Virus genome (UHGV): UHGV-0084588
Source of the DNA: a virus
DNA: 64,000 nt
Direction: 5' to 3' (one strand)
Shown here: piece by piece, positions 1-64,000 of the stretch
How positions within the stretch are numbered: the first letter of the stretch is position 1
Layout of the letters: each line of letters starts with the position of its first letter
Position numbers and translations under genes: made by a program
The notes under the pieces: generated by a model
Told to the model about the DNA's origin: nothing
The model's input: only the letters and a program-made list of their open reading frames with translations
Databases searched by the model: none

Positions 1-106
1 GTCATGCGTGGCCTGATTACTGTCCCTGGACCACAACCCAGTCGTGGGACTGTGAAGCGTAAAGCTTCGTACAGTAACCTGCCGAGATGGTGGTCGTAGG
101 TATAAT

Positions 107-135
107 AAAAAGGGGTGCACCACCACCCCTTTTCA
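107..135. terminator. hairpin with flanking A-run and T-run (bidirectional terminator candidate)
   Basis: aaaaaGGGGTGcaccaCCACCCCtttt. Confidence 0.4.
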
Positions 136-433
136 TAGCTTTAACTTTTCCAAAGAGAAGTTAAAGCAGCAGAGACTGGCGGAACAGTCTCTGCTGTACG
201 GTGTCAACACATAAAGTTGTTGACGTTTTTACAACATTACGAAAGGTAATGAAAAATGAACGAATATCAAATACAGATGTTCAATACCGCGATGCGAAAT
301 CGTGAAAAACAAATTCAGTTTAACCAACGCATGGACGAATATGTTCGTCTCGGCCTCGTTGCGGCACCGAAAACGGTTAACAACCACAATGTTCAGCAAC
401 CATCTCTAAGGAGATAAGTTACTAACTAATAAA

Positions 434-454
434 GGGGGTGGTGACAACACCCCC
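434..454 (-). terminator. hairpin followed by a T-run on the minus strand, downstream of 559-2121
   Basis: GGGGGTGgtgacaaCACCCCC with aataaa upstream on plus (T-run on minus). Confidence 0.4.
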
Positions 455-558
455 TACTTAGTTCGGTAGTTGTTTTCCGTTCATAATTAATAGCCTTCTG
501 TTTTTTTTGCTTTTCGAGACGCATAAGGGGTTATAGGGGGAGCCGAAGCTCCCCAGAC

Positions 559-2121
559 TCAAAAGAGTTCGTCACCCATGCCGCCGGTAAATACGTTAAT
601 CGACGAGGCTGTTACAGTTTCTTCTTTATCACAATCCCATGGCAAAATGCCAACATCACGGAAAGGTATTACAGTATAATGATAAGCTTCTTTGGTATCA
701 ATAATGGTACGGTGTTTACCGCGTTGTACTTCTAAATAGCTGTGACCGTTGACGACACGTTTGTTAAAATACATCTCACCGTCAGCTTCGTTGTCTAAGC
801 TAGAGCAGTTGTCGTAAAGACCACGACCAGGTAAGTTCTTACAGAAACTCGCTGGGTCGAGTGCTTTTAATTTTTTGCCTTCTGGTGAGATTTGGTGTGG
901 TGCTAACAGGAAACCACGATTACGTACCACTTGGATGTTTCGTGCGATACGATAAATTTCTTTAATGTCGCTACCCGCAATGCCGTTACCGTGCCCTGCT
1001 TTGCTGATAGTACCGAAATAGTCTCCGCGTATTCCAGCTACATGATAACCTCGACGTTTTAAATCTAAAATCAAATCATTTAAATAGTGAATTTTAAAAT
1101 CGGAGTTTGTGTGTTTTTGGAAAATATACTCCCAACCGTTCGCCCGCATTTTACTACAGAGGTAGTCTGACATTTGTGCATTATGTGACGCTTTTTCTTC
1201 GTCAGTTGCGGTTTCTGGCGCAACCATTACCGGGGCTGTACCTTCAAAGTGTCCGTAAAGTGCCTGATACGCGTAAGCCAAGTTAACATCCAATTCGTTT
1301 TCTAAACTTAAATCTAGAATAACCGGTTGTAGATCACCTTTAACATTCGCCATCACCTTTTCTGGGGTGTTGAAAACAGGAATGCTAATAGAGAGCAATA
1401 AACTGAATAATGACTTACAGTTAAAGGGGAGAGCAGGCATCAGCCAGAGTTCTTCGGTGATCCCTTTGTTACAACCGAGCATCTGGTTAATTGCTTTCCA
1501 ACCTGTACGCAACCCGTTCCCTGCCGCTTTCTTACTGATAGAGTCGAAAACGTGTACGAAAGGTGCTTTATTGTCAGTAATCAATTCCCCTACCAGAGAA
1601 GGAATCTTATTATGAGAGCGTTCACTGAACGTGGATAAGGTATCCTTAAGGTCGTTGAGCGCCGTTTGTAAATCAACGCGCGTTTCGGTACCGTTCAGTG
1701 CGCCTAACGTACGACCCAATTTTTGTTTCAGTTGTACGCCTTGAATAGCTTGACGTAACTGAAAGTAGTATTGTGCTACTTGGCGATTAAGATGCTCGAT
1801 GCGTGCTTCTGGTTCTTCTGGAATATCATCTTCCAGGAATTTGGTAATCGTATCGTATAGAGGACGTATTTGCGTAGTGGCCAGTTTCAAACGTTTCATG
1901 ACGTTTGTGTGGTCGTAAGGCATACCGCCGTCTATGATGGATGTGATGATATCCTTGATTTCGACGAGGGCGGCACGTTCGTCACCTTCCTCTGCGTAAT
2001 CAGGAAGCTTAGCCTCTAACAGCACTTTTCTTATGATGTCGTGGTCCTTTTCAGGATCGGTCAGAAGACTTTCAGCGTATAATGTGGCTAAGGCGGTTAT
2101 CAACATCATTTTGTTATTCAT
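559..2121 (-). CDS. hypothetical protein (520 aa)
   Basis: Long uninterrupted ORF; minus-strand hairpin with T-run lies just downstream (434-454). No motif I can assign. Confidence 0.6.
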   Translation of the reverse strand: MNNKMMLITALATLYAESLLTDPEKDHDIIRKVLLEAKLPDYAEEGDERAALVEIKDIITSIIDGGMPYDHTNVMKRLKLATTQIRPLYDTITKFLEDDIPEEPEARIEHLNRQVAQYYFQLRQAIQGVQLKQKLGRTLGALNGTETRVDLQTALNDLKDTLSTFSERSHNKIPSLVGELITDNKAPFVHVFDSISKKAAGNGLRTGWKAINQMLGCNKGITEELWLMPALPFNCKSLFSLLLSISIPVFNTPEKVMANVKGDLQPVILDLSLENELDVNLAYAYQALYGHFEGTAPVMVAPETATDEEKASHNAQMSDYLCSKMRANGWEYIFQKHTNSDFKIHYLNDLILDLKRRGYHVAGIRGDYFGTISKAGHGNGIAGSDIKEIYRIARNIQVVRNRGFLLAPHQISPEGKKLKALDPASFCKNLPGRGLYDNCSSLDNEADGEMYFNKRVVNGHSYLEVQRGKHRTIIDTKEAYHYTVIPFRDVGILPWDCDKEETVTASSINVFTGGMGDELF

Positions 2122-2134
2122 GGAGCATCCTTAA

Positions 2135-2659
2135 ATGCAAATTCGTTTTAGTCCACCGTGGGAAGTTCAACCTAACATAGATAAAGGCGCTGCCGTTAAA
2201 AGTATAGAATTGCTCCAGGCAGGGTTCTTTAACTGGTTATATGACTGTCCGAATGGTTTCAGTTCTATCATCTTACCTGAAGTAAGTCGTTCTGCTATTT
2301 ATAAAGCACTGATGGCTCCGCCTGTGCTTCCAGGTAAATATTATGATCAGGTGTTACGTCTGGTCGAATCAGGCGAAAAGGTTTCCCTTGACGATTTATA
2401 TGGGGAAACAATTCCTTGTCGCGTACGTTGGGTGTTTACTCAACGTGGTGATACGATTGTGGCGTCATTTGCAGAAGCAAAGTCCGGTTCGGGTTTTTCT
2501 TCGGGTGAAGACCACGCTGCGAAAAAGATGTTCTGCGCAGAACTTTTTAAATATATGCGTACCAAGACTCGCGTCGTGGATGACTGCTTCAGTACCTCAA
2601 CGCAGTTTGCCGCTAACGAAGTGCTGACGCAATTATACGCATGTCATTTATCTCATTAA
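2135..2659 (+). CDS. hypothetical protein (174 aa)
   Basis: ORF whose ATG is 13 nt from the divergent start of 559-2121; sits immediately upstream of the capsid gene. Confidence 0.55.
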   Translation: MQIRFSPPWEVQPNIDKGAAVKSIELLQAGFFNWLYDCPNGFSSIILPEVSRSAIYKALMAPPVLPGKYYDQVLRLVESGEKVSLDDLYGETIPCRVRWVFTQRGDTIVASFAEAKSGSGFSSGEDHAAKKMFCAELFKYMRTKTRVVDDCFSTSTQFAANEVLTQLYACHLSH

Positions 2660-2671
2660 GGTATTAAACAA

Positions 2672-4966
2672 ATGAAAGATACCCGAATCTCTAATCTGGA
2701 GAAACTCGTACAAGCTGGTAACTCGCTGGTACAAAGCGTCATTAGTAACAACAGTGCTGGCGAAATGTGGAACACCATCGTTGCTGGTGAATCTGTACGT
2801 AGCAACACGAAAGTTTTTGGTACCCTGCGTGACGACGCTGCACAGCACTACGCAAACGCGTTTGCTGGCGGTAAGAAAATGTCCCACGCTGCGGAAGTTG
2901 CTTCTGCAATGATTCTGGGTGCTGCTGGTCACGGTATGGACCTGCAAGAAAAAGTAGCGCAAGAATACGCTAAACCAGAATTCCATAGCCGTTTTAACCT
3001 GGACGTTGCGATTCCTGGTTCCCAAGCTGGTAACGGCGACTGGGGCAAAGAGCGTATGGTTGTCGCTCAGGAATACTACACCAACAAAGACTACGACAAA
3101 AACCTGGGTCTGACCTGGACGCTGAACGTACGTGCTCTGGAAACTCAGTCTCGTTTCGCTGAGACTCTGTTCCCGACCATTACCGTTGACACCAACGATG
3201 TTGGTATTACCGTACGTACCAAAGTGACCACCGTTTCTCGCGGTGTAATGAACGCACTGCTGAGCAAAGACGTTGTTGAAGATCATCGTCGTCCGCTGCA
3301 CAACGCACTGACCGACCACACCGTTCTCCAGGACGAAGCGATCAACATCGTTCCTTACGTAATGGAAACCGGTGAAAACGCTGAATACTTCGTAAGCGAA
3401 GATCTGGTGCCGAACGAATCTGTTCGCCTGGGCCGTGTACCTCCGTACCCGACTAACTACCTGAGCTTTGCTAAAGACACTCTGAACCTGTTCCAGCTGT
3501 CTGCGCATCCGGGTATCGTTCAGGAAGGTTACGACGAAACTGATGAAATCGCACCGGGTTGTGCTCTGGGCAGCCTGCTGATTTCTGTACGTAAACCGAC
3601 CGAAGAAGCGAAAGCAGGTAAGTTCATCAAACTGCACGTTCGTGACATGCAGTTCGCAACCTTCCAGCGTCCTGCTGAAGGTGATGGCCGTGAGCTGGTA
3701 CTGCAATTCCGTCGTACTGCGTTCTCTCTGAACGCGAAAACTACCGACTGGACTGGTGCGGCTATTCCGGCACTGCAAGCGCTGGGTCAGAACTCTTACA
3801 CCCTGCGTTATGTGATCACCATCAACATGTCTCTGTTCACTACCGGTCAGTTCGGTGGTAAAGTTGACATCGCTGGTCACAAACTGGAAATCGAAGGTCT
3901 GTACGACGCTACCGGTAACAAAGTTGATACCAAATCTGGTACCGGCAAAGTTATCCTGGACGGTCTGAAACTTGAACTGATGGGCTGGCGCTTCGATGGT
4001 ACTCGTACCAACGAAAACCGTCGTACCCAGGGTCTGCTGCTTGACCCAATCTGGGAACAAGAAAACTACAAACTGCAATACGGTTCTCCGATTCTGACCA
4101 AGTCTCCGGTTGGCGTTGAATACGACGACACCGAACGTCTGGACGACCTGATTTCCGCAGTTAACATCCGTAACGAACAGCTGGCTATCACTCAGACGCT
4201 GTCTTACACCGAAGCGGTACGTAACGCTGCTGCAAGCATGATCACTCCGTGGGACAAACCGGCCATTCGTGGTCTGGGCCGTCACTGGGTTGCTCCGTGG
4301 TTCAAAGAGTCTGACTACAACGTTGATGAAGTTGTACAGTCCCTGGATACCAAAGATGCACTGATCAACGCTCGTCAGGGCCTGGTACAGCGTATCGGTA
4401 ATCAGGTAACTCAGGCTATCCAGGAATCTCGCTTCATTCCTGCGCTGCGTCTGTACACCGCCGATCCGGACATTCTGCCGAAAGTTGTTATTGCAACTGA
4501 CGAACCGACTGCATCTATGCTGCTGCTGGTACAGGGCGACCAACGTCTGCTGGGCGATCGCTACGAATACGAAGTGATCACCACCAACGATGACCGCTGG
4601 CGTATCTACAACGCAGCTGACGGTTCCTGGACTCGTCGTCTGCAATGGTTCCTGAAAGTTCCGACTGCGGACGATGGTTCCTACAACGTGCTGAACTGGG
4701 GTAACCACTTCTGGTCTCCGATCATGGTTACTAACATCAACATTCAGCGTAACGGCTCTACCTCTAAAGAGCTGGCCGTACAGCCGCGCAACGCACACAT
4801 CTGCCACTGCCCGATCACTGGTCTGATCTGGGTTAAAGGCATCACCAAACTGGTTGAAGAAAAACTGGCTTACAATGTTTCTGTTGAACAGAACGGTCAG
4901 AAGCAAACCGACGGTGGTGTAGCAGGTAACGTTGCTGGCGATGGCAAAGCTGCTGCTGGTAAGTAA
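2672..4966 (+). CDS. putative major capsid protein (764 aa, jumbo-phage size class)
   Basis: Strongest codon bias in the window (ctg, cgt, ggt, gaa, aaa dominate), SD taagg upstream, strong terminator directly downstream. Size matches phiKZ-type capsid proteins; homology was not verified. Confidence 0.5.
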   Translation: MKDTRISNLEKLVQAGNSLVQSVISNNSAGEMWNTIVAGESVRSNTKVFGTLRDDAAQHYANAFAGGKKMSHAAEVASAMILGAAGHGMDLQEKVAQEYAKPEFHSRFNLDVAIPGSQAGNGDWGKERMVVAQEYYTNKDYDKNLGLTWTLNVRALETQSRFAETLFPTITVDTNDVGITVRTKVTTVSRGVMNALLSKDVVEDHRRPLHNALTDHTVLQDEAINIVPYVMETGENAEYFVSEDLVPNESVRLGRVPPYPTNYLSFAKDTLNLFQLSAHPGIVQEGYDETDEIAPGCALGSLLISVRKPTEEAKAGKFIKLHVRDMQFATFQRPAEGDGRELVLQFRRTAFSLNAKTTDWTGAAIPALQALGQNSYTLRYVITINMSLFTTGQFGGKVDIAGHKLEIEGLYDATGNKVDTKSGTGKVILDGLKLELMGWRFDGTRTNENRRTQGLLLDPIWEQENYKLQYGSPILTKSPVGVEYDDTERLDDLISAVNIRNEQLAITQTLSYTEAVRNAAASMITPWDKPAIRGLGRHWVAPWFKESDYNVDEVVQSLDTKDALINARQGLVQRIGNQVTQAIQESRFIPALRLYTADPDILPKVVIATDEPTASMLLLVQGDQRLLGDRYEYEVITTNDDRWRIYNAADGSWTRRLQWFLKVPTADDGSYNVLNWGNHFWSPIMVTNINIQRNGSTSKELAVQPRNAHICHCPITGLIWVKGITKLVEEKLAYNVSVEQNGQKQTDGGVAGNVAGDGKAAAGK

Positions 4967-4981
4967 TCTTGCTTAAAAAGA

Positions 4982-5022
4982 GTCTAAGCCCTTCGGGGCT
5001 TAGACCTTTTATTTTTTTTTCT
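4982..5022 (+). terminator. rho-independent terminator after the capsid gene
   Basis: GTCTAAGCCC-ttcg-GGGCTTAGAC followed by ccttttattttttttt. Confidence 0.8.
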
Positions 5023-5149
5023 TTCTATTATTTTTTGGATAGATATTATTAAAGGGAGACAGTCAGTTGGTTTTAAAGGAGTATGTATGGAAAAAATACA
5101 GTTTAAACTAAAGATATGTATCATCATTAAAATTTAGCTTGGGTCACCC

Positions 5150-6160
5150 ATGAAACGTCTTGATATTGATGTGGTGCCCAGTATCTCTGAACGCTCGTTG
5201 TATCAAACGTCAGGATTGAGGAAACTTGTTACGTTTGAAAATAACACTGGCGTACCTATTCACGTCACTGAAACCAGTGGCGGTAGCTTTATTTTAAATG
5301 CTTCGAAAAACCCCGCTGATGAGCATGGGGTTATCGTTTACGTAACGTATCAATCGTACGGAAGATGCGCGAATCTCAATGGGTTTGCTGAGCTGATGCC
5401 GGGAAAACATTTTTCTCGCTTTTGCGACCAATTGAAAGAAAAAGGGGAGGTAACGTTAGAGTATGCAGTAAACGATGTTGGCGCGTTGCTGCGAGGAGAT
5501 TTGGTTGTACTAAAGCAATTAGGGTTTGCTTTCTCAACAACACCTATACGCTTAGATAGTAAACCCCCAACTATGCGCCCTGGAGGTGAGCGCACTGAAT
5601 TTACATTGGGTGTTGTTGTTGTGCAGCGCTACGATGAGCCCGACAATTATCGGTGGCTACGTTTCTACGGTACGAAAATGAAAATCGAACCAATAACGTC
5701 ACGCTATTATGATCCGGGTGTTTACATGATAATAGGAGGTGGTACGAGGGTGGAAGGGAGTCGTATGATTCATTTTGAATTCGACGACATTACTTCACCG
5801 TTTAGATTATTTAAGGATGAGGCATCGGCGGACGCGTTTCGATGGCAAGAAGCAGTTCCCGGTCTTTATGAGATTAAGCAGCGTTTAGAGGAGCAGTACA
5901 AAGAAAAATTAGAAAGCTTGGATTCGGCAAAAGACAAGCTAGAATTGGAACACAAGAAACAACTACAGAGTATGGCTTTAGAAAAGGAGCGATTGACTTT
6001 AGCATTCAAACAACAGGAATTGGAAGCGAAGTCGCGGGCTGAGGCGCGTAAAGAATTCTACGAGACGCGTTCTTACATTCGTAAGGACGGCTCAGACCTA
6101 TTTAAATCTGTCCCTGCGTATTTGGCGGCGGGTGTCGCATTTATAGGGATGCTAACGTAA
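5150..6160 (+). CDS. hypothetical protein with C-terminal coiled-coil (336 aa)
   Basis: ORF after the capsid terminator; C-terminal third is E/K/L-rich heptad-like; ends in a hydrophobic segment. Confidence 0.55.
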   Translation: MKRLDIDVVPSISERSLYQTSGLRKLVTFENNTGVPIHVTETSGGSFILNASKNPADEHGVIVYVTYQSYGRCANLNGFAELMPGKHFSRFCDQLKEKGEVTLEYAVNDVGALLRGDLVVLKQLGFAFSTTPIRLDSKPPTMRPGGERTEFTLGVVVVQRYDEPDNYRWLRFYGTKMKIEPITSRYYDPGVYMIIGGGTRVEGSRMIHFEFDDITSPFRLFKDEASADAFRWQEAVPGLYEIKQRLEEQYKEKLESLDSAKDKLELEHKKQLQSMALEKERLTLAFKQQELEAKSRAEARKEFYETRSYIRKDGSDLFKSVPAYLAAGVAFIGMLT

Positions 6161-6170
6161 GGAGCATGGC

Positions 6171-7946
6171 GTGTTTAAAGATGCAATCAAAAAGCTTAAA
6201 GAGAGTGGTAAAATAGTACCCTTTAACCGTGCGATTGCGGAAGGAGTCGGTTATACGCAAGCCAAAGATGGTATTCATGATCGCGTTCATCGAATCTTGA
6301 AACGTGAGCTAGATTACCATCCTGTAGAGAACCCTCGTGTTCCTGAAGGCTTGGCCGTGTTGGGTGTTCGTTTAATGTCGCCGTTCGAAACTTTTATCTA
6401 TAAGTTGTCTCGCTCAGAGAGCAGCAGAATGGATAAGCGTCGCGGGGTGATGTCTATCGCGAATACCGATGCGTATATGGTCATGTCGTCGTTCCGTATT
6501 CCTGGAGACTCAAGACCAATCTCAAGACCGATTAACTTGCCATTCATTCGTCGTGGTGGGTTGATGAACTATTACGGGACAACGTACCACGTTGCACCTG
6601 TTATTCATCAGCCGGGTATCTGTCGTGAGCATGGCGGGGTGTTTGTTAATTTTGACTTTAAACGTAAAGCGTCATTAAAATTCTGTAAGCATCCAGTACG
6701 TATTTTAGTGAATGGGAAGAAAGAAGAGTTGTTCTTGCCCGGAACAAACAATTTGTTTAAAGCCAAAAACGCCACACATCCTGACACGGACGAAAAACCG
6801 TTAATGTACTGGTTATTCGGACGTTATGGATTTAAGGAAGCCATCAAACGTTATACTGGCGTGGATGTGGAGATATATCCTGCATTCAAAGTACCTGAAA
6901 TCGATCTCGATAAAAAAGTAGTAATCGGTTCAGGTGAGCCTAAACATAATCGGTCGATTATGTACGTAGTGACGGTTCCTGCAGAGGCTTTACCGAATCT
7001 CGATAAAGCAGGATGGGATCAAAACGAGCACTTATTACTCGTGGCGATTTCTGCATTCTTTAAAGCAGCGCACTATTATTGCGGAAAGCAAGCGATTAAA
7101 AACGGCAACGTTGTTCCTTTACCGCCGTTGTTTACCGCTATTAACGAACTTGCAATGGAGGACGATGTTCTAAACCTGAATTCCTCCGCAATTTGGCGGG
7201 AGATTTTGGGGAGAAGTATTGTTGGACTTAAACCGTCTGATATTGAACTGGCACACAGCATGACGAAACACTATACGGAGTGTGAACGCTACGTTAACTC
7301 AACATTCCGTGGCGAGTTAATGATGTCAGATCCCGATATCCCAGACGATATGGATATGTTTGATTTCTTCTGGTACGCGACGAAGTTGATGGTGAGAACG
7401 CGCCTCACGAAACAAGGCGATATTCCGTCAATGTATGGAAAACGTCTGACCGTAACAGATTACCTGTTATTAGGTGAGCGTGGCTTTACACCTACCATTG
7501 CTGCGATTCGTTTTCACTTGGGACAAACGGAGAATAGAACACCGGAGTCTTGTGCGAACATGATACGCAGTGCGTTGAATAAAGACATTGTAACCAGCCT
7601 GGTATTGCGCAACATTACCGGTAACGGCGGTGTAAGTTATTTCAACGCTTCTACAGAGTCTATGGTGCTGGGGGTTTCAACCCATGCTATCAGCCAGACA
7701 GAAACAGAATCAAAACGTAGCAGCAAGGGCGGTAAGACGGTTAACCTTAACGACCGGACAAAACATGCCTCTGCATCTCATCTGGAATGTGGTAACGTGT
7801 ATTACATTCCGAAATCATCACCGTTCAAATCGGGCATTCTCAATCCGTATATGAAGACGAATACCCAACTGGTGATGGTGCGTAATCCAAAACTCAACGA
7901 CTTGATCCAAGCAACTGAAGAAGACATTGCGAAGATTGGCCGTTAA
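6171..7946 (+). CDS. hypothetical protein (591 aa)
   Basis: Long ORF, 10 nt after the previous stop, same strand. Confidence 0.65.
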   Translation: MFKDAIKKLKESGKIVPFNRAIAEGVGYTQAKDGIHDRVHRILKRELDYHPVENPRVPEGLAVLGVRLMSPFETFIYKLSRSESSRMDKRRGVMSIANTDAYMVMSSFRIPGDSRPISRPINLPFIRRGGLMNYYGTTYHVAPVIHQPGICREHGGVFVNFDFKRKASLKFCKHPVRILVNGKKEELFLPGTNNLFKAKNATHPDTDEKPLMYWLFGRYGFKEAIKRYTGVDVEIYPAFKVPEIDLDKKVVIGSGEPKHNRSIMYVVTVPAEALPNLDKAGWDQNEHLLLVAISAFFKAAHYYCGKQAIKNGNVVPLPPLFTAINELAMEDDVLNLNSSAIWREILGRSIVGLKPSDIELAHSMTKHYTECERYVNSTFRGELMMSDPDIPDDMDMFDFFWYATKLMVRTRLTKQGDIPSMYGKRLTVTDYLLLGERGFTPTIAAIRFHLGQTENRTPESCANMIRSALNKDIVTSLVLRNITGNGGVSYFNASTESMVLGVSTHAISQTETESKRSSKGGKTVNLNDRTKHASASHLECGNVYYIPKSSPFKSGILNPYMKTNTQLVMVRNPKLNDLIQATEEDIAKIGR

Positions 7947-7985
7947 CGAATTAAATTATAGAAAAGACGTAACAGGAGTATAATA

Positions 7986-9638
7986 ATGGCAACTGTCAAT
8001 AAAGACGTAATTCGTAATCACATCTATAGCACAATCTCTAGTGGCCGCGACGAACTTTTATCATACCTTTGTAATCAAGCACGTGCTGCCGGATTGAATG
8101 ACGACAAATACATGGATAATGCCGTTACCGTCGCCACGTGGTTTGTATACAACCGTCGTCCAGATAACGAAACTGCATCGGCGATTCTGGCAACATTTAA
8201 ATCGACGCTGTATAGTGACTTACTGGGGCGTGGTATGCAGCCATTGGACCCGCGTATTCACAGCCAGCTGGAACAGGAATTCCGTACGGCGAATCAGTAT
8301 GCGGTACAAGCTAAACAGCTTATGGCGCAATCAAACACATTCGGTGGTCCAGCAATGGGCGGGTCGCCGAGCTTAGCGATGCCCGCGTCTGGCTTTCCAG
8401 GCAACGGCTATGGTAGCCCGCAACCAACGCCTGCGGTACAAGGGGGTTCTATCCCAATGTCAACTTACGATCCGCGCACAGCGGCACAGAAGCAAACAGC
8501 GCAACCGCAAGGTAACTTCGGTCAGCCTGCACAACAGCCTGCACAACAACCCGTGCAACAGGCACAGCCACAACCGACTGTTTCGCAGTCTATGGTGGAA
8601 GCTAACAAGCCGCGTGAGCTCGACGAGAAAACCATCGAAGAACTTGTCGAACGTTACAATAAACCTATCATCGACCATTTCCGGGTAGAAATTGTGGAAG
8701 ACTATTTAGATCACGAACTCAGAGAACAGATTAAGAAAAATATTCTTACGCCAAAAGAACTCAACGAACGCATCAAAAATTCACCGTATTCAAGCCACCA
8801 CAATTGGTCTGAAAAGGTTGACGAAATCATCGATAATGAAGACGTCGATTATTGCGTCTATGATGAAGCGGACGTGATGGTGAAAACCGAAAGTGAGTAT
8901 AAATTGTTCCCGATGGTAAGTACGGACTCGAGCAAAACTTACCTTCAAGAATTTTATACTGCCACCCGCCAGGCAATTGATGGTATTGAAGACATTCGCG
9001 ATATTGACGATCCAGAAGAGATGCTGAAGCGTACGATCGATGAGGTGTTCCGCATCCGTAAAATGTCTGAACGCCTACTGCAATATTTCAATACTCAGGC
9101 AGAAGAGCCGGATACACTGAAACAAAGTTGTGTGGAGTTCTGTCAACAGTTTAACGCAACACTCACTGTTTTGGTTCACAACGCGATTGCTGTTGCGACA
9201 AACTACGGTAAAGGTATTCCAGGTACGAAATTTGTGCAATTCGATTGCAACTTAAGCGATCTCGAATATTTCCGTGACACTCTGTTCCCGCGCACTATCG
9301 GTGAAAATGGCGTAACCACGGCTGCGGATTTCTTCCGCGAACTGTGCTTGCTGGTTGCACGTTCTGTTCGTAAGCTGCATTTCCGTCTGAAATCTAACGA
9401 TCGTGCTATTGAAATTTGCCGCGTAACATACACCATTCAACTGCCTGCGGATTATCCGTCTGCGAAAGGACGCAATATCGTAGAGATTTCCTCATTCGGT
9501 AATGCGTTTGAACCTATCGTCGGTATCTATGAAGCAATTAACCAACGCGCACCTGAAGCTATTGTGAAGCTGGCTACGCCGTCGGCATCGTACACGCTGC
9601 TTAGCAATGGTGAAATTACCGCGCCGGTGCGTTACTAA
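7986..9638 (+). CDS. hypothetical protein with Gln/Pro-rich low-complexity linker (550 aa)
   Basis: Long ORF with SD aggag upstream; internal QPQ/AQQP low-complexity stretch. Confidence 0.65.
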   Translation: MATVNKDVIRNHIYSTISSGRDELLSYLCNQARAAGLNDDKYMDNAVTVATWFVYNRRPDNETASAILATFKSTLYSDLLGRGMQPLDPRIHSQLEQEFRTANQYAVQAKQLMAQSNTFGGPAMGGSPSLAMPASGFPGNGYGSPQPTPAVQGGSIPMSTYDPRTAAQKQTAQPQGNFGQPAQQPAQQPVQQAQPQPTVSQSMVEANKPRELDEKTIEELVERYNKPIIDHFRVEIVEDYLDHELREQIKKNILTPKELNERIKNSPYSSHHNWSEKVDEIIDNEDVDYCVYDEADVMVKTESEYKLFPMVSTDSSKTYLQEFYTATRQAIDGIEDIRDIDDPEEMLKRTIDEVFRIRKMSERLLQYFNTQAEEPDTLKQSCVEFCQQFNATLTVLVHNAIAVATNYGKGIPGTKFVQFDCNLSDLEYFRDTLFPRTIGENGVTTAADFFRELCLLVARSVRKLHFRLKSNDRAIEICRVTYTIQLPADYPSAKGRNIVEISSFGNAFEPIVGIYEAINQRAPEAIVKLATPSASYTLLSNGEITAPVRY

Positions 9639-9653
9639 GGGGCTTCGTGCCCC
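9639..9653 (+). terminator. short GC hairpin after 7986-9638 (weak terminator or RNA-stabilising stem)
   Basis: GGGGC-ttcgt-GCCCC, with only a weak T tract after it. Confidence 0.3.
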
Positions 9654-9682
9654 CTAATCTATAGACACCACAGGACAGTATC

Positions 9683-9931
9683 ATGGCAGCCTATGTTGAT
9701 TATAGTAAAACAAAAATTGAGTTAAAGGAGATTGATACCGCCGCTCGTTTAAAACAACAACTTAATCTGGAGTTATACCAACTCCAAGTTCGGATGCACG
9801 AACGCGAACAGCTCATTGAAAAACGCCCAATTTTCATTGACGAGCGCCAAGTGAAACTGATCACTGCGGAACTGGAGGTAATGGCCGCAGAGAAATTGTT
9901 GTTAGAAGAACGCATTGCCGCTATTGTTTAA
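9683..9931 (+). CDS. small coiled-coil protein (82 aa)
   Basis: ORF flanked by hairpins at 9639-9653 and 9943-9975; heptad-like L/E/K-rich sequence. Confidence 0.45.
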   Translation: MAAYVDYSKTKIELKEIDTAARLKQQLNLELYQLQVRMHEREQLIEKRPIFIDERQVKLITAELEVMAAEKLLLEERIAAIV

Positions 9932-9942
9932 TCGCCCCCACA

Positions 9943-9975
9943 GGAGAGCTTCGGCTCTCCTCCTTTATTTTTATT
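9943..9975 (+). terminator. rho-independent terminator
   Basis: GGAGAGC-ttcg-GCTCTCC followed by tcctttatttttatt. Confidence 0.65.
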
Positions 9976-10019
9976 CCCCAATTTATTATAGCCGCCCACT
10001 ATAGTGAGGGAATGAGGAA

Positions 10020-10319
10020 ATGATTAAATATGTTGTTATTAATGTAAACTACGAACGTAGCCCACGTTTTCGCTTCGAATTACCTGAAACCGAAGCAACC
10101 ATGGAGTTTAATCGCTATTTATTAGAACATTCAAACACCAAAATTAATCACGGTAGATACTGGCTTATCTACTATAATGCCCGTAATGAATTACTGAAAG
10201 CCGTCAAGAAATCAGGTCAGTCGGAGCTGTTAGCGAAACTGATGGCGTACGATAACGATCCCTTAGCAATAGGAGTTATGTTAGACCTTGTTATTAAGAA
10301 AGATGAAATAGCGTGGTGA
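10020..10319 (+). CDS. hypothetical protein (99 aa)
   Basis: ORF with SD gaggaa upstream; ends at a bidirectional terminator. Confidence 0.5.
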   Translation: MIKYVVINVNYERSPRFRFELPETEATMEFNRYLLEHSNTKINHGRYWLIYYNARNELLKAVKKSGQSELLAKLMAYDNDPLAIGVMLDLVIKKDEIAW

Positions 10320-10332
10320 AAAAAGAAAAGCT

Positions 10333-10357
10333 ACTCCGACCCCAGAAGGGTCGGAGT
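10333..10357. terminator. bidirectional terminator between convergent genes
   Basis: ACTCCGACCC-caga-aGGGTCGGAGT flanked by an A-run upstream and ttatttttttttt downstream; lies between 10020-10319 (+) and 10384-13101 (-). Confidence 0.65.
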
Positions 10358-10383
10358 AAGCTCGAATTATTTTTTTTTGCTAT

Positions 10384-13101
10384 TTAGAGGGTTTCATCGG
10401 CGTTGTCGTCTGTACCGGTATCCGTCTCGTCTGTGCCTTCAGCAGAAACGTCTTCTTCCGTTGTCGTATCGGTTTCCGTCGTTTCATCATCAGACATGTC
10501 CAAGTCTTCATCACCGCCCATATCGTCACCTCCTAAGTCCTCATCGCCCCCTAAGCCGCCGTCGTCTTCAGACCCGCCACTGTAGTCACTACCGCCACCG
10601 AAGTTATTGGCGTCCTCAGGATTCAAATCAGCCGCTTTTGCCAAGGTTTCAACTTTACCTGTTGCACGCTTTGCTAACTGAATCAACGTTTTAGATGCTG
10701 ATGCGATTTCATCAGAAATCATCTTGACGTTTTCGCCACGTTTATCTTCGTCGTAGATCAAATCAAACAGATCGGTTTCGATGCCCTGATTGCGTAGCCA
10801 GTTACGCGTATAGAACGATTTAATCATCGTCTTGAGATCATCAGGCTGCATTTCGATACCTTCATTCTGAAGCATATTTGAAATGTCGTCGGTAACAACC
10901 AGATCCGCCAGTTTCTCAATGAACTCATAGCGTTTATCGAACAGATCCGCTTGTGAAGAAGAAGCTGATGTGTCTGGTGGTGGTAAGGTGACTTTCATGC
11001 CATTGATGAACTTCGCCAGATACTCTGACGTTTGCTTGGTCAAGTCTTCACTTGTTACGTTAGGATTTTGATTGCGAATATACTCAACGATAATACGAAT
11101 CAATTCTGCTTGTAACTTAGGAGAGGCTTGCAAACTGTTTGTCACGTAGCGTGTTAACGGCGTAGACAGGATTTCTTGTTTCTTCACGATTTGCTGAGTA
11201 ACCAGCAGTGACTTGGAATAAATCTGCGAAGCAAATTCCAGGTTTTCTGGGGTCAAAACAAGATCCGGGTCTACACACGCGATGTGGCAAGTACGGCGGA
11301 GTAAGTTTTCATCGATTTGCTGATCGGGCACTTTATACTCAGGCGTTGTGTCCGAAACGGACACTTTATGACTGGCGTAGTATTCGTTACCCGTCACGTT
11401 AAATGCAATCCCGGCATTAGCCCCCATTGACCAGGCATCGTTGATATCGCCCCACATCGGTAAACGACGATTATAGGAGTTGAGGATATCCGATTTAACT
11501 TGGTCAACTGTTTTCTGACCGTTCATATCGTCCGGCGATAACTCAATGTCATATTGCATGTGACGCGCTGAGTTCAACACTGAAGAGTTCATTGTTGCGA
11601 ACAACAGCGCCATCCTGACCGTAGAGATGATAAAGGAACGTTCGGTGATAGACACCCCGATACCATCTTCGTTAAAGTCCGTTGCAAAGTAGCATAAGTT
11701 ATTAACCGGGATATAGACAACCTGTGTGTGACGTTTTGCGAGATGACGTGCCAGTAGAATACGACCGAAGGTTTCGGTAATTTTCATGCTGATTTCGGCA
11801 CCACCCAACGCCTGACTTAAAGCGCGGGTAAATTCGTTCTCAGCAATCTCGCTGCAACGTGCGCTTAAACGGTTGGCGATTTCAGGCGTTATACGAGAGG
11901 TATTACCCAAGCCTAAATTAGAGCGGTTGATAATACTGTCTGTCATGCCATCGTTATTAAGGTAGTTCATAAAGTTCGCGTCCCCGTAGAGTGAGGAACG
12001 TGAGTTGATGAAGTTACCCATATCGTCAATAATGGTCAGAAACCCAATAGGGTTACGAACGTCGTCACCAATAACCAACGGGGCGGTAGACTCAGCAGGG
12101 AGTAAGCATTCGAAATAGTCGATCTGGTTGTTTTCATCCATCGAAATAATCGGGATGTTACCATAAAGCTGAGTTTTTGGTGTACTTTTGTACGCTTCGT
12201 TCAGATCACCTAAGTTAATGAAACCTTTTTCAGCCGCATCACGCTGACGATCGTTAAACTGTTGATTAACTTCGTACGGCGCAGCACCTGTCGGTGTGGC
12301 TGGCTTTTCATATGCGGCTTGCTCTAATTGGCCGTAGAGACCAGTACGTGCGTTCTCATGCGCGATTCGACGATAAGCATGGGGCAGTAACGTGATACGT
12401 GGGTTGTCGGTAATCGAGATGTCCATTTCGAACTTATCTGAGAACATCTTATCATGGTTACTGAAATTGATTTTCAGTGATTGTGGTCCTTTAACAGGTC
12501 CACGGACACGGCTCAGAATAGATTCCACACCCACCCGTTGTCCGTCTTCTTGCGCGTTAATTGGGCCGAGAATACCGAGTTGTTCTTCGAAATAGGCGGC
12601 TTGAGAACGACGCATGGATTCGGTAGCGACTTTGGTGTCTAAACCGAATAGCTGGTCAAATCCATTGTCCGAGATTATCATCACTGGACTTGCGCCTTTT
12701 GTTTTTAACGCGTCGTAAATCCACTGATATAATTTCTTAGGTAATTGACGTACGTTATCATGGTAATCGCGCGTTGGCGTCAGTAAGTCATTACGTAAGT
12801 CAATTGGAATGTCTGCGATGTTGTCGTAAATCAACGTGGTGTTGATTAAGTCTTTTGTCGACAGCAAGCTCGAAGTTGCAATGGTAACAATCGTTTCGAG
12901 TTCAGGTAACGCATCAAAGATACGTTCCGCGCTTTTGATAGTACGAATACGCGAACTTACAATTCCTGCAAGTTCTTGACGTGTTGGCGTAGAACCACCC
13001 TCGCTACGCGTACCGCGTTGTTGCTGGGGTGCTGGGCCCGTAGTTTTACGAAGAATTGCAGCTACGGCGGGGTCGCCCGTTAATTTACTAATATCGTCCA
13101 T
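10384..13101 (-). CDS. large hypothetical protein with acidic Gly/Asp/Glu/Thr-rich C-terminal tail (905 aa), possibly virion-associated
   Basis: Long minus-strand ORF; last 90 aa are poly-acidic low complexity. A portal-like role is a guess from size only. Confidence 0.6.
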   Translation of the reverse strand: MDDISKLTGDPAVAAILRKTTGPAPQQQRGTRSEGGSTPTRQELAGIVSSRIRTIKSAERIFDALPELETIVTIATSSLLSTKDLINTTLIYDNIADIPIDLRNDLLTPTRDYHDNVRQLPKKLYQWIYDALKTKGASPVMIISDNGFDQLFGLDTKVATESMRRSQAAYFEEQLGILGPINAQEDGQRVGVESILSRVRGPVKGPQSLKINFSNHDKMFSDKFEMDISITDNPRITLLPHAYRRIAHENARTGLYGQLEQAAYEKPATPTGAAPYEVNQQFNDRQRDAAEKGFINLGDLNEAYKSTPKTQLYGNIPIISMDENNQIDYFECLLPAESTAPLVIGDDVRNPIGFLTIIDDMGNFINSRSSLYGDANFMNYLNNDGMTDSIINRSNLGLGNTSRITPEIANRLSARCSEIAENEFTRALSQALGGAEISMKITETFGRILLARHLAKRHTQVVYIPVNNLCYFATDFNEDGIGVSITERSFIISTVRMALLFATMNSSVLNSARHMQYDIELSPDDMNGQKTVDQVKSDILNSYNRRLPMWGDINDAWSMGANAGIAFNVTGNEYYASHKVSVSDTTPEYKVPDQQIDENLLRRTCHIACVDPDLVLTPENLEFASQIYSKSLLVTQQIVKKQEILSTPLTRYVTNSLQASPKLQAELIRIIVEYIRNQNPNVTSEDLTKQTSEYLAKFINGMKVTLPPPDTSASSSQADLFDKRYEFIEKLADLVVTDDISNMLQNEGIEMQPDDLKTMIKSFYTRNWLRNQGIETDLFDLIYDEDKRGENVKMISDEIASASKTLIQLAKRATGKVETLAKAADLNPEDANNFGGGSDYSGGSEDDGGLGGDEDLGGDDMGGDEDLDMSDDETTETDTTTEEDVSAEGTDETDTGTDDNADETL

Positions 13102-13112
13102 TGGGGTCTCCG

Positions 13113-15296
13113 ATGCAGAGATTTAACATATTTCGTGATCAGAACATCGCGTTGGCGAAATCACTGATTATTAAATCAGAATCAATCGCGCAACAGATGA
13201 ATCTGGCAATAACCGAGAACGGCGGTTTCGTTTCCGATAACCGTAGTACGTGGCGATACTACCTGCATTTAGCAGGACAACGTCACGAAATGGATAAACC
13301 CATTTACATAACGTCGCTCGACACGCAAGAGCAGATAGAATTAACGACAGCCAACCTGTCCCGTCATAAAAAGACCTCTAACGTTTTTCGTTCGAATGCT
13401 GAGTATATTGAGGCATTGATCGCAACTTATCCTGAATACGCGATTTATATTCGCGGCGTCTTTACGCCAATCGATTTAAACTACGCGTTACGTGTAGACG
13501 ACTGTTCTATTTTGTACTACGACAGTTCGTTGGTAGAATCACAAGAGACGTCCTTGATTAGCCGTCTGGAGGCGAGAATTCGTGCAGCCCACGTCCGTTA
13601 CATGGCTGAGGGTTGGAAGGTCCACAACGACGCGTTTGTGTTAGCTTTCTATTGCATGTTGTTTCCGCAGCTACCAGGCATAATTGGCTATATTCGTTCT
13701 TCTTTACAGCATACGACAGAAACACACTCTTTCTTCGTTACCGAATTTTTAGCTTCGCATCAGGAACTGCACGAGTTTATGCCGTACCTGACTCAGAAAC
13801 AAAAATTCATTCTTTATCGAAATATTCGATACTGGGAACGTAACTCAGGGAAAGAAGAGATCTTCGATTGGCAAATCGATGCGCTACTGACAGGTTGGGG
13901 AATGCCTGCGGTCGGGTATAATGTTGCGCAGCAGATTCACGAACCGAAAGATAACGATGATAATTCCTTAACACCGTTGCCTATCGGTTATCAGCAATCT
14001 TTAAACTACACAGAGAAAGACTCTGGACGCGATTTGGATATTGTTACTACTACGGACATAATCCAAAAAGAGGTGGGGTTAGCGTATAATAACCCGGCGT
14101 ACGAACCGGAGTATCAAGAAGACCTAGACACACGGCTGAGTCTGACACAGTATCCCAACTTAACGACGAAGCTCGTAGAAGTAACCGCCGTTGACCCAGA
14201 AGCTATTGAGCGTTTTGAATACACACATAACCTCTTTAATGAATGGGTACATTTGGTAGCGAAGGGAAAATACAGCATCTACCACGAGATTCTTAACCCG
14301 ACAAACGGCGACACGTTAAAACTGAGTTCGAAAGAGCTGTTGGCGCTGTTTTTGTACGCGACGTATAAAGGTTACTCCGATGTTGCACTTGAAGAAATCC
14401 CCGTATTTAACGTTTTTGATGTCTTGATTAAACGTTGGGTTTCGTTCGATGAAATGGAACAACATCTTATCCCGAGTTGGGAACACCGTTTCGACGCACT
14501 GATTAACTATTACACCGACACCCACACCGAAGTGGTCGGAACGATTCTCAGTGCCGATGAACTTTACGACACGGTTAATGAAATTATCTTACAGAAACGC
14601 CGTCGTTGGCGTTATAGTCAAAACCGTCGTAAGATTCCCGACCGTGCTGCGGGTTTAATGTTGTTCGATTACCACTATCGCGATTACCGATGCGATTTAA
14701 AGTTAAAGTATCGTAACTACGACGAGTTCTTTAAGACCTTCGGTTTAGACTACACACTGGTCTCCGCAGAAACGTGGCAAGATATCGCAGTCGATGCATT
14801 GAACACCGCAACAAACCTTGAAACGCGTGCAACTATTTCGCAATCTGAAATACAGCGTGCGATGGTCCGATTAATGACCAAGCTTTCGTCGTATACCGTA
14901 CATTTTGCTGCGCGGATGGGGTCAGATTCTTACGACGTTATGGACCCGCTTTGTCCGATCTTAGGGGATATCCCTATGAGTGGGGAGGGTACAGTTACCA
15001 TCATTGAACCTCTCTTAGGCGTACAGTCAGTTACGCGACACCAATACATGACGACGGACAAAGTGCTCCCCGCAGCGCCGGTGATTAAAGAGCTGTCCAT
15101 GCCGCAACACATCAAACTACGGATGAACATTTACATGGGTATCCGTGTGAGAGTGAATCAGCAAGTCGTGGTGGATATTAATGAACCGACCACCGGGGTT
15201 GTTAAGGTCAAGTCTTCACTTGACGACTGGGCGTTAAACGAACAGGTGAAAATTAACGATCTCGAAGGGTTTACGTTAGACCAGCTACCTAAGTGA
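13113..15296 (+). CDS. hypothetical protein (about 727 aa)
   Basis: Long ORF; I prefer the ATG at 13113 over the TTG at 13101 given by the track. No Walker A motif seen, so I do not call it a terminase. Confidence 0.6.
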   Translation: MQRFNIFRDQNIALAKSLIIKSESIAQQMNLAITENGGFVSDNRSTWRYYLHLAGQRHEMDKPIYITSLDTQEQIELTTANLSRHKKTSNVFRSNAEYIEALIATYPEYAIYIRGVFTPIDLNYALRVDDCSILYYDSSLVESQETSLISRLEARIRAAHVRYMAEGWKVHNDAFVLAFYCMLFPQLPGIIGYIRSSLQHTTETHSFFVTEFLASHQELHEFMPYLTQKQKFILYRNIRYWERNSGKEEIFDWQIDALLTGWGMPAVGYNVAQQIHEPKDNDDNSLTPLPIGYQQSLNYTEKDSGRDLDIVTTTDIIQKEVGLAYNNPAYEPEYQEDLDTRLSLTQYPNLTTKLVEVTAVDPEAIERFEYTHNLFNEWVHLVAKGKYSIYHEILNPTNGDTLKLSSKELLALFLYATYKGYSDVALEEIPVFNVFDVLIKRWVSFDEMEQHLIPSWEHRFDALINYYTDTHTEVVGTILSADELYDTVNEIILQKRRRWRYSQNRRKIPDRAAGLMLFDYHYRDYRCDLKLKYRNYDEFFKTFGLDYTLVSAETWQDIAVDALNTATNLETRATISQSEIQRAMVRLMTKLSSYTVHFAARMGSDSYDVMDPLCPILGDIPMSGEGTVTIIEPLLGVQSVTRHQYMTTDKVLPAAPVIKELSMPQHIKLRMNIYMGIRVRVNQQVVVDINEPTTGVVKVKSSLDDWALNEQVKINDLEGFTLDQLPK

Positions 15297-15303
15297 GAAA
15301 ACC

Positions 15304-15831
15304 ATGGCATATCGTGTCGATTTAACGAAAGCACCTAAACAAATTTTAGTAGACCGGATTAACTACGTATTTAGTCTATCCTATACTGCTGATAACATCG
15401 AGTTTAACGCAAACGGCGTTCAACCACTAACTTTAGCAGAACGTCAACGTTACGGGCTAGAATCAAAGGTTGCTGCCGTCTTCCGTAACGGCGTTGTCGG
15501 AAACCAGGAATTCATTTTAACTCGCGTTGATTTGGCAACGTTCCTGGCCGATGAACCGGTGAGTGTACCGAAAGGCGCAGTAACGTCCAGCGAAGAGTTG
15601 GCCGATTATATCGTTGCGCAAACAGGGATTGACCTGCGTGCCGACGACATTATGATTGAGCCGATTTCAGAGGAGCTGGATTCTTATGATGTTCGTCTCG
15701 TCCCGAATCATTTGTCTTTTAAAGGAACGATTCCGGTCGTATTTACTGATTCCACTCCACGCAAATTGGCGTCTCTTGTGACGAAATTGGCGTTGGATGG
15801 GTTCCGCCCAGGAGAATTAATCAATGTCTAA
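15304..15831 (+). CDS. hypothetical protein (175 aa)
   Basis: ORF 8 nt after the previous stop, same strand. Confidence 0.55.
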   Translation: MAYRVDLTKAPKQILVDRINYVFSLSYTADNIEFNANGVQPLTLAERQRYGLESKVAAVFRNGVVGNQEFILTRVDLATFLADEPVSVPKGAVTSSEELADYIVAQTGIDLRADDIMIEPISEELDSYDVRLVPNHLSFKGTIPVVFTDSTPRKLASLVTKLALDGFRPGELINV

Positions 15832-16711
15832 TGTCAAAGTTTACGACGGTAAACTCTCGACGGTAACGCTTAATGCGATGCGTTTGGCTACCGCATTAAT
15901 TACCGGTGCTGACGTGCAATACCCACAAAAATCCACACTGAATGAGTTCTATAAACTCATGCAAACACCAGTGCCGGACGGTAAAGCGCGTCCTCATTTG
16001 CAGTACATGGCAATTGGTAACCGTGGCCATATGGTCGACACCTCTGATGTGGTGGCTGACGTTGTGCCTGTAGGTAAAGAGCCCATTGCTTCCGGGATGT
16101 TTTCCCGCGTTCCGTTTGTCCTGCGTACAAAAGACAATGATCTGTCTGACGAACAACGTCGAAACTATGCTTTTCGTACTTTGGAAACGTTTAACAAACG
16201 CGAATACTGGGCGTATTACTTAAAACGCATCGATATGCGCGCTGTAAAAACCACCGATTACGATATCAAGCGTGAGAACGGTGTTGAGACTGTCGAAGAC
16301 TTTGTATACACCGACACGGAGTTAAACCCCGTGCCGAAAGTATTGCCTGATTACGATTACGACGACGATGGCACCGTTGCAATTCCAGACGGACGTTATG
16401 TCGAATCGGGTGCTGACCTGGTTATTCCGTGGACAGACTTCGATGTTCAGGAATATATGAACGTAACGAGCATTATGCGTGGCAGCCCGCGTAGTTCAAT
16501 CATCTCTGAACTGGCACTCTGCTCAGGGTTAGACCAGGTAGCGTCCGGGGACTCTGCAACTGGGTCTAAATTCAGTTATAACGAGGCGATTGGGGTCCAG
16601 GCGCTGTACTATATTTCGATGTTTACCAACCTGGCACAGACGAATGACAAACTGTCTTTGACCATTCGCATCGGACAACCTGCGCCGTTCTTCCTGGGGA
16701 CTGCTAACTGA
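15824..16711 (+). CDS. hypothetical protein (295 aa)
   Basis: ORF overlapping the upstream stop by 8 nt (operon-like coupling). Confidence 0.55.
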   Translation: MSNVKVYDGKLSTVTLNAMRLATALITGADVQYPQKSTLNEFYKLMQTPVPDGKARPHLQYMAIGNRGHMVDTSDVVADVVPVGKEPIASGMFSRVPFVLRTKDNDLSDEQRRNYAFRTLETFNKREYWAYYLKRIDMRAVKTTDYDIKRENGVETVEDFVYTDTELNPVPKVLPDYDYDDDGTVAIPDGRYVESGADLVIPWTDFDVQEYMNVTSIMRGSPRSSIISELALCSGLDQVASGDSATGSKFSYNEAIGVQALYYISMFTNLAQTNDKLSLTIRIGQPAPFFLGTAN

Positions 16712-17355
16712 TGTTGATACCCGAGCCGAGACTTCCAGATAAGATGGTAAGAATCGCGGCAATAGACCCCGGTACGAGCCATCTTGGTATGGCAGTATTG
16801 GATTGGGAATACGGCAGCGATCAAGCCGAAGTGGTTTGGGCTGATACCATGCATGTATTAGACCCAACGCATCCAAATGCGTTCGCAGAGTGTGTCGGTA
16901 AACGTGACGATCGTTTAGTTAAGCTCGAAGCTTGTTACCGTGAATTTCTTCGGATTGCCTGCCCAACTTTCGTTGCAACTGAGACACCGTTCATGCGGAG
17001 AGCAAAACTCTCCGCTTATGAATCTGGCGTCGAACTACAATTAATGTTGCGACGTACTTTGTGGGATATTTACCCGGAGAAAATTTTACACGGCTTCAAT
17101 CCTATCATTGTAAAATCATTCGTTGGGGTGGAGGCGAAGGGGACGGATAAAACCGATATGTTTCGGGCCGTGACCAAACTCTACCGTGAACATGCTTTGT
17201 TTGATATTACAACGTTAGATGAGCACAGCATTGATGCTGTGGCGGTGGGAAATATTTTCGTCAGGGTAAATCTGTTAAACTTAAACAGCTTGCTACCGCC
17301 TAAACAAAAGTCGACCAAGACCTCCAGGCGGAGAAGGCGTCGGAGAAAACGTTAA
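16711..17355 (+). CDS. RuvC-like Holliday junction resolvase with poly-Arg C-terminal tail
   Basis: N-terminal IAAIDPGTSHLGMAV resembles the RuvC catalytic Asp motif; later ETPF and HSIDAVAVG acidic motifs fit the RuvC fold; C-terminus KSTKTSRRRRRRRKR. Confidence 0.65.
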   Translation: MLIPEPRLPDKMVRIAAIDPGTSHLGMAVLDWEYGSDQAEVVWADTMHVLDPTHPNAFAECVGKRDDRLVKLEACYREFLRIACPTFVATETPFMRRAKLSAYESGVELQLMLRRTLWDIYPEKILHGFNPIIVKSFVGVEAKGTDKTDMFRAVTKLYREHALFDITTLDEHSIDAVAVGNIFVRVNLLNLNSLLPPKQKSTKTSRRRRRRRKR

Positions 17356-17933
17356 TGGAACCAAGCACACAAGCAATACCCACCGAAATACTTGACTTAC
17401 TGATTCAAGCTGGAAACAGAAAGTTAAGTAAAGAACAGTCTGAACAGTTAACGAAACTCTTGAAAGCGGCGTATGGGGATGAAGTCGATGTTGACGTCAC
17501 CCGTTCGGGAACAAAGATTCTTTCCGATCTACGACCGACGCTAATCGATAATTTAGGCAAAATATCAGAACAATTCCATCAGCAGGCAACCGATGCTGTG
17601 GAATCTCTCGGGGATGAGATTAGCAAAGAAACCATGCTAACCTTGTGGCCGAAATTAGCCGCTCCTCAGAAGTTCATTATTGCCCTCTTGACATTGGCGA
17701 CGGTTATTGTAACCGGATTCTTGGGTTACGACACGCACCAACATTTTCCAGAAGACAGTCTAGACGTTCTGATTGTGACGTTGGTACCGTTCTTTGCATT
17801 GGTTGTTTTTGCGACTTGGCCGATTAAAACGTTGGCTTATAAGTCTCTTGAGATAGCCACAAAAGTTGTTGAGAAGAAGCTTGAGAAATCAGGCCAGCTT
17901 AAGTCGAAGACAGAAAGCCCAGCAACGAAATAA
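17355..17933 (+). CDS. membrane protein (two predicted TM helices)
   Basis: Two hydrophobic segments (FIIALLTLATVIVTGFLGY and VLIVTLVPFFALVVFATWPI); terminator downstream. Confidence 0.55.
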   Translation: MEPSTQAIPTEILDLLIQAGNRKLSKEQSEQLTKLLKAAYGDEVDVDVTRSGTKILSDLRPTLIDNLGKISEQFHQQATDAVESLGDEISKETMLTLWPKLAAPQKFIIALLTLATVIVTGFLGYDTHQHFPEDSLDVLIVTLVPFFALVVFATWPIKTLAYKSLEIATKVVEKKLEKSGQLKSKTESPATK

Positions 17934-17937
17934 TATT

Positions 17938-17977
17938 AACCTCTACCTTCGGGTAGAGGTTACTTCTTTTTATTTTT
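17938..17977 (+). terminator. rho-independent terminator
   Basis: AACCTCTACC-ttcg-GGTAGAGGTT followed by acttctttttattttt. Confidence 0.7.
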
Positions 17978-18023
17978 ACAATTTTTAAACATAGTGTGAG
18001 ACTTAAAAGAAGGAGTGTTAATT

Positions 18024-18677
18024 GTGGAACCGTTACGCTTAATGACCAGAACGTTGCTGATACCTATTCAAGAGCTGAAGGTTGGGCCGTTGGTCGCCTC
18101 TAATGGGGAAATTGTTGATTTCGTTAAAGAAGAAAAAATTGTTACGACCGCTTTCCAAGAGACGGTTCATCGCTATTATCATGCAGTACCCTTATCGGGC
18201 AGTTTAGATTGCCCTGGTGTGGAGGGGAGTACATCTGCGTTAATAGTGGAGCACTTAGAAAAGAAAGGGTTTGGAGTTGGGAAGGGGCAGGTTTTTGTAG
18301 ACATCTCTAAACTGAACGAGTATCAGAAAGACCTAACGTTTCAGATAAGAAGATTACTTACCCGCTACGGTCTTTTCTCGATTAATTGTAAGTTCGACGA
18401 CGTTCGGATGTTAGACCACGGTTTTACTACCGCCCTTAAAATCTATCGCGGTAAAAGATACATTCAGTTTGCTTGGTGGGTGCCGACCCTGCGAGGTGAG
18501 AGAAAAACGGTGGAAGGGTTGTACGGTTGGGCTTTATGGAGCGAAGTTCCAGTAACGAAACTCGATGCAATTATTCCACAACATCGAAACGTTCCACTTA
18601 GCAGTTTATTTACTTCTGGTGGGAACACCACGTGGGATGAATTTGTTAAAAATGTTTTATCGATAGGGGAACAATAA
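18024..18677 (+). CDS. hypothetical protein
   Basis: ORF in track from 18015; GTG at 18024 has better spacing to SD aaggag (18009-18014). Confidence 0.5.
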   Translation: MEPLRLMTRTLLIPIQELKVGPLVASNGEIVDFVKEEKIVTTAFQETVHRYYHAVPLSGSLDCPGVEGSTSALIVEHLEKKGFGVGKGQVFVDISKLNEYQKDLTFQIRRLLTRYGLFSINCKFDDVRMLDHGFTTALKIYRGKRYIQFAWWVPTLRGERKTVEGLYGWALWSEVPVTKLDAIIPQHRNVPLSSLFTSGGNTTWDEFVKNVLSIGEQ

Positions 18678-19153
18678 TGCAACAGCTAGATATCACCGAA
18701 GACAAAATCTCCGCTAAATTTCCTGAATTACGTGAATATGTGAAAGATTTAAATTCGATTCGAGAAACGCCGGTTAGAATCACTTTGGCCGTTGAAGACG
18801 ATATTACACATGGGGTTGCAATCTGGGAACCGGGGAACCTTATTTATCTGGTGGTGGCCGAGGGTTCTCGTCGCAGCGGTGTAGGTTCCTTTTTACTGAA
18901 ATACGTTCAACTCAATTCAGATCGTCAAATGGTGATGTGTCGTGTTCATCCTTCAAACATCGACGGGCTGTGTTTCTTTTCCAAAAAAGGCTTCCAAATA
19001 GACCGATGGTTTATTGCCAGTGACTCCCGTCGGTATTTTCGTATGACGAACAGTAACGTTGATTCGTCATACGCCCCGCCGGAAGAAGGATATTTGGTGG
19101 ATTTTATTGAAAACACCCCCATCTTTCTCTCTGTTGCGGATAAGATTTATTAG
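18677..19153 (+). CDS. GNAT-family N-acetyltransferase (158 aa)
   Basis: Acetyl-CoA binding-like motif RRSGVGSFLLKYV with the expected preceding beta-strand pattern. Confidence 0.5.
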   Translation: MQQLDITEDKISAKFPELREYVKDLNSIRETPVRITLAVEDDITHGVAIWEPGNLIYLVVAEGSRRSGVGSFLLKYVQLNSDRQMVMCRVHPSNIDGLCFFSKKGFQIDRWFIASDSRRYFRMTNSNVDSSYAPPEEGYLVDFIENTPIFLSVADKIY

Positions 19154-19172
19154 AAACAGTTGAGAGCCCAAA

Positions 19173-19649
19173 ATGATTCGTGTCGAATATGAGACGCGGT
19201 GCTTGGAAGGCAATAAAGCAAAAGTGTTACGTTGCGTTGAAGTTATCCCCGCACACGAGGTTGATTTATGTACAGGTCGTGTTCGGGGTGTTCCTGTAAC
19301 GATAATACAGCATAATCCTTGTTCGCAATTTAAAGAGAAGGCAACTCCAGCAGTACGTTCTCGTCGACGAGAGGACTTTTCTGATCTCCGCAAATCTTTT
19401 ACACGGCACTACCGACGCAGTAAATGGAAAGTGCTGGTATTAATTTTAGTGGATGATTTTATTAAAGACCTGGTTTGGGAGGAGGTGCTAAAAGAGCGCG
19501 GTTTTACACCCAAACCTTTCTCGTATCACTGGGAACGTTTCAAAAAGAAATATCGTGAAGCGTTATGGTTTTCGCCTAACACACGGAACATGATTCCGCG
19601 TTTAGAGTCGATGCCATGGCTACGCGATCATCTTGATGAGGTAGACTGA
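19173..19649 (+). CDS. hypothetical basic protein (158 aa)
   Basis: ORF, same strand, Arg/Lys-rich. Confidence 0.5.
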   Translation: MIRVEYETRCLEGNKAKVLRCVEVIPAHEVDLCTGRVRGVPVTIIQHNPCSQFKEKATPAVRSRRREDFSDLRKSFTRHYRRSKWKVLVLILVDDFIKDLVWEEVLKERGFTPKPFSYHWERFKKKYREALWFSPNTRNMIPRLESMPWLRDHLDEVD

Positions 19650-20041
19650 TGAAACGAACTGTCATTACCCTATTTCTAACGTTACTTTCATTTTCCGCGT
19701 TAGCGGAATTTAAACCGCACGATATTAGTCGTTTTGAACCTACGGTGCCAGGCGATAAACCTGTTGTATTTAAACCCACAGACGATCCAGTCGTTGCAGT
19801 TCAAAACGACGAGTTTGCCACGGTAAATTATGGCAAAACCGAACTGTGCCCAGCGGGTGGCTTCTATTTGGTAAATATCAAGCGTCGTACATATCAGTTT
19901 GTTGATCCTGGAAGCTGTTCTGCCAGTGTAAAGGTAACGTTAGAAACTGTACCCTATGCAAATAAAAGTATTAATATTCAACGTTTAACTTTTTATGTTG
20001 GTGATGAGATCACCGCACGCTACCCGTTATACGGGTATTAG
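19649..20041 (+). CDS. secreted protein (signal peptide)
   Basis: N-terminus MKRTVITLFLTLLSFSALA is a typical Sec signal peptide. Confidence 0.55.
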   Translation: MKRTVITLFLTLLSFSALAEFKPHDISRFEPTVPGDKPVVFKPTDDPVVAVQNDEFATVNYGKTELCPAGGFYLVNIKRRTYQFVDPGSCSASVKVTLETVPYANKSINIQRLTFYVGDEITARYPLYGY

Positions 20042-20064
20042 CGATTAACCCCCGCGGAGTTTGT

Positions 20065-20703
20065 ATGTCTTTTGTAATTGATTTTGAAGTTGGCCATAGA
20101 CAGAACTTACTCAACCTCGTCAGTTACTGTAATAGCGGCAGTGTACGTAAAAAGCTTTCGGCTGAGAAAGTGGATGTTTCTTTAATAGGCGCACCCACAC
20201 CGGAAGGTCGGTATCGGGTAAAGTTAACTAACCGCAACGATATTAACGACGCGGTGATGGTATCTTACACGAAGCTTCAATTGAACGACTTTCTTGATAT
20301 TCCCGGTAAGTATCTGGATTGGTTCGATTTCGAAAACGGCCAACCGAAAAATTACGATAAATGGGCAGAGTCCGCGAAAGCGTCAGTAGAGAAGACGTGT
20401 CAGGATCGTGGTATGGTTTTGTCACGTGCATGGGATACTGGCTCGCAGTGCCATGTTGAGTATGATGAAGATCTCGAGCGCTATGCGGTAATTTACGAAT
20501 GTGATTCGTTTATTTATAGCGCACGAAATCGATTTATTCTACCGCTTCATATTGGGCAAATTATTACGAATAAAACCCTTGACGGACTTAACTACAACAA
20601 CGAACTGAATAAACGTCCTTTAGGGAGTGTAGATGGTGAGTTGGATGTCTGGATGGGCAAAGCGTTACTCGAAACTGTTGTTTTAAGTGGTTTAGAAGAG
20701 TGA
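20065..20703 (+). CDS. hypothetical protein (212 aa)
   Basis: ORF followed by a strong terminator. Confidence 0.55.
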   Translation: MSFVIDFEVGHRQNLLNLVSYCNSGSVRKKLSAEKVDVSLIGAPTPEGRYRVKLTNRNDINDAVMVSYTKLQLNDFLDIPGKYLDWFDFENGQPKNYDKWAESAKASVEKTCQDRGMVLSRAWDTGSQCHVEYDEDLERYAVIYECDSFIYSARNRFILPLHIGQIITNKTLDGLNYNNELNKRPLGSVDGELDVWMGKALLETVVLSGLEE

Positions 20704-20716
20704 TGACGTTGGCGAT

Positions 20717-20762
20717 AGGAGAGAACCTTTTCGGGGTTCTCTCCTGCTTTCTTTTTTTTTCG
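20717..20762 (+). terminator. rho-independent terminator
   Basis: AGGAGAGAACC-loop-GGTTCTCTCCT followed by gctttcttttttttt. Confidence 0.65.
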
Positions 20763-20790
20763 CTTCACAACTTCAGTATGGAGGTGACAA

Positions 20791-21339
20791 ATGTATAAAA
20801 TTGCTATTATTGGTTCTCGAGAAACGCCCGAAGACACGATGCAAGAAATGTTGGACGTGTTGCAACGTGGATTCAAAATTCTTCGTAATAAACAGCACAA
20901 TATCGAAACCCGATCGGGGGGTTGTTATAAAGGACCAGACCAATTACAGTTTATGTTAGCACGCACTGAACCAGGTCCACACATTTGCTATTTACCTGAC
21001 GATCGTAAGTTGTGGTTACGTAAGTTACATCCGAACGTGGATTTTCGCGTTATCCCTCAAGACATTCGTTATCGTGGGATTGTGGCATCGCTTCACCCTA
21101 ATCCTGATAAGCTATCGGACATAGCTTGGGCACTGCATGGACGAAACTTAAATATTGTGTCAGGTGATTCTTTGGACGACCATGTAGACGCCGTTTATTA
21201 TTACGCCGAACACGATAAAAAGGGAAATCCAAAGGGTGGGACAGCGATGGGTGTCCGTTATGCGCAGTCGCTGAACATCCCTTGCTACTATCATGTTACC
21301 GACGCATCTAAGTGGTTAGAAGACCTACGCTTATTATGA
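20791..21339 (+). CDS. SLOG-superfamily Rossmann-like protein (DprA/DUF2493-like)
   Basis: IAIIGSRETP followed by a SGG..G.D-like motif and a C-terminal GGTA.G motif resemble the DprA/SLOG nucleotide-binding fold; weak by-eye call. Confidence 0.35.
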   Translation: MYKIAIIGSRETPEDTMQEMLDVLQRGFKILRNKQHNIETRSGGCYKGPDQLQFMLARTEPGPHICYLPDDRKLWLRKLHPNVDFRVIPQDIRYRGIVASLHPNPDKLSDIAWALHGRNLNIVSGDSLDDHVDAVYYYAEHDKKGNPKGGTAMGVRYAQSLNIPCYYHVTDASKWLEDLRLL

Positions 21340-21389
21340 AGTTAGTCAGGGCGGGCTTCTCCCCGCTTTAGCTTAAAATGGGGTAAAGG

Positions 21390-22523
21390 ATGTCAACATT
21401 AGATTCCGATTTAGAAGTCCTTTGCGATGACTACGATCGATTGGTCGCGTTAGAATCGCTTAATGTTAAAGACAATTATCCGACGGTTGTCGCTATCCGA
21501 AAACGGTGGGCTTTAGATGATGTCCACGTTGCGCTGGAGTCTGCAGCGATGATGGAACGCGCGCAATTTGTTGCGGACACCGAGCCTTACGCAGGGGTAG
21601 GTAAAGCGGTCGCACGCGCGACAGGCAGAGCGGTTAAAGGAGTTGGACGCGTTGCTGGAAAAGCAGCGGTGGCAGGAGCCAAAGCGTCTGGAAAAGTCGC
21701 AGGTAAACATTCTAAGCAGCTGGCGTTACGTTTTATCGACTTCGCGGAAGCCGCCGGTAAAGAAGTTATTAATGAACTGAAAGAAGCGACGTCCAAAGCA
21801 TCGTCGTTAGAGCGCAAGCTACAGAAGTTAGAAGCACGTTTAAGTTTACTCGGTATCAAGGACACTTTAAAACCGGTTGACTGTGACACGGGAAGTTGGA
21901 CAACCAAAGTTTGTTTAGAAGACAAACCTAACGTAAAAGCATGTATTGAGTTCAGTAAGAACCTGAGCGCAATGGATGCGATGGTCAACGAGTATACCGT
22001 TAAAACACGTACGTTAATCGGTAAGAGCAAGAAAGTTACCGAAAGCGGTTTGGAGAAAGTGGGTCGGTCAACGAACTGGGCGATTAAACGAAGCGCAGGG
22101 CTGTTCGGTATTATCGATCCGTTTAAAACGGTGAAAGCATATCCGTGGCCAGGTAACGTGGTGGTCGTTGAACACGACAGCGGTAAGATTGAGTGGGCGA
22201 TTGCCCGTGACGGTGATTTTGGTCACACGATCAAATCTCTGAACTTGCACGAAATCGGTTCAGCTCTTGATGCTGTTAGAAACATTATCCGGGCGTTACG
22301 TCAGCGTGGTACGAAACGACGTAGCGTTGGGTATACAGGAATTTATGATGAAATTCAACGTATGCGTAAGGAACTTAAGTCGCTTGAAGGGCGGGAGTTA
22401 CGCGACGCTACCGTACGTTATAAAAACGCACTGCGTTTAGAAGATGCGTTTACTACCTCGTTAGTGCGCGTTGCGGAAGGATTACTGGAATGGTGCAGGT
22501 TGTCGCTGATTGAGGTTAAATAA
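21390..22523 (+). CDS. hypothetical protein with Ala/Gly/Lys-rich repeat region (377 aa)
   Basis: ORF with internal low-complexity segment (GVGKAVARATGRAVKGVGRVAGKAAVAGAKASGKVAGK). Confidence 0.55.
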   Translation: MSTLDSDLEVLCDDYDRLVALESLNVKDNYPTVVAIRKRWALDDVHVALESAAMMERAQFVADTEPYAGVGKAVARATGRAVKGVGRVAGKAAVAGAKASGKVAGKHSKQLALRFIDFAEAAGKEVINELKEATSKASSLERKLQKLEARLSLLGIKDTLKPVDCDTGSWTTKVCLEDKPNVKACIEFSKNLSAMDAMVNEYTVKTRTLIGKSKKVTESGLEKVGRSTNWAIKRSAGLFGIIDPFKTVKAYPWPGNVVVVEHDSGKIEWAIARDGDFGHTIKSLNLHEIGSALDAVRNIIRALRQRGTKRRSVGYTGIYDEIQRMRKELKSLEGRELRDATVRYKNALRLEDAFTTSLVRVAEGLLEWCRLSLIEVK

Positions 22524-22990
22524 TGCGTATCACTATTATTCTCAAACCCGACAGTAAATACGGAAAGTTATATGGCGACCAGGTACTCAAACTGCACAAC
22601 ATGTTGTTCGCAGAAGAGAAGGTTCGTATTAGTCAGTTAACCGGTCGCGACACGTTCAACCCAATTGAGCACCTAGAAGAGATTTGGCCTCAAGATTATC
22701 TCTGTGCGTGTGCGGTGGACGACAACGAACAACTTTTGGGTTTCATGACGTTTTCAATGGGTTCTTGCTCAAAGGACACATTTGTTTATATTGGGAACTA
22801 CTACGTGATTCCCGAAGCGCGTTCTCAAGGAGTAGGACGTGCGCTTATGGACAAAGTCCGTGAATACGGAAAGTCCAAAGGTTGTGGTTGGATGAGTTTG
22901 GATGTGTTAGACAACAACGTTAAAGCTATCTCCTTGTATGAGAAAATGGGATTCCGTACCGAATGCAGGGAAATGATAAAGGAAATCTAA
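22523..22990 (+). CDS. GNAT-family N-acetyltransferase (155 aa)
   Basis: Motif ARSQGVGRALMDKV..G matches the GNAT acetyl-CoA binding loop; start overlaps the upstream stop (TAATG). Confidence 0.65.
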   Translation: MRITIILKPDSKYGKLYGDQVLKLHNMLFAEEKVRISQLTGRDTFNPIEHLEEIWPQDYLCACAVDDNEQLLGFMTFSMGSCSKDTFVYIGNYYVIPEARSQGVGRALMDKVREYGKSKGCGWMSLDVLDNNVKAISLYEKMGFRTECREMIKEI

Positions 22991-22991
22991 A

Positions 22992-23624
22992 ATGGCTGCA
23001 AGATTCGTACCGTTTCACGACGGGTCTAGATATACTTTTGGTGTAGAGCGTTACGCTGTGGGTTTTCGTCCTGGTTGGCGAGTGGTACGAATCGATAAGG
23101 CGTGTTGGTGTTTACCGACGGGCATTTTTGATTACTTTACACCTGAAGCTTTAACGCGGTTTGTTTCTCTGGGTTCGCCCACCCAACGTGCTGCGTGGGA
23201 AAAGAATATTCGTTGTCGTTATTTAGGTAAAACACGAAACGCCACAGCACGGGCTGTTTATCACGTTGGGAGTCGTTGGTTGCATGTCGAACCGACACAC
23301 CCACGATGTGCAGTGACGCCCTTTAATGGGGAGTATAAAGGTCAGGTATACACAGGGTTGCATTTTGCTTTTCCAGACAACCCCGAACTGAATTACTTTT
23401 TAGCCACCCCGAAGGACGTTACGTTAGCTACGTTCTATAAATACCTTTTGTTCTATCCTGCGTATGTCGTTGCAGAATTTGAACACAAAGCATTTCCTCT
23501 GCCATACGGTAGAGACAGGAGATTAGCAGGATGTTCTATCGAGAACTTCAGCAATACACCGACGCTCTCCGAAAAGCGACCATCGATGCAGACAACAACC
23601 TCAGAGATGTCGTTAGCGCTATAG
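22992..23624 (+). CDS. hypothetical protein (210 aa)
   Basis: ORF 2 nt after the previous stop. Confidence 0.5.
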   Translation: MAARFVPFHDGSRYTFGVERYAVGFRPGWRVVRIDKACWCLPTGIFDYFTPEALTRFVSLGSPTQRAAWEKNIRCRYLGKTRNATARAVYHVGSRWLHVEPTHPRCAVTPFNGEYKGQVYTGLHFAFPDNPELNYFLATPKDVTLATFYKYLLFYPAYVVAEFEHKAFPLPYGRDRRLAGCSIENFSNTPTLSEKRPSMQTTTSEMSLAL

Positions 23625-23902
23625 AACAGTGTTCGGATGTATTGTATGCGGAAACGATTGAATCGCCAACTCACGATGGTGTGAAATCGCTCCAGCTACA
23701 CGTTTGTAGTAAGCACGGTAGTCTGTCGTTAAACTTCCGTGTAGGTTTAGATTATTACATGGTTCGTAAGAGCTATTTAAGTTGTGACGGCGACCTCTAT
23801 CCGGTTGTCTGGAACAACGATTATTCTAAGTTTGTTTATCCGCTTGAAGAACACCGACGCACGGTTTACGAATTTGTGAAAGCTGTTCTTGAGGGGTTCT
23901 AA
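23531..23902 (+). CDS. hypothetical protein (123 aa)
   Basis: ORF with SD aggaga before the ATG; overlaps the upstream gene by 94 nt in another frame. Confidence 0.4.
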   Translation: MFYRELQQYTDALRKATIDADNNLRDVVSAIEQCSDVLYAETIESPTHDGVKSLQLHVCSKHGSLSLNFRVGLDYYMVRKSYLSCDGDLYPVVWNNDYSKFVYPLEEHRRTVYEFVKAVLEGF

Positions 23903-23916
23903 GAGAGGGCCTTGTA

Positions 23917-24522
23917 ATGTCAGAGATGATTCTCGATTCATTACTATTGATTACAGTATCGTACATCAACAAAACGGGCAAGTTGCCTAAACGTGGCGTT
24001 ACTATCGAACGTGACGGGTTTAAACACCGCTACCCCTTAACGAAAATTTTGGATTTAGCTGCACGTTTAGCCAAGATGCGTCGACCAAATAGCGAAGCGG
24101 CACCGAAATACGTTTTGCTGGTTTTACAACGTGCGATTTCTGAGGTGCGTCGTAAACGCCGCCGCGCCGCGTTTCGATTTTATCCAAACTCGACGCAACA
24201 AGTGGTGGGGGAATATAACGATATGGTTGTTGATCTTCGTGCAGGTCGGAGTAATGTAACCGGGCTGGCGTATAACCGCCTTAAACGCATTCTGGACGAC
24301 AGTGATGCTTTAACCACACCACAGGAGGGGCAAGCGGCTCTAACGCTTCTACGTGGCGCTGAGCTCGTTATTGTAGACACCGCCGTGCAGGCAGCAAGAA
24401 TGCAACATTATCTTGCTAAACAAGGGCTAGTCTTGCTCTGCGTAACATCCGCACAGGCTGCTAACCTTACCACGCCGGAAACGTCGGAAGTGTGGAGTGA
24501 TCCGATTGTTGATCATCAATAA
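23917..24522 (+). CDS. hypothetical protein (201 aa)
   Basis: ORF followed by a terminator at 24530-24565. Confidence 0.5.
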   Translation: MSEMILDSLLLITVSYINKTGKLPKRGVTIERDGFKHRYPLTKILDLAARLAKMRRPNSEAAPKYVLLVLQRAISEVRRKRRRAAFRFYPNSTQQVVGEYNDMVVDLRAGRSNVTGLAYNRLKRILDDSDALTTPQEGQAALTLLRGAELVIVDTAVQAARMQHYLAKQGLVLLCVTSAQAANLTTPETSEVWSDPIVDHQ

Positions 24523-24529
24523 AACCTTA

Positions 24530-24565
24530 CCCCTACTTAACGGTAGGGGCGGGTTTCTTTTTTAT
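24530..24565 (+). terminator. rho-independent terminator
   Basis: CCCCTAC-ttaacg-GTAGGGG followed by cgggtttcttttttatt. Confidence 0.6.
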
Positions 24566-24614
24566 TGTAAATTATTACAACTGTTACTCTCATTGTGAGA
24601 GGTTTCACTTAACG
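24566..24614 (+). promoter_or_regulatory. promoter-like AT-rich motif plus palindrome (variant copy)
   Basis: aaATTATTACaactgttaCTCTCAttgTGAGAGgtttCACTTAACg upstream of the kinase-like gene at 24637. Confidence 0.35.
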
Positions 24615-24636
24615 TGCGTAAAAAGGTAAAACTATA

Positions 24637-25260
24637 ATGCTTAAGACAGTATCTATTGATGGTCCTGATTTTTCTGGGAAATCAACGTTGTGTAAAATGG
24701 TAAAAGCGATGTTGGAGTCCGCAGGATTAAAAGTGTGTATTCGGAACCATCCGACGTCTGAAACCGAGGCGGGCATTCGTGCACGTAGCTTGGTTGTACA
24801 GTCTGCTTCGAAAACAAAAATTGCTGAAGCAATGTGTGATGATTTCCTTCACACGTTGGACCATGTTGTTGACGAGTACGATGTCGTTATTTTCGATCGC
24901 TTCTGTCCTTCAACGATCGTTTATCAGGGGACAGATGGTAAGGATGTGGTTTTCCAACGTAAACTAACTCGTCATTTCCACACTCCTGACCTTTATGTTT
25001 GGACAGATGTTGATTACCCAACAGCGTTAGCGCGATTTAAGAAACGCGTAGAAGAACAAGGTAAGAATTGGGATGATGAGGTACTTACTGTTAAGTATCT
25101 AAAGGACAACCAATGTTGGGATGGCTTACGCGACCATTATCGTTTCGCACATCACATCTTAACAGAAGGCGGTTGTCTTCACACGTTATTACCGGTAACG
25201 CAGAATGACGATTACCGTTTGAAAGCTGCAGAGATTGTTACGCATATTTTAGCAAACTAA
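24637..25260 (+). CDS. P-loop nucleotide kinase, thymidylate/dNMP kinase-like
   Basis: N-terminal P-loop IDGPDFSGKST and a DRF..ST.VYQG motif reminiscent of the thymidylate kinase DR(Y/F) motif. Confidence 0.5.
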   Translation: MLKTVSIDGPDFSGKSTLCKMVKAMLESAGLKVCIRNHPTSETEAGIRARSLVVQSASKTKIAEAMCDDFLHTLDHVVDEYDVVIFDRFCPSTIVYQGTDGKDVVFQRKLTRHFHTPDLYVWTDVDYPTALARFKKRVEEQGKNWDDEVLTVKYLKDNQCWDGLRDHYRFAHHILTEGGCLHTLLPVTQNDDYRLKAAEIVTHILAN

Positions 25261-25268
25261 CCGCTTAG

Positions 25269-25304
25269 GTACCACCCAACGGTGGTGCCTATATTTTATT
25301 TTTT
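25269..25304 (+). terminator. rho-independent terminator, immediately upstream of a promoter-like element
   Basis: GGTACCACC-caac-GGTGGTGCC followed by tatattttatttttt. Confidence 0.55.
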
Positions 25305-25350
25305 CTCAGATATATATTACTTAAGTGAGAGTTACAATTAACTCTTTACA
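25305..25350 (+). promoter_or_regulatory. conserved promoter-like element with downstream inverted repeat
   Basis: CTCAGATATATATTACttaaGTGAGAGTT...AACTCT, 45-75 nt upstream of the HTH gene. Confidence 0.45.
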
Positions 25351-25379
25351 CTGAGTTGTTAACCTAAAGGAGTATTACC

Positions 25380-25739
25380 ATGGCTTACAATCACAATTCC
25401 ATCGTTCTGACAAAACGTAAATTCGGTCTTCACTTGTCTTACGTAATTCGTCATTTGACCACGAAAGATATTACTCAGCGTGAGCTTGCCCAGCTTGCGA
25501 AAGTTTCACAACCCGTTATCTCATCTATTAAGAACGATCACTCAGAACGTTTAAGCTTACCGATTATGATGAAAGTTGCTGATGCGATTCGTTTGAAGTA
25601 TCAGATTAGTTTTAATTCCGTTAAGGGTCGTTGCTCAGTAACTGTCCACGTAGAGTCCGCATTGGACTACGTTGCAAACACCTCCATTAAACGCACCACG
25701 AAGAATGTGCGTTTTATCACTAACACCGCAGCACACTAA
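25380..25739 (+). CDS. XRE-family helix-turn-helix DNA-binding protein
   Basis: ITQRELAQLAKVSQPVISSIKN matches the Cro/C1-type HTH pattern; a promoter-like element lies directly upstream. Confidence 0.5.
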   Translation: MAYNHNSIVLTKRKFGLHLSYVIRHLTTKDITQRELAQLAKVSQPVISSIKNDHSERLSLPIMMKVADAIRLKYQISFNSVKGRCSVTVHVESALDYVANTSIKRTTKNVRFITNTAAH

Positions 25740-25760
25740 TCAACCTGAAGGAGTATTATC

Positions 25761-26432
25761 ATGCCACCGAAAATTGGTAAAACCGTAATTGAAGAAACTG
25801 TAAAGAACGAGACTAAAGCCAACGAAGTTCAACATGCTGCGAAGGTTGAACTTTTACCCTGCGTTAATGAAATACTCGGGGTGAAATTCTTAACTTTTAG
25901 CCCGTATACTGACCTGGTTTTCGATTTTTATCAAGACCAGCCTTTCAACCTATTCACACTTGTCTGCACTTATAATGGCGATGTTCTGGCAGTTGCTCCT
26001 GGTCTTAATAGAGACAAGTTACTTACAGGTACGGTTATTACTGAAATTCTTCTGCGGTTAATGCATAAGTTTGAAGGACCTGAACTTGACAAAATTGCTG
26101 TTAAGTTAGCTGACTTACTAATCAATGCTGTCACCTGGTTGAGTTTTAACCCTTCTATCTATTTCCATTTCAATACAAATATTCTTCACGCCGTAACAGA
26201 CGATGGTAAAAAGTATCGCATCTTAATTAAGGGTGGGGTGCAACAACCTTTGTTCTCTAGACAAAACTGCCATATTAAGTTTTCGCCTGACTTGGTAGAA
26301 GTTTACGGCCAGCGAGTAGCGGCTGGCCACTACGATACCCATCTCAGATTTTTCAATTACCTGTATGAAAAATTAGGGAAAGCTGGCTTGACACCCAATC
26401 TTGCTTTCACAAGTTCTGCCCCTTTTGCGTGA
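25761..26432 (+). CDS. hypothetical protein (223 aa)
   Basis: ORF with SD gaaggag; terminator downstream. Confidence 0.55.
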   Translation: MPPKIGKTVIEETVKNETKANEVQHAAKVELLPCVNEILGVKFLTFSPYTDLVFDFYQDQPFNLFTLVCTYNGDVLAVAPGLNRDKLLTGTVITEILLRLMHKFEGPELDKIAVKLADLLINAVTWLSFNPSIYFHFNTNILHAVTDDGKKYRILIKGGVQQPLFSRQNCHIKFSPDLVEVYGQRVAAGHYDTHLRFFNYLYEKLGKAGLTPNLAFTSSAPFA

Positions 26433-26444
26433 TGTTTAATAATT

Positions 26445-26478
26445 GGGGAACTTCGGTTCCCCTTTCTTTTTTGTTTTT
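26445..26478 (+). terminator. rho-independent terminator
   Basis: GGGGAAC-ttcg-GTTCCCC followed by tttcttttttgttttt. Confidence 0.65.
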
Positions 26479-26526
26479 ACAGCTTTAGCGTATTGTTTTG
26501 AGACGACCTTTTAAGGAGTAATTAAC

Positions 26527-27525
26527 ATGGCTTTTAGGAAGACTATAGAACGTACCGCCACGGATTTAACAGTAGGTCGGTTGGCACGTAGAGATATTCG
26601 CAACCCTCAACTTCAGGCTTGTTTATCGGGTCCTAACGGTGCGGTGATTCGTGAGGCGTTGTGCAATAGTGAACTGAATACGTTCTCTTTACAAAAAGGA
26701 AAAACAATTCAAGGGTTTATCATCACAAAACACATTTACGGCGACCCAACGTTACACTGCTTGTATATGCATGAGATTGTACCGGGTTGTTTGAACAAAC
26801 TGAACCTACTACTGGTACTCGACTATACCGGTTTTACGTACCTTAACCGAATTGCCAGTGGTGTAGAAGAAATCGCTGAGCTTAATGACCTGGGATTTAG
26901 ACACGCCCACTCTACGTACCGTTTAGGCACACGTAAGTTACTGGATGTCGCACTACCAACGAACGTGAAGAACATCTCTGGCGATTTTTATAAAGAGTTA
27001 ACTGCCACACAACGCGAACAGCTTATGTTGCTTTTGGGTACGAGCGTCGTTGAAAACATCAACGCTGACCCTGTGGGCCGCACACGACAAATCATGCCAC
27101 AAGTCGAAACGTTGGTGGAATTAGTACGTCACGTCAACCACCACACCTACGTTTGGATGGACGGCAACGATGTTGTGGGCGTGGTGCAAGTTAAATTGCG
27201 TAATCTTAACGAGTGTGAATTAAAAGCCATTGCGGTGAGTGAAACACACCGGGGGCGTGGTATCGGACGGACTTTGTTATACCGTGCTCTGCAGATTGCA
27301 TCGACAACAGCGGCACCATTGGAGATAGGGTGTTTCAATAACAACCCTGCATTTAGACACCTGGTCGTCGAATTATTTAAATTTCGGCCCTACGATTACG
27401 AATTTGTTTTAGTGCGCGACGATGACGTCGTCAGTTGGGAGCGTCGGAAAAATCGTGTCGAGTTGGTGTTAGGCGACGAAGTGTCATCGTTACAAGGCGG
27501 ATATAATGCGGAAACCAATTATTAA
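26527..27525 (+). CDS. protein with C-terminal GNAT acetyltransferase domain (332 aa)
   Basis: C-terminal AIAVSETHRGRGIGRTLLYRALQIA matches the GNAT acetyl-CoA binding motif; N-terminal half unassigned. Confidence 0.55.
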   Translation: MAFRKTIERTATDLTVGRLARRDIRNPQLQACLSGPNGAVIREALCNSELNTFSLQKGKTIQGFIITKHIYGDPTLHCLYMHEIVPGCLNKLNLLLVLDYTGFTYLNRIASGVEEIAELNDLGFRHAHSTYRLGTRKLLDVALPTNVKNISGDFYKELTATQREQLMLLLGTSVVENINADPVGRTRQIMPQVETLVELVRHVNHHTYVWMDGNDVVGVVQVKLRNLNECELKAIAVSETHRGRGIGRTLLYRALQIASTTAAPLEIGCFNNNPAFRHLVVELFKFRPYDYEFVLVRDDDVVSWERRKNRVELVLGDEVSSLQGGYNAETNY

Positions 27526-28321
27526 GTGGATGGGTGGGAAAACACGTGTTTTAGGGGAATTACAAAAGGTCTTACCTAAACGTACAACCTTTGTAGAACC
27601 GTTTGTGGGTGCAGGGTCTGTTTTCCTAAATACGAACTACAGCCGGTATATTTTATCGGATTCTAACCCTGATTTGATACGCTTACTTTGCGTTGCGCGT
27701 GAACAGCCTGAAGAACTGATCGCTGCGTCGCAGCCGTTGTTCTTAGACGGTAATACCACTGTAAAGTATATGGAGCGTCGTGAGCTGTTTAATAGCGGTA
27801 AAACAATGTCAGAAGTTGAACGGGCAGCGATGTTTTTATACTTAATGCGTCACGGTTATAACGGGATGTGTCGTTATAACGGTAGCGGTGGGTTCAATGT
27901 TCCGTTTGGACGTTACCCGAATGGGGTTTATTATCCGTTAGAAGAAATTCGGGATTGGGCTAAACGTTGCGCAGAAGTCGACTATCTGGAGATTGTTTGT
28001 GAGGACTTTCGTTCCGTATTAGCACGGACGCCTGAGGATGCTGTGATTTATGCTGATCCTCCGTATATTCCGTTATCGGATACCGCGAAACATGCGCAAT
28101 ACCACCGTAAAGAATTCTCACAAACGGATCATCGAGAATTAGCCAAGTTACTACAGCAGCAGGTGGAACGTGGCAACAGTGTCGTGTTGTCAAATGCAGA
28201 CACCCTGCTCACCCGAGAAATTTATTACGGTTTTGAGTGGCGCAGTATTGAGGTCGGTCGCTATATGGGTGCGTCTGGCGCTGCTCGGAAAACGGTGACT
28301 GAATTACTGGGAGTGCTCTAA
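27506..28321 (+). CDS. dam: DNA adenine methyltransferase (Dam-type, GATC N6-adenine MTase)
   Basis: Near collinear with E. coli Dam as I recall it: KWMGGK, VEPFVGAGSVFLNT..SRYIL, FLYLMRHGYNGMCRYN, catalytic DPPY, TREIY. Confidence 0.95.
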   Translation: MRKPIIKWMGGKTRVLGELQKVLPKRTTFVEPFVGAGSVFLNTNYSRYILSDSNPDLIRLLCVAREQPEELIAASQPLFLDGNTTVKYMERRELFNSGKTMSEVERAAMFLYLMRHGYNGMCRYNGSGGFNVPFGRYPNGVYYPLEEIRDWAKRCAEVDYLEIVCEDFRSVLARTPEDAVIYADPPYIPLSDTAKHAQYHRKEFSQTDHRELAKLLQQQVERGNSVVLSNADTLLTREIYYGFEWRSIEVGRYMGASGAARKTVTELLGVL

Positions 28322-29094
28322 TGCGCATAGTGGATATTCACGATTATCGTAATGACCATTTAGCAATTGGTGTCGACGGGAAAATGGTTTCACTAACCCG
28401 TGTACGGAAAGGGTTACTGGAAAAGGACGTCATTCGCGAGTCTGAAGATCCGACCTTTATCATTCTTTCGAACACGAATCAGCTACAAGGAATCTTCTCC
28501 GGTCGTGTCGATGGTAAGTTTTTCTACATGTCGGCAATCGTTGTGTTTGCGAAGAAGAAAATTAATTTCGCACAACTCAAACGTTTGTTAAAAGTGGAGA
28601 TGTTTGATGTCACATACCCTGCCAACGACCTAAAACGTCGTGACCAGTTAATGGTGTATTTGGGTATGCAGCCGACGTCTATCGACTATGACCTGACGTT
28701 TACTGAAGAACCTGAAGTTCGCACCGATTTACCTGATGTAGATGATATTGAATCTCTAACGTTAGAAGAAACGTTTACGATCCCTAAGGTGGTTAATGTC
28801 AGTTTAGATACATACTGTCTGGGATTGTTAGCTATTGGGGCTGCTGAAGGGCTGTGCTGTCGTAAAGACGGTAAAGTTGAAGGTATCTTAGTCTATTCGA
28901 AAATCAACGAAAAGACGTTTGCAACCGAAGGTTTCTTTTATAACGACTGTACTTACGGGATTGCGCTCTTGACCACATACTACCGTATTGCGTATTTAAA
29001 GGGTGCAACCGTGCGTCTTACTTTTCCATACTCAGCACCTCCAGCAATGTCTGGTGTTGAGGTAGAAGCATTAACTGGCCATTTTATCTTTTAA
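28321..29094 (+). CDS. hypothetical protein (257 aa)
   Basis: ORF start overlaps the Dam stop (TAATG). Confidence 0.55.
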   Translation: MRIVDIHDYRNDHLAIGVDGKMVSLTRVRKGLLEKDVIRESEDPTFIILSNTNQLQGIFSGRVDGKFFYMSAIVVFAKKKINFAQLKRLLKVEMFDVTYPANDLKRRDQLMVYLGMQPTSIDYDLTFTEEPEVRTDLPDVDDIESLTLEETFTIPKVVNVSLDTYCLGLLAIGAAEGLCCRKDGKVEGILVYSKINEKTFATEGFFYNDCTYGIALLTTYYRIAYLKGATVRLTFPYSAPPAMSGVEVEALTGHFIF

Positions 29095-29103
29095 GGACAT
29101 TGA

Positions 29104-29331
29104 ATGGAAATCAAGCGTATTGTAACCAAAGACAAAAAGATTACTTATGTCGCAGGTGATAACGAATTCTCGGCGGTTATTAATGACGAGAACGTGCTGA
29201 TTATCGGTTATCCGGGTAAAGTTATTACCCGCAGTCATCAGCGCGTGATTGACAAGCTTATCGCCAAAGCAAAAGCGCGCGACGGTGTTGGTTCAGTACA
29301 AACCCATACCGGGTTAACGTTGGCTCTCTAG
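29104..29331 (+). CDS. hypothetical small protein (75 aa)
   Basis: Short ORF in operon context. Confidence 0.4.
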   Translation: MEIKRIVTKDKKITYVAGDNEFSAVINDENVLIIGYPGKVITRSHQRVIDKLIAKAKARDGVGSVQTHTGLTLAL

Positions 29332-29369
29332 CCAGCAGGTAATATGACCTCTTAACTGGAGACTTAGAG

Positions 29370-29876
29370 ATGAAAGAGACTCTGGATTTTAATCAGCTGG
29401 AGCAGCACGATTTTGATCTCGGTGTTCGCGACTTAGAAACTGACTACGAAACACGTTGTAAAGAATTCTTTAATCGCTACGGGCAATTGATTACCGGGGC
29501 ATCTGAAGACACCGAATTCTCGTTAGACGATTTCGAAAAGATTCTGTCTTGCTTTATCACCGACAGCTTAGCGAAACAGGCATTGCTGGTAGAACAGAAC
29601 CTGCAAATGGTGGAGCCTACAGATGCTCACGCTGTGCTAAAAGAATCCATTATTCCGAACGACGAAATTATGGATGCGGTAGCAGGTATTCGTGGTACGT
29701 TCGACACAGCCGTAGAAGACTATGCCGAACAGCTTCGTGAGTCTGGGCTAACGTTGTGTGCGCCTGCGGGCGAACAGCTACCTTCTGAAGAAGAAACGGA
29801 AGAAGCACGTAATCGCTTAGCGCGTTATGTGATTACTTCTGTGTTAGTAGACGATCGCGAAGAAAACGTACTGTAA
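29370..29876 (+). CDS. highly acidic protein (168 aa)
   Basis: Asp/Glu-rich throughout; terminator downstream. Confidence 0.5.
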   Translation: MKETLDFNQLEQHDFDLGVRDLETDYETRCKEFFNRYGQLITGASEDTEFSLDDFEKILSCFITDSLAKQALLVEQNLQMVEPTDAHAVLKESIIPNDEIMDAVAGIRGTFDTAVEDYAEQLRESGLTLCAPAGEQLPSEEETEEARNRLARYVITSVLVDDREENVL

Positions 29877-29881
29877 ACCTT

Positions 29882-29918
29882 CCCTCTCTCCGTTTGGAGA
29901 GAGGGAGTATTTATTTTT
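29882..29918 (+). terminator. rho-independent terminator (hairpin copy 1)
   Basis: CCCTCTCTCC-gttt-GGAGAGAGGG followed by agtatttattttt; same hairpin as 30929-30952. Confidence 0.65.
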
Positions 29919-29974
29919 ACGCTTTCGCGTCTAATTATGCACACGTAAACAAAATTAATTGAGGAACAGCTTAA

Positions 29975-30292
29975 ATGTGGTTAAGTGCGATTCACCGTGA
30001 TTTACCAAAACAAGAAATGGTATTTACCGTTGGGGAACCAGCAACTGTAGTAGGTGTTGCTAAGTTCGAAAGGGTGGAAGAAGGTCAATTCGTCGTAGTA
30101 GACGACAACGAGAACGAATTCATGTTGTTCCACCCTGAGGTCGATACCTCTGAAATCTGTGAGGGTTCTCTTCTGTTGTCCTGGCAAAACCCTGAAACCG
30201 GTGCATGGATGTGGTGTGTTGCTAAACCGACAAATGAAGCCGGAACCGCATACGTGTTTGGGGAAACTTATGTCGAGCCAAAACCACACTAA
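29975..30292 (+). CDS. hypothetical protein (105 aa)
   Basis: ORF after a terminator. Confidence 0.45.
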   Translation: MWLSAIHRDLPKQEMVFTVGEPATVVGVAKFERVEEGQFVVVDDNENEFMLFHPEVDTSEICEGSLLLSWQNPETGAWMWCVAKPTNEAGTAYVFGETYVEPKPH

Positions 30293-30578
30293 TACCGACG
30301 AAACGAATTTACAGCGCTTGCAACGGGCACTAACTGCACCGCTAGGTGGCGAGATTCACGAACGTTGGGTAATTGCGAGGGTGGTAGAAATTGACTATTC
30401 TCAGGATCAGTTGCTGTTAAATAACTGCTCGTCGAACGTGCCTTTCACGTTACCGCGTGCTGTATTCCGCCTTACCCCCAACGTTGATGAAATACTGACT
30501 ATTGACAGGAAACTTCTATCGATAGAACTTCAGCATTTCCCGCTACCTGGTAAGTCGGTTAATATTGCGCTGTGTTAA
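30270..30578 (+). CDS. hypothetical protein (about 102 aa)
   Basis: Track ORF 30159-30578 trimmed to the in-frame ATG at 30270, which overlaps the upstream stop by 23 nt. Confidence 0.4.
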   Translation: MSSQNHTNTDETNLQRLQRALTAPLGGEIHERWVIARVVEIDYSQDQLLLNNCSSNVPFTLPRAVFRLTPNVDEILTIDRKLLSIELQHFPLPGKSVNIALC

Positions 30579-30597
30579 TGACAGTCTAAAAAACTTA

Positions 30598-30632
30598 AGA
30601 TATATTTCATCTATGTGAGAATTCTCACTTAA
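30598..30632 (+). promoter_or_regulatory. promoter-like AT-rich motif plus palindrome (variant copy)
   Basis: GATATATTTCATctatGTGAGAattCTCACTTAAC upstream of 30652. Confidence 0.35.
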
Positions 30633-30651
30633 CTAAATGGAGTAATCTAAA

Positions 30652-30921
30652 ATGGCTAAGATTTACATTGTTGAGAAACGTGCGGGTAATGTTCTTTCTT
30701 ATTACGAAGAAGGTAAGCCTGAGAAAATCAAAACACTCAAACTCGACGGGTACGATGTGAAGAGTTTACGTAAGGGTGTGAAGATTACCTTTAAAGGTCT
30801 GGTTCGCGCAGGTAACCTACACATTGTTAAGACTGACGGTACGATGGCTGCGTTAGCACCTGTCAGTGCTGCGAAAACGACAGCAGGTCGTGGCTGCTAC
30901 GGTAGCAGTCGTAAGATTTAA
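30652..30921 (+). CDS. hypothetical basic small protein (89 aa)
   Basis: ORF preceded by a promoter-like element and SD aatggag; terminator downstream. Confidence 0.45.
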   Translation: MAKIYIVEKRAGNVLSYYEEGKPEKIKTLKLDGYDVKSLRKGVKITFKGLVRAGNLHIVKTDGTMAALAPVSAAKTTAGRGCYGSSRKI

Positions 30922-30928
30922 GCAGTGC

Positions 30929-30968
30929 CCCTCTCTCCGTTTGGAGAGAGGGTACTTTTATTTTTCTT
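30929..30968 (+). terminator. rho-independent terminator (hairpin copy 2)
   Basis: CCCTCTCTCC-gttt-GGAGAGAGGG followed by tacttttatttttcttc. Confidence 0.65.
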
Positions 30969-30979
30969 CGAGGTGTGTG

Positions 30980-31468
30980 ATGACAACGGTATTAGTAACA
31001 AAGGATTACATTTTAGCTGACCGACTTGTGGATTATGGTGGCACGGTTAAAGAATTGCCCAAACTGCACAAACACAAAAACAAGTTTGTTTTCTACACGG
31101 GAGAACGTGTACTGGACACCGAATTTTGGAAAATATCGATTACCGCTGCTATAGAAGAATATTTAGACGAGGATAAACGTCAGAAAGTTGAGCCCTTGCT
31201 TGCAGATCTTTTCGAAAAAGAGCGAATATTCGATCAAATCGTCATTTTTACGGCTAGAGAAACACATTGGTTGACATTAGTGGCAGATAAGTTTAAAACG
31301 TTTGTAATAAATAAAAATGCGGTTTGGGCAACGGGTTCTGGTGGAGGATTTGCGCGGGCTGCTTGGGCAACTGGAATATCAGAAAAGAAAATTATGCCAT
31401 TGGTAGGTTCTATTGATCCGTCTAGCTCGACCACTTACGACTTGTTTTACAGGAAGGGTTTACGATGA
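30980..31468 (+). CDS. hypothetical protein (about 162 aa)
   Basis: Track ORF 30866-31468 trimmed to the ATG at 30980, downstream of the 30929-30968 terminator. Confidence 0.5.
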   Translation: MTTVLVTKDYILADRLVDYGGTVKELPKLHKHKNKFVFYTGERVLDTEFWKISITAAIEEYLDEDKRQKVEPLLADLFEKERIFDQIVIFTARETHWLTLVADKFKTFVINKNAVWATGSGGGFARAAWATGISEKKIMPLVGSIDPSSSTTYDLFYRKGLR

Positions 31469-31986
31469 AGATAAATGCGGTTTTAATCGGCGATGAAATA
31501 TTCGTGAATACAAAAACACAATATTTGTATTACGAAGGTATTACTGTAATAGACGATTATTACGGTAAATACGGTTGGTGGATTCCGTCCCCTAACTCTT
31601 TACGATTAGAAGATGCATTAACCGCCGAAAAGAACAAATTGGATACCGATTGGACTTATATCAGTTCCGTAATTGACGCCAGTGGCCGAATTAAAGATGT
31701 CTACTGGACTAAGGAGTCAGGTTGGCGCGTTACGCTTCATCAACCCGCACCGGTAAGAGTGCTGTACGATCACTCGGACAGTTCAGAATTAGCGTTTACC
31801 ATTGAGACGCTCTCGCTACGTAAAGATTTAGATAACGTAGGTAAAGGGAAGTGGTCGATTGAGCGTGTAGAGGAGATTCTCAGTCACTTTAAAGCCAACA
31901 ACAAATTTAAACGTTGGTGTACATTACCTGAGCTAGTAGAGGAGTTGAAAAAGCGGGGTTGCAAGCCGCTACCTTTTAATCCGTAG
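31465..31986 (+). CDS. hypothetical protein (173 aa)
   Basis: ORF start overlaps the upstream stop (ATGA). Confidence 0.5.
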   Translation: MKINAVLIGDEIFVNTKTQYLYYEGITVIDDYYGKYGWWIPSPNSLRLEDALTAEKNKLDTDWTYISSVIDASGRIKDVYWTKESGWRVTLHQPAPVRVLYDHSDSSELAFTIETLSLRKDLDNVGKGKWSIERVEEILSHFKANNKFKRWCTLPELVEELKKRGCKPLPFNP

Positions 31987-32032
31987 TCTTTTTTACAACT
32001 GCGGCTATTCTAATGATTAGGAGAATATAGAG

Positions 32033-32428
32033 ATGACCGCAATATTAGGTATAATGTCAAGAAAAGCTGATGCCATTACGACATTTATTGACCAATATAA
32101 CAACTCACCGTATACACGTCTTAGATTGCGTAAACCCCAGAATAGTACAGAATGGGTTCGCTGGTTTAATATTTGGGATAAAACAATAAGTAAAATCAAT
32201 CCGTTATTCAGAATTAGGGTTGAGCCTGCTTATTGGATTGTAATGGAAATATCGCTATTACGTATTATCGAAAAACGTCCTATAGACGTAAAGACGATGT
32301 TTGGGGTAGATACGTATAAAATGTTGAACAATGGTTTTGTGGGTAATGGGGAACACACGTTGTATCAAGCGATGCTGGAAATGTGTTTGTTCGATTTAGT
32401 TACTTACGAATTGGGGATTTCAAAATGA
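32033..32428 (+). CDS. hypothetical protein (131 aa)
   Basis: ORF with SD aggaga upstream. Confidence 0.45.
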   Translation: MTAILGIMSRKADAITTFIDQYNNSPYTRLRLRKPQNSTEWVRWFNIWDKTISKINPLFRIRVEPAYWIVMEISLLRIIEKRPIDVKTMFGVDTYKMLNNGFVGNGEHTLYQAMLEMCLFDLVTYELGISK

Positions 32429-32889
32429 ATTGCTTCGAATCTAAAGAAATTGTTGAGTTGTTTAAGCAGCGTGAGAAAACCGCTTTCCGTGACCTGTACG
32501 ATTCTGATTATCGTCCACTGTTTGCGGTATTAATGCGACTGGATAAAGAACCCGAAGTCGCGTTAGCAGAGGTACAGCACCACCACGTCAGTTTCGTATT
32601 AACCGAAAACATGAGCCGGTGGGTAGATGCTATGCTGATCCGTATTGGGCTCTTGGAAACACCACACCGTTGGGAAGTGGTTATTCAGAAATCATTATTC
32701 CCACGGGAAGACATTTTCAACAACTATCGTCCGAAACAGTATTACAACCACGACGGGTCGCCGAAACGTGCTTTTCTGGCACCGCAACACTTCGTAACCT
32801 ACGTAACGTTGCGTTACAAAGACACCGTGGTGCCGTTTGACACCTACCTGGAAATGCGTGAGATAATTTTAGGGAAGAATCCGTCATGA
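32425..32889 (+). CDS. hypothetical protein (about 154 aa)
   Basis: Track ORF 32383-32889 trimmed to the ATG at 32425, which overlaps the upstream stop. Confidence 0.45.
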   Translation: MNCFESKEIVELFKQREKTAFRDLYDSDYRPLFAVLMRLDKEPEVALAEVQHHHVSFVLTENMSRWVDAMLIRIGLLETPHRWEVVIQKSLFPREDIFNNYRPKQYYNHDGSPKRAFLAPQHFVTYVTLRYKDTVVPFDTYLEMREIILGKNPS

Positions 32890-33368
32890 TTCAATTTTCC
32901 GTTGATGCAGAAAGATTGGCGTCATTTAAAGAGCGTGCTCAGCTTGCAATCAAAAACGGCTATATTGAAAAAGGAGTTCGTGACACCTGTAAGCTAATCA
33001 ACGACCATCCACATTTGGCGACAATGTGGAGTTGTGAAGGCCACGGTATGTATTCTAAGTCACCTGGAAATCTGCATATCGTTTTTGCAACAGACGCTAT
33101 TGGAAGTCAGATTCCAATGCAGATTATGTCTATACTTGCAAAATCGGATTTACCGAATTTCTGGAATCTTAGTTTGTGTCGTCTTTATATACCAGATGCG
33201 TACACGGATTTGGTATATCTTGAACCTGACTACGGATTAAATACCGACGACACTTCTTACTGGTCTTGGAAAATCGGATACATGTGCTTGATTAATCGCC
33301 CTGCGTTAGTTGAGACACGTCAAGCTCTTTATAAAGCATTTCACACAGTATTAGTTGAGAATAAATAA
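32886..33368 (+). CDS. hypothetical protein (160 aa)
   Basis: ORF start overlaps the upstream stop (ATGA). Confidence 0.5.
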   Translation: MIQFSVDAERLASFKERAQLAIKNGYIEKGVRDTCKLINDHPHLATMWSCEGHGMYSKSPGNLHIVFATDAIGSQIPMQIMSILAKSDLPNFWNLSLCRLYIPDAYTDLVYLEPDYGLNTDDTSYWSWKIGYMCLINRPALVETRQALYKAFHTVLVENK

Positions 33369-34060
33369 TGGCTACCAAACAAAAGAAACCTCGTAACAAA
33401 AAGTATAACCCGAAAGCAGCTGCTAACCGTACCGCGCACACCATCGCTGAAAATGCGTTAAACCGCATTACTTTCGTCGGTAGCTCTATTCGTCCTATCG
33501 GTCCGTACGCAGGTCGTGGTTTCCAGTTTACAACGTCACCGCGTATGCGCATGGCAGCGACTGATATGTTAATCGGTGGTCTGTTTGACGAACCGCGTAA
33601 CTGGAAACTTTGGGTTGCGCATCTCTACGAAACAGATAATGGTGTACAGGCAGAAACCATCGTTGCAACGCTTGACGACTACACGTTAAGTGATTTCTGT
33701 CAGCACGGTGACAAAATCATTAAATCGCTACGTGAGACAGAAGAAAACTACTTCGGTTACGCTTTCGTTGCTGCACCTAACGAACGTTATGATTTTGACC
33801 AGGGAGAAGAACGCTTACTGGAAAACTTCATGCATTCTGGACTGTTAGACAAATCCCTACACTTACCTGAAGAAGAACTGATGGTTACGCGTAAGGATAT
33901 GGTAACGTTGCTGTTAGCCGATCGTGGTCGTTTTGATGTTACCGAATCCCATGTACGTAAAGTACAGAAGCTCGTGGATAAGGTCGACGAAACTGACCTG
34001 GACACTAGTGAAGTCGCAACGCGTATCCAATCGGTAGTCAATCAGGAAGAGGATTACTAA
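33368..34060 (+). CDS. hypothetical protein with basic N-terminus (230 aa)
   Basis: ORF; N-terminus KQKKPRNKKYNPK is Lys/Arg-rich. Confidence 0.5.
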   Translation: MATKQKKPRNKKYNPKAAANRTAHTIAENALNRITFVGSSIRPIGPYAGRGFQFTTSPRMRMAATDMLIGGLFDEPRNWKLWVAHLYETDNGVQAETIVATLDDYTLSDFCQHGDKIIKSLRETEENYFGYAFVAAPNERYDFDQGEERLLENFMHSGLLDKSLHLPEEELMVTRKDMVTLLLADRGRFDVTESHVRKVQKLVDKVDETDLDTSEVATRIQSVVNQEEDY

Positions 34061-34062
34061 AC

Positions 34063-34593
34063 GTGATAGCGCGACTTGCGAGTCGGTTTAAGCAACGTCG
34101 GGCAAAGGCGGTCGAATGGCCGCCTATTACGCATGACGAGAAAGTAGTTTCTTTTTTGGAATATAACAAAGACCTGAAAAGATTAGGTGAGTTAATGCAC
34201 TTAACGGAACGTCAGGTTTTTGCTAAGATTTCAAGTAGTGTTTTACGTAAACAGGTAATTCCACACCTATCCTTTTCAGGGCAGGTTTTTGCAATAGCGA
34301 CAGAGGAATTTTTATCGATAGCGGGGAATGAAACCCCACGTATACGGTACTCAGTTACAGGTTCATCAGATGCGGTTGGTACAGTTGATTTCGGACGGTT
34401 GTATCAGAGCATTAAAAGTACGGGCCATATACATGTTAAACGGGTATCAGAAACTTCTGTAGTGATTTATCACCGTACTGAGAATGATTTGTTCGGGCGT
34501 GTTATAAGGCTAACAAACTTACGCAGTTTTTACGTTGATTTGCTTACAGAGTTTTATCCAGAACCATGGTGCTTTATAGATGAAAATAAATGA
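34063..34593 (+). CDS. hypothetical protein (176 aa, GTG start)
   Basis: GTG start with SD aggaagagg upstream. Confidence 0.5.
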   Translation: MIARLASRFKQRRAKAVEWPPITHDEKVVSFLEYNKDLKRLGELMHLTERQVFAKISSSVLRKQVIPHLSFSGQVFAIATEEFLSIAGNETPRIRYSVTGSSDAVGTVDFGRLYQSIKSTGHIHVKRVSETSVVIYHRTENDLFGRVIRLTNLRSFYVDLLTEFYPEPWCFIDENK

Positions 34594-34792
34594 CGGATAT
34601 ATCATCACGGCAATTGTTTCAACTGCGCTGATTGTAACAATGTTGATGTTCTACGTTAAGACTTCCGACGAATCACGTAAAGAATCTCTTTATCGTGAAT
34701 GTATGGCAGGTACTACGGTAGATAATCCACGCTACGCTGAATTGGTAATGGCGTGTACGGATTACGCTAAACGAATGGGAGGTGGAGGATGA
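34580..34792 (+). CDS. small membrane protein (70 aa, one TM, two Cys)
   Basis: N-terminal hydrophobic helix YIITAIVSTALIVTMLMFYV; paralog of the next ORF. Confidence 0.4.
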   Translation: MKINDGYIITAIVSTALIVTMLMFYVKTSDESRKESLYRECMAGTTVDNPRYAELVMACTDYAKRMGGGG

Positions 34793-34986
34793 AAATTTGG
34801 TTACCGATTCTAGTTTTTATCCTTATCGCAGGAGCACTAGCAAGTGCTGAGTACGATAATCGTGTTCTAGAAACAAAGCGCGAACTGTATCAGGACTGTA
34901 TAAAGGATTACACACCGGGTACAGAGCTTCATGCACAGGCTGTAAAAAGTTGTGCACTGATGGCCGAATCGCAGACTCGTTCCTAA
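34789..34986 (+). CDS. small membrane or secreted protein (65 aa), paralog of 34580-34792
   Basis: N-terminal hydrophobic segment WLPILVFILIAGALASA; shares the LY..C...T......A....C pattern with the upstream ORF. Confidence 0.4.
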   Translation: MKIWLPILVFILIAGALASAEYDNRVLETKRELYQDCIKDYTPGTELHAQAVKSCALMAESQTRS

Positions 34987-35360
34987 TGCGAATCTGGACG
35001 CTACAACTCGCTAAGTGGCGATTAGCTAAGCAGAAAGGATTTCGCGCAGTGGATATCACTGTGAAGTCAGGGCGAAAGGAACTCGCCCCAGACTGGGATT
35101 TCCTAATGGCGTATAAAAACTCTGCCCAAGACGCCGCCGCTGAGCGTGAATACACGATAAAGTATTTGTACAAACTCGAACGACTGTTAGATACCGATGC
35201 CGAAACGTTGGTCTCGTTGCTTAGACACGAAGATTTGGTTTTGATGTGCTATTGTCCCGCAGGTAAGTTTTGTCATCGTCACCTACTGGCGAACAAACTT
35301 CAAGAAGTGGGAATGACGTTCGGTATCGATGTTGAGTTATGTGGAGAACTAACGGTCTGA
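34986..35360 (+). CDS. hypothetical protein (about 124 aa)
   Basis: Track ORF 34950-35360 trimmed to the ATG at 34986 (TAATG overlap with upstream stop); terminator downstream. Confidence 0.45.
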   Translation: MRIWTLQLAKWRLAKQKGFRAVDITVKSGRKELAPDWDFLMAYKNSAQDAAAEREYTIKYLYKLERLLDTDAETLVSLLRHEDLVLMCYCPAGKFCHRHLLANKLQEVGMTFGIDVELCGELTV

Positions 35361-35386
35361 TTTGATATTTAGCTGCAAAATGACCG

Positions 35387-35431
35387 CCTACCGCCCGATT
35401 CTATGGGCGGTAGGTGTTTTTATTTTTTTTT
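35387..35431 (+). terminator. rho-independent terminator before the fibre module
   Basis: CCTACCGCCC-gattctat-GGGCGGTAGG followed by tgtttttattttttttt. Confidence 0.65.
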
Positions 35432-35447
35432 GATCTGGGAGGTTTTA

Positions 35448-36008
35448 GTGACTGCTTACGTACCTGATTTAAGTTTGTCCTCAGCCGAACTAGTGGTCGC
35501 TTTAATCAACCACGATAACGGTTCACGGTTGTCTCTAAGCGAAATCCGTATTAGCAACACTACGGCAAACCCATCCCCGACCACTTCGCGTCGTAACACA
35601 CTGACAGAGATTACAAAAATCAGGAAACCTGATGGTGCTTCTGTAGTTGTTTATTACGACCGTTTGGATGCGGACGAAGTGTTAGCGTCTGAACCTATTT
35701 TGATTTCGTTAGATGGTACTGAAGACAACCTTCGTGACATTTTAGGTGTTGTAAATGAATTCTGCGGAACGAACTTACAACCCGAGGATTTACGTGCTTC
35801 AGATATCACCTTAGGTAAAGAACCCATTGCTGTCAACGTTGCTGACGATTCCCCTGCGTGGATGAATGCGTTTATGGTGACGTTATTTGATACAACCGAA
35901 CGGGCATTGGCAAACGAAGAAGATGCAATCTTCTGTATTGATGATGAGGCCGTTCTTACCTTTGAGGTTCCAGATGACGGTACGGCTGAAGAAAATCCGG
36001 CTATATGA
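35448..36008 (+). CDS. fibre-module accessory protein, member of a six-copy paralogous family
   Basis: GTG at 35448 preceded by gggagg; the track start at 35403 falls inside the terminator hairpin. Paralog of 42163-42678. Confidence 0.5.
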   Translation: MTAYVPDLSLSSAELVVALINHDNGSRLSLSEIRISNTTANPSPTTSRRNTLTEITKIRKPDGASVVVYYDRLDADEVLASEPILISLDGTEDNLRDILGVVNEFCGTNLQPEDLRASDITLGKEPIAVNVADDSPAWMNAFMVTLFDTTERALANEEDAIFCIDDEAVLTFEVPDDGTAEENPAI

Positions 36009-36212
36009 GCTTGACGCTTTTACTGGTAATGGAGGCCAAAGTAAACTTTTATCAAGACTTAGTAAACCCAGATCATGAGAACGCGGAATTGGACATCACT
36101 TTCACGTTAGAAGTTGATGGATTAAAACCAGTATAATAATCCGCTTATAAAAATGTTGGGGAGGTGCTTTACCTCCCCAGATCTTTTAGCTCCAGATAGA
36201 GAATTAAATATC

Positions 36213-39200
36213 ATGGCTAAAGCGGTAAAGAAAATACGTTTACACGATTTGCGTCCATACACCGGGGATATCGGTGAAGGCGTTTTACTTTTTTCGAAAG
36301 ACGAAAAAGATTATAAGTTACCCGTCCGCGAAATCGTTGCGGATATTGACACCGTCAGAAACGCGGTTGCTGATGCACAAACAGCTGCAGCCAAATCGCA
36401 GCAGTCTGCAACAGAAGCTACGCAAGCAAAAAATTTAGCGGAAACCGCGAAGCAACAAACTGACACGTTAGCTTCCACAGTCAGTGAGCAAGCGGGAACC
36501 GTTGCCACTAAAACTGCTGAAGTTAACAAAAAACACGCTGAAGTTTTAGCAGCGAAAACTGCCGTAGATACTGTTTCACAATCAGTAAATGAGAAGGCTC
36601 AAGCTGTCGCCACATCCGAACAATCTGTGACGGCTACGGCGGCTGATGTAACTAAGAAAGCAGAAACGGTTACGCAACAGGCCGGACAAGTTCAACAGAC
36701 GGCTACCAGCGTTGAAAATACCGCAGCTTCAGTCGAGGCCAGTAAAGGTGCAGTGGAGAAAATCGCTGCACAGGTCGCGAAAGATAAAGAAAGCTCAGAA
36801 GGGGCAGCTACGCGTTCGGAGTCAGCTGCCCTACGTGCGGAGAAAATCGCTGCCCAAGGATTAGTTGACGCTACTACAACCGGTAAAGGTATTGTTAAAC
36901 TTAACGATACCCTGACAAGCGATTCCGTGACTGAGGCTGCTACACCGTCCACGGTTAAACAGCTGAACGACGATTTACAGTTAAAAGCCAATAAACATTC
37001 GCCGAATTTTACGGGTAACCCGACATCCCCAAAACCGCCGAAGGACTCGAATGACACGAGTATCTCCACAACGTCCTGGGTGCGTGACGCGATTGCGGAA
37101 TTGGTTGGTTCTTCACCCGAGACGCTAAATACCTTAGCGGAATTAGCTGAGGCGTTAGGTAATGACCCTAACTTCGCAACAACGATCACTGAGGAACTTG
37201 CGCAGAAACAACCTCTCAGCCCGTTACTCACCGCTATTGCCGCAGTCACCACAGCGGCAAACAAACTCATGTATTTCACCGGCAGTAATAAAGTCGGATT
37301 AACAGATTTTACAGAAACGGCCAGATCCTTGTTAGCGAAAGGGTCAACTGCGGATATCATTAACTTCCTGGGTTTGAAACCCACCGTTGATAAAGCAAAC
37401 GGCGCATTACAGAAAAACTCTAACGGTGCTGATATCCCAAATAAAGAAACTTTTGCTCGCAACATCGGCCTATCTCCTGATACCTATCTGCGTTTCCGTG
37501 GCGAAATGCCTGTAGATGCTGATATTAACACATTTGCTCCAGATGCTAATTACACAGGAACATGGTCCAAGTCGACATCAACCAATGCGTCGATGGCAAA
37601 ACACTTCCCAGAAGACGGTGCAGTCGGTTATCTGGAAGTGTATAAAGCGGGCAACTACAGTGGAGCGCAACGTTTTACCTGCCGTAATGGTAACGTGTAC
37701 AACCGTATGTTGTCAGGTGCGTGGAACGGAACTAATGGCCCGTGGTCACCGTGGAGAATGGTAACTACCGGTGTACGTCCGTTATCTACATCGATCGATC
37801 TGAACTCCTTAGGCGGCGCTGAGCACATGGGTAACTGGCGTAACTCGTCCAGTTCGTTAGCGGTGTTCGACAGACATTATCCTGAAGAGGGCGGTAATGC
37901 GCAAGGCGTATTAGAAGTCATGGAAGGCGGTCTTTATGGACGGTTGCAACGATACACCACACGACATGGTACGATGTATGTCCGTGGTTTGACTGCGACT
38001 TGGGATTCTTCTAATCCGCAGTGGGAAGATTGGATTCAGGTTGGGTATCAGGTAGACGGTGCCTACTATAAGGGTAGCTTTAACGACTTAACTAAACCGG
38101 GCCGCTTTAGTGTTACCGGTGAGGCTACAGACAGTCCGTTAACAGACTCTGCTGGCGCAACCTTGCTAGGTGTTTGCGAAGTTACCTTACGCTTAGACGG
38201 TTCAGGCGTTGAACAAAATTATACCACATACGGTACAGGCGCAACTTCGAAAGGTCGCAAGTTCCAACGAATTCGTACAGGAAACGCCTGGAGCGAATGG
38301 CGAGAGATTTTCACATCCTATTCACTCCCGTTGACTTTAGGGATCGGTGGGGTTGCTGCTAAGGTCGATCCGTTAGACTGGCAAACATTCGACTTCGTTC
38401 CTGGCCAGATGATAAGTACACCGTTGAATACCATGAAAAATATTCCTGCGGGAATGGATTGGGGTGTTATCGACGGTAACTTGGTCACTATTCTTGTAGG
38501 GGCGTCGGAGGACACCGGTACTGGCCGGAGTATGTTGGTCTGGCGTGGTACAGTGTCTACTGCTAACTATCGCTTCTTTGCTGTTCGCGTCGCTGGTGAA
38601 AAGGGTAAACGTACTATTACTAGCCGCCAGATGCCCGTATTGAATGCAGCGCATACGTGGGCAGAAAAACAGACCTTTGCAAAAGGGTTATCGGGCGAAT
38701 TGACAGGTAATGCGTCAACGGCAACAAAACTGAAAACAGCCCGTTTAATCGGCGGTGTAAGTTTCGACGGTAGCGGCGACATTAGCCTCCCTGGTGTGAA
38801 CCAACAGGGTAATCAAAACACCTCTGGGAACGCGGGAACCGCAACCAAATTACAAACGGCTCGAAACATCAACGGTGTGAAATTTGATGGGTCTAGAGAC
38901 ATCAATATCAACACGTTGGTAGGACGTGGACGTGTTACTGCACTGTCTGGTTCAAACAAAGGTACACCCGGTATTCAGATGTACGAAGTTTACAATAACG
39001 GTTATCCAACCGCTTATGGTAACTTACTGCATTTGGGTGGCGCTACTGCGCTAGGTGAAGGCGAGCTGTTAATCGGATGGCCGGGGACGAGCGGTGCGCA
39101 CGCGCCTGTTTATATTCGTAGTCGACGTGATACGGCTGATGCACCGTGGTCAGATTGGGCACAAGTTTACACTGCCCGTGACAGCATTCCTGGCGTAAAT

Positions 39201-40655
39201 GCCACCGGTAATCAAGATACTACCGGCAACGCCGCTACCGCGACGAAACTGAAAACCGCTCGCAGGATCGGAGGCGTTACCTTTGACGGTACAGGTGATA
39301 TCAATTTACCGGGCGTTAACCAGCAAGGCAACCAGAATACGACAGGTAATGCAGCGACCGCTACTAAGTTACAAACCGCACGTAAGATCGGCGGTGTGCT
39401 TTTCGATGGGACAAAAGACGTTAATCTTCCTGGCGTAAACCAAACCGGTAACCAATCGACTACGGGGAATGCGGCGACAGCGACTAAGCTCCAGACTGCG
39501 CGAAATATAGGTGGTGTAGCTTTTGATGGTACTAAAGACATCAGTTTACCTGGAGTAAACCAAACAGGTAATCAGGCGACTACCGGAAACGCAGCCACGG
39601 CAACAAAGTTGCAAACCGCAAGAACCATTAACGGTATCGCATTTGACGGCACTAGAAATATATCGTTAGGACCTGCCGATATAGGTTGTCCGGCATCGCC
39701 TAGTGGTTGGTTAGAAACTGGCAAAGATGGCGGCGCAATAACTACAGCACAGCTAGTGACGTTATTGAAAAATAACGGCGCATTTACCACAAGATCGTGG
39801 GTTGCTCGCTGTGCATGGGCTTATGCCGCTAGTGCGTCCATACCACACAGCGAGACGGGTTGTGGTGTTATTCCGTTAGCTGGGGCCGTTATAGAAGTGA
39901 TTAGTAACGGTAATAGCACAAACAACTACACGATCCGTATAACGACTGCCACAACGGCGAGCGTCGGTGGCGCACTCACTAATGCGGAGTTTATCTACGT
40001 ATTTAACGGCGATACATACTCACCAGGCTGGCGTCGTGCTTACAATACGAGAAACAAGCCAACTGCTGCAGAAGTGGGTGCACTACCTTCGGGGGGCGGT
40101 ACTATAGGCGGCGATTTAACCGTTAACGGTAAATTGGCCACTAAATACCCTGATTTTCGAATCGCTTACGGTACCTACGGTTTTATTTTACGTAACGACG
40201 GTGCCAATACCTATTTCTTAGTAACCGACGCCGGACAAGCCGCAACGGGTTCCTGGAACGGATTACGCCCGTTGTCTTTTAATAATTCTAACGGCCAAGT
40301 AAACTTTGGACATAACGTTACTGGCAACGGTAACGGTTCGTTTAACGACGTACAGATTCGTTCTGACCGTCGTAACAAACGTAATCTGGTGAAGCTGGAT
40401 AAAGCTTTGGATCGGTTAGAGTTACTAACCGGTTATTTGTACGAAATTCAGCATCCGGATGACGGCTGGCAGACTTCTGTAGGTCTAATTGCTCAGGACG
40501 CATTAGAAGCGTTACCTGAACTTGTGTCTGAGGATGATGATGCCATTTCAGGCGAAAAACGTTTACGTCTAAACTACAATGGCGTTATTGCGCTGTTAGT
40601 AGAGGGTATGAAAGCGTTGCGTCAAGAGGTTAACGAAATTAAAGGAAGATCCTAA
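36213..40655 (+). CDS. tail fibre protein with Ala-rich coiled coil, 40-aa tandem repeats and C-terminal intramolecular chaperone (S74-like) domain
   Basis: 1480-aa ORF; repeats GNAATATKLQTAR.IGGV.FDGT.DI.LPGVNQ.GNQ.TT; C-terminal SDRRNKRN...GLIAQD...YNGVIALLVEGMKALRQE resembles the self-cleaving chaperone domain of tail fibres and tailspikes. Start moved from 36153 to 36213 by paralogy with 42678. Confidence 0.85.
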   Translation: MAKAVKKIRLHDLRPYTGDIGEGVLLFSKDEKDYKLPVREIVADIDTVRNAVADAQTAAAKSQQSATEATQAKNLAETAKQQTDTLASTVSEQAGTVATKTAEVNKKHAEVLAAKTAVDTVSQSVNEKAQAVATSEQSVTATAADVTKKAETVTQQAGQVQQTATSVENTAASVEASKGAVEKIAAQVAKDKESSEGAATRSESAALRAEKIAAQGLVDATTTGKGIVKLNDTLTSDSVTEAATPSTVKQLNDDLQLKANKHSPNFTGNPTSPKPPKDSNDTSISTTSWVRDAIAELVGSSPETLNTLAELAEALGNDPNFATTITEELAQKQPLSPLLTAIAAVTTAANKLMYFTGSNKVGLTDFTETARSLLAKGSTADIINFLGLKPTVDKANGALQKNSNGADIPNKETFARNIGLSPDTYLRFRGEMPVDADINTFAPDANYTGTWSKSTSTNASMAKHFPEDGAVGYLEVYKAGNYSGAQRFTCRNGNVYNRMLSGAWNGTNGPWSPWRMVTTGVRPLSTSIDLNSLGGAEHMGNWRNSSSSLAVFDRHYPEEGGNAQGVLEVMEGGLYGRLQRYTTRHGTMYVRGLTATWDSSNPQWEDWIQVGYQVDGAYYKGSFNDLTKPGRFSVTGEATDSPLTDSAGATLLGVCEVTLRLDGSGVEQNYTTYGTGATSKGRKFQRIRTGNAWSEWREIFTSYSLPLTLGIGGVAAKVDPLDWQTFDFVPGQMISTPLNTMKNIPAGMDWGVIDGNLVTILVGASEDTGTGRSMLVWRGTVSTANYRFFAVRVAGEKGKRTITSRQMPVLNAAHTWAEKQTFAKGLSGELTGNASTATKLKTARLIGGVSFDGSGDISLPGVNQQGNQNTSGNAGTATKLQTARNINGVKFDGSRDININTLVGRGRVTALSGSNKGTPGIQMYEVYNNGYPTAYGNLLHLGGATALGEGELLIGWPGTSGAHAPVYIRSRRDTADAPWSDWAQVYTARDSIPGVNATGNQDTTGNAATATKLKTARRIGGVTFDGTGDINLPGVNQQGNQNTTGNAATATKLQTARKIGGVLFDGTKDVNLPGVNQTGNQSTTGNAATATKLQTARNIGGVAFDGTKDISLPGVNQTGNQATTGNAATATKLQTARTINGIAFDGTRNISLGPADIGCPASPSGWLETGKDGGAITTAQLVTLLKNNGAFTTRSWVARCAWAYAASASIPHSETGCGVIPLAGAVIEVISNGNSTNNYTIRITTATTASVGGALTNAEFIYVFNGDTYSPGWRRAYNTRNKPTAAEVGALPSGGGTIGGDLTVNGKLATKYPDFRIAYGTYGFILRNDGANTYFLVTDAGQAATGSWNGLRPLSFNNSNGQVNFGHNVTGNGNGSFNDVQIRSDRRNKRNLVKLDKALDRLELLTGYLYEIQHPDDGWQTSVGLIAQDALEALPELVSEDDDAISGEKRLRLNYNGVIALLVEGMKALRQEVNEIKGRS
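38706..38912 (+). repeat. two tandem copies of a 120-bp (40-aa) fibre repeat inside the tail fibre gene
   Basis: Encodes GNASTATKLKTARLIGGVSFDGSGDISLPGVNQQGNQNTS followed by a diverged copy. Confidence 0.7.
39225..39680 (+). repeat. four tandem copies of the 120-bp (40-aa) fibre repeat inside the tail fibre gene
   Basis: Copies begin at 39225, 39345, 39465 and 39585; each encodes GNAATATKLQTAR.IGGV.FDGT.DI.LPGVNQ.GNQ.TT with synonymous codon drift. Confidence 0.8.
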
Positions 40656-41437
40656 TGGCAGTTGTCGGCGTAGGTGGTTGGATTGGTTCTTCAGCAAAAG
40701 CTGAAGCTGGTAACGAATGGATGTCTGGCGCGATGCGCACACTTGGTGTGCCGGTTCCAGGCTGGATGTCGCAATTGGCGGGAAAATCAAAAGAGGTCCA
40801 TTATTCTATTGGTGCTAACCATAGCTATAATAAGGATACTCTTATTAACTATTTACGTTCTTTAGGCTCTACTGCTGTCGTTGTGACTATTACGGGGGAT
40901 TTAGTGTCCCATAGTAGCACGGTTCCTTGTTTAGAATTCCCTAGCAATCTTCCAAATTCGTATATTACCCTCATCATCAATCCTGGGGTTACAGTATACG
41001 GCAGAGGAGGCAACGGCGGTTCTAACTCACCAGGCGGTGCAGGTGGAACCGCAATACAGAACGGAATAGGAAACAGACTGCGTATAACCAACCGTGGCGC
41101 TATTGCCGGAGGCGGTGGCGGCGGTGGCGGCGGTAACAGGGGTAGACTAACATTTGGTGGTGGCGGTGGTCGCCCATTCGGTGCTGGTGGGTCTTCCTCT
41201 CATATGAGTTCCGGTGCGGCTGCTGGTACTATTTCCGCTCCTGGTAGAGGATCTGTTGGTGAGGGGTCTCTTAGTGCATATACAGGCGGTTCGGGTGGTA
41301 ATGTCGGTGCTGCTGGAGGAAGATGTAATACTCATGGTAACGGTACAGAATATAACGGCGGAGCAGCTGGTAAAGCTGTTACTGGTAATGCGCCAAGATG
41401 GGACGCAGTAGGTGCAATATATGGTTCACGTGTTTAA
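40655..41437 (+). CDS. glycine-rich protein (260 aa), likely fibre-associated
   Basis: Start overlaps the fibre gene stop (TAATG); contains GGGGGGGGGNRGRLTFGGGGGRPFGAGGSS. Confidence 0.6.
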   Translation: MAVVGVGGWIGSSAKAEAGNEWMSGAMRTLGVPVPGWMSQLAGKSKEVHYSIGANHSYNKDTLINYLRSLGSTAVVVTITGDLVSHSSTVPCLEFPSNLPNSYITLIINPGVTVYGRGGNGGSNSPGGAGGTAIQNGIGNRLRITNRGAIAGGGGGGGGGNRGRLTFGGGGGRPFGAGGSSSHMSSGAAAGTISAPGRGSVGEGSLSAYTGGSGGNVGAAGGRCNTHGNGTEYNGGAAGKAVTGNAPRWDAVGAIYGSRV

Positions 41438-41497
41438 TTTGAAAAAGTATGGGGGTACTCACTCCCCTCCTCGCATCTTTCAAAAGGTGGGGGTAAA

Positions 41498-42010
41498 ATG
41501 GCGGTAGCATCAGGATGGGTCGGATCTTCAGCTAAGAATGAAACTGGCGAACAATGGATGAGCGCTGCGGGTAGTAAATTAGGATTGGGTAGACCATTTA
41601 TGATGAGTCAAATGGTGGGCCGATCTACGGGTTGTAAAATTGCGACCGCTTACTACAAAGGGAATCCTCCTGATAAAGTTGAAAACTGGGGGGCCGTAGG
41701 TTCAGATTGGCCATTGGCTGAAAAGAACAAAGGCACAATTACTGGTGCTTCGAGCTGTGGTTTAGGTCGTTTAGTGGGGATCGTACTTACGCAAGCTCAC
41801 TACATTTCTGGTGTTCCACCCACTGCGGCTTTATACATCGCAGGAGGAAGGGCAAGTAATATTACAGTAACAGTTGGTGGGGTCTCACAAGTTTTCACCT
41901 ATAATAGTGTTATTAACGGTTTTCACTATTACTGGCAAGGAACACCTAGTTCGGCCTTTATAGCAGCAATGAAGAGAACGGGTGTTACACAAGATTTGAA
42001 AATTAGTTAA
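41498..42010 (+). CDS. paralog of the glycine-rich protein (N-terminal domain only, 170 aa)
   Basis: N-terminus MAVASGWVGSSAKNETGEQWMSAA aligns with MAVVGVGGWIGSSAKAEAGNEWMSGA of 40655-41437. Confidence 0.55.
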   Translation: MAVASGWVGSSAKNETGEQWMSAAGSKLGLGRPFMMSQMVGRSTGCKIATAYYKGNPPDKVENWGAVGSDWPLAEKNKGTITGASSCGLGRLVGIVLTQAHYISGVPPTAALYIAGGRASNITVTVGGVSQVFTYNSVINGFHYYWQGTPSSAFIAAMKRTGVTQDLKIS

Positions 42011-42162
42011 CTAATTGGGGTAAAACGACAACTAATGCTAGTAAAATAAGAGTTAGTGAATTCGTAATTCAATAATTTTTTATAGAAAGGCTGATTTATT
42101 AGAATCGGAGGGGGTAAGATGTTGCTAGAAACATTTCACCCCCTACCATAGGGAGTAAGCTT

Positions 42163-42678
42163 ATGGGGCAATTCGTGCCGGATTTGTCGTTAACTTCACT
42201 TAACATGGTTATTTCACTGGTTAACCATGACCTCCAGCTCGACTTGCAAGAGAACGAGGTTGAAGTCAGCGACGTAAAGACCAGTAACGAAATGGATCGT
42301 GACACCACTGCTGTTGTAAAGATAAAACGTCCGGACAACAGAACGTTGCAGATATATTACAACCGTTTAACCGCAGAGCGGTGGTTAAACCAGCAACCTA
42401 TCCTAGTAAAGGTTTCCGGTAATGGCTTTACCGCACACGATCTAATCGACGGAATTAACGCGGCTTGTGGTTGTAATTTACAACCCGACGATCTTACCGA
42501 CGAATCATTTACCGTAGGGAAAGACGCTGTAACGTTACAGGTTTCACCCAACTCGTTAGGTTATAAAGGCCAATTCTCCGTTCTGGTTTTCGGTAACGAT
42601 GAAGAAGCTGCTGTAGTAAAAGACAACGATTTAATCGTTACCGCAGATAACCGTGTCTTAACATTCGGAGGCCGCTAA
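42163..42678 (+). CDS. fibre-module accessory protein, paralog of 35448-36008
   Basis: Shares PDLSL..., IYYNRLTA and CGCNLQPDDL motifs with 35448-36008; SD gggag upstream. Confidence 0.55.
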   Translation: MGQFVPDLSLTSLNMVISLVNHDLQLDLQENEVEVSDVKTSNEMDRDTTAVVKIKRPDNRTLQIYYNRLTAERWLNQQPILVKVSGNGFTAHDLIDGINAACGCNLQPDDLTDESFTVGKDAVTLQVSPNSLGYKGQFSVLVFGNDEEAAVVKDNDLIVTADNRVLTFGGR

Positions 42679-43298
42679 TGGCTGAACTGGTAGGAAAGGT
42701 GCGCATTCATGAACTGGAGACACTTTCAGAAGACATCACGGGTGTAGTAGTCTTAGCGTCTAAGGAACAAACTGAATACCAACTCCCGATTGAGAAATTA
42801 GGGGGTACCGAGGTTACAGTGAGTCCGTCAGCGAATAACATCCTTAAGTCTAACAACGATGGGTTGTTTGTTGACGGCACTCATCCGATTATACCAAAAA
42901 TGGATGCAAAAACCTTATCGGGAAATATGGTGGTAGAAAAAACGTTGACAGGTGGTGCGGTAATCTGCAAAACAACAGTTGACGTTAATAATAGACTGGG
43001 GGTTTCGCAATTATCTGGAGTGTCAATTTATAGCCAGTGTCTGTTGGAAAATAAATTGGTTTATCTGGGAGAAGACGGCAGTATTATTGATGCGTACTTC
43101 TACATTAGTAATACAAAGACCACAGCCAGTACAATAACCCACACCATTCGTGTTGTTTTAGCGAAGATACCCTCTAAAGTTATCGATATCACCGATTTGT
43201 CTGAAACCGAAGTACAATACGAGAATAGTAATTTACCTGTTAAGATCGTTATTAAACATCTTGCAGGGACAACACTTTCCCAGAACGGAATGAAATAA
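42678..43298 (+). CDS. putative second receptor-binding or fibre protein sharing the N-terminal domain of the 1480-aa fibre (206 aa)
   Basis: N-terminus MAELVGKVRIHELETLSEDITGVVVLASKEQTEYQLPIEKL aligns with MAKAVKKIRLHDLRPYTGDIGEGVLLFSKDEKDYKLPVREI of 36213; terminator downstream. Confidence 0.5.
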   Translation: MAELVGKVRIHELETLSEDITGVVVLASKEQTEYQLPIEKLGGTEVTVSPSANNILKSNNDGLFVDGTHPIIPKMDAKTLSGNMVVEKTLTGGAVICKTTVDVNNRLGVSQLSGVSIYSQCLLENKLVYLGEDGSIIDAYFYISNTKTTASTITHTIRVVLAKIPSKVIDITDLSETEVQYENSNLPVKIVIKHLAGTTLSQNGMK

Positions 43299-43304
43299 AT
43301 TTTA

Positions 43305-43352
43305 GGTAGTAGGGGCTTAAGCCCCTACTACCTTTTCTTTTTTTTATTTTTT
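43305..43352 (+). terminator. rho-independent terminator after the fibre module
   Basis: GGTAGTAGGGGC-ttaa-GCCCCTACTACC followed by ttttcttttttttatttttt. Confidence 0.7.
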
Positions 43353-43398
43353 CTCAGATATATATTACCTAGGGGAGAGTGAAATTTACATTCACTCC
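43353..43398 (+). promoter_or_regulatory. conserved promoter-like element with downstream inverted repeat
   Basis: CTCAGATATATATTACCTAGGgGAGAGTGAAatttacaTTCACTCC upstream of 43426. Confidence 0.45.
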
Positions 43399-43425
43399 AT
43401 TAGTTATAGCCGAAAGGAGGATTAG

Positions 43426-44277
43426 ATGTATCACCCGTATTATCTCCCGCGTATTCTAGCAAATAGGGACCCTGGTTATTACTACGAACAAACAAAGGGG
43501 TCTTTTAATCGACTTTACATTCGTGAATTTAATACCGACGAAATGACCGATGACCAGTATCTGGAGTATCTAAAAGACCTTTACAGTTTTTCAAAATCGA
43601 ATAAAGATGGCTTTGGACGTTCCGCAGTCATTAGAGATGGTGAATATCGCCATTTGGCTAAGCCTGTTACGTACCCTATTGTTACGCGAGCTTATACGTC
43701 GGATAGGCAATATATTGCTGAACTAAAATTTCCTTTACGGATAGACGGGCCTCAAATTAGCGCTATAGAAGTAGAAATTCAACCAATTGCTGAAAACTAT
43801 ATTGAGGACTACTTCAAGAAAGCTAAAGACGTACTCGACGAGGGTTTAAGTTACTCTGAAGAAGGCACGATTTGTCTTCTCTCGTTACTCACGAAGACTT
43901 ACGTCACGGCAAATTTCCGTGTCTCTGATTCCAGTAACTACAATACACTTACTCCCTCTAAGACAAAATCGGTTTATTGGGACGATCGGTTAGTCGACAG
44001 ACAACGCTGGCTTACTATCTTAGATAGAGTAAAATTCGAACCCCCTAAACACACCGAAGACAATTTTATTTTATTGCACAACTTCGAACCAATTTATATT
44101 CCAACGCATTTTGATCAAGCCTTACGTCATCGGTTGAAGTATGTGTTGGAATTACGGTACGGAAAGATAAACGGACTAACCTGTTCCGGTGAATTGGGTG
44201 AAGAAGAACGCGAGAAGATAAAAATCGTGTTTGATAAGTTGGTTGAAGATTACATTAAGAAGGAAGGGCAATTATGA
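43426..44277 (+). CDS. hypothetical protein (283 aa)
   Basis: ORF preceded by a promoter-like element and SD aaggagg. Confidence 0.5.
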   Translation: MYHPYYLPRILANRDPGYYYEQTKGSFNRLYIREFNTDEMTDDQYLEYLKDLYSFSKSNKDGFGRSAVIRDGEYRHLAKPVTYPIVTRAYTSDRQYIAELKFPLRIDGPQISAIEVEIQPIAENYIEDYFKKAKDVLDEGLSYSEEGTICLLSLLTKTYVTANFRVSDSSNYNTLTPSKTKSVYWDDRLVDRQRWLTILDRVKFEPPKHTEDNFILLHNFEPIYIPTHFDQALRHRLKYVLELRYGKINGLTCSGELGEEEREKIKIVFDKLVEDYIKKEGQL

Positions 44278-44717
44278 AACCAAATACTACTAACGGCATT
44301 ATGCTACTTTGTGATTCTGAAACGTTAGCAAATCGCATTCGTGGTTTGATGCAAGTACGTTGGCGGCAGAAAGTTCTCGTGGATTACGATGCACCGTTTG
44401 TTCACATTACCTGGCTGCCAGAAGCTAGTGATTTCAAAGAACGTATAACCACGAGAAGAATTAAAGAATGGTTATCGGCAATCATTAATAAACAGATTAC
44501 CGTTATCAATTTCCAACTTTTCGGTACCGCTGAAGAACATGAAATCTTGAAGCAGTGTTTAAGAGACTTGGGTCTTTCCTCTTCTGTTCGTGGTAGCTGC
44601 TACACGGCTTACTTTATCGGTTCACTTGAACTGTTTAAGAATACACTAATGCTTCAACTAAAAGACGACTACAAACTTTTAGATAAAATCGATTTCGAAT
44701 TCCCAGGCATGATTTAA
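44274..44717 (+). CDS. hypothetical protein (147 aa)
   Basis: ORF start overlaps the upstream stop (ATGA). Confidence 0.5.
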   Translation: MKPNTTNGIMLLCDSETLANRIRGLMQVRWRQKVLVDYDAPFVHITWLPEASDFKERITTRRIKEWLSAIINKQITVINFQLFGTAEEHEILKQCLRDLGLSSSVRGSCYTAYFIGSLELFKNTLMLQLKDDYKLLDKIDFEFPGMI

Positions 44718-44763
44718 GGAATCATAGCTTAATCACCCCACCATTTACCTAAAGGAGCATTAA

Positions 44764-45279
44764 ATGTCAGTAAATATTAACATGAATCTTTATACTAAAC
44801 GTGAACGTCAGATTCTGGCGAATCAACCTGGTGTTACGACTATCGACGGTAAACCTATTGACCGTTTAAAAGTTATCGTTGCGCGAAATTGTCATGAACA
44901 CGATTGGGACATTACCTACTTCCGTTGTTGTTCGGTCGCAAATGCGCTTACTCAACTCTCTAACTACCACTCAGGACCGCTATTAAAAGACTGGGTTTGG
45001 TTAGTGCCAAGAACACCCACAGCAATTGAGTATCCCGCTGGACTAGTTTATATTCGACCTGTCGCTTATCCAGAGCGTCTGAAAGAATATCTTGAAGTTA
45101 TCTGGAACCGTCCTCGTAAAGAGCTGGTGACGATTATTAATTTACTGCAGCAGATCGAAATCCCCGGCGTTTCGAATTTGAAACTCACGTCTCGCGATAT
45201 TAACCAGGCTTACTGGGAACTGGAGTGGACAGAACCGAAATTCGAAAACACTAACCGTATTTTCTTGCACCGGGGGTAA
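44764..45279 (+). CDS. hypothetical protein (171 aa)
   Basis: ORF with conserved leader acctaaaggagcatta upstream. Confidence 0.5.
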   Translation: MSVNINMNLYTKRERQILANQPGVTTIDGKPIDRLKVIVARNCHEHDWDITYFRCCSVANALTQLSNYHSGPLLKDWVWLVPRTPTAIEYPAGLVYIRPVAYPERLKEYLEVIWNRPRKELVTIINLLQQIEIPGVSNLKLTSRDINQAYWELEWTEPKFENTNRIFLHRG

Positions 45280-45281
45280 AA

Positions 45282-45563
45282 ATGTTAGATTGGTTGTTGG
45301 GTTTAATTAACACACGTCAACAGGAGCTTTATAAAGAAAACACGCGATTACGGCAGGAGCTTAGTAACAATCGTCAGACCAAACGACAATTAATTCGGAT
45401 GGTAAAACAACAGGCGCGTTGTATACGTGATATCGATTATCAGTATCACCGTCTGAATACCTTAGACCCAACAACAAAAGCCCTCGGTGGGACAATCGGA
45501 CACGCACGTAAAGTCAGTCACGATGCGTTAGTTCGATTAGATACAATAGAAGAGAAACTGTGA
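45282..45563 (+). CDS. small coiled-coil protein (93 aa)
   Basis: ORF with basic heptad-like sequence; hairpin 45578-45604 downstream. Confidence 0.45.
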   Translation: MLDWLLGLINTRQQELYKENTRLRQELSNNRQTKRQLIRMVKQQARCIRDIDYQYHRLNTLDPTTKALGGTIGHARKVSHDALVRLDTIEEKL

Positions 45564-45605
45564 TATAACCCCTCTCAGGAAATCCTGAGAGGGGGGAGTA
45601 ACGAT

Positions 45606-45980
45606 ATGTCATTACTGTTATACAAATTCAGATGTTGGCTAGACACTTCGTTTAAAACCTGGGCTTGCGGCAAGAATGTCACAACGGTAGTTAAATCGGG
45701 TGACTGGTATACGGAAATTATTACATTAGCAAATGGAGGATTGCAAAACGTACAAGTTCGTAACGTAGTTGTTAGAATAGGACGTGAAGGAGGTGCAATC
45801 TTCAACTCTGAATACTATCAAGTTTCTGCCCTGGAGTTAAAAAACGGTCCGATTTTATTTATCGGTACAGCACAACACCTTTACGATACAGTTGTTAAGT
45901 TTGCTGAAAGGGTAAAACGTTTAAATGATTCGCTTAGTAAGTTTATTAAAGAAACTGAACGAACTACGGTGGAGATTTAA
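45606..45980 (+). CDS. hypothetical protein, tandem paralog A (124 aa)
   Basis: Shares W.CGK.V..VVK.GDWYTE..T..NG.L.NV..R.V.V..GR.GG..F.SE with the next ORF. Confidence 0.5.
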   Translation: MSLLLYKFRCWLDTSFKTWACGKNVTTVVKSGDWYTEIITLANGGLQNVQVRNVVVRIGREGGAIFNSEYYQVSALELKNGPILFIGTAQHLYDTVVKFAERVKRLNDSLSKFIKETERTTVEI

Positions 45981-45983
45981 AAG

Positions 45984-46370
45984 ATGCGTTTATTTTACTT
46001 AAAAAGGCGTTTGTCATTAAAAGCCCAACTGTTTGTTAACGAGAAAGTTAAAAACTGGCTGTGCGGTAAAAGGGTACAATATGTCGTTAAAGAAGGAGAC
46101 TGGTATACGGAGGTTGTGACTTCCCCTAACGGTGAACTTATAAACGTTACTATTCGTGACGTTATGGTTAAGGTTGGTAGGGGTGGCGGTCGGTTGTTTG
46201 AATCGGAAACTATAAGAGTCGCTGCTAAACAATTGAAAGATGGTCGAGTTTTATTCAATGTTACCGCCCAGAAATACTACGACAATTTATTCGAGTGTCA
46301 ACGAGCAATGGACAGAATGACCCGTGAGATGCGAAGAATGCACATTACGGAGATCACAATAGGAGTTTAA
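45984..46370 (+). CDS. hypothetical protein, tandem paralog B (128 aa)
   Basis: See 45606-45980. Confidence 0.5.
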   Translation: MRLFYLKRRLSLKAQLFVNEKVKNWLCGKRVQYVVKEGDWYTEVVTSPNGELINVTIRDVMVKVGRGGGRLFESETIRVAAKQLKDGRVLFNVTAQKYYDNLFECQRAMDRMTREMRRMHITEITIGV

Positions 46371-46681
46371 TGATGGAAAATAAAATCGCGAACACATCGG
46401 CACCTGAGAACATTGTCAATTATATTCTCAGAGGCGGGTTATTAGAAGACAACAAAGAAACGTGCGATAAACTCGTTTCTCAACTACTGCCTATTCGTTC
46501 AGAATACTGCGAAATCGTTATCTTAGGTTCCGAGTATTGTGTACGCTCTTACTGCCGACGTTTCGAAGCCCTACGTGTACCTCGTACGTTAGGTGGTGTG
46601 ATCTTACTGATCTCATCTTTTCAAGACGCCCATGTGCGTGTGGCGACCTGGATTGCCAGAGGAGGTAACAGTGGTTTTTAA
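46370..46681 (+). CDS. hypothetical protein (103 aa)
   Basis: ORF start overlaps the upstream stop. Confidence 0.45.
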   Translation: MMENKIANTSAPENIVNYILRGGLLEDNKETCDKLVSQLLPIRSEYCEIVILGSEYCVRSYCRRFEALRVPRTLGGVILLISSFQDAHVRVATWIARGGNSGF

Positions 46682-46979
46682 ATTGCTAGGTTTCGGAAAA
46701 TGCAAAGAGTGCGCAAAGCACGAAGAATTTATCAAGCTATTAGAAGAAACAGTTGAAACACAACAAGAACTCATTTCTGAATACCGTGCGAAAACTGGTT
46801 CAGTAGAATATCTGACCATCCTTGTTTGTGCTATTGCTGAGTTGGGTTGTGAGGGGGAATTGCCTAAAGAGGAGATATTAAAACTATTAAAAGAAAAAAC
46901 GTCGTTTTACCGTAAAGATATTGAAGCGTGTAAACGTGAGGTTAAAAGAGCTAACTGGGAGGTTATCAATGAAGCGTGA
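46671..46979 (+). CDS. hypothetical protein (about 102 aa, GTG start)
   Basis: Track ORF 46632-46979 trimmed to the GTG at 46671, which has SD ggaggt 5 nt upstream. Confidence 0.4.
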   Translation: MVFKLLGFGKCKECAKHEEFIKLLEETVETQQELISEYRAKTGSVEYLTILVCAIAELGCEGELPKEEILKLLKEKTSFYRKDIEACKREVKRANWEVINEA

Positions 46980-47250
46980 AACTATTGTATTTTGTCAAAA
47001 CGGTGATGTAAAACAATACCGGGGCAAGAAGTTAATTCGTACGTTAGATTATCGCGAAGCAAAACGTTTCGTTGAAGAGTGTGCGTGGTTAATGCATTAC
47101 GAAGGGAACTATCGCGCCATCTTAGAAGCACCGCGTTTAGAACGTGCAGTTGCGCAGATGGCAATAGGTAATCCTAAGAACTGTTACCTGGCCCGTAAGC
47201 CCAAATACCTACAGCGTGTCTCGCTAGGCAGTTTTATTGCGGGTTTTTAA
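46969..47250 (+). CDS. hypothetical protein (about 93 aa)
   Basis: Track ORF 46921-47250 trimmed to the ATG at 46969 with SD gggagg upstream. Confidence 0.4.
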   Translation: MKRETIVFCQNGDVKQYRGKKLIRTLDYREAKRFVEECAWLMHYEGNYRAILEAPRLERAVAQMAIGNPKNCYLARKPKYLQRVSLGSFIAGF

Positions 47251-47260
47251 TAAAAATATT

Positions 47261-47307
47261 TTCAGATATATATTACCTAGGTGAGAGTTCAGTTACTCTC
47301 ACTTAAC
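47261..47307 (+). promoter_or_regulatory. conserved promoter-like element with perfect palindrome
   Basis: TTCAGATATATATTACCTAGGTGAGAGTtcagttACTCTCACTTAACG upstream of 47332. Confidence 0.45.
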
Positions 47308-47331
47308 GAAACCATTTTAGGAGAATATACC

Positions 47332-47826
47332 ATGAACTTCACTAGACTTGATTACACTAACGAATTAGTCGACAAAGAAAAATACAAATTCACGATTGAC
47401 TTGGGTTACGGGCTGTGGGACGTAGAAAAAGATATTCTACACAAAGAATTCCGTGAGCAATTCGGTGCATTATTCTGCGCAGGATTCCGTAGAAATTCTA
47501 TTGATATCGGTTATGGTGCAACACCGTATAGCGACGAAGAAATGTTTACGCTGATAACACAGATTATCGGAACTCGTGTGGCTAAACGTTTTAATTATTC
47601 TAACGAACTTGTTTCGAAAGAACATTACAAGTTCACTGTTAGACTACCTGTTCCTCTCTTTAAAGAAGATAAGAATAGACTCTATAAAGCCCTACAAACC
47701 GAATTCGGTAAAACGCTCAAAATAGGGTTCCGCAGTCGTAGTATCGATATCGGAATTAGCGTAGACGTGTGCAGTGACGATGACCTTTACGAATTAGTTT
47801 CGGAAGTTATCGGAAAACACCTCTAA
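47332..47826 (+). CDS. protein built from two tandem copies of an 80-aa domain (about 164 aa)
   Basis: Halves align (Y.NELV.KE.YKFT..L...L......L.K.....FG.....GFR..SIDIG); track start 47281 lies inside the promoter-like palindrome, so the ATG at 47332 with SD aggag is preferred. Confidence 0.5.
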   Translation: MNFTRLDYTNELVDKEKYKFTIDLGYGLWDVEKDILHKEFREQFGALFCAGFRRNSIDIGYGATPYSDEEMFTLITQIIGTRVAKRFNYSNELVSKEHYKFTVRLPVPLFKEDKNRLYKALQTEFGKTLKIGFRSRSIDIGISVDVCSDDDLYELVSEVIGKHL

Positions 47827-47870
47827 GCGTAAATTAACGCTTCAGCTTGTAAAACCAAAAGGAAAATAAA

Positions 47871-48647
47871 ATGAAAACTATCGAGTTTAAGAATAGTAGT
47901 CTTTGGGCATACACGCACATCATTACGAGTTTCCTGAGAAACGTTACTCCACATCTTGCTTATCAGATTTATGGGAATGAGCTCACTATCGGTGGTTTTA
48001 ACGAGGATGAATTAAAACGAGCAAAAGAGTTCATTGACGATGTTCTTCGTGGTGAAGCAACGTGTTTAGTTGCAAGTTACGTTGCTAAAGACAAAGGAAG
48101 ATTAAACGTCATGGCAATTTTCAGATCGTTCTCCGAAAAAGTATACGAAGTTGAGAAGATTAGTCATACCGTTTATATTGTTTACTTTAAACGTTCGGCG
48201 GAGAAAAACGCTGATAAAATTCTGGAGTATTTCGACTGTAACCCGGGGGAAGGTATGGATGTCTATACGCTCGGTTACGATGGGGTACCTCACCGGAATA
48301 ACCTTATTCGCATTGACGAACCTTTTTCAGTCAATGACGATTCCTCGCCTATAGAGATGGTTCTGGTACACAAAGATCGTTTCGCGCATTACGACTCTGA
48401 TACTATTCAACGTGTCCTGAACAACGTTAATATACAGTTTTCACAAACCGAGCACTTAGTACGTGCATGTCTTAGGTCTAATGGCACAACATCATTTTTC
48501 TTCGAACGTCAAACCGTTTGGCAAACTTATCTGGCTCTGATGGAAGAACTTGATAGGATCGAGCCAGTTCAGGTTGGTGCAAATTGCTTATATTGGATAA
48601 AAACAAAAGGGTTCATGAATGAAAACGCTCAATTCAGATTTGCGTGA
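47871..48647 (+). CDS. hypothetical protein (258 aa)
   Basis: ORF with SD aaggaaa upstream. Confidence 0.5.
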   Translation: MKTIEFKNSSLWAYTHIITSFLRNVTPHLAYQIYGNELTIGGFNEDELKRAKEFIDDVLRGEATCLVASYVAKDKGRLNVMAIFRSFSEKVYEVEKISHTVYIVYFKRSAEKNADKILEYFDCNPGEGMDVYTLGYDGVPHRNNLIRIDEPFSVNDDSSPIEMVLVHKDRFAHYDSDTIQRVLNNVNIQFSQTEHLVRACLRSNGTTSFFFERQTVWQTYLALMEELDRIEPVQVGANCLYWIKTKGFMNENAQFRFA

Positions 48648-49047
48648 TTACATCCGTCAGTACCCAGCCAGTATTCCTGTACTGGCTTCACTTACGCTTT
48701 CAGGTACTGACGTTAACATCTTAACGGTGGAACAGTTCCACGAGATAATAAAAACCGCCTATAACTCCATTACCGCAACGTCAGTACGTAAACGTTGCGA
48801 TTATCCCGACGGGGATTTCGGCACCGAGATGTTTACCGATTACGCAGTTGCGTTTCTGTTAGGACGACACTGCCTCGATAAACTTAACACTGCAGTAGAA
48901 GGGGAAACAGTGACGGAAATAGTCAACGCTTGGCAGCAACGTATTCTGAGCGACCCTTACTGCCGCCAGGCGTTAAAACGAATGTCCACAACGGCGATTA
49001 CAAACGACCAGCGTGCTTTAGAGTTCTTTAAGCACAACTACAGCTAA
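48619..49047 (+). CDS. hypothetical protein, paralog of 49908-50339 (142 aa)
   Basis: N-terminal L.D.IR.YIR..P....VLA.....TD....L...E...EI..T.Y..I shared with 49908-50339. Confidence 0.5.
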   Translation: MKTLNSDLRDYIRQYPASIPVLASLTLSGTDVNILTVEQFHEIIKTAYNSITATSVRKRCDYPDGDFGTEMFTDYAVAFLLGRHCLDKLNTAVEGETVTEIVNAWQQRILSDPYCRQALKRMSTTAITNDQRALEFFKHNYS

Positions 49048-49069
49048 TTTACCAAAAGGAAAAAATGAC

Positions 49070-49831
49070 ATGTTTAATATCGAAATTACCCCGCTCGTTA
49101 AAACTGAAATCCGTCCGGTTCCTGAAGCACAGTTACTCGATCAACTTTATCGCATATTCCTGGATAAAGGTGTACATTTCCGTGTAGAGCAGGTCAACGA
49201 TGAAAGCATCGTATTCTACTGGACTCACTGCAACGATTATCTTTGCGACACTATTGCGAAAGAAATCGGTGAGTTACTCAACTCAGCAGAAGGTACCACG
49301 AACACTCGGGTGGAAACGACCGAGACTGAACAACCGAAAGTAGAAGAACAGCAGAAAGACGAACCACACGTCCTCTGGTACGAAGGTAAGAAGATTAAGG
49401 AAATTAAAGAAGCGTTAGAGACCCTCTATCCCGACGATTTAGGTATTTATTCGGATAACGATAAGATCGTCGTTCGATTGAAGAAAGACGATCGTAATCT
49501 CATGGAAGAAATTAGTTCCATCGCTGAGCTGATCGATAACGATGCCGTTCGACTTATTTCGATTCATGGTATCGGAAAAGATACCGCTGATGAACTCATG
49601 CGTGTGGCTGTGCACGAACACAAGGAGAAAATTCATCAATCCGTTTACAAAGGTGAAACACTCACCGTTTTGATCGACAACGATGTTGAGGTTTTCAAAT
49701 CATTAACGAACTTTTTGCGAATTGTTTCAACGGATTCTTATATCGAAAAAGCACGTGCCTTGGTTCTCGAAAAGCTTTTTAATATTTACAACAAAGATTG
49801 CGATTGTCCTAATTGTCAAAAACGTCGTTAA
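49070..49831 (+). CDS. hypothetical protein with C-terminal CDCPNC motif (253 aa)
   Basis: ORF with acidic mid-region and C-terminal Cys cluster. Confidence 0.5.
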   Translation: MFNIEITPLVKTEIRPVPEAQLLDQLYRIFLDKGVHFRVEQVNDESIVFYWTHCNDYLCDTIAKEIGELLNSAEGTTNTRVETTETEQPKVEEQQKDEPHVLWYEGKKIKEIKEALETLYPDDLGIYSDNDKIVVRLKKDDRNLMEEISSIAELIDNDAVRLISIHGIGKDTADELMRVAVHEHKEKIHQSVYKGETLTVLIDNDVEVFKSLTNFLRIVSTDSYIEKARALVLEKLFNIYNKDCDCPNCQKRR

Positions 49832-49907
49832 TTAACGACATTCTAAATTCAACCAAGGGGTGGTTTACCGCCCCTCTATTATTGTATTTACCTAAAGGAG
49901 TATTAAA

Positions 49908-50339
49908 ATGTTTTTCGTATTAAATGATGAAATCCGTAACTACATTCGTAACAATCCGATTGCTCTGGGCGTTTTAGCAGGTTTCTGTCGCCCAAATACT
50001 GACTTCGATTTAGTTAAGTTAGAAGAATATCAGGAAATTGTGAATACTAACTACATGCACATCTGTAGCTGGGGTAAACGTCCTCGTGAAGAGTACCCTG
50101 TAGGTGAGTTAGGTGACACTATGCATCGTGACCAGAATCTGATGCACGAATTCGTTGAATACACACTGGAAAATCTTAACTATCCGCTTCTGGTCGACAC
50201 TGTACCAGAAATGGTTGACGAATGGTTAAGTCGTGTTTACAATGACCCTACTACCAACAAGTTACTGAGTCAGATGTCGCAAACTTCTCGTGATATCGAC
50301 ACTCGCACCCTAATGTACTTAGCACACAACGTTCGCTAA
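49908..50339 (+). CDS. hypothetical protein, paralog of 48619-49047 (143 aa)
   Basis: See 48619-49047; conserved leader acctaaaggagtatta upstream; terminator downstream. Confidence 0.5.
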   Translation: MFFVLNDEIRNYIRNNPIALGVLAGFCRPNTDFDLVKLEEYQEIVNTNYMHICSWGKRPREEYPVGELGDTMHRDQNLMHEFVEYTLENLNYPLLVDTVPEMVDEWLSRVYNDPTTNKLLSQMSQTSRDIDTRTLMYLAHNVR

Positions 50340-50346
50340 CCTCACT

Positions 50347-50400
50347 CCGCTATAGACCGAAGTCTATAGCGGAATTAATTTTCTTTCCCTTTTCTTTTTT
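50347..50400 (+). terminator. rho-independent terminator
   Basis: CCGCTATAGAC-cgaa-GTCTATAGCGG followed by a T-rich tract. Confidence 0.6.
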
Positions 50401-50505
50401 GTTATTTTGACGCTACGTTACTTACCTTCTACTCGGCTATTCCTATGCTGGCTGAGGGATGTAAAACGACCTCTTAAACCTTTTTACTTATTGTGAGTTA
50501 ACGCG

Positions 50506-51354
50506 ATGTCTCTTACGTCAAAACAGAAACTGCTAAAACTCATCAACACTGAAAACAATATTGTTCCGCCATTGACCTTCAGTGATGTTGATATCGGCGA
50601 ACCTACTGGTACTGGGGTTGATACCCAGGTGGTTCTGACTTCTAAACTCAAAGGCGATGAGTCTACTACTTTAACGGTGACTTACCATCGTCGTAATTTG
50701 CCAGAATACCTAACAGGCGAGTTGGTATTCGGTAACGACGGTGTTGTAACTGCTGCAGATTTGCTTAATGCAATCAACGCAAAATACGATTTAAATATTC
50801 TGCCGTCAGATATCGTTGATGCGAAAGTTGAAGGTAAAACCCACCAACTTGCCGCTAACGAGAAATCCTACGAGTGGTGTGGCGAAGTGACACTTACGCT
50901 ACGCGATCCTATTGATCTGGCTAAACTGCTACCTGTTACTCAATTAGAAAACCTGGTAGAGTATCCGTCCACCAAGAAAGGTAACGCTGCGGTTTATTCT
51001 TATCCGATTGACTTCACCGCAGAAAAAGATTACCTTGATCCGATTACCATTAACGACACCGTAGACTTAGTAGAGTTAGCTACTAAACTGACTAACGTTG
51101 TTGACGAGAAATGGGTAAGCGTACCTAAGAACGCTGCTAATAACTTGTTCGGTGCTAAGGTTATCTACGATGGCCCTACCGCAGGTTTCGAAGGCGCAAA
51201 TGCGAAGTACACGCGTGTGCTGGTACTCGCCCTAAGCGGTATGTGTTCTAACCTGACCGGTAAACTGTTAATTCACTTTAACGGAACCGATCGTCCGAAG
51301 TCGAAGATTGAATTAGCCAAGACTAATTCGGTCTTACCGGGATTCTTAGATTAA
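50506..51354 (+). CDS. member of a six-copy paralogous protein family, possibly structural (282 aa)
   Basis: N-terminal pattern L..LIN..N......T..DV..GEP.....G..T.V.LT.........(Y/H).R shared with 51368, 54511, 55107, 35448 and 42163. Confidence 0.55.
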   Translation: MSLTSKQKLLKLINTENNIVPPLTFSDVDIGEPTGTGVDTQVVLTSKLKGDESTTLTVTYHRRNLPEYLTGELVFGNDGVVTAADLLNAINAKYDLNILPSDIVDAKVEGKTHQLAANEKSYEWCGEVTLTLRDPIDLAKLLPVTQLENLVEYPSTKKGNAAVYSYPIDFTAEKDYLDPITINDTVDLVELATKLTNVVDEKWVSVPKNAANNLFGAKVIYDGPTAGFEGANAKYTRVLVLALSGMCSNLTGKLLIHFNGTDRPKSKIELAKTNSVLPGFLD

Positions 51355-51367
51355 GAGGATTACAGTA

Positions 51368-51844
51368 ATGACCAGTCAAGAAACTATCTTCGACCTTATT
51401 AAAAAGGCTAACCCAGACGCCGAGCTCGACACCGCCAAAGTCACATTGGGTGAGCCCGTCGTAAGTACCGGTACGTACAACACCGAAATTACGGTTGCGC
51501 CGGTGAAGAATCTCGGTTATGTTAATAAGCAAACGTTCCAGTATAACCGCATTGATGCAGGTTTGTATTTCCTCAACGTATTGCCGAAACTGTTAGTTGA
51601 AACAGCCACCACGACTGCGGACTTGCTGCCTGTAATTAACGAGCAGTATGGCTTAACCCTTACCGAAGACGATGTGTGGGTAGAGCAGGTTGGTGCGTTA
51701 CCGCTAGACGGCAGTGCAATCGAGCACGGTATTTTCTTCCGCCCAGAGTGTCTAACCTGGGTCGGTGGTTTTACAGTGCGTGTTGCGCGTAAACCGTCTG
51801 TCGAGACACCGCCAGCTAAGCCATCGCGCGCTAAGAAGAAATAA
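51368..51844 (+). CDS. member of the same paralogous family (158 aa)
   Basis: Family pattern as above; terminator downstream. Confidence 0.55.
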   Translation: MTSQETIFDLIKKANPDAELDTAKVTLGEPVVSTGTYNTEITVAPVKNLGYVNKQTFQYNRIDAGLYFLNVLPKLLVETATTTADLLPVINEQYGLTLTEDDVWVEQVGALPLDGSAIEHGIFFRPECLTWVGGFTVRVARKPSVETPPAKPSRAKKK

Positions 51845-51848
51845 CTAC

Positions 51849-51884
51849 AGGGTGGGGTAATCCCACCCTCTTTTCTTTTTTTGT
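51849..51884 (+). terminator. rho-independent terminator before the lysis cassette
   Basis: GGGTGGGG-taat-CCCACCC followed by tcttttctttttttg. Confidence 0.5.
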
Positions 51885-51906
51885 GTAAAAAGAGGAGTTA
51901 AACAAA

Positions 51907-52497
51907 ATGGCCGAACGTTGGACTAAAGAAGGTATTATTGAATCAAAAACAGATTTAGAGGGTGGGTACGTGAACGACCCTGACGATAAAGGTGGGGAAA
52001 CCTGTCACGGGGTAACACTGACAACTGCACGCGAATACGGGTACAAAGGAAGAATGAAAGATCTGACCCGTGCGCAAGCGTTTGATATTTACGATCGTGG
52101 TTGGTGGAAGAAACTTAAACTCGATGAGATTTTCGCTATCTCGCCGATACTCGCAGACCGGATGTTTGATTTTGGTATTAACTCTGGCCGTGTTAACTGT
52201 GTGAAATCATTACAACGTATTCTCAACGTTTTAAATAACGAAGGGAAACTTTACGCAGATATTGACACCGACGGTGGCATGGGCCCTAAAACGCTAGGTG
52301 CCCTGAATGCTTATCTGAATTACCGTAAAGGCGAGGGATTAGGCATCTTAATCTTTGCGTTAATCTCACACCAGGTAACCTACTACACGGAAATCTCCGA
52401 AAAGCGTAAGAAGAATGAAAAATTCGCTTACGGCTGGTACGGACGCGTGTACAGGGAAATGCCGGATTATGTAGTGAAGGCGGGGTTAGTAAAATGA
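51907..52497 (+). CDS. endolysin, glycoside hydrolase family 108 muramidase with peptidoglycan-binding C-terminal domain
   Basis: N-terminal EGGYVNDPDDKGGETCHGVT is the hallmark GH108 motif; the C-terminal half resembles the associated PG-binding domain. Confidence 0.8.
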   Translation: MAERWTKEGIIESKTDLEGGYVNDPDDKGGETCHGVTLTTAREYGYKGRMKDLTRAQAFDIYDRGWWKKLKLDEIFAISPILADRMFDFGINSGRVNCVKSLQRILNVLNNEGKLYADIDTDGGMGPKTLGALNAYLNYRKGEGLGILIFALISHQVTYYTEISEKRKKNEKFAYGWYGRVYREMPDYVVKAGLVK

Positions 52498-52613
52498 ATT
52501 GGTTTGCTAAACTCTTAGCACTATTGTGGAAAGCGTTAACGTCTGGACGGAAACGTAAAGACGAAAAGCGTGGGTACGAATTTTTCTGGTTTCTATAAGG
52601 GAAGGTGTGGGTA

Positions 52614-53279
52614 ATGGAGAAGCTTCAATATAAACGTTTAGACAATAAGTGGTTTGTATTAACGGAGGATTACCATTATCCGTTTACGTTACGCGAGATT
52701 TATCACGACCACGTACACTTAGACCGTGCGGTTTATTTAACGGGTGTATTGCCTGACACGCAACTGTGGTTAACAGCACCGAAAGGGTTCGTTACCGATT
52801 TAGCGTCAATTCCTGATCACCTCCAGGGAATTTTCCATCCTGACGGACCGTGGGCACCTGCGGCCTGTATTCACGACTTACTCTATCAAAAATGCAACAC
52901 AGAGCGTAGCTATCCCATGACACCGGGTGGTAACGTTTCGCGTTTTATCGATAAAGAGTTCTCTGACTTAACTTTCCTGCGTATTATGCAGTCGTTGGAA
53001 ATCTCGCCTTATATCTGCCAAACATTTTATAAGGCTGTTGTTGAATTCGGCTGGGATGCCTACGTAGATCCTAATGCAAAGCCATCCTACAACACTAACG
53101 CGTTTCGTACGTTAGATTACAATCGAAACTATTTATTCGTTCGCGAGTTTAAGGAACCTGCAATCCCTGACCACGAACGTATTGATATCACCACAGATTG
53201 TCCCGTTAATGTCAAATACCTGAACATCAAACGGGCATTTCTGTCTGGGAGGGAAGATGTTTCATCCAAATCCGAGTAA
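52614..53279 (+). CDS. DUF1353-like phage protein
   Basis: GFVTDLASIP...HD.LY resembles the DUF1353 signature as I recall it; ATG at 52614 preferred over the track start 52605. Confidence 0.4.
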   Translation: MEKLQYKRLDNKWFVLTEDYHYPFTLREIYHDHVHLDRAVYLTGVLPDTQLWLTAPKGFVTDLASIPDHLQGIFHPDGPWAPAACIHDLLYQKCNTERSYPMTPGGNVSRFIDKEFSDLTFLRIMQSLEISPYICQTFYKAVVEFGWDAYVDPNAKPSYNTNAFRTLDYNRNYLFVREFKEPAIPDHERIDITTDCPVNVKYLNIKRAFLSGREDVSSKSE

Positions 53280-53772
53280 CTTTAAACTCAGAGAGTTAGT
53301 ACCACAGTCCTATATTGCCAAATACGGTGATTCCGCAATTCGGTTTATGAATCCGTTGTTAATGATTTCCCTACAACAGATTCGTAACCGTTTCGGTAGA
53401 ATGGTGATTAACTCAACTGCCGCACAACAGCGCGGACTAAGAACCTTAGATTTCTTTATTAATCAAGAAAAGCCTAAGGGTGGTAGTTATAAACAACGTG
53501 CGTTGCAGCTTTACGCCGATTCAGGAAGTCAACACAAATTCGGTAACGCTATTGATGCAACGTTGTTGGATAGCACCGTAAAACAGGTTCACGACTATAT
53601 CGCTGCTAACCCTGACGAGTTTCCGTTCATTCACTTTATTGAATGTGATATCAGTTGGTTACACATCGACGTTCGTAACCAACCTAACATTACTTTCTGG
53701 TCACCAAACCGTGGCACTGTGAAGGTTGTTAAGCAAAAGCCAATCGATTGGAGCGCCTTAGTCGAGATTTAA
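53257..53772 (+). CDS. peptidase M15-like cell-wall hydrolase
   Basis: SQHKFGNAIDA fits the S.H..G.A.D zinc-binding motif and WLHID fits the second His motif of M15/VanY-type peptidases. Confidence 0.55.
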   Translation: MFHPNPSNFKLRELVPQSYIAKYGDSAIRFMNPLLMISLQQIRNRFGRMVINSTAAQQRGLRTLDFFINQEKPKGGSYKQRALQLYADSGSQHKFGNAIDATLLDSTVKQVHDYIAANPDEFPFIHFIECDISWLHIDVRNQPNITFWSPNRGTVKVVKQKPIDWSALVEI

Positions 53773-53855
53773 CTATTTCTAAGGTGTTTATACCTTATTT
53801 TGTATAAAGACGCTTAGAATGCGTTTTACGCACGATTTGGCGGTTAAAATGAATA

Positions 53856-53892
53856 TACCCTACTCCCGTTAAGGAGTAGGGTACTTTTTATT
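53856..53892. terminator. bidirectional terminator between convergent genes
   Basis: TACCCTACTCC-cgttaa-GGAGTAGGGTA with a flanking A-run and ctttttattg; lies between 53257-53772 (+) and 53888-54379 (-). Confidence 0.65.
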
Positions 53893-54379
53893 GTTCCGCA
53901 GGATGGAGCATTGTTCCAGTGTCAGGCGCTACACCTTCTATACAGCGGAAGAAAGTAATGCCTTTACCATCGCCCGTTTTATATTCTAAAGTAGAATACG
54001 CAAATGTTGGTGTTTTTGAAAGCAAACCATTTACACGGTAGTAACGTTGTCCCGTGATAGGATCAATATTCCCATTAACTTTACCTAATAAATCTTTATA
54101 AAGTTGGGGCGACTCAATCTTACCATTTGGCCAAGTGGCTACCCAATTAGCACCAGTATCGACTACGGTTACTGAGCCTAACATTAGATTAGTCGAGCTG
54201 ACGACAGGTTTGTAATTTGCAAAATCTTGCTCTACACCCATGCAGGTGTAAATAACCATGTCGTGTGGCTCCACCGGCACAGTCGAGAATTGGCCGTTAC
54301 CATTTGGTTGTAAGGCACATCCTGCTAATGAAAAAACACCAAGCATAACGATAAGAAAACGCTTTATCATACTTTTCAC
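53888..54379 (-). CDS. lipoprotein (163 aa)
   Basis: Signal peptide with lipobox LAGC (MKSMIKRFLIVMLGVFSLAGCALQ); lone minus-strand gene between plus-strand genes; bidirectional terminator downstream. Confidence 0.65.
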   Translation of the reverse strand: MKSMIKRFLIVMLGVFSLAGCALQPNGNGQFSTVPVEPHDMVIYTCMGVEQDFANYKPVVSSTNLMLGSVTVVDTGANWVATWPNGKIESPQLYKDLLGKVNGNIDPITGQRYYRVNGLLSKTPTFAYSTLEYKTGDGKGITFFRCIEGVAPDTGTMLHPAEQ

Positions 54380-54434
54380 CTTTTTTATAAAAAGTTAAAA
54401 AAAATATTTTTACAGACAACCCTTACTGCCGACT

Positions 54435-54463
54435 GTCATAACAATTAACACCACTTCTATAAT
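54435..54463 (+). promoter_or_regulatory. sigma70-like promoter candidate
   Basis: Perfect -10 TATAAT (54458-54463) with a weak -35 gtcata at 17-bp spacing, about 45 nt upstream of 54511. Confidence 0.3.
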
Positions 54464-54510
54464 CCGAACAATACTATGCAATCCACCCTGCCAACCACGA
54501 GGTAAATACG

Positions 54511-55041
54511 ATGGCTAAAACCTTCCAACAGCAACTTATTGACGCTGTTAATACCAAAAACAGTACCCTGGACCCCGCACTCACCGTAGCTGATGTTGAC
54601 TTTGGTGCTGTTGCTGAGTTCACCGGAGAAGCTGGCCGCAACACTAAAATTACCCTGACCGCCAAGGAAGAAAGCCAGCACTTCAAGGGCGAGAAAGAAT
54701 TCCACTATACTCGTCTTTCATGCGACATCGTTGGTGAAGTTGAAGTAACTGCACCTGCTACCGATTTCGATTCAGCAGCGAAAATCCTGGCGAAAGTTAA
54801 CGCAGCCATGGCTGAGAAAGGGTACACCGATGACGAGTTCGGTGAAAACGACCTGCAAAGTATTTCTCGTGAAGAAGAAGGCAAAACCATTTACGTAGTA
54901 ACTGTTGTGGCCGGACACCTGAAGTTCCTGCCAGGCACTGTTGCAACGTATAAAGTTACTCCTCCGGCTCCTGAGAAAGTAGCACTGGACGGTCTGGAAG
55001 GTGAACTGGATAGCTTCACTGCACCGCTTCCTAAAGAGTAA
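54511..55041 (+). CDS. member of the six-copy paralogous family, codon-biased (176 aa)
   Basis: Family pattern; host-like codon bias suggests high expression; a sigma70-like -10 element lies upstream. Confidence 0.6.
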   Translation: MAKTFQQQLIDAVNTKNSTLDPALTVADVDFGAVAEFTGEAGRNTKITLTAKEESQHFKGEKEFHYTRLSCDIVGEVEVTAPATDFDSAAKILAKVNAAMAEKGYTDDEFGENDLQSISREEEGKTIYVVTVVAGHLKFLPGTVATYKVTPPAPEKVALDGLEGELDSFTAPLPKE

Positions 55042-55106
55042 TTGAACCGGGGGGGGGGTAACCTCCCCCGATATTTCTTTAACCCGCATTTTAAGGATTT
55101 AAGATA

Positions 55107-55637
55107 ATGGCCGCTACTAACCAGATGATGTTGGTCGCGCTTTATAATGCTGCTAACACTGAGCTACCACATCAGATTACTGATAAAGAAGTGTCCTTTG
55201 GTCTCCCTACTGCGCTGGAAGGCAAAAGTAAGAATACCAAAGTTACCATGACTGCACTACCGGGTTCTGAGAATTTCAAAGGCGCAATCGAGCTGCATTA
55301 CGATCGTCTGGAGCCGGGTGTTGTAGGACGTATTGAACTAACTGACGATTTGTCTCGTTGGGAAGATCAAAACGAATTGCGCGCATGGTTACAATATTAC
55401 ATCAACAAAGTAAAACCTGACGACGCTATCGCACCTGGTGACGTTGTGTACAGCACCGAAGACCAGAAAGACGAACATGATAACGTCACACTGCGTACGG
55501 TAACGTGCACCGTTACTGAAAAGAACCTCCGTTATAAACCGGGTGTAATGGCAACTTTCGTAATTACGCCGAAAGTTGTTGACAATCGTATTGACCTGGC
55601 CACTACCAACGGCGAGCTGGACGGCTTTACGTCCTAA
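55107..55637 (+). CDS. member of the six-copy paralogous family (176 aa)
   Basis: Family pattern; bidirectional terminator downstream. Confidence 0.6.
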   Translation: MAATNQMMLVALYNAANTELPHQITDKEVSFGLPTALEGKSKNTKVTMTALPGSENFKGAIELHYDRLEPGVVGRIELTDDLSRWEDQNELRAWLQYYINKVKPDDAIAPGDVVYSTEDQKDEHDNVTLRTVTCTVTEKNLRYKPGVMATFVITPKVVDNRIDLATTNGELDGFTS

Positions 55638-55638
55638 G

Positions 55639-55691
55639 AAAAATAAAAAAATACCTACCTCCCGTAATAGGAGGTAGGTATATCTTTTTTT
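55639..55691. terminator. bidirectional terminator between convergent blocks
   Basis: aaaaataaaaaaa-TACCTACCTCC-cgtaata-GGAGGTAGGTA-tatcttttttt; lies between 55107-55637 (+) and 55701-56372 (-). Confidence 0.65.
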
Positions 55692-55700
55692 CACTGTCGA

Positions 55701-56372
55701 TTACAGCCCTTGCTCTAACGCAAACGCTTTTATCGAATCGTAATCACGCGCCTCAGCCCAAGCCCTGACTTCTTTTTTCTGCTCAGACATTGCGTGGTGT
55801 AGTCTTTGATCACGCGCAACGATTGCTGCCATCAGCGCTTTGCACTGCTCTAACGAAAAAGGTTCGATGCGGGTGTTAGCCGTGTCCAACCAATAACTCG
55901 GTGCTGTTTCAGACTGGATATACTGGCCCAACATTTGACGAGACGTTTCGTCCGCTTGGAAGTAGCGACCATCGACTTCAATATATCCGTGGCGCTGATC
56001 TTCATAACGGTGTTCCATCTCCAACATGATTTTCTGGATATCGAGATAGATGTAACGCGCCGTCGAACGCATATTCGTTCGAATCTCTTCCAGGTTAATC
56101 TCCAGAACGTCAGTAATGAATTCTTTTGCTTTGTTCAGTGTAAACTTCGACTCGATAGGAGACATTTCGTAAGTTTTCATCTGGGCTAAAGCTTCTTCAT
56201 CACTCATCCCTTCAATCAACTTGTAGTGCAGTAATGCACAGAACCCCGTACGTCCACGGTCTTCGTTACCTACACGTTCCATGTAGTTACCATGGCGGTC
56301 AATTGGTAGATCGTGCGCGAAATAACGTGCGCGAATCTCTTCTTTCGTTAAGCTTTTGTTAGAAGCAGACAT
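55701..56372 (-). CDS. hypothetical protein, last gene of the radical SAM operon (223 aa)
   Basis: ORF overlapping the upstream gene; HD..H-like motif near the N-terminus is too weak to call. Confidence 0.5.
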   Translation of the reverse strand: MSASNKSLTKEEIRARYFAHDLPIDRHGNYMERVGNEDRGRTGFCALLHYKLIEGMSDEEALAQMKTYEMSPIESKFTLNKAKEFITDVLEINLEEIRTNMRSTARYIYLDIQKIMLEMEHRYEDQRHGYIEVDGRYFQADETSRQMLGQYIQSETAPSYWLDTANTRIEPFSLEQCKALMAAIVARDQRLHHAMSEQKKEVRAWAEARDYDSIKAFALEQGL

Positions 56373-56938
56373 TCTTCTTCTCCAACCATACCTAATTCTT
56401 GCAGCAAGCCAAAATCAATCAACTGGAAGGTTTCAGAGAGATCGTTTGACCACACCACGTTTGCAATGTCGCGTTCTTCATCGGATAATTGCGGTAACAC
56501 ATTTTCGTTGAACGTCTGATGCTCTACGTAATAAGCATCGTAGATAGACGTAGAACGCAAGCAACGGATTGGCAGTCTTGGGAAAGACACCGCTAATGCA
56601 GCAATAGATGCGCTGCTCGGATTCTCCGCAGAATAGCGAAGCAATTCGATTTTGTGGCGCGGATAGTCCAGTACGCGTTGCTCGAAACCCGGATTACGTT
56701 TTTCGATTTCAACAACGGACTCATGACCTGTTTCTGTACAGTAAACGGGAATCATCACGTTTAGCCCGTACTTAATTAACAGAGGTTTAATCTCATCTGT
56801 AAAGTCTTCGCCAGGGATAATGGCGTGAACGTTATAGAGTTTATGTTTGCGCAGAAAACGCTCAACCAGATGGAGTTTACGCTTCGTAAAATTGTGGATC
56901 AGAATTGATTTCATTATTTGCCTCAGTAGGTTGTGCAT
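56348..56938 (-). CDS. hypothetical protein in the radical SAM operon (188-196 aa)
   Basis: ORF overlapping the rSAM gene stop; an alternative ATG at 56914 has SD gagg. Confidence 0.5.
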   Translation of the reverse strand: MHNLLRQIMKSILIHNFTKRKLHLVERFLRKHKLYNVHAIIPGEDFTDEIKPLLIKYGLNVMIPVYCTETGHESVVEIEKRNPGFEQRVLDYPRHKIELLRYSAENPSSASIAALAVSFPRLPIRCLRSTSIYDAYYVEHQTFNENVLPQLSDEERDIANVVWSNDLSETFQLIDFGLLQELGMVGEEECLLLTKA

Positions 56939-58211
56939 TTAAAGCACGTTTAGCTTGCTCACGCTCACGCGTACATTTCGGACAGTAACAAACAGACGAA
57001 TCGTGCAGTGACGATGCGTGGACGGTACCCGTACGTTGACGCCAGTATTCTGCTGCCATCAGTTTTGCGGTCGTCCAGCCACATTGACGACGTTCAGCGT
57101 GGTACGCCTTACGGTCTTCCAGTGTCCCTTCACCGTTTTCGTAGGAAGCAGCTGCACAGCTGCCACAACCGTGTTTCATCGGACAGCCTAAGCACGTTTC
57201 AGGGTAGTTAGTATATTGCGTCTGAATCTCTTCCAGCAGCTTCCCGTCATCTAAACTAACGAACTCGCGACCAACTAATTCAAACACCGCAGAACGTGAC
57301 GTTACCGTTGACATAAAACGGTTACAACCGTATACCTTGCGGTCAAAACCTAAACAGGTCATGAACGTTAACGTACCACAGAACGGACGTAGGCGATCTG
57401 GGTTATAACGATGCGTGTCGTCATACAGCAGCTTATCGCGCCAATCTGGGTCCCAAATCTGACGGAAATCCAGACCTTCGGGAATGATATGTGACAACAC
57501 GTTACGTGGATTGGTGTGCAACCCTTTCTCAATCCAATAATCCATCACGTCGATCATCTGCAACGCAATATCCGTTGCCATGCTCCGTGGAAGAATATCT
57601 TCGTACGTAACGTTACCTGAAATCGTACCGCCACCGGCAACATCGATTAGCGATTTCATACTCGCTGCATAATGCGGTAACGTTTCGGTCGTAAAGGTTG
57701 CCTTGATACCCAGTTCAGCAATACCGACTTCTTTTAAGTAGTTATAGCCACGAACAGCGGCTTCGTAAGAACCTTGACGCGTCGTGGTAAAGATACGATA
57801 GCGGTCATGGACTTCTGGTAAACCGTCGATAGAAACACCGATGGAGAGTTTGTCTTTCCAACGCTCAACAATCTCACGGTTTAACGGGCGATCTAACAAC
57901 GTACCGTTAGTTGAGATACTGAACATATACGGGCGATTGTGCTCCTTACACAACTGTTCTGCGGTTTCGAACGCCGCTAACAGCAGTTTCGGTTGCATAA
58001 AAGGCTCACCGCCGATGATATCAATAATGACGTCGATGTTCGGAATATCTTTATCGCGCTCAAAACACGCGTGTAAGAAATCCACGATATCCGCCGCTTT
58101 GTTATTACGCGGATACTTACGTTCGTAACAATACTCACAGTCTAAGTTACAAGACAGATTCGTTACCACCTGGTAAGTACGTTGAGAACGTGGTGCTTCA
58201 TTATTGCTCAT
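56877..58211 (-). CDS. radical SAM enzyme with C-terminal SPASM-like Cys-rich domain (444 aa), candidate peptide maturase
   Basis: Canonical CNLDCEYC (CxxxCxxC) near the N-terminus; C-terminal clusters FCGTLTFMTCLG...GCNRF and CLGCPMKHGCGSCAAA fit the auxiliary Fe-S pattern of SPASM/twitch domains. Confidence 0.75.
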   Translation of the reverse strand: MSNNEAPRSQRTYQVVTNLSCNLDCEYCYERKYPRNNKAADIVDFLHACFERDKDIPNIDVIIDIIGGEPFMQPKLLLAAFETAEQLCKEHNRPYMFSISTNGTLLDRPLNREIVERWKDKLSIGVSIDGLPEVHDRYRIFTTTRQGSYEAAVRGYNYLKEVGIAELGIKATFTTETLPHYAASMKSLIDVAGGGTISGNVTYEDILPRSMATDIALQMIDVMDYWIEKGLHTNPRNVLSHIIPEGLDFRQIWDPDWRDKLLYDDTHRYNPDRLRPFCGTLTFMTCLGFDRKVYGCNRFMSTVTSRSAVFELVGREFVSLDDGKLLEEIQTQYTNYPETCLGCPMKHGCGSCAAASYENGEGTLEDRKAYHAERRQCGWTTAKLMAAEYWRQRTGTVHASSLHDSSVCYCPKCTREREQAKRALNAQPTEANNEINSDPQFYEA

Positions 58212-59118
58212 CTTTGCTTATCCTTTTACGCTCTGCATAAATCACGCGTTTAATGTACTCGTAAGCACCTACTCCAATAGAGCAAGCGAGCTGATTGCAG
58301 CCACCGTTTAAGATAGCTGGGGCATTCTGAAGCTGATGTTCTGTTCCATCTGCGTTCAAATACAACTCTTCGCTACAAACATTACACTCGTTTTCGAAAA
58401 TCTTGCTGACAGACACGCCGCACGATTCTCCAGTTTGGACGTTCAACCGTTCCATATTCTCCTGAATTTTTAAATAGCCATAAACGAAGTTCATGACGTG
58501 ATCAGGAGACAATGGTTTTGGCATCTGCGCATCAAACATTAGAGAAAACGCACGGGGACGATAGTGGTACATCGCACGATGCAAATCCACAATATCTTCA
58601 TACCAGCGCTTATCCGCTAACTGGTCACGCGTAATCACAGCCCAGGTTTGGAAATTATCGAGTTCGTATAACGCTTCCAATGCTTCGTGGCTATCCTCTT
58701 CAATAAAGCGCATAAAAGGGCGCTCAGAACGCTTGTAGCCATCAATTGATACAAACACATGCTCAAAGTCTTTTAGCAGCGTAAGATGCGATTTACGCAG
58801 TTTTAAGCCGTTGGTATACAAGTGATGCTCAAGGTGCGGATGAGACACTTTCAATTCGTTAACGAAATCCTCAATCTTACGTTGGACGAGTAGCGGCTCG
58901 CCACCGGTCCAATGTATTTCCTTAATAGCCGGATTCTCTTGTAGTAATTCCAGGATACGTTCGCGTTGAAAAGCACGAGACGAATCTTCACGATTCATGT
59001 AGTAGGCTCCACCGCAGAAACTACAATCTAGGTTACACTTAGACGTCGTAACTACGGACAATATAGTGGGTTTATCGTACAACTTCGTCGAGATCCTGGA
59101 TTCCACATTGTCTATCAT
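58201..59118 (-). CDS. radical SAM enzyme (305 aa)
   Basis: CNLDCSFCGG (CxxxCxxC) motif; GGEPLL glycine-rich SAM motif; C-terminal CNVCSE...GGCNQLACS Cys cluster; overlaps the downstream rSAM gene by 11 nt. Confidence 0.7.
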   Translation of the reverse strand: MIDNVESRISTKLYDKPTILSVVTTSKCNLDCSFCGGAYYMNREDSSRAFQRERILELLQENPAIKEIHWTGGEPLLVQRKIEDFVNELKVSHPHLEHHLYTNGLKLRKSHLTLLKDFEHVFVSIDGYKRSERPFMRFIEEDSHEALEALYELDNFQTWAVITRDQLADKRWYEDIVDLHRAMYHYRPRAFSLMFDAQMPKPLSPDHVMNFVYGYLKIQENMERLNVQTGESCGVSVSKIFENECNVCSEELYLNADGTEHQLQNAPAILNGGCNQLACSIGVGAYEYIKRVIYAERKRISKDEQ

Positions 59119-59138
59119 TGCAGGTTGCTCCAGTATTT

Positions 59139-60026
59139 TTAAATATAATCGATGGCGAATAAAGGATCTTCGTCGAAGTTAACACCTGGTTTTAAAATCA
59201 GTGGTGAATTATACGCTTCCAGTAAACGGTTAAGTTCGTTGTAGCGGCTATTCATCCGTTTGAGGTCTTCTAAGGTTACAACACGGTCCAGCATCGGTTT
59301 AACCGCTGCGGCTTCCTCGTCAGTCAATTTAACTTTCGACAACAGGAAACTGACGAGTTTAGAAATGTCCGCTTCGGTGGCTGGACTCTGACCGAAACGT
59401 ACCTGAACCATGTGCTGCATCCACGGTTTACGAATGCGTTTCGTAATCACGTGTTCGTCAGTAATGGCTTTCCAAACCGAACGCTCACGAATCCATTCAA
59501 ACTTATAGCTGTACGCCATTAAGTCAGCCAGATGCGTAATTCCGAGTTCTTGATAACCTTCAATATCGATATACGGTTCCGTATCAAAATACTCTTTGGT
59601 ATCCTTTTCAACCAAAGCGTAGTAGTTAGGGAACGCACCCAGGTAGTCTGGGCTCCACCAACGACGGGCCATCGGTTTAGCATCGAGTTCTTCAAACGGC
59701 GTGAACATAAGTTCTAAGTCAACTGTATTATTTAACACACCGTCGCTAAAGAAATATTTGCCGTCGATAAGTTTACCGCGTTGTGAGTTATCACCGGTAA
59801 AGACAACAATGCTTTCGCCAACCATATCACGAATTTTAAACGTGTTCTCAACCGTAAAGTTGTCACGATTAGCGATATGACGGCCGCGCACTTTCGGCCA
59901 TTCCCCAGGAATCATGGCAATTAAACGTACGTCGTCGGCAAGATGGTGACGTACCGAATCAGGGGAAGAGATGTGAAGTGGATGATTGAACGTTGTCGTA
60001 TATGCAAGATGTAGATCGTTCTTCAT
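59139..60026 (-). CDS. hypothetical protein between the peptide genes and the rSAM genes (295 aa)
   Basis: ORF in operon; function unassigned (could be a leader-recognition or processing protein). Confidence 0.55.
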   Translation of the reverse strand: MKNDLHLAYTTTFNHPLHISSPDSVRHHLADDVRLIAMIPGEWPKVRGRHIANRDNFTVENTFKIRDMVGESIVVFTGDNSQRGKLIDGKYFFSDGVLNNTVDLELMFTPFEELDAKPMARRWWSPDYLGAFPNYYALVEKDTKEYFDTEPYIDIEGYQELGITHLADLMAYSYKFEWIRERSVWKAITDEHVITKRIRKPWMQHMVQVRFGQSPATEADISKLVSFLLSKVKLTDEEAAAVKPMLDRVVTLEDLKRMNSRYNELNRLLEAYNSPLILKPGVNFDEDPLFAIDYI

Positions 60027-60094
60027 TGATTACTCCAATTATTTCACGGTCAAACGGTCATTCAGGCTATAGAGTCTACCACTGGAGGGTTTAC

Positions 60095-60301
60095 TTACCT
60101 TCCCCCCGCACCTTTACTACAGCTACCACTGCACGCCCAGCTACAACTGCCGTTACAGTTATAGTGGGTTAATGGTAATCCTGCCAAGTTATTCGTCGTG
60201 GACACCGTACCTTGGTTAGCGATGTAGTTATTCGCGTCTGAGGTTTTGATGTAGCCTTCAACCTGACCGATTCTGTCTCGAATATTTTTGAGGGAAATCA
60301 C
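60095..60301 (-). CDS. Cys-rich peptide, short paralog (68 aa), candidate RiPP-type precursor
   Basis: GTG start with SD ggaggt; hydrophilic leader then core CNGSCSWACSGSCSKGAGGR. Confidence 0.55.
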   Translation of the reverse strand: MISLKNIRDRIGQVEGYIKTSDANNYIANQGTVSTTNNLAGLPLTHYNCNGSCSWACSGSCSKGAGGR

Positions 60302-60311
60302 TTCTCACCTC

Positions 60312-60707
60312 CTATCGTCCTGTACACGCTGAGCAACCGCCAGTACAGCTACTGGAACACGATGCTGTGCACCCGCCAGAACAAGTGCCTGAGCACAGGT
60401 TAGCACACCCACCTGAACAACTCCCCGAGCACCCTGAACACGAAGTGGAACACCCTGACGTACAGTTTGCAGAACATGAGGAACCACAACCGCCGGACGC
60501 GTTCCCAGTACACCCACCAGAACAACTCGAACAGGTAAACGAACACGTACCCGCACAGTCGTAATGCGCACGATTCTGACCGCCGAACAGGTCTGCGTTA
60601 TTCGTACCTTTATTGCGGATATAGTTCTGTACACCCGTGGTATTTTTCAGTGCGATACTATCGACGTTATTAAGACGTCTTACTAATTCAGATAAACCGA
60701 CTGCCAT
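60312..60707 (-). CDS. Cys-rich CXXX-repeat peptide (131 aa), candidate RiPP-type precursor
   Basis: ATG with SD gggggaag; about 50-aa leader then an 80-aa core with roughly 22 Cys at mostly 4-residue spacing in a Gly/Ser/Thr matrix. Confidence 0.6.
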   Translation of the reverse strand: MAVGLSELVRRLNNVDSIALKNTTGVQNYIRNKGTNNADLFGGQNRAHYDCAGTCSFTCSSCSGGCTGNASGGCGSSCSANCTSGCSTSCSGCSGSCSGGCANLCSGTCSGGCTASCSSSCTGGCSACTGR

Positions 60708-60716
60708 TTCTTCCCC

Positions 60717-61109
60717 CTATCGTCCAGAGCATCCGCCGGAGCAAGCACCCGAACAGTTATGCGAACAACGTCCAGTACAACTTCCGGTACAGGTACTTGT
60801 ACAACTGCTAGAACAACCGCCAGAACAGCCAGAGCATCCTGAACAGTTACCCCCACAGGACGAAGAACAGCTACCCACACAAGCGGCTGAACAGTTACCT
60901 GAACAGCTAGAGCAACCGTGACTACATCCGTTAGAACATGTCCACGAACACGTTCCTCCGCAGTCTAAACGTGAAGGTGTCCAACCAGAAAACGAATCTG
61001 CCGCGTTATGCGCTTTCGATGCGACCTGCGCATCGACACGAGGGCCGGTAGCGACTGTATTTTCTACTACGGTTAACCGATCGCGCATTTGTTTAACACT
61101 AATCGCCAT
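60717..61109 (-). CDS. Cys-rich CXXX-repeat peptide (130 aa), candidate RiPP-type precursor
   Basis: ATG with SD aggaag; leader then core CGGTCSWTCSNGCSHGCSSCSGNCSAAC... with roughly 21 Cys, ending GR. Confidence 0.6.
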   Translation of the reverse strand: MAISVKQMRDRLTVVENTVATGPRVDAQVASKAHNAADSFSGWTPSRLDCGGTCSWTCSNGCSHGCSSCSGNCSAACVGSCSSSCGGNCSGCSGCSGGCSSSCTSTCTGSCTGRCSHNCSGACSGGCSGR

Positions 61110-61174
61110 TACGCTTCCTTAAAATTAAAATAGAGGAGGAACCAGCCATAAGCATAGTTCCTCCTGTAATAAAA

Positions 61175-62374
61175 TTATCTCGTACCTGCTTCTGCCTGAA
61201 CGTCATCACGGGACGTCAAGTTAGCGTTAACGTGCACTGAAGCCTGAACCACACCGCCGTATTTCTTGTGCAGGTAACCTGTGTGTGGGTTATCCGCCGC
61301 AATATGGTTTTGTAGGTTCTGATTCGCCTGACTGATTGCGTTCGTGTTATTCGCAACCTGTTGTTTAAGCGCATCCAAGTTTTGTTGCAGATTATCAATT
61401 TTCTGATCGGTCTCATTACCCCGCTGTTCTAACGCAGCAATGCGCTGAATCGCTTGGTTGAGCTTGGTGTTCAGATCGTTGATATTTTTCTGTAACTGTA
61501 ACACTAACGAGTTTAGGTTCGCCAGTGCCAGTGCCATTTTCTGGTAGTTTTGTGCAACGACGTTAAGTTGGTCGTTCCACGCTTCCAGAGATTTGACAAC
61601 AGCATCAATACGTTTTCCTAACGCTTCGTCCGCTTTCTTCAATGCGTTGATTTCAGTAATCGTTGCATCAATGGCAGACTGCACGTCGCGGATAAGCGCA
61701 CGGATTTCCGTTTCCGTTAACCCGTTAACCTGATGAATATCCAGATGGTGGACATTACCAGTGGAGTTAATGTGCGCGTTCAGCGCGTCCAGGAAATCGT
61801 TTTTCAGGCTATCGAGAATCGCTTTGATGTTCTCAAGCTGTACAGCATCGCCCGCAGTTATCGCATCTTTAATACCGGCGAGCACTGTAATGATGTATTC
61901 GAAGCCGTAGATATCGCCGACGTCTTTATACGTTGGTGCCGAAGGAAACGTGTCCGGCACATTTCGCAAGTCTTTAAAGCCAACAGTTCGATTATCGAGA
62001 TTCAACTCGGCAATCGCTTGCTCAATCGCGGTCACAACTGCAGACTGTGGACCACCAACTACTTGCGCCGATACCGTGATATCGGTCGGAATCGCGGTGT
62101 TCGTTACAACAACCGCCATTACTACTTCCCGGTTCTTCGTCAATTTCTCGTAAGCCGGGTGTGCAAAAATCAGCTCATAGTCCGTTCCACGCTCATACGT
62201 CGCTCCAGGTCGATTGGCAACCCGCAAGCGGAACGTATCGGCATAAAACGGGCCATCAGGGAAAGCAAACGCACGGTTAACTTTACCTGTACCTAACGTA
62301 ATCTGACGCTCCACGGCGTTAGAGGTTAGGGTTCCCGTTAAATCTAAAGGGTATTGGTATACAATGGAGGCCAT
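61175..62374 (-). CDS. fibre-like protein with long coiled-coil segment (about 400 aa)
   Basis: Track ORF 61175-62482 trimmed to the ATG at 62374 (SD aaggagag); central Q/N/L/A-rich heptad region typical of fibrous phage proteins. Confidence 0.55.
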   Translation of the reverse strand: MASIVYQYPLDLTGTLTSNAVERQITLGTGKVNRAFAFPDGPFYADTFRLRVANRPGATYERGTDYELIFAHPAYEKLTKNREVVMAVVVTNTAIPTDITVSAQVVGGPQSAVVTAIEQAIAELNLDNRTVGFKDLRNVPDTFPSAPTYKDVGDIYGFEYIITVLAGIKDAITAGDAVQLENIKAILDSLKNDFLDALNAHINSTGNVHHLDIHQVNGLTETEIRALIRDVQSAIDATITEINALKKADEALGKRIDAVVKSLEAWNDQLNVVAQNYQKMALALANLNSLVLQLQKNINDLNTKLNQAIQRIAALEQRGNETDQKIDNLQQNLDALKQQVANNTNAISQANQNLQNHIAADNPHTGYLHKKYGGVVQASVHVNANLTSRDDVQAEAGTR

Positions 62375-62414
62375 GGCCACTCTCCTTAATCCGAGACGTC
62401 CTTGTCTCGTGGCG

Positions 62415-64000
62415 TTAAGATGTAAACATAAGATTGAACTGGAGCTTATCGATATCGCGAGTTTGTGCTGGGTTAACCGCATCGTACGTGGTTGCCACGT
62501 AGACCGTTAACGTGCCGTCAGAAAACGCGGTTTTCACCGGTGGTGTAGTCCCTGTCTGTCCATCAGTTACAATGACGACAGGTTGAGCCGGGAGTTGACG
62601 AAACTGACTCTTAACCGCTTTATACACCAAACCAGATTGTGCCGCTTGCTCTGTGGCGGTGTACACGATAAACGGTGTGTCGATATCTGTCTGTTTAATG
62701 ACAGTGTTCGTCTCAACGTCAATCAGCTGAACAGCACCAAATTTGGTCCGGTAACTATCGTATTCATTTTTTGGAATGACAAACGTAGCATGAAGGCGGA
62801 CTTCGGCGGCTGGCTTAAATCCCGCGTGTTCTTTTTCCAGGTAACTGTTAGCAGTTAGCGTTACTGTCTGTTCAGTCATCGTACCGCCAGACTGATTTAG
62901 CCCGTAACGAACTTGAGTTATACCTGTCGGGGCCGCAAGCCTGATTTTCAGTCGACGATTAGTAGTACCAGGATCGCCAGGTACTTTAACACGCAGACTC
63001 AATGCCAGATATGCATACTCGCCGGTAGTCGGTTTCGTATACGCACCCAACCACTTCATGTTCGCGGTTGCTGCTTGTTTGTTCTCAGAAGCAGTAGCCG
63101 CTGCAACGTTCGCAGCAACCGCTTTCTGCCAGAACTGGTCAGCGCAGTTCTCATACGCCACCCTGCTGATACTTTTATAACCTGAATAGGTTTCCTGTAC
63201 CGGCAACCTGGGCCGCGTTGCAATCCCGGACAACGTATTCCATTTCTGGCCATCGACATACCCAGCACCCTTGCTCGCAGATGCTGTAATGGCTTTAACG
63301 GGTTTATTAACCACTGTTAATAGTGGACCAGTTTTCCTGTCGAACGCCTGCGCCACATCGTGCTGATCAACAACCGAGGCATGATTTTCCAGCTCTTTTA
63401 CACGACCTAACCGTTTTACTTTATCGATACTGATATCCGTAATACGGTTCGAATCAGTGGTTACTGTCCCAACAAACAGTCTCGACGAGGTATCAGCTAA
63501 CTGCTCTAAACCGATGCGGTATTGGGCAGTAGAACCGACCACTTCAGCATAAACGTAGAATGTCTGGTTAGCGTGATTAGTCGGGAATTCATCGCTTAAA
63601 TCAACGGACCATCTTGGAACGGTATATCTTTTATTTCCAAAACTTAACTCGGTTTCCTCCGTCAGATAGAAATTCCAACCGCTCTGTGTTTGTACGCCGC
63701 CAATAATAATCTTATCGATAACAGTATATTTTTTGTTAAACAAATCAGAGATTCTATACTGTTCGCCACCGAGATACAACTCGTTTAAATCTTCCGAGTT
63801 ACAAGTCAATAGCGCGATGCCCGAGAGATCGGGTATATAGACTTCAGATGTATTATTCAGCGTATACGTATAGCCCCACGCCCGATGAATTTCGCCGGTA
63901 AACCATTCTCCTTTTTTAGTCAAGTTTATCCCAAAAGCAAAAGAAATCTCTGATCCTACAAGATTCCCGCCAACCAGGTTATGTATTGAGAATCTGAACT
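62415..64000 (-). CDS. large structural-type protein, 5' end outside the window (partial)
   Basis: Reading frame stays open from 62415 to the window edge; the TTG at 63923 given by the track is probably not the true start. Confidence 0.5.
   Translation of the reverse strand, partial: FRFSIHNLVGGNLVGSEISFAFGINLTKKGEWFTGEIHRAWGYTYTLNNTSEVYIPDLSGIALLTCNSEDLNELYLGGEQYRISDLFNKKYTVIDKIIIGGVQTQSGWNFYLTEETELSFGNKRYTVPRWSVDLSDEFPTNHANQTFYVYAEVVGSTAQYRIGLEQLADTSSRLFVGTVTTDSNRITDISIDKVKRLGRVKELENHASVVDQHDVAQAFDRKTGPLLTVVNKPVKAITASASKGAGYVDGQKWNTLSGIATRPRLPVQETYSGYKSISRVAYENCADQFWQKAVAANVAAATASENKQAATANMKWLGAYTKPTTGEYAYLALSLRVKVPGDPGTTNRRLKIRLAAPTGITQVRYGLNQSGGTMTEQTVTLTANSYLEKEHAGFKPAAEVRLHATFVIPKNEYDSYRTKFGAVQLIDVETNTVIKQTDIDTPFIVYTATEQAAQSGLVYKAVKSQFRQLPAQPVVIVTDGQTGTTPPVKTAFSDGTLTVYVATTYDAVNPAQTRDIDKLQFNLMFTS

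Follow-up and report, generated by a model that had tools for sequence, protein, structure and literature searches.

The 64,000-nt window, a stretch of the virus genome UHGV-0084588, belongs to a jumbo phage of the phiKZ lineage that is kin to Salmonella phage SPN3US (Seoul-like). It matches PhiKZ_MCP (PF25620; E 1.4e-208), and SPN3US genes ACQ60_gp151 to gp128 are syntenic with it at 23–63% amino acid identity. Genomes of its clade measure about 222 kb (contigs 217–239 kb) and come from gut metagenomes and from Enterobacteriaceae assemblies labelled "plasmids". Between a tail-fibre module and an array of DUF7941 virion-protein paralogs lies a block of accessory genes (43426–50339; Table 1, genes being named below by their start coordinates). 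Three of the four duplications flagged in the original prediction fall inside this one discrete block (43.3–50.4 kb).

Table 1. Genes and sequence elements of the accessory block and its surroundings (window coordinates)
Feature	Coordinates	Strand	Details
Membrane protein, copy 1	34580–34792	+	Single-pass; 70 aa; TM helix and C-x17-C
Membrane protein, copy 2	34789–34986	+	Single-pass or secreted; 65 aa; same C-x17-C as copy 1
DUF7941-family virion-protein paralog	35403–36008	+	Partner of 42163–42678
gp38-type tail-fibre adhesin	40655–41437	+	Glycine-rich; N-terminal domain common with 41498–42010
Second gp38_N-domain protein	41498–42010	+	Partial paralog of 40655–41437
DUF7941-family paralog	42163–42678	+	Partner of 35403–36008
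Terminator-like hairpin, strong	43304–43333	+	13-bp stem, then T-run; closes tail-fibre module and opens block
AT-rich promoter-like element	43351–43380	+	Core CAGATATATATTAC at 43355–43368, then leader hairpin
Hairpin, very stable	45569–45594	+	11 bp; just upstream of A/B/C slot; dG -24.9 kcal/mol, z -5.3
Cassette gene, subtype B	45606–45980	+	124 aa; first of tandem
Cassette gene, subtype A	45984–46370	+	128 aa; second of tandem
Promoter-like element, second copy	47259–47288	+	Core at 47263–47276; 11-bp leader hairpin
Internally duplicated gene	47332–47826	+	164 aa; domain 1, 47332–47580; domain 2, 47581–47823
Swappable cassette gene	47871–48647	+	258 aa; alleles compared across relatives
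phrog_8484 family protein, copy 1	48619–49047	+	142 aa; profile E 1.1e-15
Gene between phrog_8484 copies	49070–49831	+	253 aa; single-module allele
phrog_8484 family protein, copy 2	49908–50339	+	143 aa; predicted seven-helix fold; profile E 3.8e-20
Terminator-like hairpin	50346–50373	+	12-bp stem; closes accessory block

The block comprises two operons, 43426–47250 and 47332–50339, starting at the first and the second promoter-like element, respectively. The exact 14-mer core occurs three times in the window (0–0.4 copies expected), always on the plus strand and in intergenic DNA, the third copy lying upstream of an HTH regulator gene and a GNAT gene. Each of the 16 related loci spanning the block has exactly two copies, at the same relative positions and regardless of gene content, and SPN3US has one copy about 60 nt upstream of its phrog_8484 homolog. 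This element of 40–60 nt is the only nucleotide match to the Erwinia and Salmonella jumbo phages. According to a review of RNAP-encoding jumbo phages (PMC7598289), the vRNAP promoters are defined by a conserved, AT-rich motif, about 10 nt long, that lies upstream of the early operons. The motif in the window fits this class, being conserved, AT-rich, upstream of operons and oriented in the same direction as the genes; judged by the motif and the published description, the block is probably expressed early. It encodes small, apparently non-structural proteins, and searches of Pfam, PHROGs, PDB sequences and Foldseek returned nothing informative on their function.

BLASTP confirmed the homologies on which the original prediction was built. 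Genes 45606 and 45984 are identical at 46/110 residues (42%; E 9e-32), and genes 48619 and 49908 at 46/137 (34%; E 4e-29). The two halves of the 47332 product (residues 1–83 and 84–164) share 32/79 residues (41%; E 4e-22), in line with the duplicated 80-aa domain that had been proposed. For the small membrane proteins the relationship is weak but real: 8/26 residues are identical (E 8e-4 in a single comparison), and the Smith-Waterman score stands at z 5.2 (empirical p 0.0004, 5000 shuffles). Both copies have an N-terminal TM helix followed by [FY]-x-x-C-x17-C with A-x-x-V-x-x-C, and the start of the second (34789) overlaps the stop of the first (34792). At the syntenic position SPN3US encodes one small protein of the same TM/C-x17-C architecture. 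The pair is kept in all 10 related loci fetched, with a first copy of 69–70 aa, and a sequence identical to the 65-aa second copy is indexed in 113 collection blocks. As the pair sits in a conserved stretch outside the variable block, it is a separate phenomenon, probably a clade-specific duplication that became fixed at 34.6–35.0 kb.

The list of paralogs was sound in what it named and incomplete, as an all-against-all BLASTP search added several sets. Genes 35403 and 42163 (34% identity; E 1.3e-31) lie within the range originally described. They belong to the DUF7941 family, which also takes in 15304, 50506, 51368, 54511 and 55107; 54511 scores 43.9 bits against PF25613 (DUF7941; gathering cut-off 27), PF25613 is also present in the relatives' orthologs of 42163, 50506, 51368, 54511 and 55107, and BLASTP ties these genes to the "virion structural protein" array of SPN3US. 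The adhesin gene 40655 and its neighbour 41498 are of the T-even gp38 type and have only their N-terminal 38 aa in common; the PHROG matches are PHROG 2056 (E 5.9e-94) and PHROG 1121 (E 3.3e-54), and their orthologs carry Gp38_N (PF21721) with GP38 (PF05268) or Gp38_N only. The N-termini of the 36153 and 42678 products are also paralogous, and beyond the described range so are 54511/55107 and 60095/60312/60717.

The first operon contains a slot occupied by alternative cassettes of one family, with subtypes A, B and C. This family turned up only in the clade of the window when 5.8 billion and 1.84 billion proteins were searched. Among the sampled loci the slot holds A, B or C alone, a B+A tandem as in the window, a B/A chimera or a replaced cassette, and is never empty. 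Single-cassette genomes make up the majority, a tally that is no frequency estimate because only about 16 related loci were sampled and these were picked through the variable genes themselves. The hairpin upstream of the slot is conserved in structure and cassette-specific in sequence, with CTCCCTCGG/CCGAGGGAG for the A type versus CCCCTCTCAGG/CCTGAGAGGG for the B/C type. All cassettes have a linker of stop, RBS and start in common (GGAG-N-TTTAA-N-ATG), and in the window A is joined to B at the linker TTTAAAAGATG, without the A-type hairpin and without the first Met codon of A-only genomes. B and A are 54% identical in nucleotides, with a longest common run of 14 nt. In locus L010 the nucleotides of the chimeric gene match the window's B at 100% as far as the 14-nt run GACTGGTATACGGA, and past it they match the window's A at about 100%; the chimera derives from the collapse of a window-like tandem at this microhomology. 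In locus L014 a 3' remnant of B is kept in front of A. The structure model of the family is unreliable (pLDDT 53). A WD40 propeller was considered and rejected: Pfam was empty for 45606 and 45984, and the WD40 matches of the family profile (E 7.6e-8 to 1e-3) were multi-stretch matches to long repeat proteins.

In the second operon, gene 47332 starts at its ATG rather than at the upstream GTG at 47281, because orthologs in relatives are 164 aa long. This two-domain gene is restricted to the clade of the window (same protein searches), and locus L010 carries an 88-aa, single-domain allele. At the 47871 slot, relatives have alleles that are 91%, 47% or 24–26% identical, or an unrelated 157-aa gene. 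Both phrog_8484 copies were present in all 13 related loci covering 48619 and 49908; residues 1–128 of the first align to positions 3–126 of the 140-position profile. Homologs were found by tblastn in 33 records of SPN3US-like phages, at one place per record. The AF2 model of the second copy is a confident all-helical fold (pLDDT 91.6) that Foldseek matched, at TM 0.85, to A0A1B2IH41 of Erwinia phage Stratton and to two other jumbo-phage proteins; no PDB structure matched it (best E 0.98). Gene 49070, which has a weak HhH match below the Pfam cut-off, exists in relatives as longer alleles (361–395 aa) in which a module of about 110 aa is present once more; a 280-aa gene that the window lacks contains this module as well.

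We consider, with a probability of roughly 70%, that the locus is an early-type accessory block of an SPN3US-like jumbo phage, organized in two operons and containing old paralogs and a polymorphic cassette slot, the membrane pair being separate. The block would be a discrete unit with terminators at both ends, each of its operons headed by CAGATATATATTAC and a leader hairpin. The slot would have deeply diverged alleles (A, B, C and one further type), each normally occupying it alone and with a hairpin of its own upstream. Most likely, a B genome and an A genome recombined, unequally or illegitimately, at the linker common to the cassettes and so gave rise to the B+A tandem, a direction that we infer; recombination between its copies can collapse the tandem again, as in L010. 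The phrog_8484 gene, single in SPN3US-type phages, would have been duplicated once in the ancestor of the clade, with both copies now fixed, and the 164-aa gene would be a fusion of two copies of the ~80-aa domain, of which the single-domain allele still circulates. The cassette genes may have a role in host interaction, such as takeover, anti-defence or superinfection exclusion.

The original prediction had interpreted the duplications as frequent and local, in an actively expanding accessory region. Accessory and plastic it is: comparison with related genomes found real copy-number differences in 43.4–50.3 kb, with one or two genes at the 45606/45984 slot, one or two domains in gene 47332 and one or two modules in gene 49070, and whole genes of the block are present, absent or swapped between genomes. 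Several paralog sets also crowd within 16 kb, the second operon has five genes against three in SPN3US, including a duplicated family, and a slot that holds a single gene in most relatives holds two in the window. Active expansion is nevertheless very improbable. A repeat search and TRF over 34–52 kb found no DNA-level repeat between any paralog pair, the only repeats being the 120-nt tail-fibre repeats and the promoter motif; paralogs are 34–42% identical in amino acids and dS between them is saturated. The paralogs of the block are thus products of old duplications, and recent tandem duplication was rejected on the absence of direct DNA repeats, the 54% nucleotide identity of B and A and the saturated dS. 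Moreover, fixation across the clade is complete or nearly so for two pairs and for the two-domain gene, the window has the shorter, single-module allele of 49070 and is without genes present in relatives, and the only event with a readable direction, the L010 chimera, is a loss. Between orthologs dN/dS is 0.05–0.3 (0.2–0.3 for A/B/C); the genes of the block are under purifying selection and are therefore working genes. Ancient paralogs in a reshuffled accessory block are an ordinary feature of such giant phages.

A more serious competitor, to which we give a minor but appreciable chance, is that the B+A tandem is ancestral, an old in-situ duplication, and that A-, B- and C-only genomes result from repeated deletion of one member. 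Such losses would yield the identical set of states: deletion between the TTTAA-N-GATG direct repeats at the ends of B and A gives the exact B-only junction, the collapse in L010 is a precedent, and the B remnant in L014 fits as well. Against this, single-cassette genomes predominate in the sample, and the A-only state is not derivable from the tandem by simple deletion because A-only genomes have a different, co-varying hairpin upstream and one more Met codon, neither of which the A copy of tandems possesses. Alternatively, though improbably, the products of the block could be associated with the virion or accessory to the tail fibres, as chaperones or decorations, and co-evolve with the receptor-binding proteins encoded beside it. 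The block is flanked by tail-fibre/gp38 adhesin genes and DUF7941 virion paralogs, the adjoining receptor-binding genes are variable in these same genomes (a 206-aa protein versus SASA/DUF6645 proteins of 706–731 aa), and structural paralog families are very large in this group of jumbo phages (PMC5105663). The terminators insulate the block, however, which has its own early-type promoter elements; the third element precedes the HTH regulator and GNAT genes; and the SPN3US RefSeq record labels the syntenic genes "hypothetical protein", whereas the genes next to them are listed there as virion structural proteins. If the A/B/C genes were selfish elements akin to homing endonucleases, presence, absence and tandems would be explained, and slot occupancy does vary, but the match of 45984 to phrog_9508 "HNH endonuclease" (E 0.0034) is far from significant and 45606 has none. 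An alignment of 18 sequences has no conserved His/Asn catalytic motif, an exhaustive HMM search found no nuclease relatives, no sampled slot is empty, and allele-like behaviour with a dN/dS of 0.2–0.3 suits a gene beneficial to the phage; we regard this idea as almost certainly wrong.

Within the preferred reading of an early-type block with a polymorphic slot, an unlikely extension is that the slot serves as a specificity locus, on which balancing or diversifying selection acts in Seoul-like jumbo phages that infect persistently, and that the phrog_8484 pair forms a heteromer of a new all-helical early-protein fold. Each cassette would then act against a host defence of its own or determine its own type of superinfection immunity, and tandem genomes like the window would combine two specificities.

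The SPN3US, Erwinia and Cronobacter jumbo phages likewise have a block of small hypothetical genes between tail-fibre genes and virion paralogs (ACQ60_gp141 to gp129). SPN3US (Seoulvirus) agrees in gene order and carries orthologs of 44764, 45282, 46921 and the phrog_8484 gene, with the AT-rich core upstream of the latter and the DUF7941 array following the block. The phrog_8484 gene and the small TM/C-x17-C protein, each present twice in the window, are single in SPN3US, which has no member of the A/B/C family, no two-domain 164-aa gene and neither 47871 nor 49070. Large families of virion paralogs are known from this lineage, such as the gp131-like tail family of phiKZ and the 17-member head family of SPN3US (PMC5105663). 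The DUF7941 genes of the window belong with these old, strongly diverged, clustered paralogs, whereas the flagged pairs are small and apparently non-structural, with two members each, in a separate block. As in the early regions of phiKZ and AR9, which the virion RNAP transcribes (PMC7598289), a conserved AT-rich motif precedes operons of small genes on one strand, with 5' leader hairpins; the motif of the window differs in being specific to the SPN3US/Erwinia group.

Conserved flanks and a regulatory frame, interchangeable cargo, discrete alleles and recombination at short linkers also recall the hyperplastic regions of T4-like phages. Those regions exemplify the hypervariable regions and moron-like cassette slots of tailed phages. 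The present case differs in that the cargo families are confined to one clade and the slot is resolved to a 14-nt crossover with a co-varying, cassette-specific hairpin.

Pairwise alignment with significance estimates bore out three of the similarities listed in the original prediction. BLASTP gave 42% identity over 110 aa (E 9e-32) for 45606 and 45984 (genes are named by their start coordinates), 34% over 137 aa (E 4e-29) for the phrog_8484 genes 48619 and 49908, and 41% over 79 aa (E 4e-22) between the two halves of 47332. Similarity between the small membrane proteins 34580 and 34789 is weak (8 of 26 residues identical, E 8e-4), and the pair passes a shuffle test (z = 5.2, empirical p = 0.0004). 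In each protein an N-terminal transmembrane helix precedes [FY]-x-x-C-x17-C with A-x-x-V-x-x-C, a layout repeated by the one small protein found at the syntenic site in the Salmonella jumbo phage SPN3US; judged by these features, we accept them as a real small family.

All entries in the predicted list were therefore real, but the list was incomplete, as an all-vs-all comparison revealed more sets. These comprise 35403/42163 (E 1e-31), two DUF7941-family genes like 15304, 50506 and 51368; 54511/55107; 40655/41498 and 36153/42678, each pair similar at its N-termini; and, beyond the range given in the prediction, 60095/60312/60717, a minus-strand trio of adjacent small paralogs (32–37% identity, E 1e-10 to 3e-6) in which 60312 has no Pfam match. 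The seven dispersed DUF7941 genes correspond to the array of "virion structural proteins" in SPN3US, where members are more numerous and longer. A hidden superfamily of 44274, 47332, 47871 and 49070, suggested by a beta-turn-beta-helix module seen by eye, was rejected: all-vs-all hhalign of 24 ortholog alignments gave probabilities below 5% beyond the known pairs, and one new link, joining residues 107–229 of 49070 to a 280-aa gene that the window lacks.

Coordinates of the paralogs, neighbouring genes and predicted elements in the window
Feature	Coordinates	Remarks
Small membrane pair	34580-34792; 34789-34986	70 aa; 65 aa
DUF7941 genes	15304-15831; 35403-36008; 42163-42678; 50506-51354; 51368-51844; 54511-55041; 55107-55637	
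Small ORF	36005-36136	43 aa
Long tail-fibre gene	36153-40655	
Tail-fibre repeats	38703-39619	six of 120 nt (40 aa)
gp38-type adhesin genes	40655-41437; 41498-42010	
Gene sharing the tail-fibre N-terminus	42678-43298	206 aa
Homologous N-terminal segments	36153-36330; 42678-42800	first ~40 aa
Terminator-like hairpin	43304-43333	strong
CAGATATATATTAC copies	25307-25320; 43355-43368; 47263-47276	leaders to 25379, 43425, 47331; hairpin dG -8.9, -11.9, -16.0 kcal/mol
Putative early operons	43426-47250; 47332-50339	
Slot hairpin	45569-45594	very stable, 11-bp, GC-rich; between 93-aa gene and cassette slot; dG -24.9 kcal/mol, z -5.3
Cassette genes B; A	45606-45980; 45984-46370	
Two-domain gene	47332-47826	164 aa
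phrog_8484 pair	48619-49047; 49908-50339	copy 1; copy 2
Gene between phrog_8484 copies	49070-49831	
Terminator-like hairpin	50346-50373	directly after last paralog
Minus-strand trio	60095-60301; 60312-60707; 60717-61109	

Recent copies would leave DNA-level repeats, and repeat finders detected none between paralogs across 34–52 kb, so the duplications are not recent. The repeats reported there were the 120-nt tail-fibre repeats, a promoter-like element and one chance-level 24-mer. Genes 45606 and 45984 have 54% nucleotide identity and share no run longer than 14 nt, and dS between paralogs is saturated. Every gene of the accessory block, which lies between the tail-fibre module and the DUF7941 virion paralogs, has an ortholog dN/dS of 0.05–0.3, and all are therefore kept by purifying selection. 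We conclude, from this divergence, that the paralogs in the block are ancient duplications.

A gene-by-gene comparison of 16 related loci spanning the block established that copy-number differences among relatives are genuine and that losses and replacements accompany them. Of the proposed "actively expanding accessory region", the accessory and plastic character stands; expansion does not, as the duplications are ancient and two of the pairs are fixed. The phrog_8484 gene is present in two copies in every covering locus (78–97% identity for copy 1, 59–98% for copy 2), and SPN3US-type phages have one detectable copy per genome. A cryptic second copy in SPN3US was rejected, the neighbours ACQ60_gp129 and gp132 having no profile similarity. 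As far as these loci indicate, the pair is a single old duplication, fixed and clade-specific. The duplication of the membrane genes is fixed as well and lies beyond the variable block, in a part that is conserved: both genes occur in 10 of 10 loci fetched, and an identical 65-aa protein is indexed in 113 collection blocks.

Other genes of the block vary in domain number or identity. Gene 47332 encodes 164 aa in all loci except L010, a related genome with a divergent, single-domain allele of 88 aa. For gene 49070, the window and four relatives have alleles of 253–255 aa; the others have alleles of 361–395 aa, in which a module of ~110 aa is duplicated internally (E 1.7e-16 and 1e-14); this module is also found in the 280-aa gene of relatives, whose slot is empty in the window. 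The 49070 protein and its longer alleles share a conserved terminal motif, C-D-C-P-x-C-Q-K-R-R at the extreme C-terminus, which, together with a helix-hairpin-helix match below threshold (22.1 bits, cut-off 27), may hint at nucleic-acid binding. At 47871, relatives have alleles of 47% or 24–26% identity, or an unrelated 157-aa gene instead. Within one genome pair, per-gene identity ranges from ~24% to 100% in discrete allele classes, a pattern that we read as the signature of recombinational mosaicism.

Variation is also found at the slot occupied by 45606 and 45984. Its family comprises three subtypes, A (129 aa, 45984-like), B (124 aa, 45606-like) and C (124 aa, found in relatives), C being ~64% identical to B and A ~40% identical to both. 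A alone is found in L002, L008, L009 and L025, B alone in L026 and L027, and C alone in L003–L005 and L011–L013; the window shares the B+A tandem with L006 and L007. L010 has a 122-aa chimera, with nucleotides 100% identical to window B up to GACTGGTATACGGA, the longest (14-nt) run common to window B and A, and ~100% identical to window A thereafter. At the level of sequence, this structure proves that a window-like B+A tandem collapsed via recombination in L010. In L014 (Enterobacter ludwigii, CP134655.1), a divergent 102-aa gene (3962-4361 of that locus) stands in place of B, and behind it come the untranslated leftover 3′ end of B and then A. The likeness of this gene to the A/B/C family is faint (hhalign E 0.0065), and it may be a highly diverged fourth type of cassette.

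How the tandem arose can be considered from its joints. All cassettes end in a stop/RBS/start linker, GGAG-N-TTTAA-N-ATG, and the tandem A is joined exactly at this linker. The slot is preceded by a hairpin with no T-run, conserved in structure in L002–L027, its arms differing and co-varying between A-only and B/C genomes. The structure is therefore selected and travels with the cassette, and it may govern translation or the stability or processing of the RNA. In tandems, the A copy has neither this hairpin nor the extra Met codon of A-only genomes. It is possible that a B+A tandem was ancestral and that its members were lost repeatedly. The missing A hairpin and Met codon and the common linker favour A and B as alternative cassettes joined in tandem; A and B would then be old alternatives for a single slot, and the tandem would have formed by unequal recombination between two genomes.

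This exchange takes place within a conserved frame, the block being bounded by terminator-like hairpins. The exact 14-mer CAGATATATATTAC occurs three times in the window (chance expectation, ~0.4 copies), twice in the block and once ahead of an HTH regulator and a GNAT gene. Each copy, within an element of ~30 nt, lies in a T-rich intergenic gap with a start codon ~45–50 nt downstream and a leader hairpin after the motif. All 16 related loci spanning the block have it exactly twice, at the same relative positions and independent of the downstream genes, and SPN3US has one copy ~60 nt upstream of its 48619/49908 homolog. At the nucleotide level, the element is also all that matches Erwinia phages Huxley and Machina and Salmonella SPN3US-like phages. 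According to a review of jumbo-phage RNA polymerases, virion-RNAP early promoters are defined by a conserved AT-rich motif (~10 nt) that lies ahead of early operons (PMC7598289). The CAGATATATATTAC element is probably such a promoter in the SPN3US/Erwinia-type group, and because it fits that description we infer, from motif rather than transcripts, two early operons. A sigma-70 scan of the block gave no excess (16 sites, 19 expected from shuffled sequence), and the papers retrieved with the promoter core as a text string were all irrelevant.

Pfam and PHROGs assigned block genes only to families of unknown function. Searches of 5.8 and 1.84 billion proteins confined the A/B/C family and the 164-aa gene to the clade; an exhaustive HMM search for remote A/B/C homologs retrieved the clade itself and spurious WD40 repeat proteins, whose weak matches are repeat artefacts. 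A PDB profile search with this family gave nothing below E 0.1, its AF2 model is unreliable (pLDDT 53), and an HNH endonuclease identity for 45984 was rejected. PDB sequence searches with 47332 and 49070 found no match. The phrog_8484 protein yielded a confident seven-helix model (pLDDT 91.6, pTM 0.84) that resembles no solved structure (best E 0.98, TM ~0.2–0.3). It matches only uncharacterised Erwinia jumbo-phage proteins (TM 0.85), with a second, weaker match in Erwinia phage Stratton (TM 0.63–0.68), and it provides a confidently modelled, new helical fold limited to SPN3US-type phages. Given their position, promoter type, purifying selection with allele turnover, and SPN3US counterparts that are not annotated as virion proteins, the block genes would encode early, non-structural host-interaction proteins, kept diverse as co-circulating phages recombine.

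A phiKZ-type major capsid protein (E 1.4e-208) is among the products of the window, which is syntenic with SPN3US from the tail-fibre genes through small hypothetical genes to the virion structural paralog array, at 23–63% protein identity. No close relative was found among 50,697 phage records, the sole match being an intergenic element of 40–60 nt. Elsewhere, close relatives are numerous: they include contigs of 217–239 kb from gut and other metagenomes, and the clade also occurs in isolate assemblies of Enterobacter and, in number, of Salmonella and Shigella. Two circular relatives were deposited as "plasmids" of closed genomes: NZ_CP173450.1 (221,873 bp; E. coli 98232, urine, Egypt) and NZ_CP134650.1 (222,441 bp; Enterobacter ludwigii). 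These deposits fit the "persistent Seoul-like jumbo phages" already described from bacterial assemblies (bioRxiv 10.1101/2024.12.31.630880).

Phages of the SPN3US/phiKZ type are known for their clusters of diverged paralogs (PMC5105663), and with plastic accessory regions also expected in them the finding alone adds little. The cluster is an ordinary feature with an unusually detailed record, from an uncultured but widespread clade. Its modest value is that of a well-resolved example: exchangeable cargo within a conserved regulatory frame of two promoter elements and flanking terminators, a slot documented in six states, including tandem, 14-nt-microhomology chimera and replacement footprint, and the modelled fold. 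Because this clade is frequent in gut metagenomes and persistent in clinical isolates of Enterobacteriaceae, its variable, putatively early genes are plausible candidates for roles in host takeover, anti-defence or persistence; the allele map ranks them for functional testing.

In the ORF map of 33–52 kb, tightly packed plus-strand genes include the 1500-aa tail fibre, which measures 1435–1559 aa among relatives. Its six repeats (62–74% DNA identity; consensus GNxxTTGNAATATKLQTAR.IGGV.FDG..DI.LPGVNQ) are the only coding DNA-level repeats in 34–52 kb apart from the 24-mer. The N-terminus common to 36153 and 42678 is also homologous to that of the SPN3US tail fibre protein; the 206-aa protein is absent from some relatives or replaced by a SASA/DUF6645 protein of 706–731 aa (L007, 653-2848; L010, 727-2847). 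This N-terminus looks like an attachment adaptor on interchangeable receptor-binding modules. The two gp38-type genes, T-even-style adhesins in a phiKZ-lineage phage, differ in that 40655 has the glycine-rich GP38 domain and 41498 has Gp38_N only, with a different C-terminus. Residues 14–41 of the 43-aa ORF, called as a gene in relatives too, resemble the extreme C-terminus of a 1005-aa SPN3US tail protein (54% over 28 aa), and the ORF is possibly a remnant or detached C-terminal piece.

Follow-up and report, generated by a model that had tools for sequence, protein, structure and literature searches.

The window analysed here, a 64,000-nucleotide stretch of the virus genome UHGV-0084588, derives from an SPN3US-like, phiKZ-type jumbo phage and carries a cassette that is probably the host-recognition region and host-range toolkit of this phage (Table 1). 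A 1480-aa long tail fibre and a 206-aa protein encoded in this cassette begin with the same 41-residue anchor, and each belongs to a unit headed by a DUF7941 gene. We consider it about 70% probable that the cassette as a whole operates as two nested plug-and-socket levels, in which the anchor would fix otherwise unrelated receptor-binding proteins onto the tail and the tip of the long fibre would itself serve as the attachment point for exchangeable adhesins.

All four ORFs named by an earlier note on this DNA are present where it had placed them, and the hairpins it had seen ahead of both units are real. The first of these is the terminator of the upstream DUF488 operon and lies ahead of unit 1, and a promoter-like repeat (GATATATATTACCTAG) follows the cassette terminator at position 43357.

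Table 1. Features of the host-recognition cassette (positions refer to the 64,000-nucleotide window)
Feature	Position	Strand	Evidence
Intrinsic-terminator hairpin, 13-bp stem and T-run	35385..35416	+	Terminator scan; RNA fold z=-4.2
DUF7941-1, 186 aa, GTG start, GGGAGG ribosome-binding site	35448..36008	+	PF25613 68.6 bits; phrog_2935 'virion structural protein'
Remnant, first ~24 codons of a 153-aa SPN3US gp123-type gene (MTVRLKKIRLYELDAFTGNGGQ...)	35974..36048	+	Anchor HMM E=8e-5 to 5e-4, five runs
Frame-shifted remnant, last ~30 codons of a 1001-aa SPN3US gp124-type tail protein	36044..36136	+	BLASTP vs gp124 C-terminus
Hairpin, 11-bp stem, upstream of fibre gene	36156..36179	+	Terminator scan; RNA fold; DNA comparison with relatives
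Long tail fibre, 1480 aa	36213..40655	+	PHROG tail-fibre families; Pfam; PDB sequence matches
Anchor copy 1, fibre residues 1-41	36213..36335	+	BLASTP; anchor HMM
Fibre C-terminal intramolecular chaperone, Peptidase_S74	40362..40652	+	PF13884 39.9 bits vs cut-off 22
gp38 adhesin, 260 aa, Gp38_N and glycine-rich GP38 domain	40655..41437	+	PF05268 237 bits; PF21721 52 bits
Second gp38-type adhesin, 170 aa, Gp38_N and a different C-terminal domain	41498..42010	+	Gp38_N 74 bits; phrog_1121 'tail fiber adhesin'
Hairpin just upstream of unit 2	42108..42144	+	RNA fold z=-3.3 for intergenic region
DUF7941-2, 171 aa; stop codon overlaps start of 206-aa gene	42163..42678	+	PF25613 62.5 bits
Minimal short fibre, 206 aa: anchor (aa 1-41), short linker, C-terminal beta-sandwich tip (aa 44-206)	42678..43298	+	
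Anchor copy 2, residues 1-41 of 206-aa protein	42678..42800	+	BLASTP; anchor HMM
Intrinsic terminator, 13-bp stem and T-run, after 206-aa gene; closes cassette	43304..43333	+	Terminator scan; RNA fold

BLASTP between the long fibre and the 206-aa protein returned residues 1-41 of both as the only significant similarity (16/41 identical, 39%; 29/41 positive; no gaps; E=7e-8), and beyond residue 41 the two proteins are unrelated. This bears out the proposal that they share an N-terminal domain of about 40 aa in front of unrelated distal parts, and the objection that the pairwise similarity might not be significant fails. An independent anchor HMM, trained on seven proteins from other phages with the window's proteins and their orthologues excluded, scored the same two proteins at E=1.3e-17 and 8.4e-17 in a search of the 1105 six-frame ORFs of the window, with the next intact ORF at E=2.9. 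The anchor (consensus MA..VKK.RLHEL......G....V.L.SKD.KEYKLP) matched no Pfam or PHROG family. Receptor-binding proteins with a shared anchor are a known principle, but neither this family of anchors nor its association with DUF7941 has been described.

The genes upstream of the two anchor proteins are paralogs, as had been recognised from the letters alone (58/172 identical, 34%; E=1e-34), and both score above the PF25613 gathering threshold of 27 bits. Described earlier as accessory genes, they are not chaperone-like accessories but encode DUF7941 virion proteins of a short type, whose alignment to the 276-position profile stops after the first 150-170. SPN3US gp122, which was detected by mass spectrometry in tailed virions only, is orthologous to DUF7941-1 (~45% identity, tblastn against phages), and DUF7941-2 is a divergent paralog with 31-34% identity to both. 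Three more DUF7941 paralogs are encoded within the window (at 15304, 50506 and 51368). DUF7941 has been described as a chimallivirus-specific, filament-forming virion family, with members proposed to reside at the phiKZ outer peripheral baseplate (Goslar preprint, bioRxiv 10.64898/2026.04.21.720040). The likeliest docking site of the anchor would lie at the outer peripheral baseplate, where the DUF7941 proteins heading each operon may form the socket. A profile comparison of the anchor with DUF7941 detected no similarity, although binding would not require homology.

Among relatives, the anchor was confined to jumbo phages of the SPN3US and Asesino type and to uncultured relatives of these. 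The distal parts behind it are of at least seven kinds: gp123-type proteins of 153-156 aa, fibres of 1385-1541 aa, the 205/206-aa protein, an Ig/FN3 protein of 710 aa, a protein of 706 aa that combines SASA esterase and DUF6645 domains, and proteins of 273 aa and 133 aa. The number of anchor copies per cassette is one in SPN3US, Asesino and EC001 and reaches five in L005; the window has two plus a remnant. The duplicated anchor is a clade-wide module and not private to the window genome. Every anchor gene found sits in a DUF7941-headed operon, the first of them overlapping the DUF7941 3' end. In one relative, the 706-aa SASA-esterase protein occupies the exact slot of the 206-aa gene between DUF7941-2 and a 283-aa gene, with homology to the window stopping at 42593 and picking up again at 43338. 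The last ~28 residues of DUF7941-2 also differ in relatives with this esterase, but this joint change of the DUF7941-2 tail and the anchor encoded behind it reflects one recombination event only, which counts against the plug explanation, as does the presence of only two DUF7941 genes in a cassette vs up to five anchor proteins. In one relative, a glycosidase-like domain is fused N-terminally to DUF7941-2. Taken with the deletion scars in relatives, the exchange of esterase for 206-aa gene and the range of one to five copies substantiate the idea of a modular host-range cassette with swaps at one locus.

The window itself bears such a scar. Positions 35974-36136 mark a 3.4-kb deletion of a third anchor unit, through which two genes, a third plug gene and its 1001-aa partner, were lost. 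The gp123-type remnant shares 35 nt with the 3' end of DUF7941-1, an overlap that relatives show with the intact gene, and an intact 153-aa homologue is present in L005, L014, L020, L022 and L023. The second remnant matches the SPN3US gp124 C-terminus (15/28 identical, E=3e-8), and DNA alignment with L022 and L023 places the junction at ~36027-36082, with ~3360 bp missing. The hairpin upstream of the fibre gene derives from the intergenic region 3' of the 1001-aa gene in relatives. Each anchor gene is indeed preceded by a DUF7941 gene, as the earlier note had it, but the direct adjacency in unit 1 is a product of the deletion, the fibre gene following DUF7941-1 because two intervening genes were removed.

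The 153-aa and 1001-aa genes are lost in the window, L004, L007 and L016, and the 206-aa gene is cleanly deleted in L022 and L023, whose 222-kb genomes are otherwise complete and still encode the long fibre. These reciprocal, scar-bearing losses suggest that the anchor proteins attach independently and in parallel, to a common socket, rather than serially as in a branched arrangement. In the T5-like phage DT57C, LtfA and LtfB form branched lateral fibres in which one fibre is attached to the other. In both systems, neighbouring genes encode two fibre proteins that have related attachment regions but differ in receptor specificity; in the cassette, however, each anchor protein can be lost separately, which again suggests a common socket.

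The second putative level is located at the distal end of the long fibre. Behind its anchor the fibre runs through a long helical stalk, repeats of T-even type and a trimerisation domain of gp34 type to a gp37-type tip, and it ends in an intramolecular chaperone of the S74 family. Pfam identified Phage_fiber_2, Gp34_trimer (aa 1256-1355) and Peptidase_S74 (aa 1384-1438), and PDB sequence matches include the Mu fibre S, T4 gp34 and the S16 gp37 tip (6f45_A; fibre residues 1339-1478, E=2.7e-12). The L005 fibre is 79% identical over ~1070 aa and differs at the tip. An SDRRNK motif marks the start of the chaperone domain. As in the S74 family, the chaperone is expected to cleave itself off after folding, exposing the tip for gp38-type adhesins.

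Both gp38-type adhesin genes lie between the two units and had been missed by the earlier note. The 260-aa adhesin matches S16 gp38 over its full length (6f45_D, E=2.7e-50), with visible polyglycine motifs, and its gene shares 79-90% nucleotide identity with gp38 genes of T-even-like phages. The 170-aa adhesin is related to the first through 21/38 identical residues (E=6e-10) and to 6f45_D through residues 1-43 only; Pfam detected no GP38 domain in it, which leaves it outside the GP38 family. It shares 93% amino-acid identity with the product of a gene of E. coli phage CMS-2020a. In phage S16, Gp38_N binds the fibre tip, and since this attachment domain is common to both adhesins, the second is expected to bind the tip as gp38 does. 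Having the same tip-binding domain, the two adhesins would compete for one tip, so that either of the two could cap a given fibre. The earlier suggestion of two alternative receptor-binding proteins holds for the shared anchor with differing distal parts and falls short in number, as the long fibre could in turn bear one adhesin or the other.

The 206-aa protein would represent the smallest form of such a cargo, a plug plus a lectin-like tip. Its tip domain is modelled confidently as a beta-sandwich whose structural neighbours include lectins and fibre tips; homologues form the very C-terminal end of other fibres in ~30 clusters, and the domain is mobile, appearing also at the C-termini of P2-type and lambdoid/Stf-type fibres. 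The ORF is intact at 205-206 aa in ~15 sequence clusters and evolves under purifying selection (dN/dS 0.14-0.27). Identity to the L004 allele is 79% in the anchor and 38% in the distal part. The protein is predicted to be a virion-borne receptor binder. That it instead works within the fibre apparatus as a structural connector, a cap or an assembly factor, much like a hinge- or tip-associated protein, and is no independent receptor binder, seems unlikely. As a connector it would owe the common N-terminus to its place in one complex with the fibre, and a very short, stalkless protein that matches no Pfam family and is 91-99% identical in most relatives, under purifying selection, suits such a role; this identity exceeds that of many receptor-binding proteins and counts against the plug explanation. 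However, its distal domain terminates many bona fide fibres with other N-termini, its position can be taken by an esterase-type receptor-binding protein, and a 52%-identical allele diverges mostly in the distal part. Furthermore, the two 222-kb genomes retaining the long fibre without the 206-aa gene indicate that the fibre apparatus does not need this protein.

Virion-attachment domains are characteristically N-terminal and conserved, with distal variability. The 41 shared residues carry this signature and are most likely an attachment plug. Unlikelier still than the connector is the proposal that they act as a trimerisation initiator, or as a tag for a common chaperone or assembly site, with tail attachment elsewhere. 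The anchor appears unstructured in monomer models (pLDDT below 50), which counts against the plug explanation, it found no partner in the profile comparison, and anchor proteins outnumber the adjacent DUF7941 genes, all as would be expected of an initiator or tag. Cargoes of 133-273 aa, however, leave almost only the anchor for attachment, the 156-aa SPN3US gp123 is a tail component, and those cargoes that need chaperones already have a DUF4376 gene or the S74 intramolecular chaperone. Although the match is only 41 residues long and the cassette does hold genuine gene remnants, a chance similarity, or a 206-aa ORF that is a functionless, decaying fragment of a duplicated fibre gene, is effectively refuted by the independent HMM (~1e-17), the ORF conservation and dN/dS given above and the confidently folded distal domain.

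Common N-terminal anchor or adaptor domains occur in multi-RBP phages such as phi92, K1-5/SP6, CBA120 (TSP1-4), G7C (gp63.1/gp66), RaK2 and phiKp24. As in these phages, a conserved N-terminal module precedes interchangeable receptor-binding or enzymatic distal domains, several per genome, with exchange at one locus; the anchor described here differs in being a distinct sequence of ~41 residues that always occurs in DUF7941-headed operons and for which parallel attachment is suggested. The general principle of conserved N-terminal attachment and a variable distal part has been restated (bioRxiv 10.64898/2026.05.12.724579).

Close counterparts are the SPN3US gp122-gp123-gp124 (Seoulvirus) and Asesino gp139-141 loci: DUF7941-1 corresponds to gp122, the anchor to the N-terminus of gp123, and scars of gp123-like and gp124-like genes persist in the window. 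Mass spectrometry of SPN3US identified the anchor-bearing gp123 and gp124 as tail proteins, with gp123 in tailed but not tailless particles. These loci encode one anchor protein and lack the long fibre, the gp38 adhesins and the second DUF7941 unit. The window's clade has gained all three, its fibre being T-even-like and its adhesins two in number.

With the T2/T6/S16 long tail fibre tip (PDB 6F45), the cassette shares a fibre C-terminus homologous to the S16 gp37 construct, a full-length gp38 homologue, and Gp38_N on both adhesins. In contrast to those phages, the module belongs to the fibre of a jumbo phage, is anchored differently at the proximal end and comprises two adhesin genes, the second with a non-GP38 C-terminal domain. 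Two adjacent gp38-like genes also occur in at least one Klebsiella Straboviridae genome.

Within Chimalliviridae, DUF7941 filament or 'fiber cloud' proteins include Goslar gp22/gp23, gp86 and gp91-93 and phiKZ gp126/127 (bioRxiv 10.64898/2026.04.21.720040). As in the window, a long fibre gene (gp90) comes immediately after a DUF7941 gene (gp91) in Goslar, but gp90 has a P2-type N-terminus despite following a DUF7941 gene, which counts against the plug explanation. Furthermore, some Goslar host-recognition domains are fused to DUF7941, whereas in the window they are mostly carried by separate plug-bearing proteins.

If the two nested levels operate as proposed, the virion would be expected to present three or more distinct surfaces for receptor binding, and lineages would shift their host range by swap, gain or deletion of plug genes or adhesins.

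The 1480-aa long fibre and the 206-aa protein share an N-terminal anchor domain, which spans residues 1-41 of both proteins (16/41 identical, 29/41 similar, no gaps, E=7e-8). The alignment is limited to these residues and the distal parts are unrelated, as the earlier note had proposed; the four ORFs it named are all present in the sequence, as are the hairpins it placed before both units. To avoid circularity, a profile HMM of the anchor was built from seven anchor sequences of other phages, with the proteins of the window and their orthologues excluded. Among the 1105 six-frame ORFs of the window, this HMM matched both proteins (E=1.3e-17 and 8.4e-17) and gave a third, truncated match (2.5e-4), followed by the next ORF at E=2.9. 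No family for the anchor was found in Pfam or PHROG. Shared-anchor receptor-binding proteins are known from phi92, CBA120, G7C and RaK2. The principle of shared N-terminal anchors on interchangeable receptor-binding domains is well known (bioRxiv 10.64898/2026.05.12.724579), and so is the gp37/gp38 tip system; what is new is the anchor family, the consistency with which it accompanies DUF7941 in one uncultured SPN3US-like jumbo-phage clade, two nested plug-and-socket levels of modularity within one cassette, and a natural series of gains, swaps and scarred losses.

Table. Coordinates of the cassette and of further features in the window
Feature	Position	Strand	Remarks
Major head protein gene	2672-4966	+	765 codons
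Antisense ORF	2648-4906	-	752 aa
DUF7941 paralog	15304-15831
Motif copy	25309-25324
DUF488-N3a family gene	34950-35360		Conserved left flank of the cassette
Strong terminator	35385-35416		Before unit 1
DUF7941-1	35448-36008		Heads unit 1
Deletion scar	35974-36136		Remnants of two genes
Hairpin before the fibre	36156-36179
Long fibre (1480 aa)	36213-40655		Anchor, long helical region, T-even-type repeats, gp34-type trimerisation domain, C-terminus with Peptidase_S74 intramolecular chaperone
Adhesin, 260 aa	40655-41437		gp38-type
Adhesin, 170 aa	41498-42010		gp38-type
Hairpin	42108-42144		Before unit 2
DUF7941-2	42163-42678		Heads unit 2
206-aa protein	42678-43298		Anchor and tip
Segment deleted in L022 and L023	42672-43260		Body of the 206-aa gene
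Terminator closing the cassette	43304-43333
Motif copy	43357-43372
Segment deleted in L022 and L023	43446-44213		Body of the 283-aa gene
Motif copy	47265-47280
DUF7941 paralog	50506-51354		Paired with the next
DUF7941 paralog	51368-51844
GH108/PG_binding_3 endolysin-like gene	51907-52497
Radical-SAM domain protein (phrog_1802)	56877-58211	-	Among minus-strand genes at the right end

The window encodes a giant-phage major head protein, virion structural proteins and a replicative helicase and is part of a phiKZ-type jumbo phage; one of its virion proteins is ~76% identical to its counterpart in Salmonella phage SPN3US. The cassette has no DNA-level counterpart in any isolated phage of the collection, among which the only DNA matches are those of the gp38 region to T-even-like phages and of the second adhesin to E. 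coli phage CMS-2020a. Close relatives come from assemblies and metagenomes only, including 220-226-kb contigs in human-gut metagenomes and contigs in E. coli, Shigella and Salmonella assemblies. Two of them, L022 (NZ_CP173450.1) and L023 (NZ_CP134650.1), are complete circular ~222-kb records deposited as plasmids of E. coli 98232 and Enterobacter ludwigii. Over the ~23-kb stretches compared, both are colinear with the cassette region and its flanks (81-96% nucleotide identity) and are therefore most likely genomes of the same jumbo-phage clade, which occurs in gut metagenomes as well as in assemblies of E. coli, Shigella, Salmonella and Enterobacter. The Enterobacter jumbo-phage preprint contains no analysis of fibres. 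The DUF488-N3a gene also flanks the cassette on the left in SPN3US, as annotated, and in every clade member with this flank captured. Furthermore, TTA, CTA and TCA codons are absent from the major head protein gene, whereas they occur at 44-56 per 1000 codons in other long genes of the window, and this absence leaves the antisense ORF open; it probably reflects the extreme codon bias that comes with very high expression, and the antisense ORF would be a by-product.

The isolates SPN3US, Asesino and EC001 carry one anchor per genome, in a 154-161-aa protein starting with the motif MA..VKKKRLHEL..., which is encoded after a DUF7941 gene and before a ~1000-aa protein annotated as 'tail protein'. 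Proteomics of SPN3US detected gp123, which bears the anchor, and the large gp124 in whole virions; both were absent or strongly depleted in tailless particles and were classed by the authors as tail proteins, and gp122 (DUF7941) yielded a few spectra, in whole virions only. Among the related genomes and contigs, designated by L numbers, anchor proteins number five in L005 (153, 1385, 273, 205 and 710 aa), four plus a remnant in L004, three in L016, two or three in L014, L020, L022 and L023, and two in L007-L009, as in the window. An exhaustive profile search of 1.8 billion representative proteins identified further cargoes, again with the anchor at the N-terminus, among them a 133-aa protein and one of 706 aa that has a SASA carbohydrate-esterase domain. 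Weak tblastn matches in Felix-O1-like phages (E 0.2-0.9), at the C-terminal end of a small early-region protein, were judged to be chance. Goslar gp90 was also rejected, as its N-terminus, which we take to be of P2/P1 type, differs from the anchor although the protein comes after the DUF7941 protein gp91; Goslar gp87 and gp88 are unrelated. P0036 (215 aa) shares its tip with the 206-aa protein and has an N-terminus of vague similarity, but it is encoded in an HP1/P2-like prophage next to baseplate J and I genes and has a different anchor.

The C-terminus of the long fibre is homologous to the S16 gp37 tip construct (PDB 6F45), and the fibre is 79% identical to that of L005 over the first ~1070 residues, with differing tips. 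Two gp38-type adhesin genes, which the earlier note had overlooked, directly follow the fibre gene. The 260-aa protein is homologous to the S16 gp38 adhesin over its full length (E=2.7e-50; PF05268 and PF21721). The 170-aa protein has only the Gp38_N attachment domain in common with it (21/38 identical, E=6e-10), matches S16 gp38 (6f45_D) over residues 1-43 only, and carries a different C-terminal domain (phrog_1121, 'tail fiber adhesin'). The adhesin pair is kept in at least seven relatives, with one adhesin in L016 and none in L005, and two adjacent gp38-like genes also occur in at least one Klebsiella Straboviridae genome. As gp38 of T2 and S16 binds the gp37 tip via its N-terminal domain, the two adhesins would most likely serve as alternative caps for the same fibre.

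Homology to residues 43-205 of the 206-aa protein (E down to 1e-36) is found at the extreme C-terminus of ~30 protein clusters, whose members measure 184 to 865 aa and have N-termini of P2 tail-collar type (PF12571), of lambdoid Stf type (PF08400) or of collagen/YadA-like character, which marks the tip as a mobile fibre-tip domain. A dN/dS of 0.14-0.27 shows purifying selection on the gene; identity to the divergent L004 allele is 79% in the anchor and 38% in the distal part. We read the protein as a putative minimal fibre composed of plug and tip. It had no tblastn match in isolated phages and is known from assemblies and metagenomes only. A PDB sequence search with the tip profile found nothing; AF2 gave a poor model (pLDDT 56) with a 5-sequence alignment and was rerun with 28 sequences.

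Comparison with related phages, proposed in the earlier note as a check for cassette swapping, revealed both a swap and scarred losses. In L024 and L025, a 706-aa esterase occupies the exact site of the 206-aa gene between DUF7941-2 and a conserved 283-aa gene, and DNA homology with the window ends at 42593 and restarts at 43338. The L024 protein (8001-10121 of the 226-kb contig GCA_958329725.1) consists of the anchor, the SASA carbohydrate esterase and DUF6645. In the complete genomes L022 and L023, the bodies of the 206-aa and 283-aa genes are precisely deleted, while the 3' ends of both genes, the terminator and a promoter-like repeat are kept. The motif GATATATATTACCTAG is present in the window as two exact copies and one with two mismatches. 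The copy at 43357 lies after the closing terminator, 54 bp upstream of a gene starting at 43426, and the copy at 47265 directly abuts the start of the gene at 47281. The motif looks like a phage promoter element, with a count weakly above chance (3 observed, shuffle mean 0.4, 2/100 shuffles reaching 3).

The scar in the window comprises remnants of genes for a gp123-type anchor protein and a gp124-type 1001-aa tail protein. The ORF from 35974 starts with MTVRLKKIRLYELDAFTGNGGQ, which corresponds to the N-terminal ~22 residues of the 153-aa anchor protein; this ORF and the end of DUF7941-1 share 35 nt, an overlap also present in relatives. In another frame, ~30 codons from 36044 (...NFYQDLVNPDHENAELDITFTLEVDGLK) match the last residues of SPN3US gp124 (E=3e-8). 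Alignment to L022 and L023 places the missing sequence at ~3360 bp. This 3.4-kb deletion is common to the window, L004, L007 and L016 and thus ancestral to a subclade; both genes are intact in L005, L014, L020, L022 and L023. The genes preceding the two anchor proteins are paralogous, as claimed (34% identity over 172 residues, E=1e-34), but the fibre adjoins a DUF7941 gene through this deletion alone. Losses are reciprocal, with some genomes lacking the gp123/gp124 unit and others the 206-aa gene, while both DUF7941 genes and the long fibre are kept in all. This pattern argues that the anchor proteins would attach in parallel, with no dependence on one another.

The upstream genes had been described as accessory, a label that does not fit: both encode PF25613 (DUF7941) proteins (68.6 and 62.5 bits, cut-off 27) and match PHROGs with the annotation 'virion structural protein'. 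The orthologue of DUF7941-1 in SPN3US is gp122 (~45% identity), to which DUF7941-2, a paralog at greater distance, is 31% identical. A PDB sequence search with DUF7941-1 found nothing. The window contains three more paralogs, two of which form a pair of one full-length and one short gene that resembles Goslar gp22/gp23 and lies just upstream of the endolysin-like gene. According to a 2026 preprint on phage Goslar (bioRxiv 10.64898/2026.04.21.720040, which also reviews the published phiKZ virion structure), DUF7941 is a chimallivirus-specific family that is abundant in virions, forms head-to-tail filaments in vitro and is located on the outermost peripheral baseplate in phiKZ, and some paralogs carry a fused carbohydrate-binding or hydrolase domain. 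Its authors report that most of the peripheral baseplate in Goslar and phiKZ lacks a model, and that the Goslar tail fibres could be neither modelled nor assigned. In L007 (8067-10001) and also in L008, L009 and L015, DUF7941-2 forms the C-terminal part (aa 482-620) of a 644-aa protein, in the reverse domain order relative to the Goslar fusions; by eye, the N-terminal 470 residues of this protein resemble an (alpha/alpha)6 glycosidase, and they have no Pfam match.

We tentatively propose, with a probability of about one in four, that the 41-residue plug docks on DUF7941 protomers, in which case the proposed DUF7941 peripheral-baseplate/filament assembly of chimalliviruses would act as a multivalent rack. 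DUF7941 is favoured as the partner because all anchor genes found lie in operons headed by a DUF7941 gene, because the first anchor gene overlaps the DUF7941 stop codon, and because of the outer-baseplate location in phiKZ (bioRxiv 10.64898/2026.04.21.720040). Furthermore, the last 28 residues of DUF7941-2 changed along with the downstream anchor in the swap, although this change, seen once (in L024), could be no more than the mark of the recombination breakpoint. Against the docking proposal, or neutral to it, are the two DUF7941 genes versus up to five anchors, the different N-terminus of Goslar gp90 after a DUF7941 gene, and the absence of a sequence relationship between anchor and DUF7941. 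Homology of the two, for instance through mimicry of a linker, was rejected, since hhalign found nothing (probability 0.3%), a result with which binding is still compatible.

The cassette provides a testable attachment rule for one clade, comprising a defined 41-aa plug, a candidate DUF7941 socket and a natural series of genomes with one to five plug-bearing proteins. In host-range engineering, the plug could serve to equip such phages with new receptor-binding domains, and it could also help to annotate receptor-binding proteins now labelled 'hypothetical'. If docking on DUF7941 is true, any number of interchangeable receptor-binding proteins, including long fibres, mini-fibres and esterases, could hang in parallel on the DUF7941 rack, which would represent a new kind of host-recognition organelle and give direct access to the outer baseplate of nucleus-forming jumbo phages. 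The main value of the cassette is as a testable entry point to the host-recognition apparatus of chimalliviruses.

Follow-up and report, generated by a model that had tools for sequence, protein, structure and literature searches.

The proteins described here belong to a family that is not itself new: it has a Pfam entry (DUF7941, PF25613), four PHROGs (1037, 2935, 3589 and 4862), three proteomics papers on phage SPN3US, where it is paralog family B, and a 2026 preprint on function. SPN3US carries about 21 family B members, 18 of them in one tandem array, gp138-gp155, that spans about 20 kb (PMC5105663; PMC5694885; PMC10052503), while gp168-170 make up a family of their own, family C (PMC5694885). 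PSM counts in SPN3US were 2239 for gp141, 1750 for gp160, 439 for gp83 and 282 for gp138 (PMC10052503 Table S2). In tailless, DNA-filled heads purified on two CsCl gradients, gp83, gp138-154 and gp160 had head/WT ratios of 1.1-1.7 (gp83 1.20, gp138 1.45, gp141 1.44, gp160 1.23), like the capsid protein at 1.39, while the ratios of tail proteins were 0.018 for gp82, 0.056 for gp84 and 0.027 for the sheath (PMC10052503). Both gp82 and gp84 are baseplate proteins encoded beside gp83 (PMC10052503).

In phage Goslar, purified gp22 assembles into filaments with lengths of hundreds of nm, ten paralogues sum to more than 2500 copies, and AF3 predicts head-to-tail dimers, including one between phiKZ gp126 and gp127; the authors noted that their preparation also captured non-virion assemblies, and they proposed a role in host interaction as a hypothesis (bioRxiv 10.64898/2026.04.21.720040). 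In the phiKZ atlas, gp127, the single family member modelled for that phage, lies at the end of the gp139 band on the outer baseplate (PMC13250141). The SPN3US literature and that on phiKZ and Goslar do not cite each other, and in our comparison they deal with the same family, with one-to-one orthologues. The Goslar preprint never names SPN3US, and mentions neither the gp160-type C-terminal peptide nor the internal duplication of the N-terminal domain described below.

Seven DUF7941 genes in a chimallivirus window

The window analysed here is a stretch of 64,000 nucleotides from virus genome UHGV-0084588. It encodes homologues of the phiKZ-type major head protein, portal, gp128 and gp139, its core genes are about 77% identical in nucleotides to those of Asesino and SPN3US, and its source is an SPN3US/Asesino-like chimallivirus, that is, a phiKZ-like jumbo phage. 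Seoulvirus belongs to the Chimalliviridae; the chimallin gene is absent from the window. At the nucleotide level, megablast and blastn searches of a phage collection with the family regions gave no match, and protein-level searches alone succeeded. The members, named below by their first position, are as follows.

15304..15831, + strand: seventh member, 175 aa; DUF7941 50.5 bits, phrog_2935 E 2.5e-48; orthologue of SPN3US gp83 (64% identity, E 3.5e-81)
35448..36008, + strand: gp122-type member, 186 aa, GTG start; DUF7941 68.6 bits; 44.7% identical to SPN3US gp122
42163..42678, + strand: second, more diverged gp122-type member, 171 aa; DUF7941 62.5 bits; 30.8% identical to gp122
50506..51354, + strand: full-length member, 282 aa; DUF7941 178.6 bits over residues 2-259; orthologue of SPN3US gp138 (44% identity)
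51368..51844, + strand: member with the N-terminal domain only, 158 aa; DUF7941 104.2 bits; closest SPN3US counterpart the gp141 N-terminal domain (38% identity over 156 aa)
54511..55041, + strand: gp160-type member, 176 aa; DUF7941 43.9 bits; 45% identical to gp160
55107..55637, + strand: second gp160-type member, 176 aa; DUF7941 37.9 bits, phrog_4862 E 4.3e-34; 36% identical to gp160

The preliminary description had listed six paralogues, all of these except 15304. The six are real members, each above the Pfam gathering score of 27 bits and each recovered by leave-out profiles; as a total, however, six is an undercount, since the window holds at least seven. The seventh falls outside the range that the description covered. 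All six ORFs have Shine-Dalgarno-like sequences upstream, and their coordinates and starts were upheld; the GTG start of 35448 is correct, with GGAGG 8 nt upstream and an N-terminus that from there matches 42163.

Alignment statistics put the likeness above chance, both through the Pfam HMM scores and through HMMs built with one subfamily omitted, which regained the left-out member at E 4e-12 to 7e-3 among 656 six-frame ORFs. Pairwise BLASTP joined 35448 to 42163 (E 8e-34), 54511 to 55107 (E 3e-22) and 50506 to 35448, 42163 and 54511 (4e-5 to 4e-7). The shared N-terminal motifs proved genuine, and neither the R of (Y/H)xR nor a D of the second lobe varies across the seven aligned sequences. 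That the ORFs are unrelated and alike by chance or composition has virtually no probability left: several pairs (such as 51368 with 54511 or 55107) show no significant BLASTP match, but an independent curated HMM places all members above its cut-off, leave-out profiles regain each one, and two independent models have the gp127 fold in common.

BLASTP best matches to SPN3US were gp83, gp122, gp138, gp141 and gp160 (E 3.5e-81 to 1.6e-24), and the corresponding genes (gp122 for both 35448 and 42163, gp160 for both 54511 and 55107) lie in the same neighbourhoods. Relative to SPN3US, just two genes are left of the gp138-gp155 array, gp160 and gp122 have two copies apiece, and the matching scaffold measures 220.8 kb as against 240.4 kb. 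Goslar has ten members, more than the window. With seven or eight members in clear classes, compared with about 21 in the SPN3US genome, the window offers a pared-down and simpler system for the study of attachment, chain formation and fibre mounting.

Four members flank the lysis cassette, as had been noted: 50506 and 51368 on one side and 54511 and 55107 on the other enclose endolysin, DUF1353, endolysin-like and lipoprotein genes. Terminator-like hairpins follow 51368 immediately (51849..51869), 54511 (55048..55070) and, in bidirectional form, 55107 (55651..55681). The codon bias of 54511 and 55107 was borne out, as they rank second (0.718) and fourth (0.651) of 64 genes by optimal-codon fraction, behind the major capsid gene in first place (0.854). 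The list of optimal codons is of E. coli type. High expression, suggested earlier from that bias, agrees with the SPN3US data: their orthologue gp160 is among the most abundant particle proteins, at roughly 250-540 copies by a rough scaling of PSM, and the codon ranks in the window are in keeping with the abundance of the orthologues. Goslar and the window are alike in having a multi-copy family of which a few members are highly expressed. The suggestion that the family might be virion proteins likewise held, in that the SPN3US orthologues gp83, gp138, gp141 and gp160 were found in particles by mass spectrometry (PMC5694885; PMC10052503 Table S2).

Domain architecture and modular relatives

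The two-lobed N-terminal domain of the members has the fold of phiKZ gp127 (residues 1-150, PDB 9xqd chain 0). A profile of the seven sequences matched this chain at E 7.5e-9, the AF2 model of 50506 did so in Foldseek (E 1e-4, TM 0.62), and for the models of 54511 and 55107 gp127 was the sole match among solved structures. A first guess, a fibre attachment domain of the phiKZ gp131 type, was dropped when the family profile matched PHIKZ127 alone among deposited PDB chains (E<=1). Weak Pfam matches to Spiralin (21.9 bits, below cut-off) and Ribosomal_L9_C were also seen. The domain is an internal duplication of a unit of about 60 residues, a helix plus three strands (lobe 1 against lobe 2, hhalign probability 93%, E 2.9e-7), which looks like a new, if modest, point.

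In 50506, the N-terminal domain (residues 1-136, pLDDT 83-91) is followed by a disordered linker (137-212, pLDDT <50), a C-terminal domain (213-263, pLDDT 54-74) and an extra tail; the linker carries LENLVEYP (50944..50967) and the tail VLPGF (51331..51345). The other members consist of the N-terminal domain and a tail of 10-25 residues. This tail includes GELDSF in 54511 (55000..55017), GELDGF in 55107 (55611..55628), ALDGF in 15304 (15790..15804) and VLTF in 35448 (35952..35963) and 42163 (42655..42666), while that of 51368 is basic, rich in Pro and Lys, and lacks the linker motif. Among gp160-like proteins, GLEGELD(G/S)FT is the most conserved block of ten residues (entropy 0.60 bits, against 1.0-1.4 in the domain body) and is modelled at pLDDT 85-89; the D(D/E)xVLT(F/Y/I) tail is kept in six gp122-like sequences. 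The same domain is present in Goslar gp22, gp23 and eight others and in phiKZ gp126, gp127 and gp143, and the architectures correspond: 50506 resembles gp22 and gp127 (N-terminal domain, linker, C-terminal domain), and the remainder resemble gp23 and gp126 (short tail). By sequence, gp126 is nearest to 54511 and 55107.

The family search returned 2377 cluster representatives at E<=1e-3. Some relatives carry two or three full modules in one chain (P0045, P0050) or repeat arrays with up to 11 matched stretches (P0088), and such natural fusions fit a module that chains. Others are fused to LamG or BNR-like domains, and the domain also occurs in secreted or membrane-anchored Spiroplasma proteins, which together indicate an exposed, extracellular module. 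In the window, by contrast, no member is fused to a hydrolase or a carbohydrate-binding domain, but two members that stand alone each form a pair with a separate fibre gene.

Proposed external chains and their place on the particle

We lean towards a reading in which the seven paralogues are structural proteins of the particle, peptide docking builds flexible external chains from them, and the gp122 type couples fibres on the tail side. Head-to-tail docking is likely, judging from the conservation of the peptides and by analogy with the Goslar preprint: each subunit would dock, by its tail peptide or linker, on the N-terminal domain of the next, and homo- and hetero-oligomeric chains could thus extend from the particle exterior. 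The abundant subunits would be 54511 and 55107, codon-optimised and each followed by a terminator-like hairpin. A lower-copy full-length subunit would be supplied by 50506 (gp127/gp138 type), in which the linker with its motif, the C-terminal domain and a second such peptide take the place of one short peptide, and a lower-copy short subunit by 15304 (gp83 type), which retains the ALDGF tail. Having no donor peptide, 51368 could only end a chain. The tail side would be the place of 35448 and 42163, coupled there to fibre proteins with a common N-terminal anchor of 42 residues. A functional analogy, and no more, is offered by T4 Hoc and by other adhesin modules exposed on capsids or fibres; such modules are surface-exposed, variable in copy number and apparently non-essential, and are thought to give weak adhesion.

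The site of attachment is where the sources contradict each other, since SPN3US proteomics points to the head, and phiKZ cryo-EM and the Goslar model to the baseplate. The neighbours of 15304 bear on this.

13101..15296: homologue of the phiKZ gp128 wedge, upstream of 15304 (PDB 9xqs_C, E 2e-83)
15824..16711: homologue of the phiKZ gp139 spoke, downstream of 15304 (E 1e-33)

Gene order here is that of phiKZ gp129/128/127, and from synteny 15304 was expected to be the functional equivalent of baseplate-bound gp127. Two results undercut this: SPN3US gp83, the orthologue of 15304, stays with tailless heads and not with tails; and gp127 is nearest in sequence to 50506 (E 3e-12), not to the syntenic 15304. 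If the Goslar model is carried over unchanged, all members would sit at the ends of gp139-like spokes and form long filaments that widen the radius of host capture. The modelled position of phiKZ gp127, where the gp139 band ends in the outer baseplate (PMC13250141), together with the 9xqd match, speaks for this arrangement, as do the filaments of Goslar gp22, the more than 2500 copies of the ten paralogues, the location of 15304 between the wedge and spoke genes, and the relatives with LamG or BNR-like fusions. Nevertheless, we think it unlikely: of the relatives studied, SPN3US is the closest, and its orthologues remain when the tail is lost; no density for these proteins was seen in the Goslar baseplate map; and phiKZ gp127 was placed as an AF3 model docked into a map at 4.4 A. 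The retention of gp83, gp138-154 and gp160 in SPN3US heads fits poorly with a chain anchored purely at the baseplate.

The gp122-type pair, the fibre anchor and the abundant members

As the preliminary description had stated, two members precede fibre genes, 35448 before a fibre of 1480 aa and 42163 with its stop overlapping the start of a fibre-anchor gene.

35974..36078, + strand: remnant, 34 codons long, of the start of a gp123-like gene (MTVRLKKIRLYELDAFTGNGG...), from three-frame translation; anchor-module HMM E 8.7e-5
36213..40655, + strand: long fibre, 1480 aa, with Gp34_trimer, Peptidase_S74 and Phage_fiber_2 domains
42678..43298, + strand: 206-aa protein whose N-terminal anchor is of gp123 type and whose C-terminal domain is different; anchor HMM E 6.8e-25

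The first 42 or so residues of the long fibre (36213..36338) are a gp123-type N-terminal anchor, common to 42678 and SPN3US gp123 (E 2e-7 to 3e-11), beyond which the protein is a T4-like fibre with a C-terminal S74 chaperone; a hairpin lies upstream (36158..36178). Residues 47-205 of the 42678 protein match the C-terminus of phrog_33169, and a PDB search with the 42-residue anchor gave no match. The succession of a gp122-like gene and an anchor-bearing gene is kept in SPN3US, Asesino, pEa_SNUABM_29 and SPAsTU, and the window has two copies of it; this conserved and here duplicated pair looks like a second modest novelty. The remnant at 35974..36078 is probably a scar from replacement of a fibre cassette.

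These arrangements suggest, tentatively, a division of the family into a head-bound class and tail-side sockets of the gp122 type, on which any protein bearing the anchor (MAxxVKKxRLHEL...EYKLP) could be mounted. The cassette would have been duplicated, and one copy would have acquired from Krischvirus-like coliphages a long fibre of T-even type, tipped with gp38 adhesins; the 34-codon scar would be what is left of the gene that was displaced. It is possible rather than probable that events took this course; if they did, DUF7941 modules would be a general scaffold on which chimalliviruses swap host-recognition proteins.

The gp122-type genes could alternatively encode assembly factors for the fibre proteins downstream rather than components of the particle, as SPN3US gp122 was missing from the first proteome and later scored as non-virion with 22 PSM, and as the genes directly adjoin the fibre-anchor genes or run into them, which suggests translational coupling. 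We regard this as unlikely. SPN3US gp122, gp123 and gp124 are all present in the wild type and are absent from tailless heads or more than 18-fold depleted (PMC10052503); gp122 appeared in every one of the three wild-type replicates, with 7, 7 and 8 PSM, but in no head replicate, a pattern that it shares with gp123 and gp124, and its number by rough scaling, about 3-7 copies, would suit an adaptor of low copy number. Moreover, 35448 and 42163 retain the full DUF7941 N-terminal domain of their structural relatives. They showed no likeness to known families of tail-fibre assembly chaperones such as Tfa, gp38 or gp57A: DUF7941 was their sole Pfam match, and PHROGs labels both as 'virion structural protein'.

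For the abundant members, retention in the tailless DNA-filled heads of two different SPN3US mutants (PMC5105663, PMC10052503) would also agree with packaging inside the capsid and ejection with the DNA, and gp141 and gp160 have been labelled 'Head ejection?' (PMC5694885 Table 1). However, the head proteins that the prohead protease cuts include no family member (PMC5694885), one homologue lies on the outside of the phiKZ baseplate, purified Goslar gp22 makes its long filaments, and carbohydrate-binding-type fusions and Spiroplasma secreted or membrane-anchored proteins are found among the relatives, and an internal location appears quite improbable. Chains on the particle exterior remain our preferred reading for these members.

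One further gene may be a divergent eighth member, on the evidence of hhalign and leave-one-out HMMs.

20065..20703, + strand: possible eighth, very divergent member, 212 aa

It has no Pfam match, and the comparison with SPN3US gp87 gave a poor alignment. It was repeatedly the best non-member match of the leave-one-out HMMs (E 2e-4 to 0.27) and aligned to a 19-sequence profile with an hhalign probability of 35% (E 4e-4). Its N-terminal 80 or so residues resemble the first lobe, and it carries a GELDVW motif at 20635..20652.

Membership and domain anatomy of the DUF7941 family

The preliminary description had placed a family of six paralogous proteins between 35448 and 55637, and this finding proved real and correctly interpreted, the six being members of a family already described, twice and independently. 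All six ORFs, named here by their start coordinates, were found as described, on the plus strand and each preceded by a Shine-Dalgarno-like sequence, with GTG at 35448 as the credible start of the first. Every one of them exceeded the curated gathering threshold of DUF7941 (Pfam PF25613; 27 bits): 68.6 bits for 35448, 62.5 for 42163, 178.6 for 50506, 104.2 for 51368, 43.9 for 54511 and 37.9 for 55107. In pairwise BLASTP, the closest pairs were 35448 with 42163 (E 8e-34) and 54511 with 55107 (E 3e-22), and 50506 bridged the subfamilies. Since some pairs among the six had no significant BLASTP match by themselves, HMMs leaving out one subfamily at a time were built, and each omitted member was regained among 656 six-frame ORFs of the window (E 4e-12 to 7e-3), which bears out the paralogy. 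PHROGs assigned the six to phrog_2935, phrog_1037 and phrog_3589 ("virion structural protein") and phrog_4862.

The six are genuine, but the count was too low: a seventh member, 15304..15831, lies beyond the described range (six-member HMM, E 4e-11; DUF7941, 50.5 bits). The sequence motifs noted previously proved genuine; in the seven-way alignment, the Arg of one of them, (Y/H)xR, is invariant, as is an Asp in the second lobe. The ORF 20065..20703 is a possible, divergent eighth member: it gave repeated weak HMM matches, bears a weak resemblance to lobe 1 of the family domain (hhalign probability 35%, E 4e-4) and has the motif GELDVW close to its C-terminus.

In Salmonella phage SPN3US, the family is known as "paralog family B", termed potentially the largest paralogue family in a single phage genome, with about 20–21 members (gp83, gp138-154, gp160 and gp237, with gp122 as a candidate; PMC5105663; PMC5694885; PMC10052503). 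An April 2026 preprint named DUF7941 as a chimallivirus family and described ten members in phage Goslar, two of them at ~580 and ~2140 copies per virion; AF3 predicted head-to-tail oligomers, and purified gp22 formed filaments. The preprint nowhere names SPN3US (bioRxiv 10.64898/2026.04.21.720040). The identification of family B with DUF7941 and the recognition of 15304 as the seventh member are modest additions of the present analysis.

DUF7941 genes of the window and their SPN3US counterparts (amino acid identity)
15304..15831, gp83-type: orthologue of gp83, 64%
35448, plus strand, gp122-type: orthologue of gp122, 45%
42163, plus strand, gp122-type: orthologue of gp122, 31%
50506, plus strand, full-length: orthologue of gp138, 44%
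51368, plus strand: gp141, N-terminal domain only, 38%
54511, plus strand, gp160-type: orthologue of gp160, 45%
55107, plus strand, gp160-type: orthologue of gp160, 36%

In phiKZ, gp127 is nearest to 50506, C-terminal domain included (E 3e-12), and gp126 to 54511 and 55107 (E 4e-7). The seven-sequence profile also matched the structure of PHIKZ127 (PDB 9xqd_0, E 7.5e-9).

In the AF2 model of 50506, residues 1-136 fold into an N-terminal domain predicted with confidence (pLDDT 83-91), residues 137-212 form a disordered linker, and residues 213-263 make up a C-terminal domain of moderate confidence, beyond which the tail is disordered. The AF2 model of 54511 is very confident (mean pLDDT 91.5, pTM 0.76). 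Profile-profile comparison of lobes 1 and 2 over 19 paralogues (probability 93%, E 2.9e-7) shows that the N-terminal domain arose by internal duplication. A short motif follows the domain. In full-length proteins it reads L-x-G-(L/F)...P; the gp160 type has (A/D)L-x-G-x-x-GELDGF, the gp83 type ALDGF and the gp122 type D(D/E)xVLT(F/Y/I). A second copy lies at the extreme C-terminus of 50506, and 51368 has no post-domain motif of any such kind. In nine non-redundant gp160-like sequences, GLEGELD(S/G)FT is the best-conserved ten-residue block in the entire protein. The duplication and this conserved peptide, a putative donor peptide, are likewise modest additions.

Attachment site and abundance

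The 15304 gene lies between homologues of the phiKZ gp128 wedge (13101..15296, E 2e-83) and gp139 spoke (15824..16711, E 1e-33), and the order portal (minus strand), gp128 and DUF7941 gene is common to the window and phiKZ. This position suggests a baseplate site. In the phiKZ structural atlas, gp127 occupies the outer end of the gp139 band at the peripheral baseplate (PMC13250141), and the Goslar authors proposed a baseplate-anchored "fibre cloud" acting in host recognition (bioRxiv 10.64898/2026.04.21.720040).

The SPN3US proteomics, in which wild-type particles and tail-tube-mutant heads from step and buoyant-density CsCl gradients were compared, points in the opposite direction. The normalised head/wild-type ratios of gp82, gp84 and the sheath were 0.018, 0.056 and 0.027, whereas those of gp83 (1.20), gp138 (1.45), gp141 (1.44) and gp160 (1.23) stood beside the capsid protein's 1.39; gp122 and gp237 (0.06) partitioned with tails (PMC10052503 Table S2). 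Because free filaments would not be expected to band together with DNA-filled heads, most SPN3US members appear to be physically attached to heads. We conclude that the family is a putative chain-forming particle module, the attachment site of which would differ between members and possibly between phages; on this comparison, the Goslar "baseplate cloud" cannot be carried over unchanged to the lineage of the window phage.

The host-like codon bias previously noted for 54511 and 55107 held: by the fraction of E. coli-type optimal codons, they rank second (0.718) and fourth (0.651) of 64 genes, the capsid gene being first (0.854). The region holds more terminator-like hairpins than expected (15 versus 5.6 +/- 2.3); they lie directly 3' of 51368, 54511 and 55107 and ahead of 50506. 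These features of the gp160-type genes fit the abundance of SPN3US gp160 (18.5 kDa), which yielded 1750 PSM (PMC10052503 Table S2), a figure that we roughly calibrated on capsid, sheath and tube to some 250-540 copies.

Gene neighbourhood and proposed coupling to fibres

SPN3US carries, in order, gp137, gp138 to gp155, endolysin, DUF1353, gp158, gp159 (minus strand), gp160, DUF4376 (minus) and radical SAM (minus). The window keeps this order, except that the 18-gene, ~20-kb gp138-gp155 array, in which at least 13 genes match the family HMM, is collapsed to two genes (50506..51844), a further modest addition. In size, the array (20001..39954 of the SPN3US locus) is close to the gap between a 220.8-kb scaffold and the 240.4-kb SPN3US genome.

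The 'lysis cassette' (51907..54379) encodes an endolysin (GH108 with PG_binding_3), a DUF1353 protein ("tail assembly chaperone" in PHROGs), an endolysin-like protein (phrog_894) and, on the minus strand, a lipoprotein with a lipobox; a 34-codon ORF is called after the endolysin in related contigs. Two adjoining radical SAM genes (56877..59118, minus strand), kept in SPN3US, lie beside the DUF4376 protein gene. The translations also include 124/128-aa paralogous neighbours (45606..46370), a 142/143-aa pair (48619..49047 and 49908..50339) and a 181-aa ORF with an internal repeat (47281..47826).

In SPN3US, Asesino, pEa_SNUABM_29 and SPAsTU, a gp122-like gene adjoins the gene of a ~155-aa "tail fiber protein" (gp123 in SPN3US), followed by that of a ~1000-aa tail protein. 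The first ~42 residues of the fiber protein, the anchor, recur in the window's 1480-aa fibre (36213) and 206-aa 42678 protein, the genes of which each lie directly downstream of a gp122-type member, the putative socket. A 34-codon remnant of a third gp123-like gene start (35974..36078) overlaps the 3' end of the 35448 gene and is followed, just upstream of the fibre gene, by a GC-rich hairpin (36158..36178). Remnant and hairpin look like a scar left by the replacement of a cassette, through which a T4-like fibre and gp38 adhesins would have been acquired; the duplication of this socket-and-anchor gene pair, together with the apparent scar of recombination, is another modest addition.

Host-recognition cassette
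36213..42010: T-even-style cassette of fibre, gp38 adhesin and second adhesin, in a chimallivirus

The fibre contains Gp34_trimer, fibre repeats and an S74 chaperone; the gp38 adhesin (PF05268, 237 bits) is encoded by a gene ~80% identical in nucleotides to gp38 of Krischvirus RB49/JSE, and the second adhesin gene (41498..42010) is 90.8% identical in nucleotides to Escherichia phage CMS-2020a. These similarities point to a recent exchange with T4-like coliphages. SPN3US gp122 (22 versus 0 PSM in wild type and tailless heads), gp123 (55 versus 0) and gp124 (530 versus 20) all behave as tail-side proteins (PMC10052503 Table S2).

Distribution of the module and relatives of the phage

When 1.84 billion representatives were scanned in full with HMMER, 2377 clusters matched at E<=1e-3, of which 605 also passed E<=1e-10; the 150 best of the 2377 span lengths from 101 to 2908 aa. 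Many proteins hold two or three full modules in one chain (P0045, P0050), other homologues bear LamG or BNR-like domains (P0054, P0065), and two (P0067, 1496 aa; P0088, 1166 aa) are long tandem arrays of the domain's ~70-residue half-unit, one ending in a Mollicutes-type DUF285 domain. Given this DUF285-ended array and the DUF7941 reported in Spiroplasma surface-type proteins in a 2026 paper (PMC13375240), the module is not strictly confined to chimalliviruses, which contradicts the statement of the Goslar preprint.

The window encodes a phiKZ-type major head protein, portal, virion RNA polymerase subunit and DnaB-like helicase, and its core genes share ~77% nucleotide identity with Erwinia phage Asesino and SPN3US; Seoulvirus is a genus within Chimalliviridae. 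An identical 54511 protein is encoded, in the same gene order, on a 220,786-bp metagenome scaffold (ZHAN15-1_SAMEA2737849). Relatives of ~90% identity lie on 220-228 kb contigs of Salmonella assemblies, which are labelled as several serovars of Salmonella enterica, and more distant gp160-type relatives (54-57% identity) on contigs of similar size in E. coli assemblies. A copy with 88% identity is found on a contig of 72 kb in an assembly labelled Shigella flexneri. Loci L007-L009 and proteins P0005, P0194, P0198 and P0237 represent the close relatives on isolate contigs and the metagenome scaffold. These occurrences suggest that carriage of a jumbo phage is common in enterobacterial cultures.
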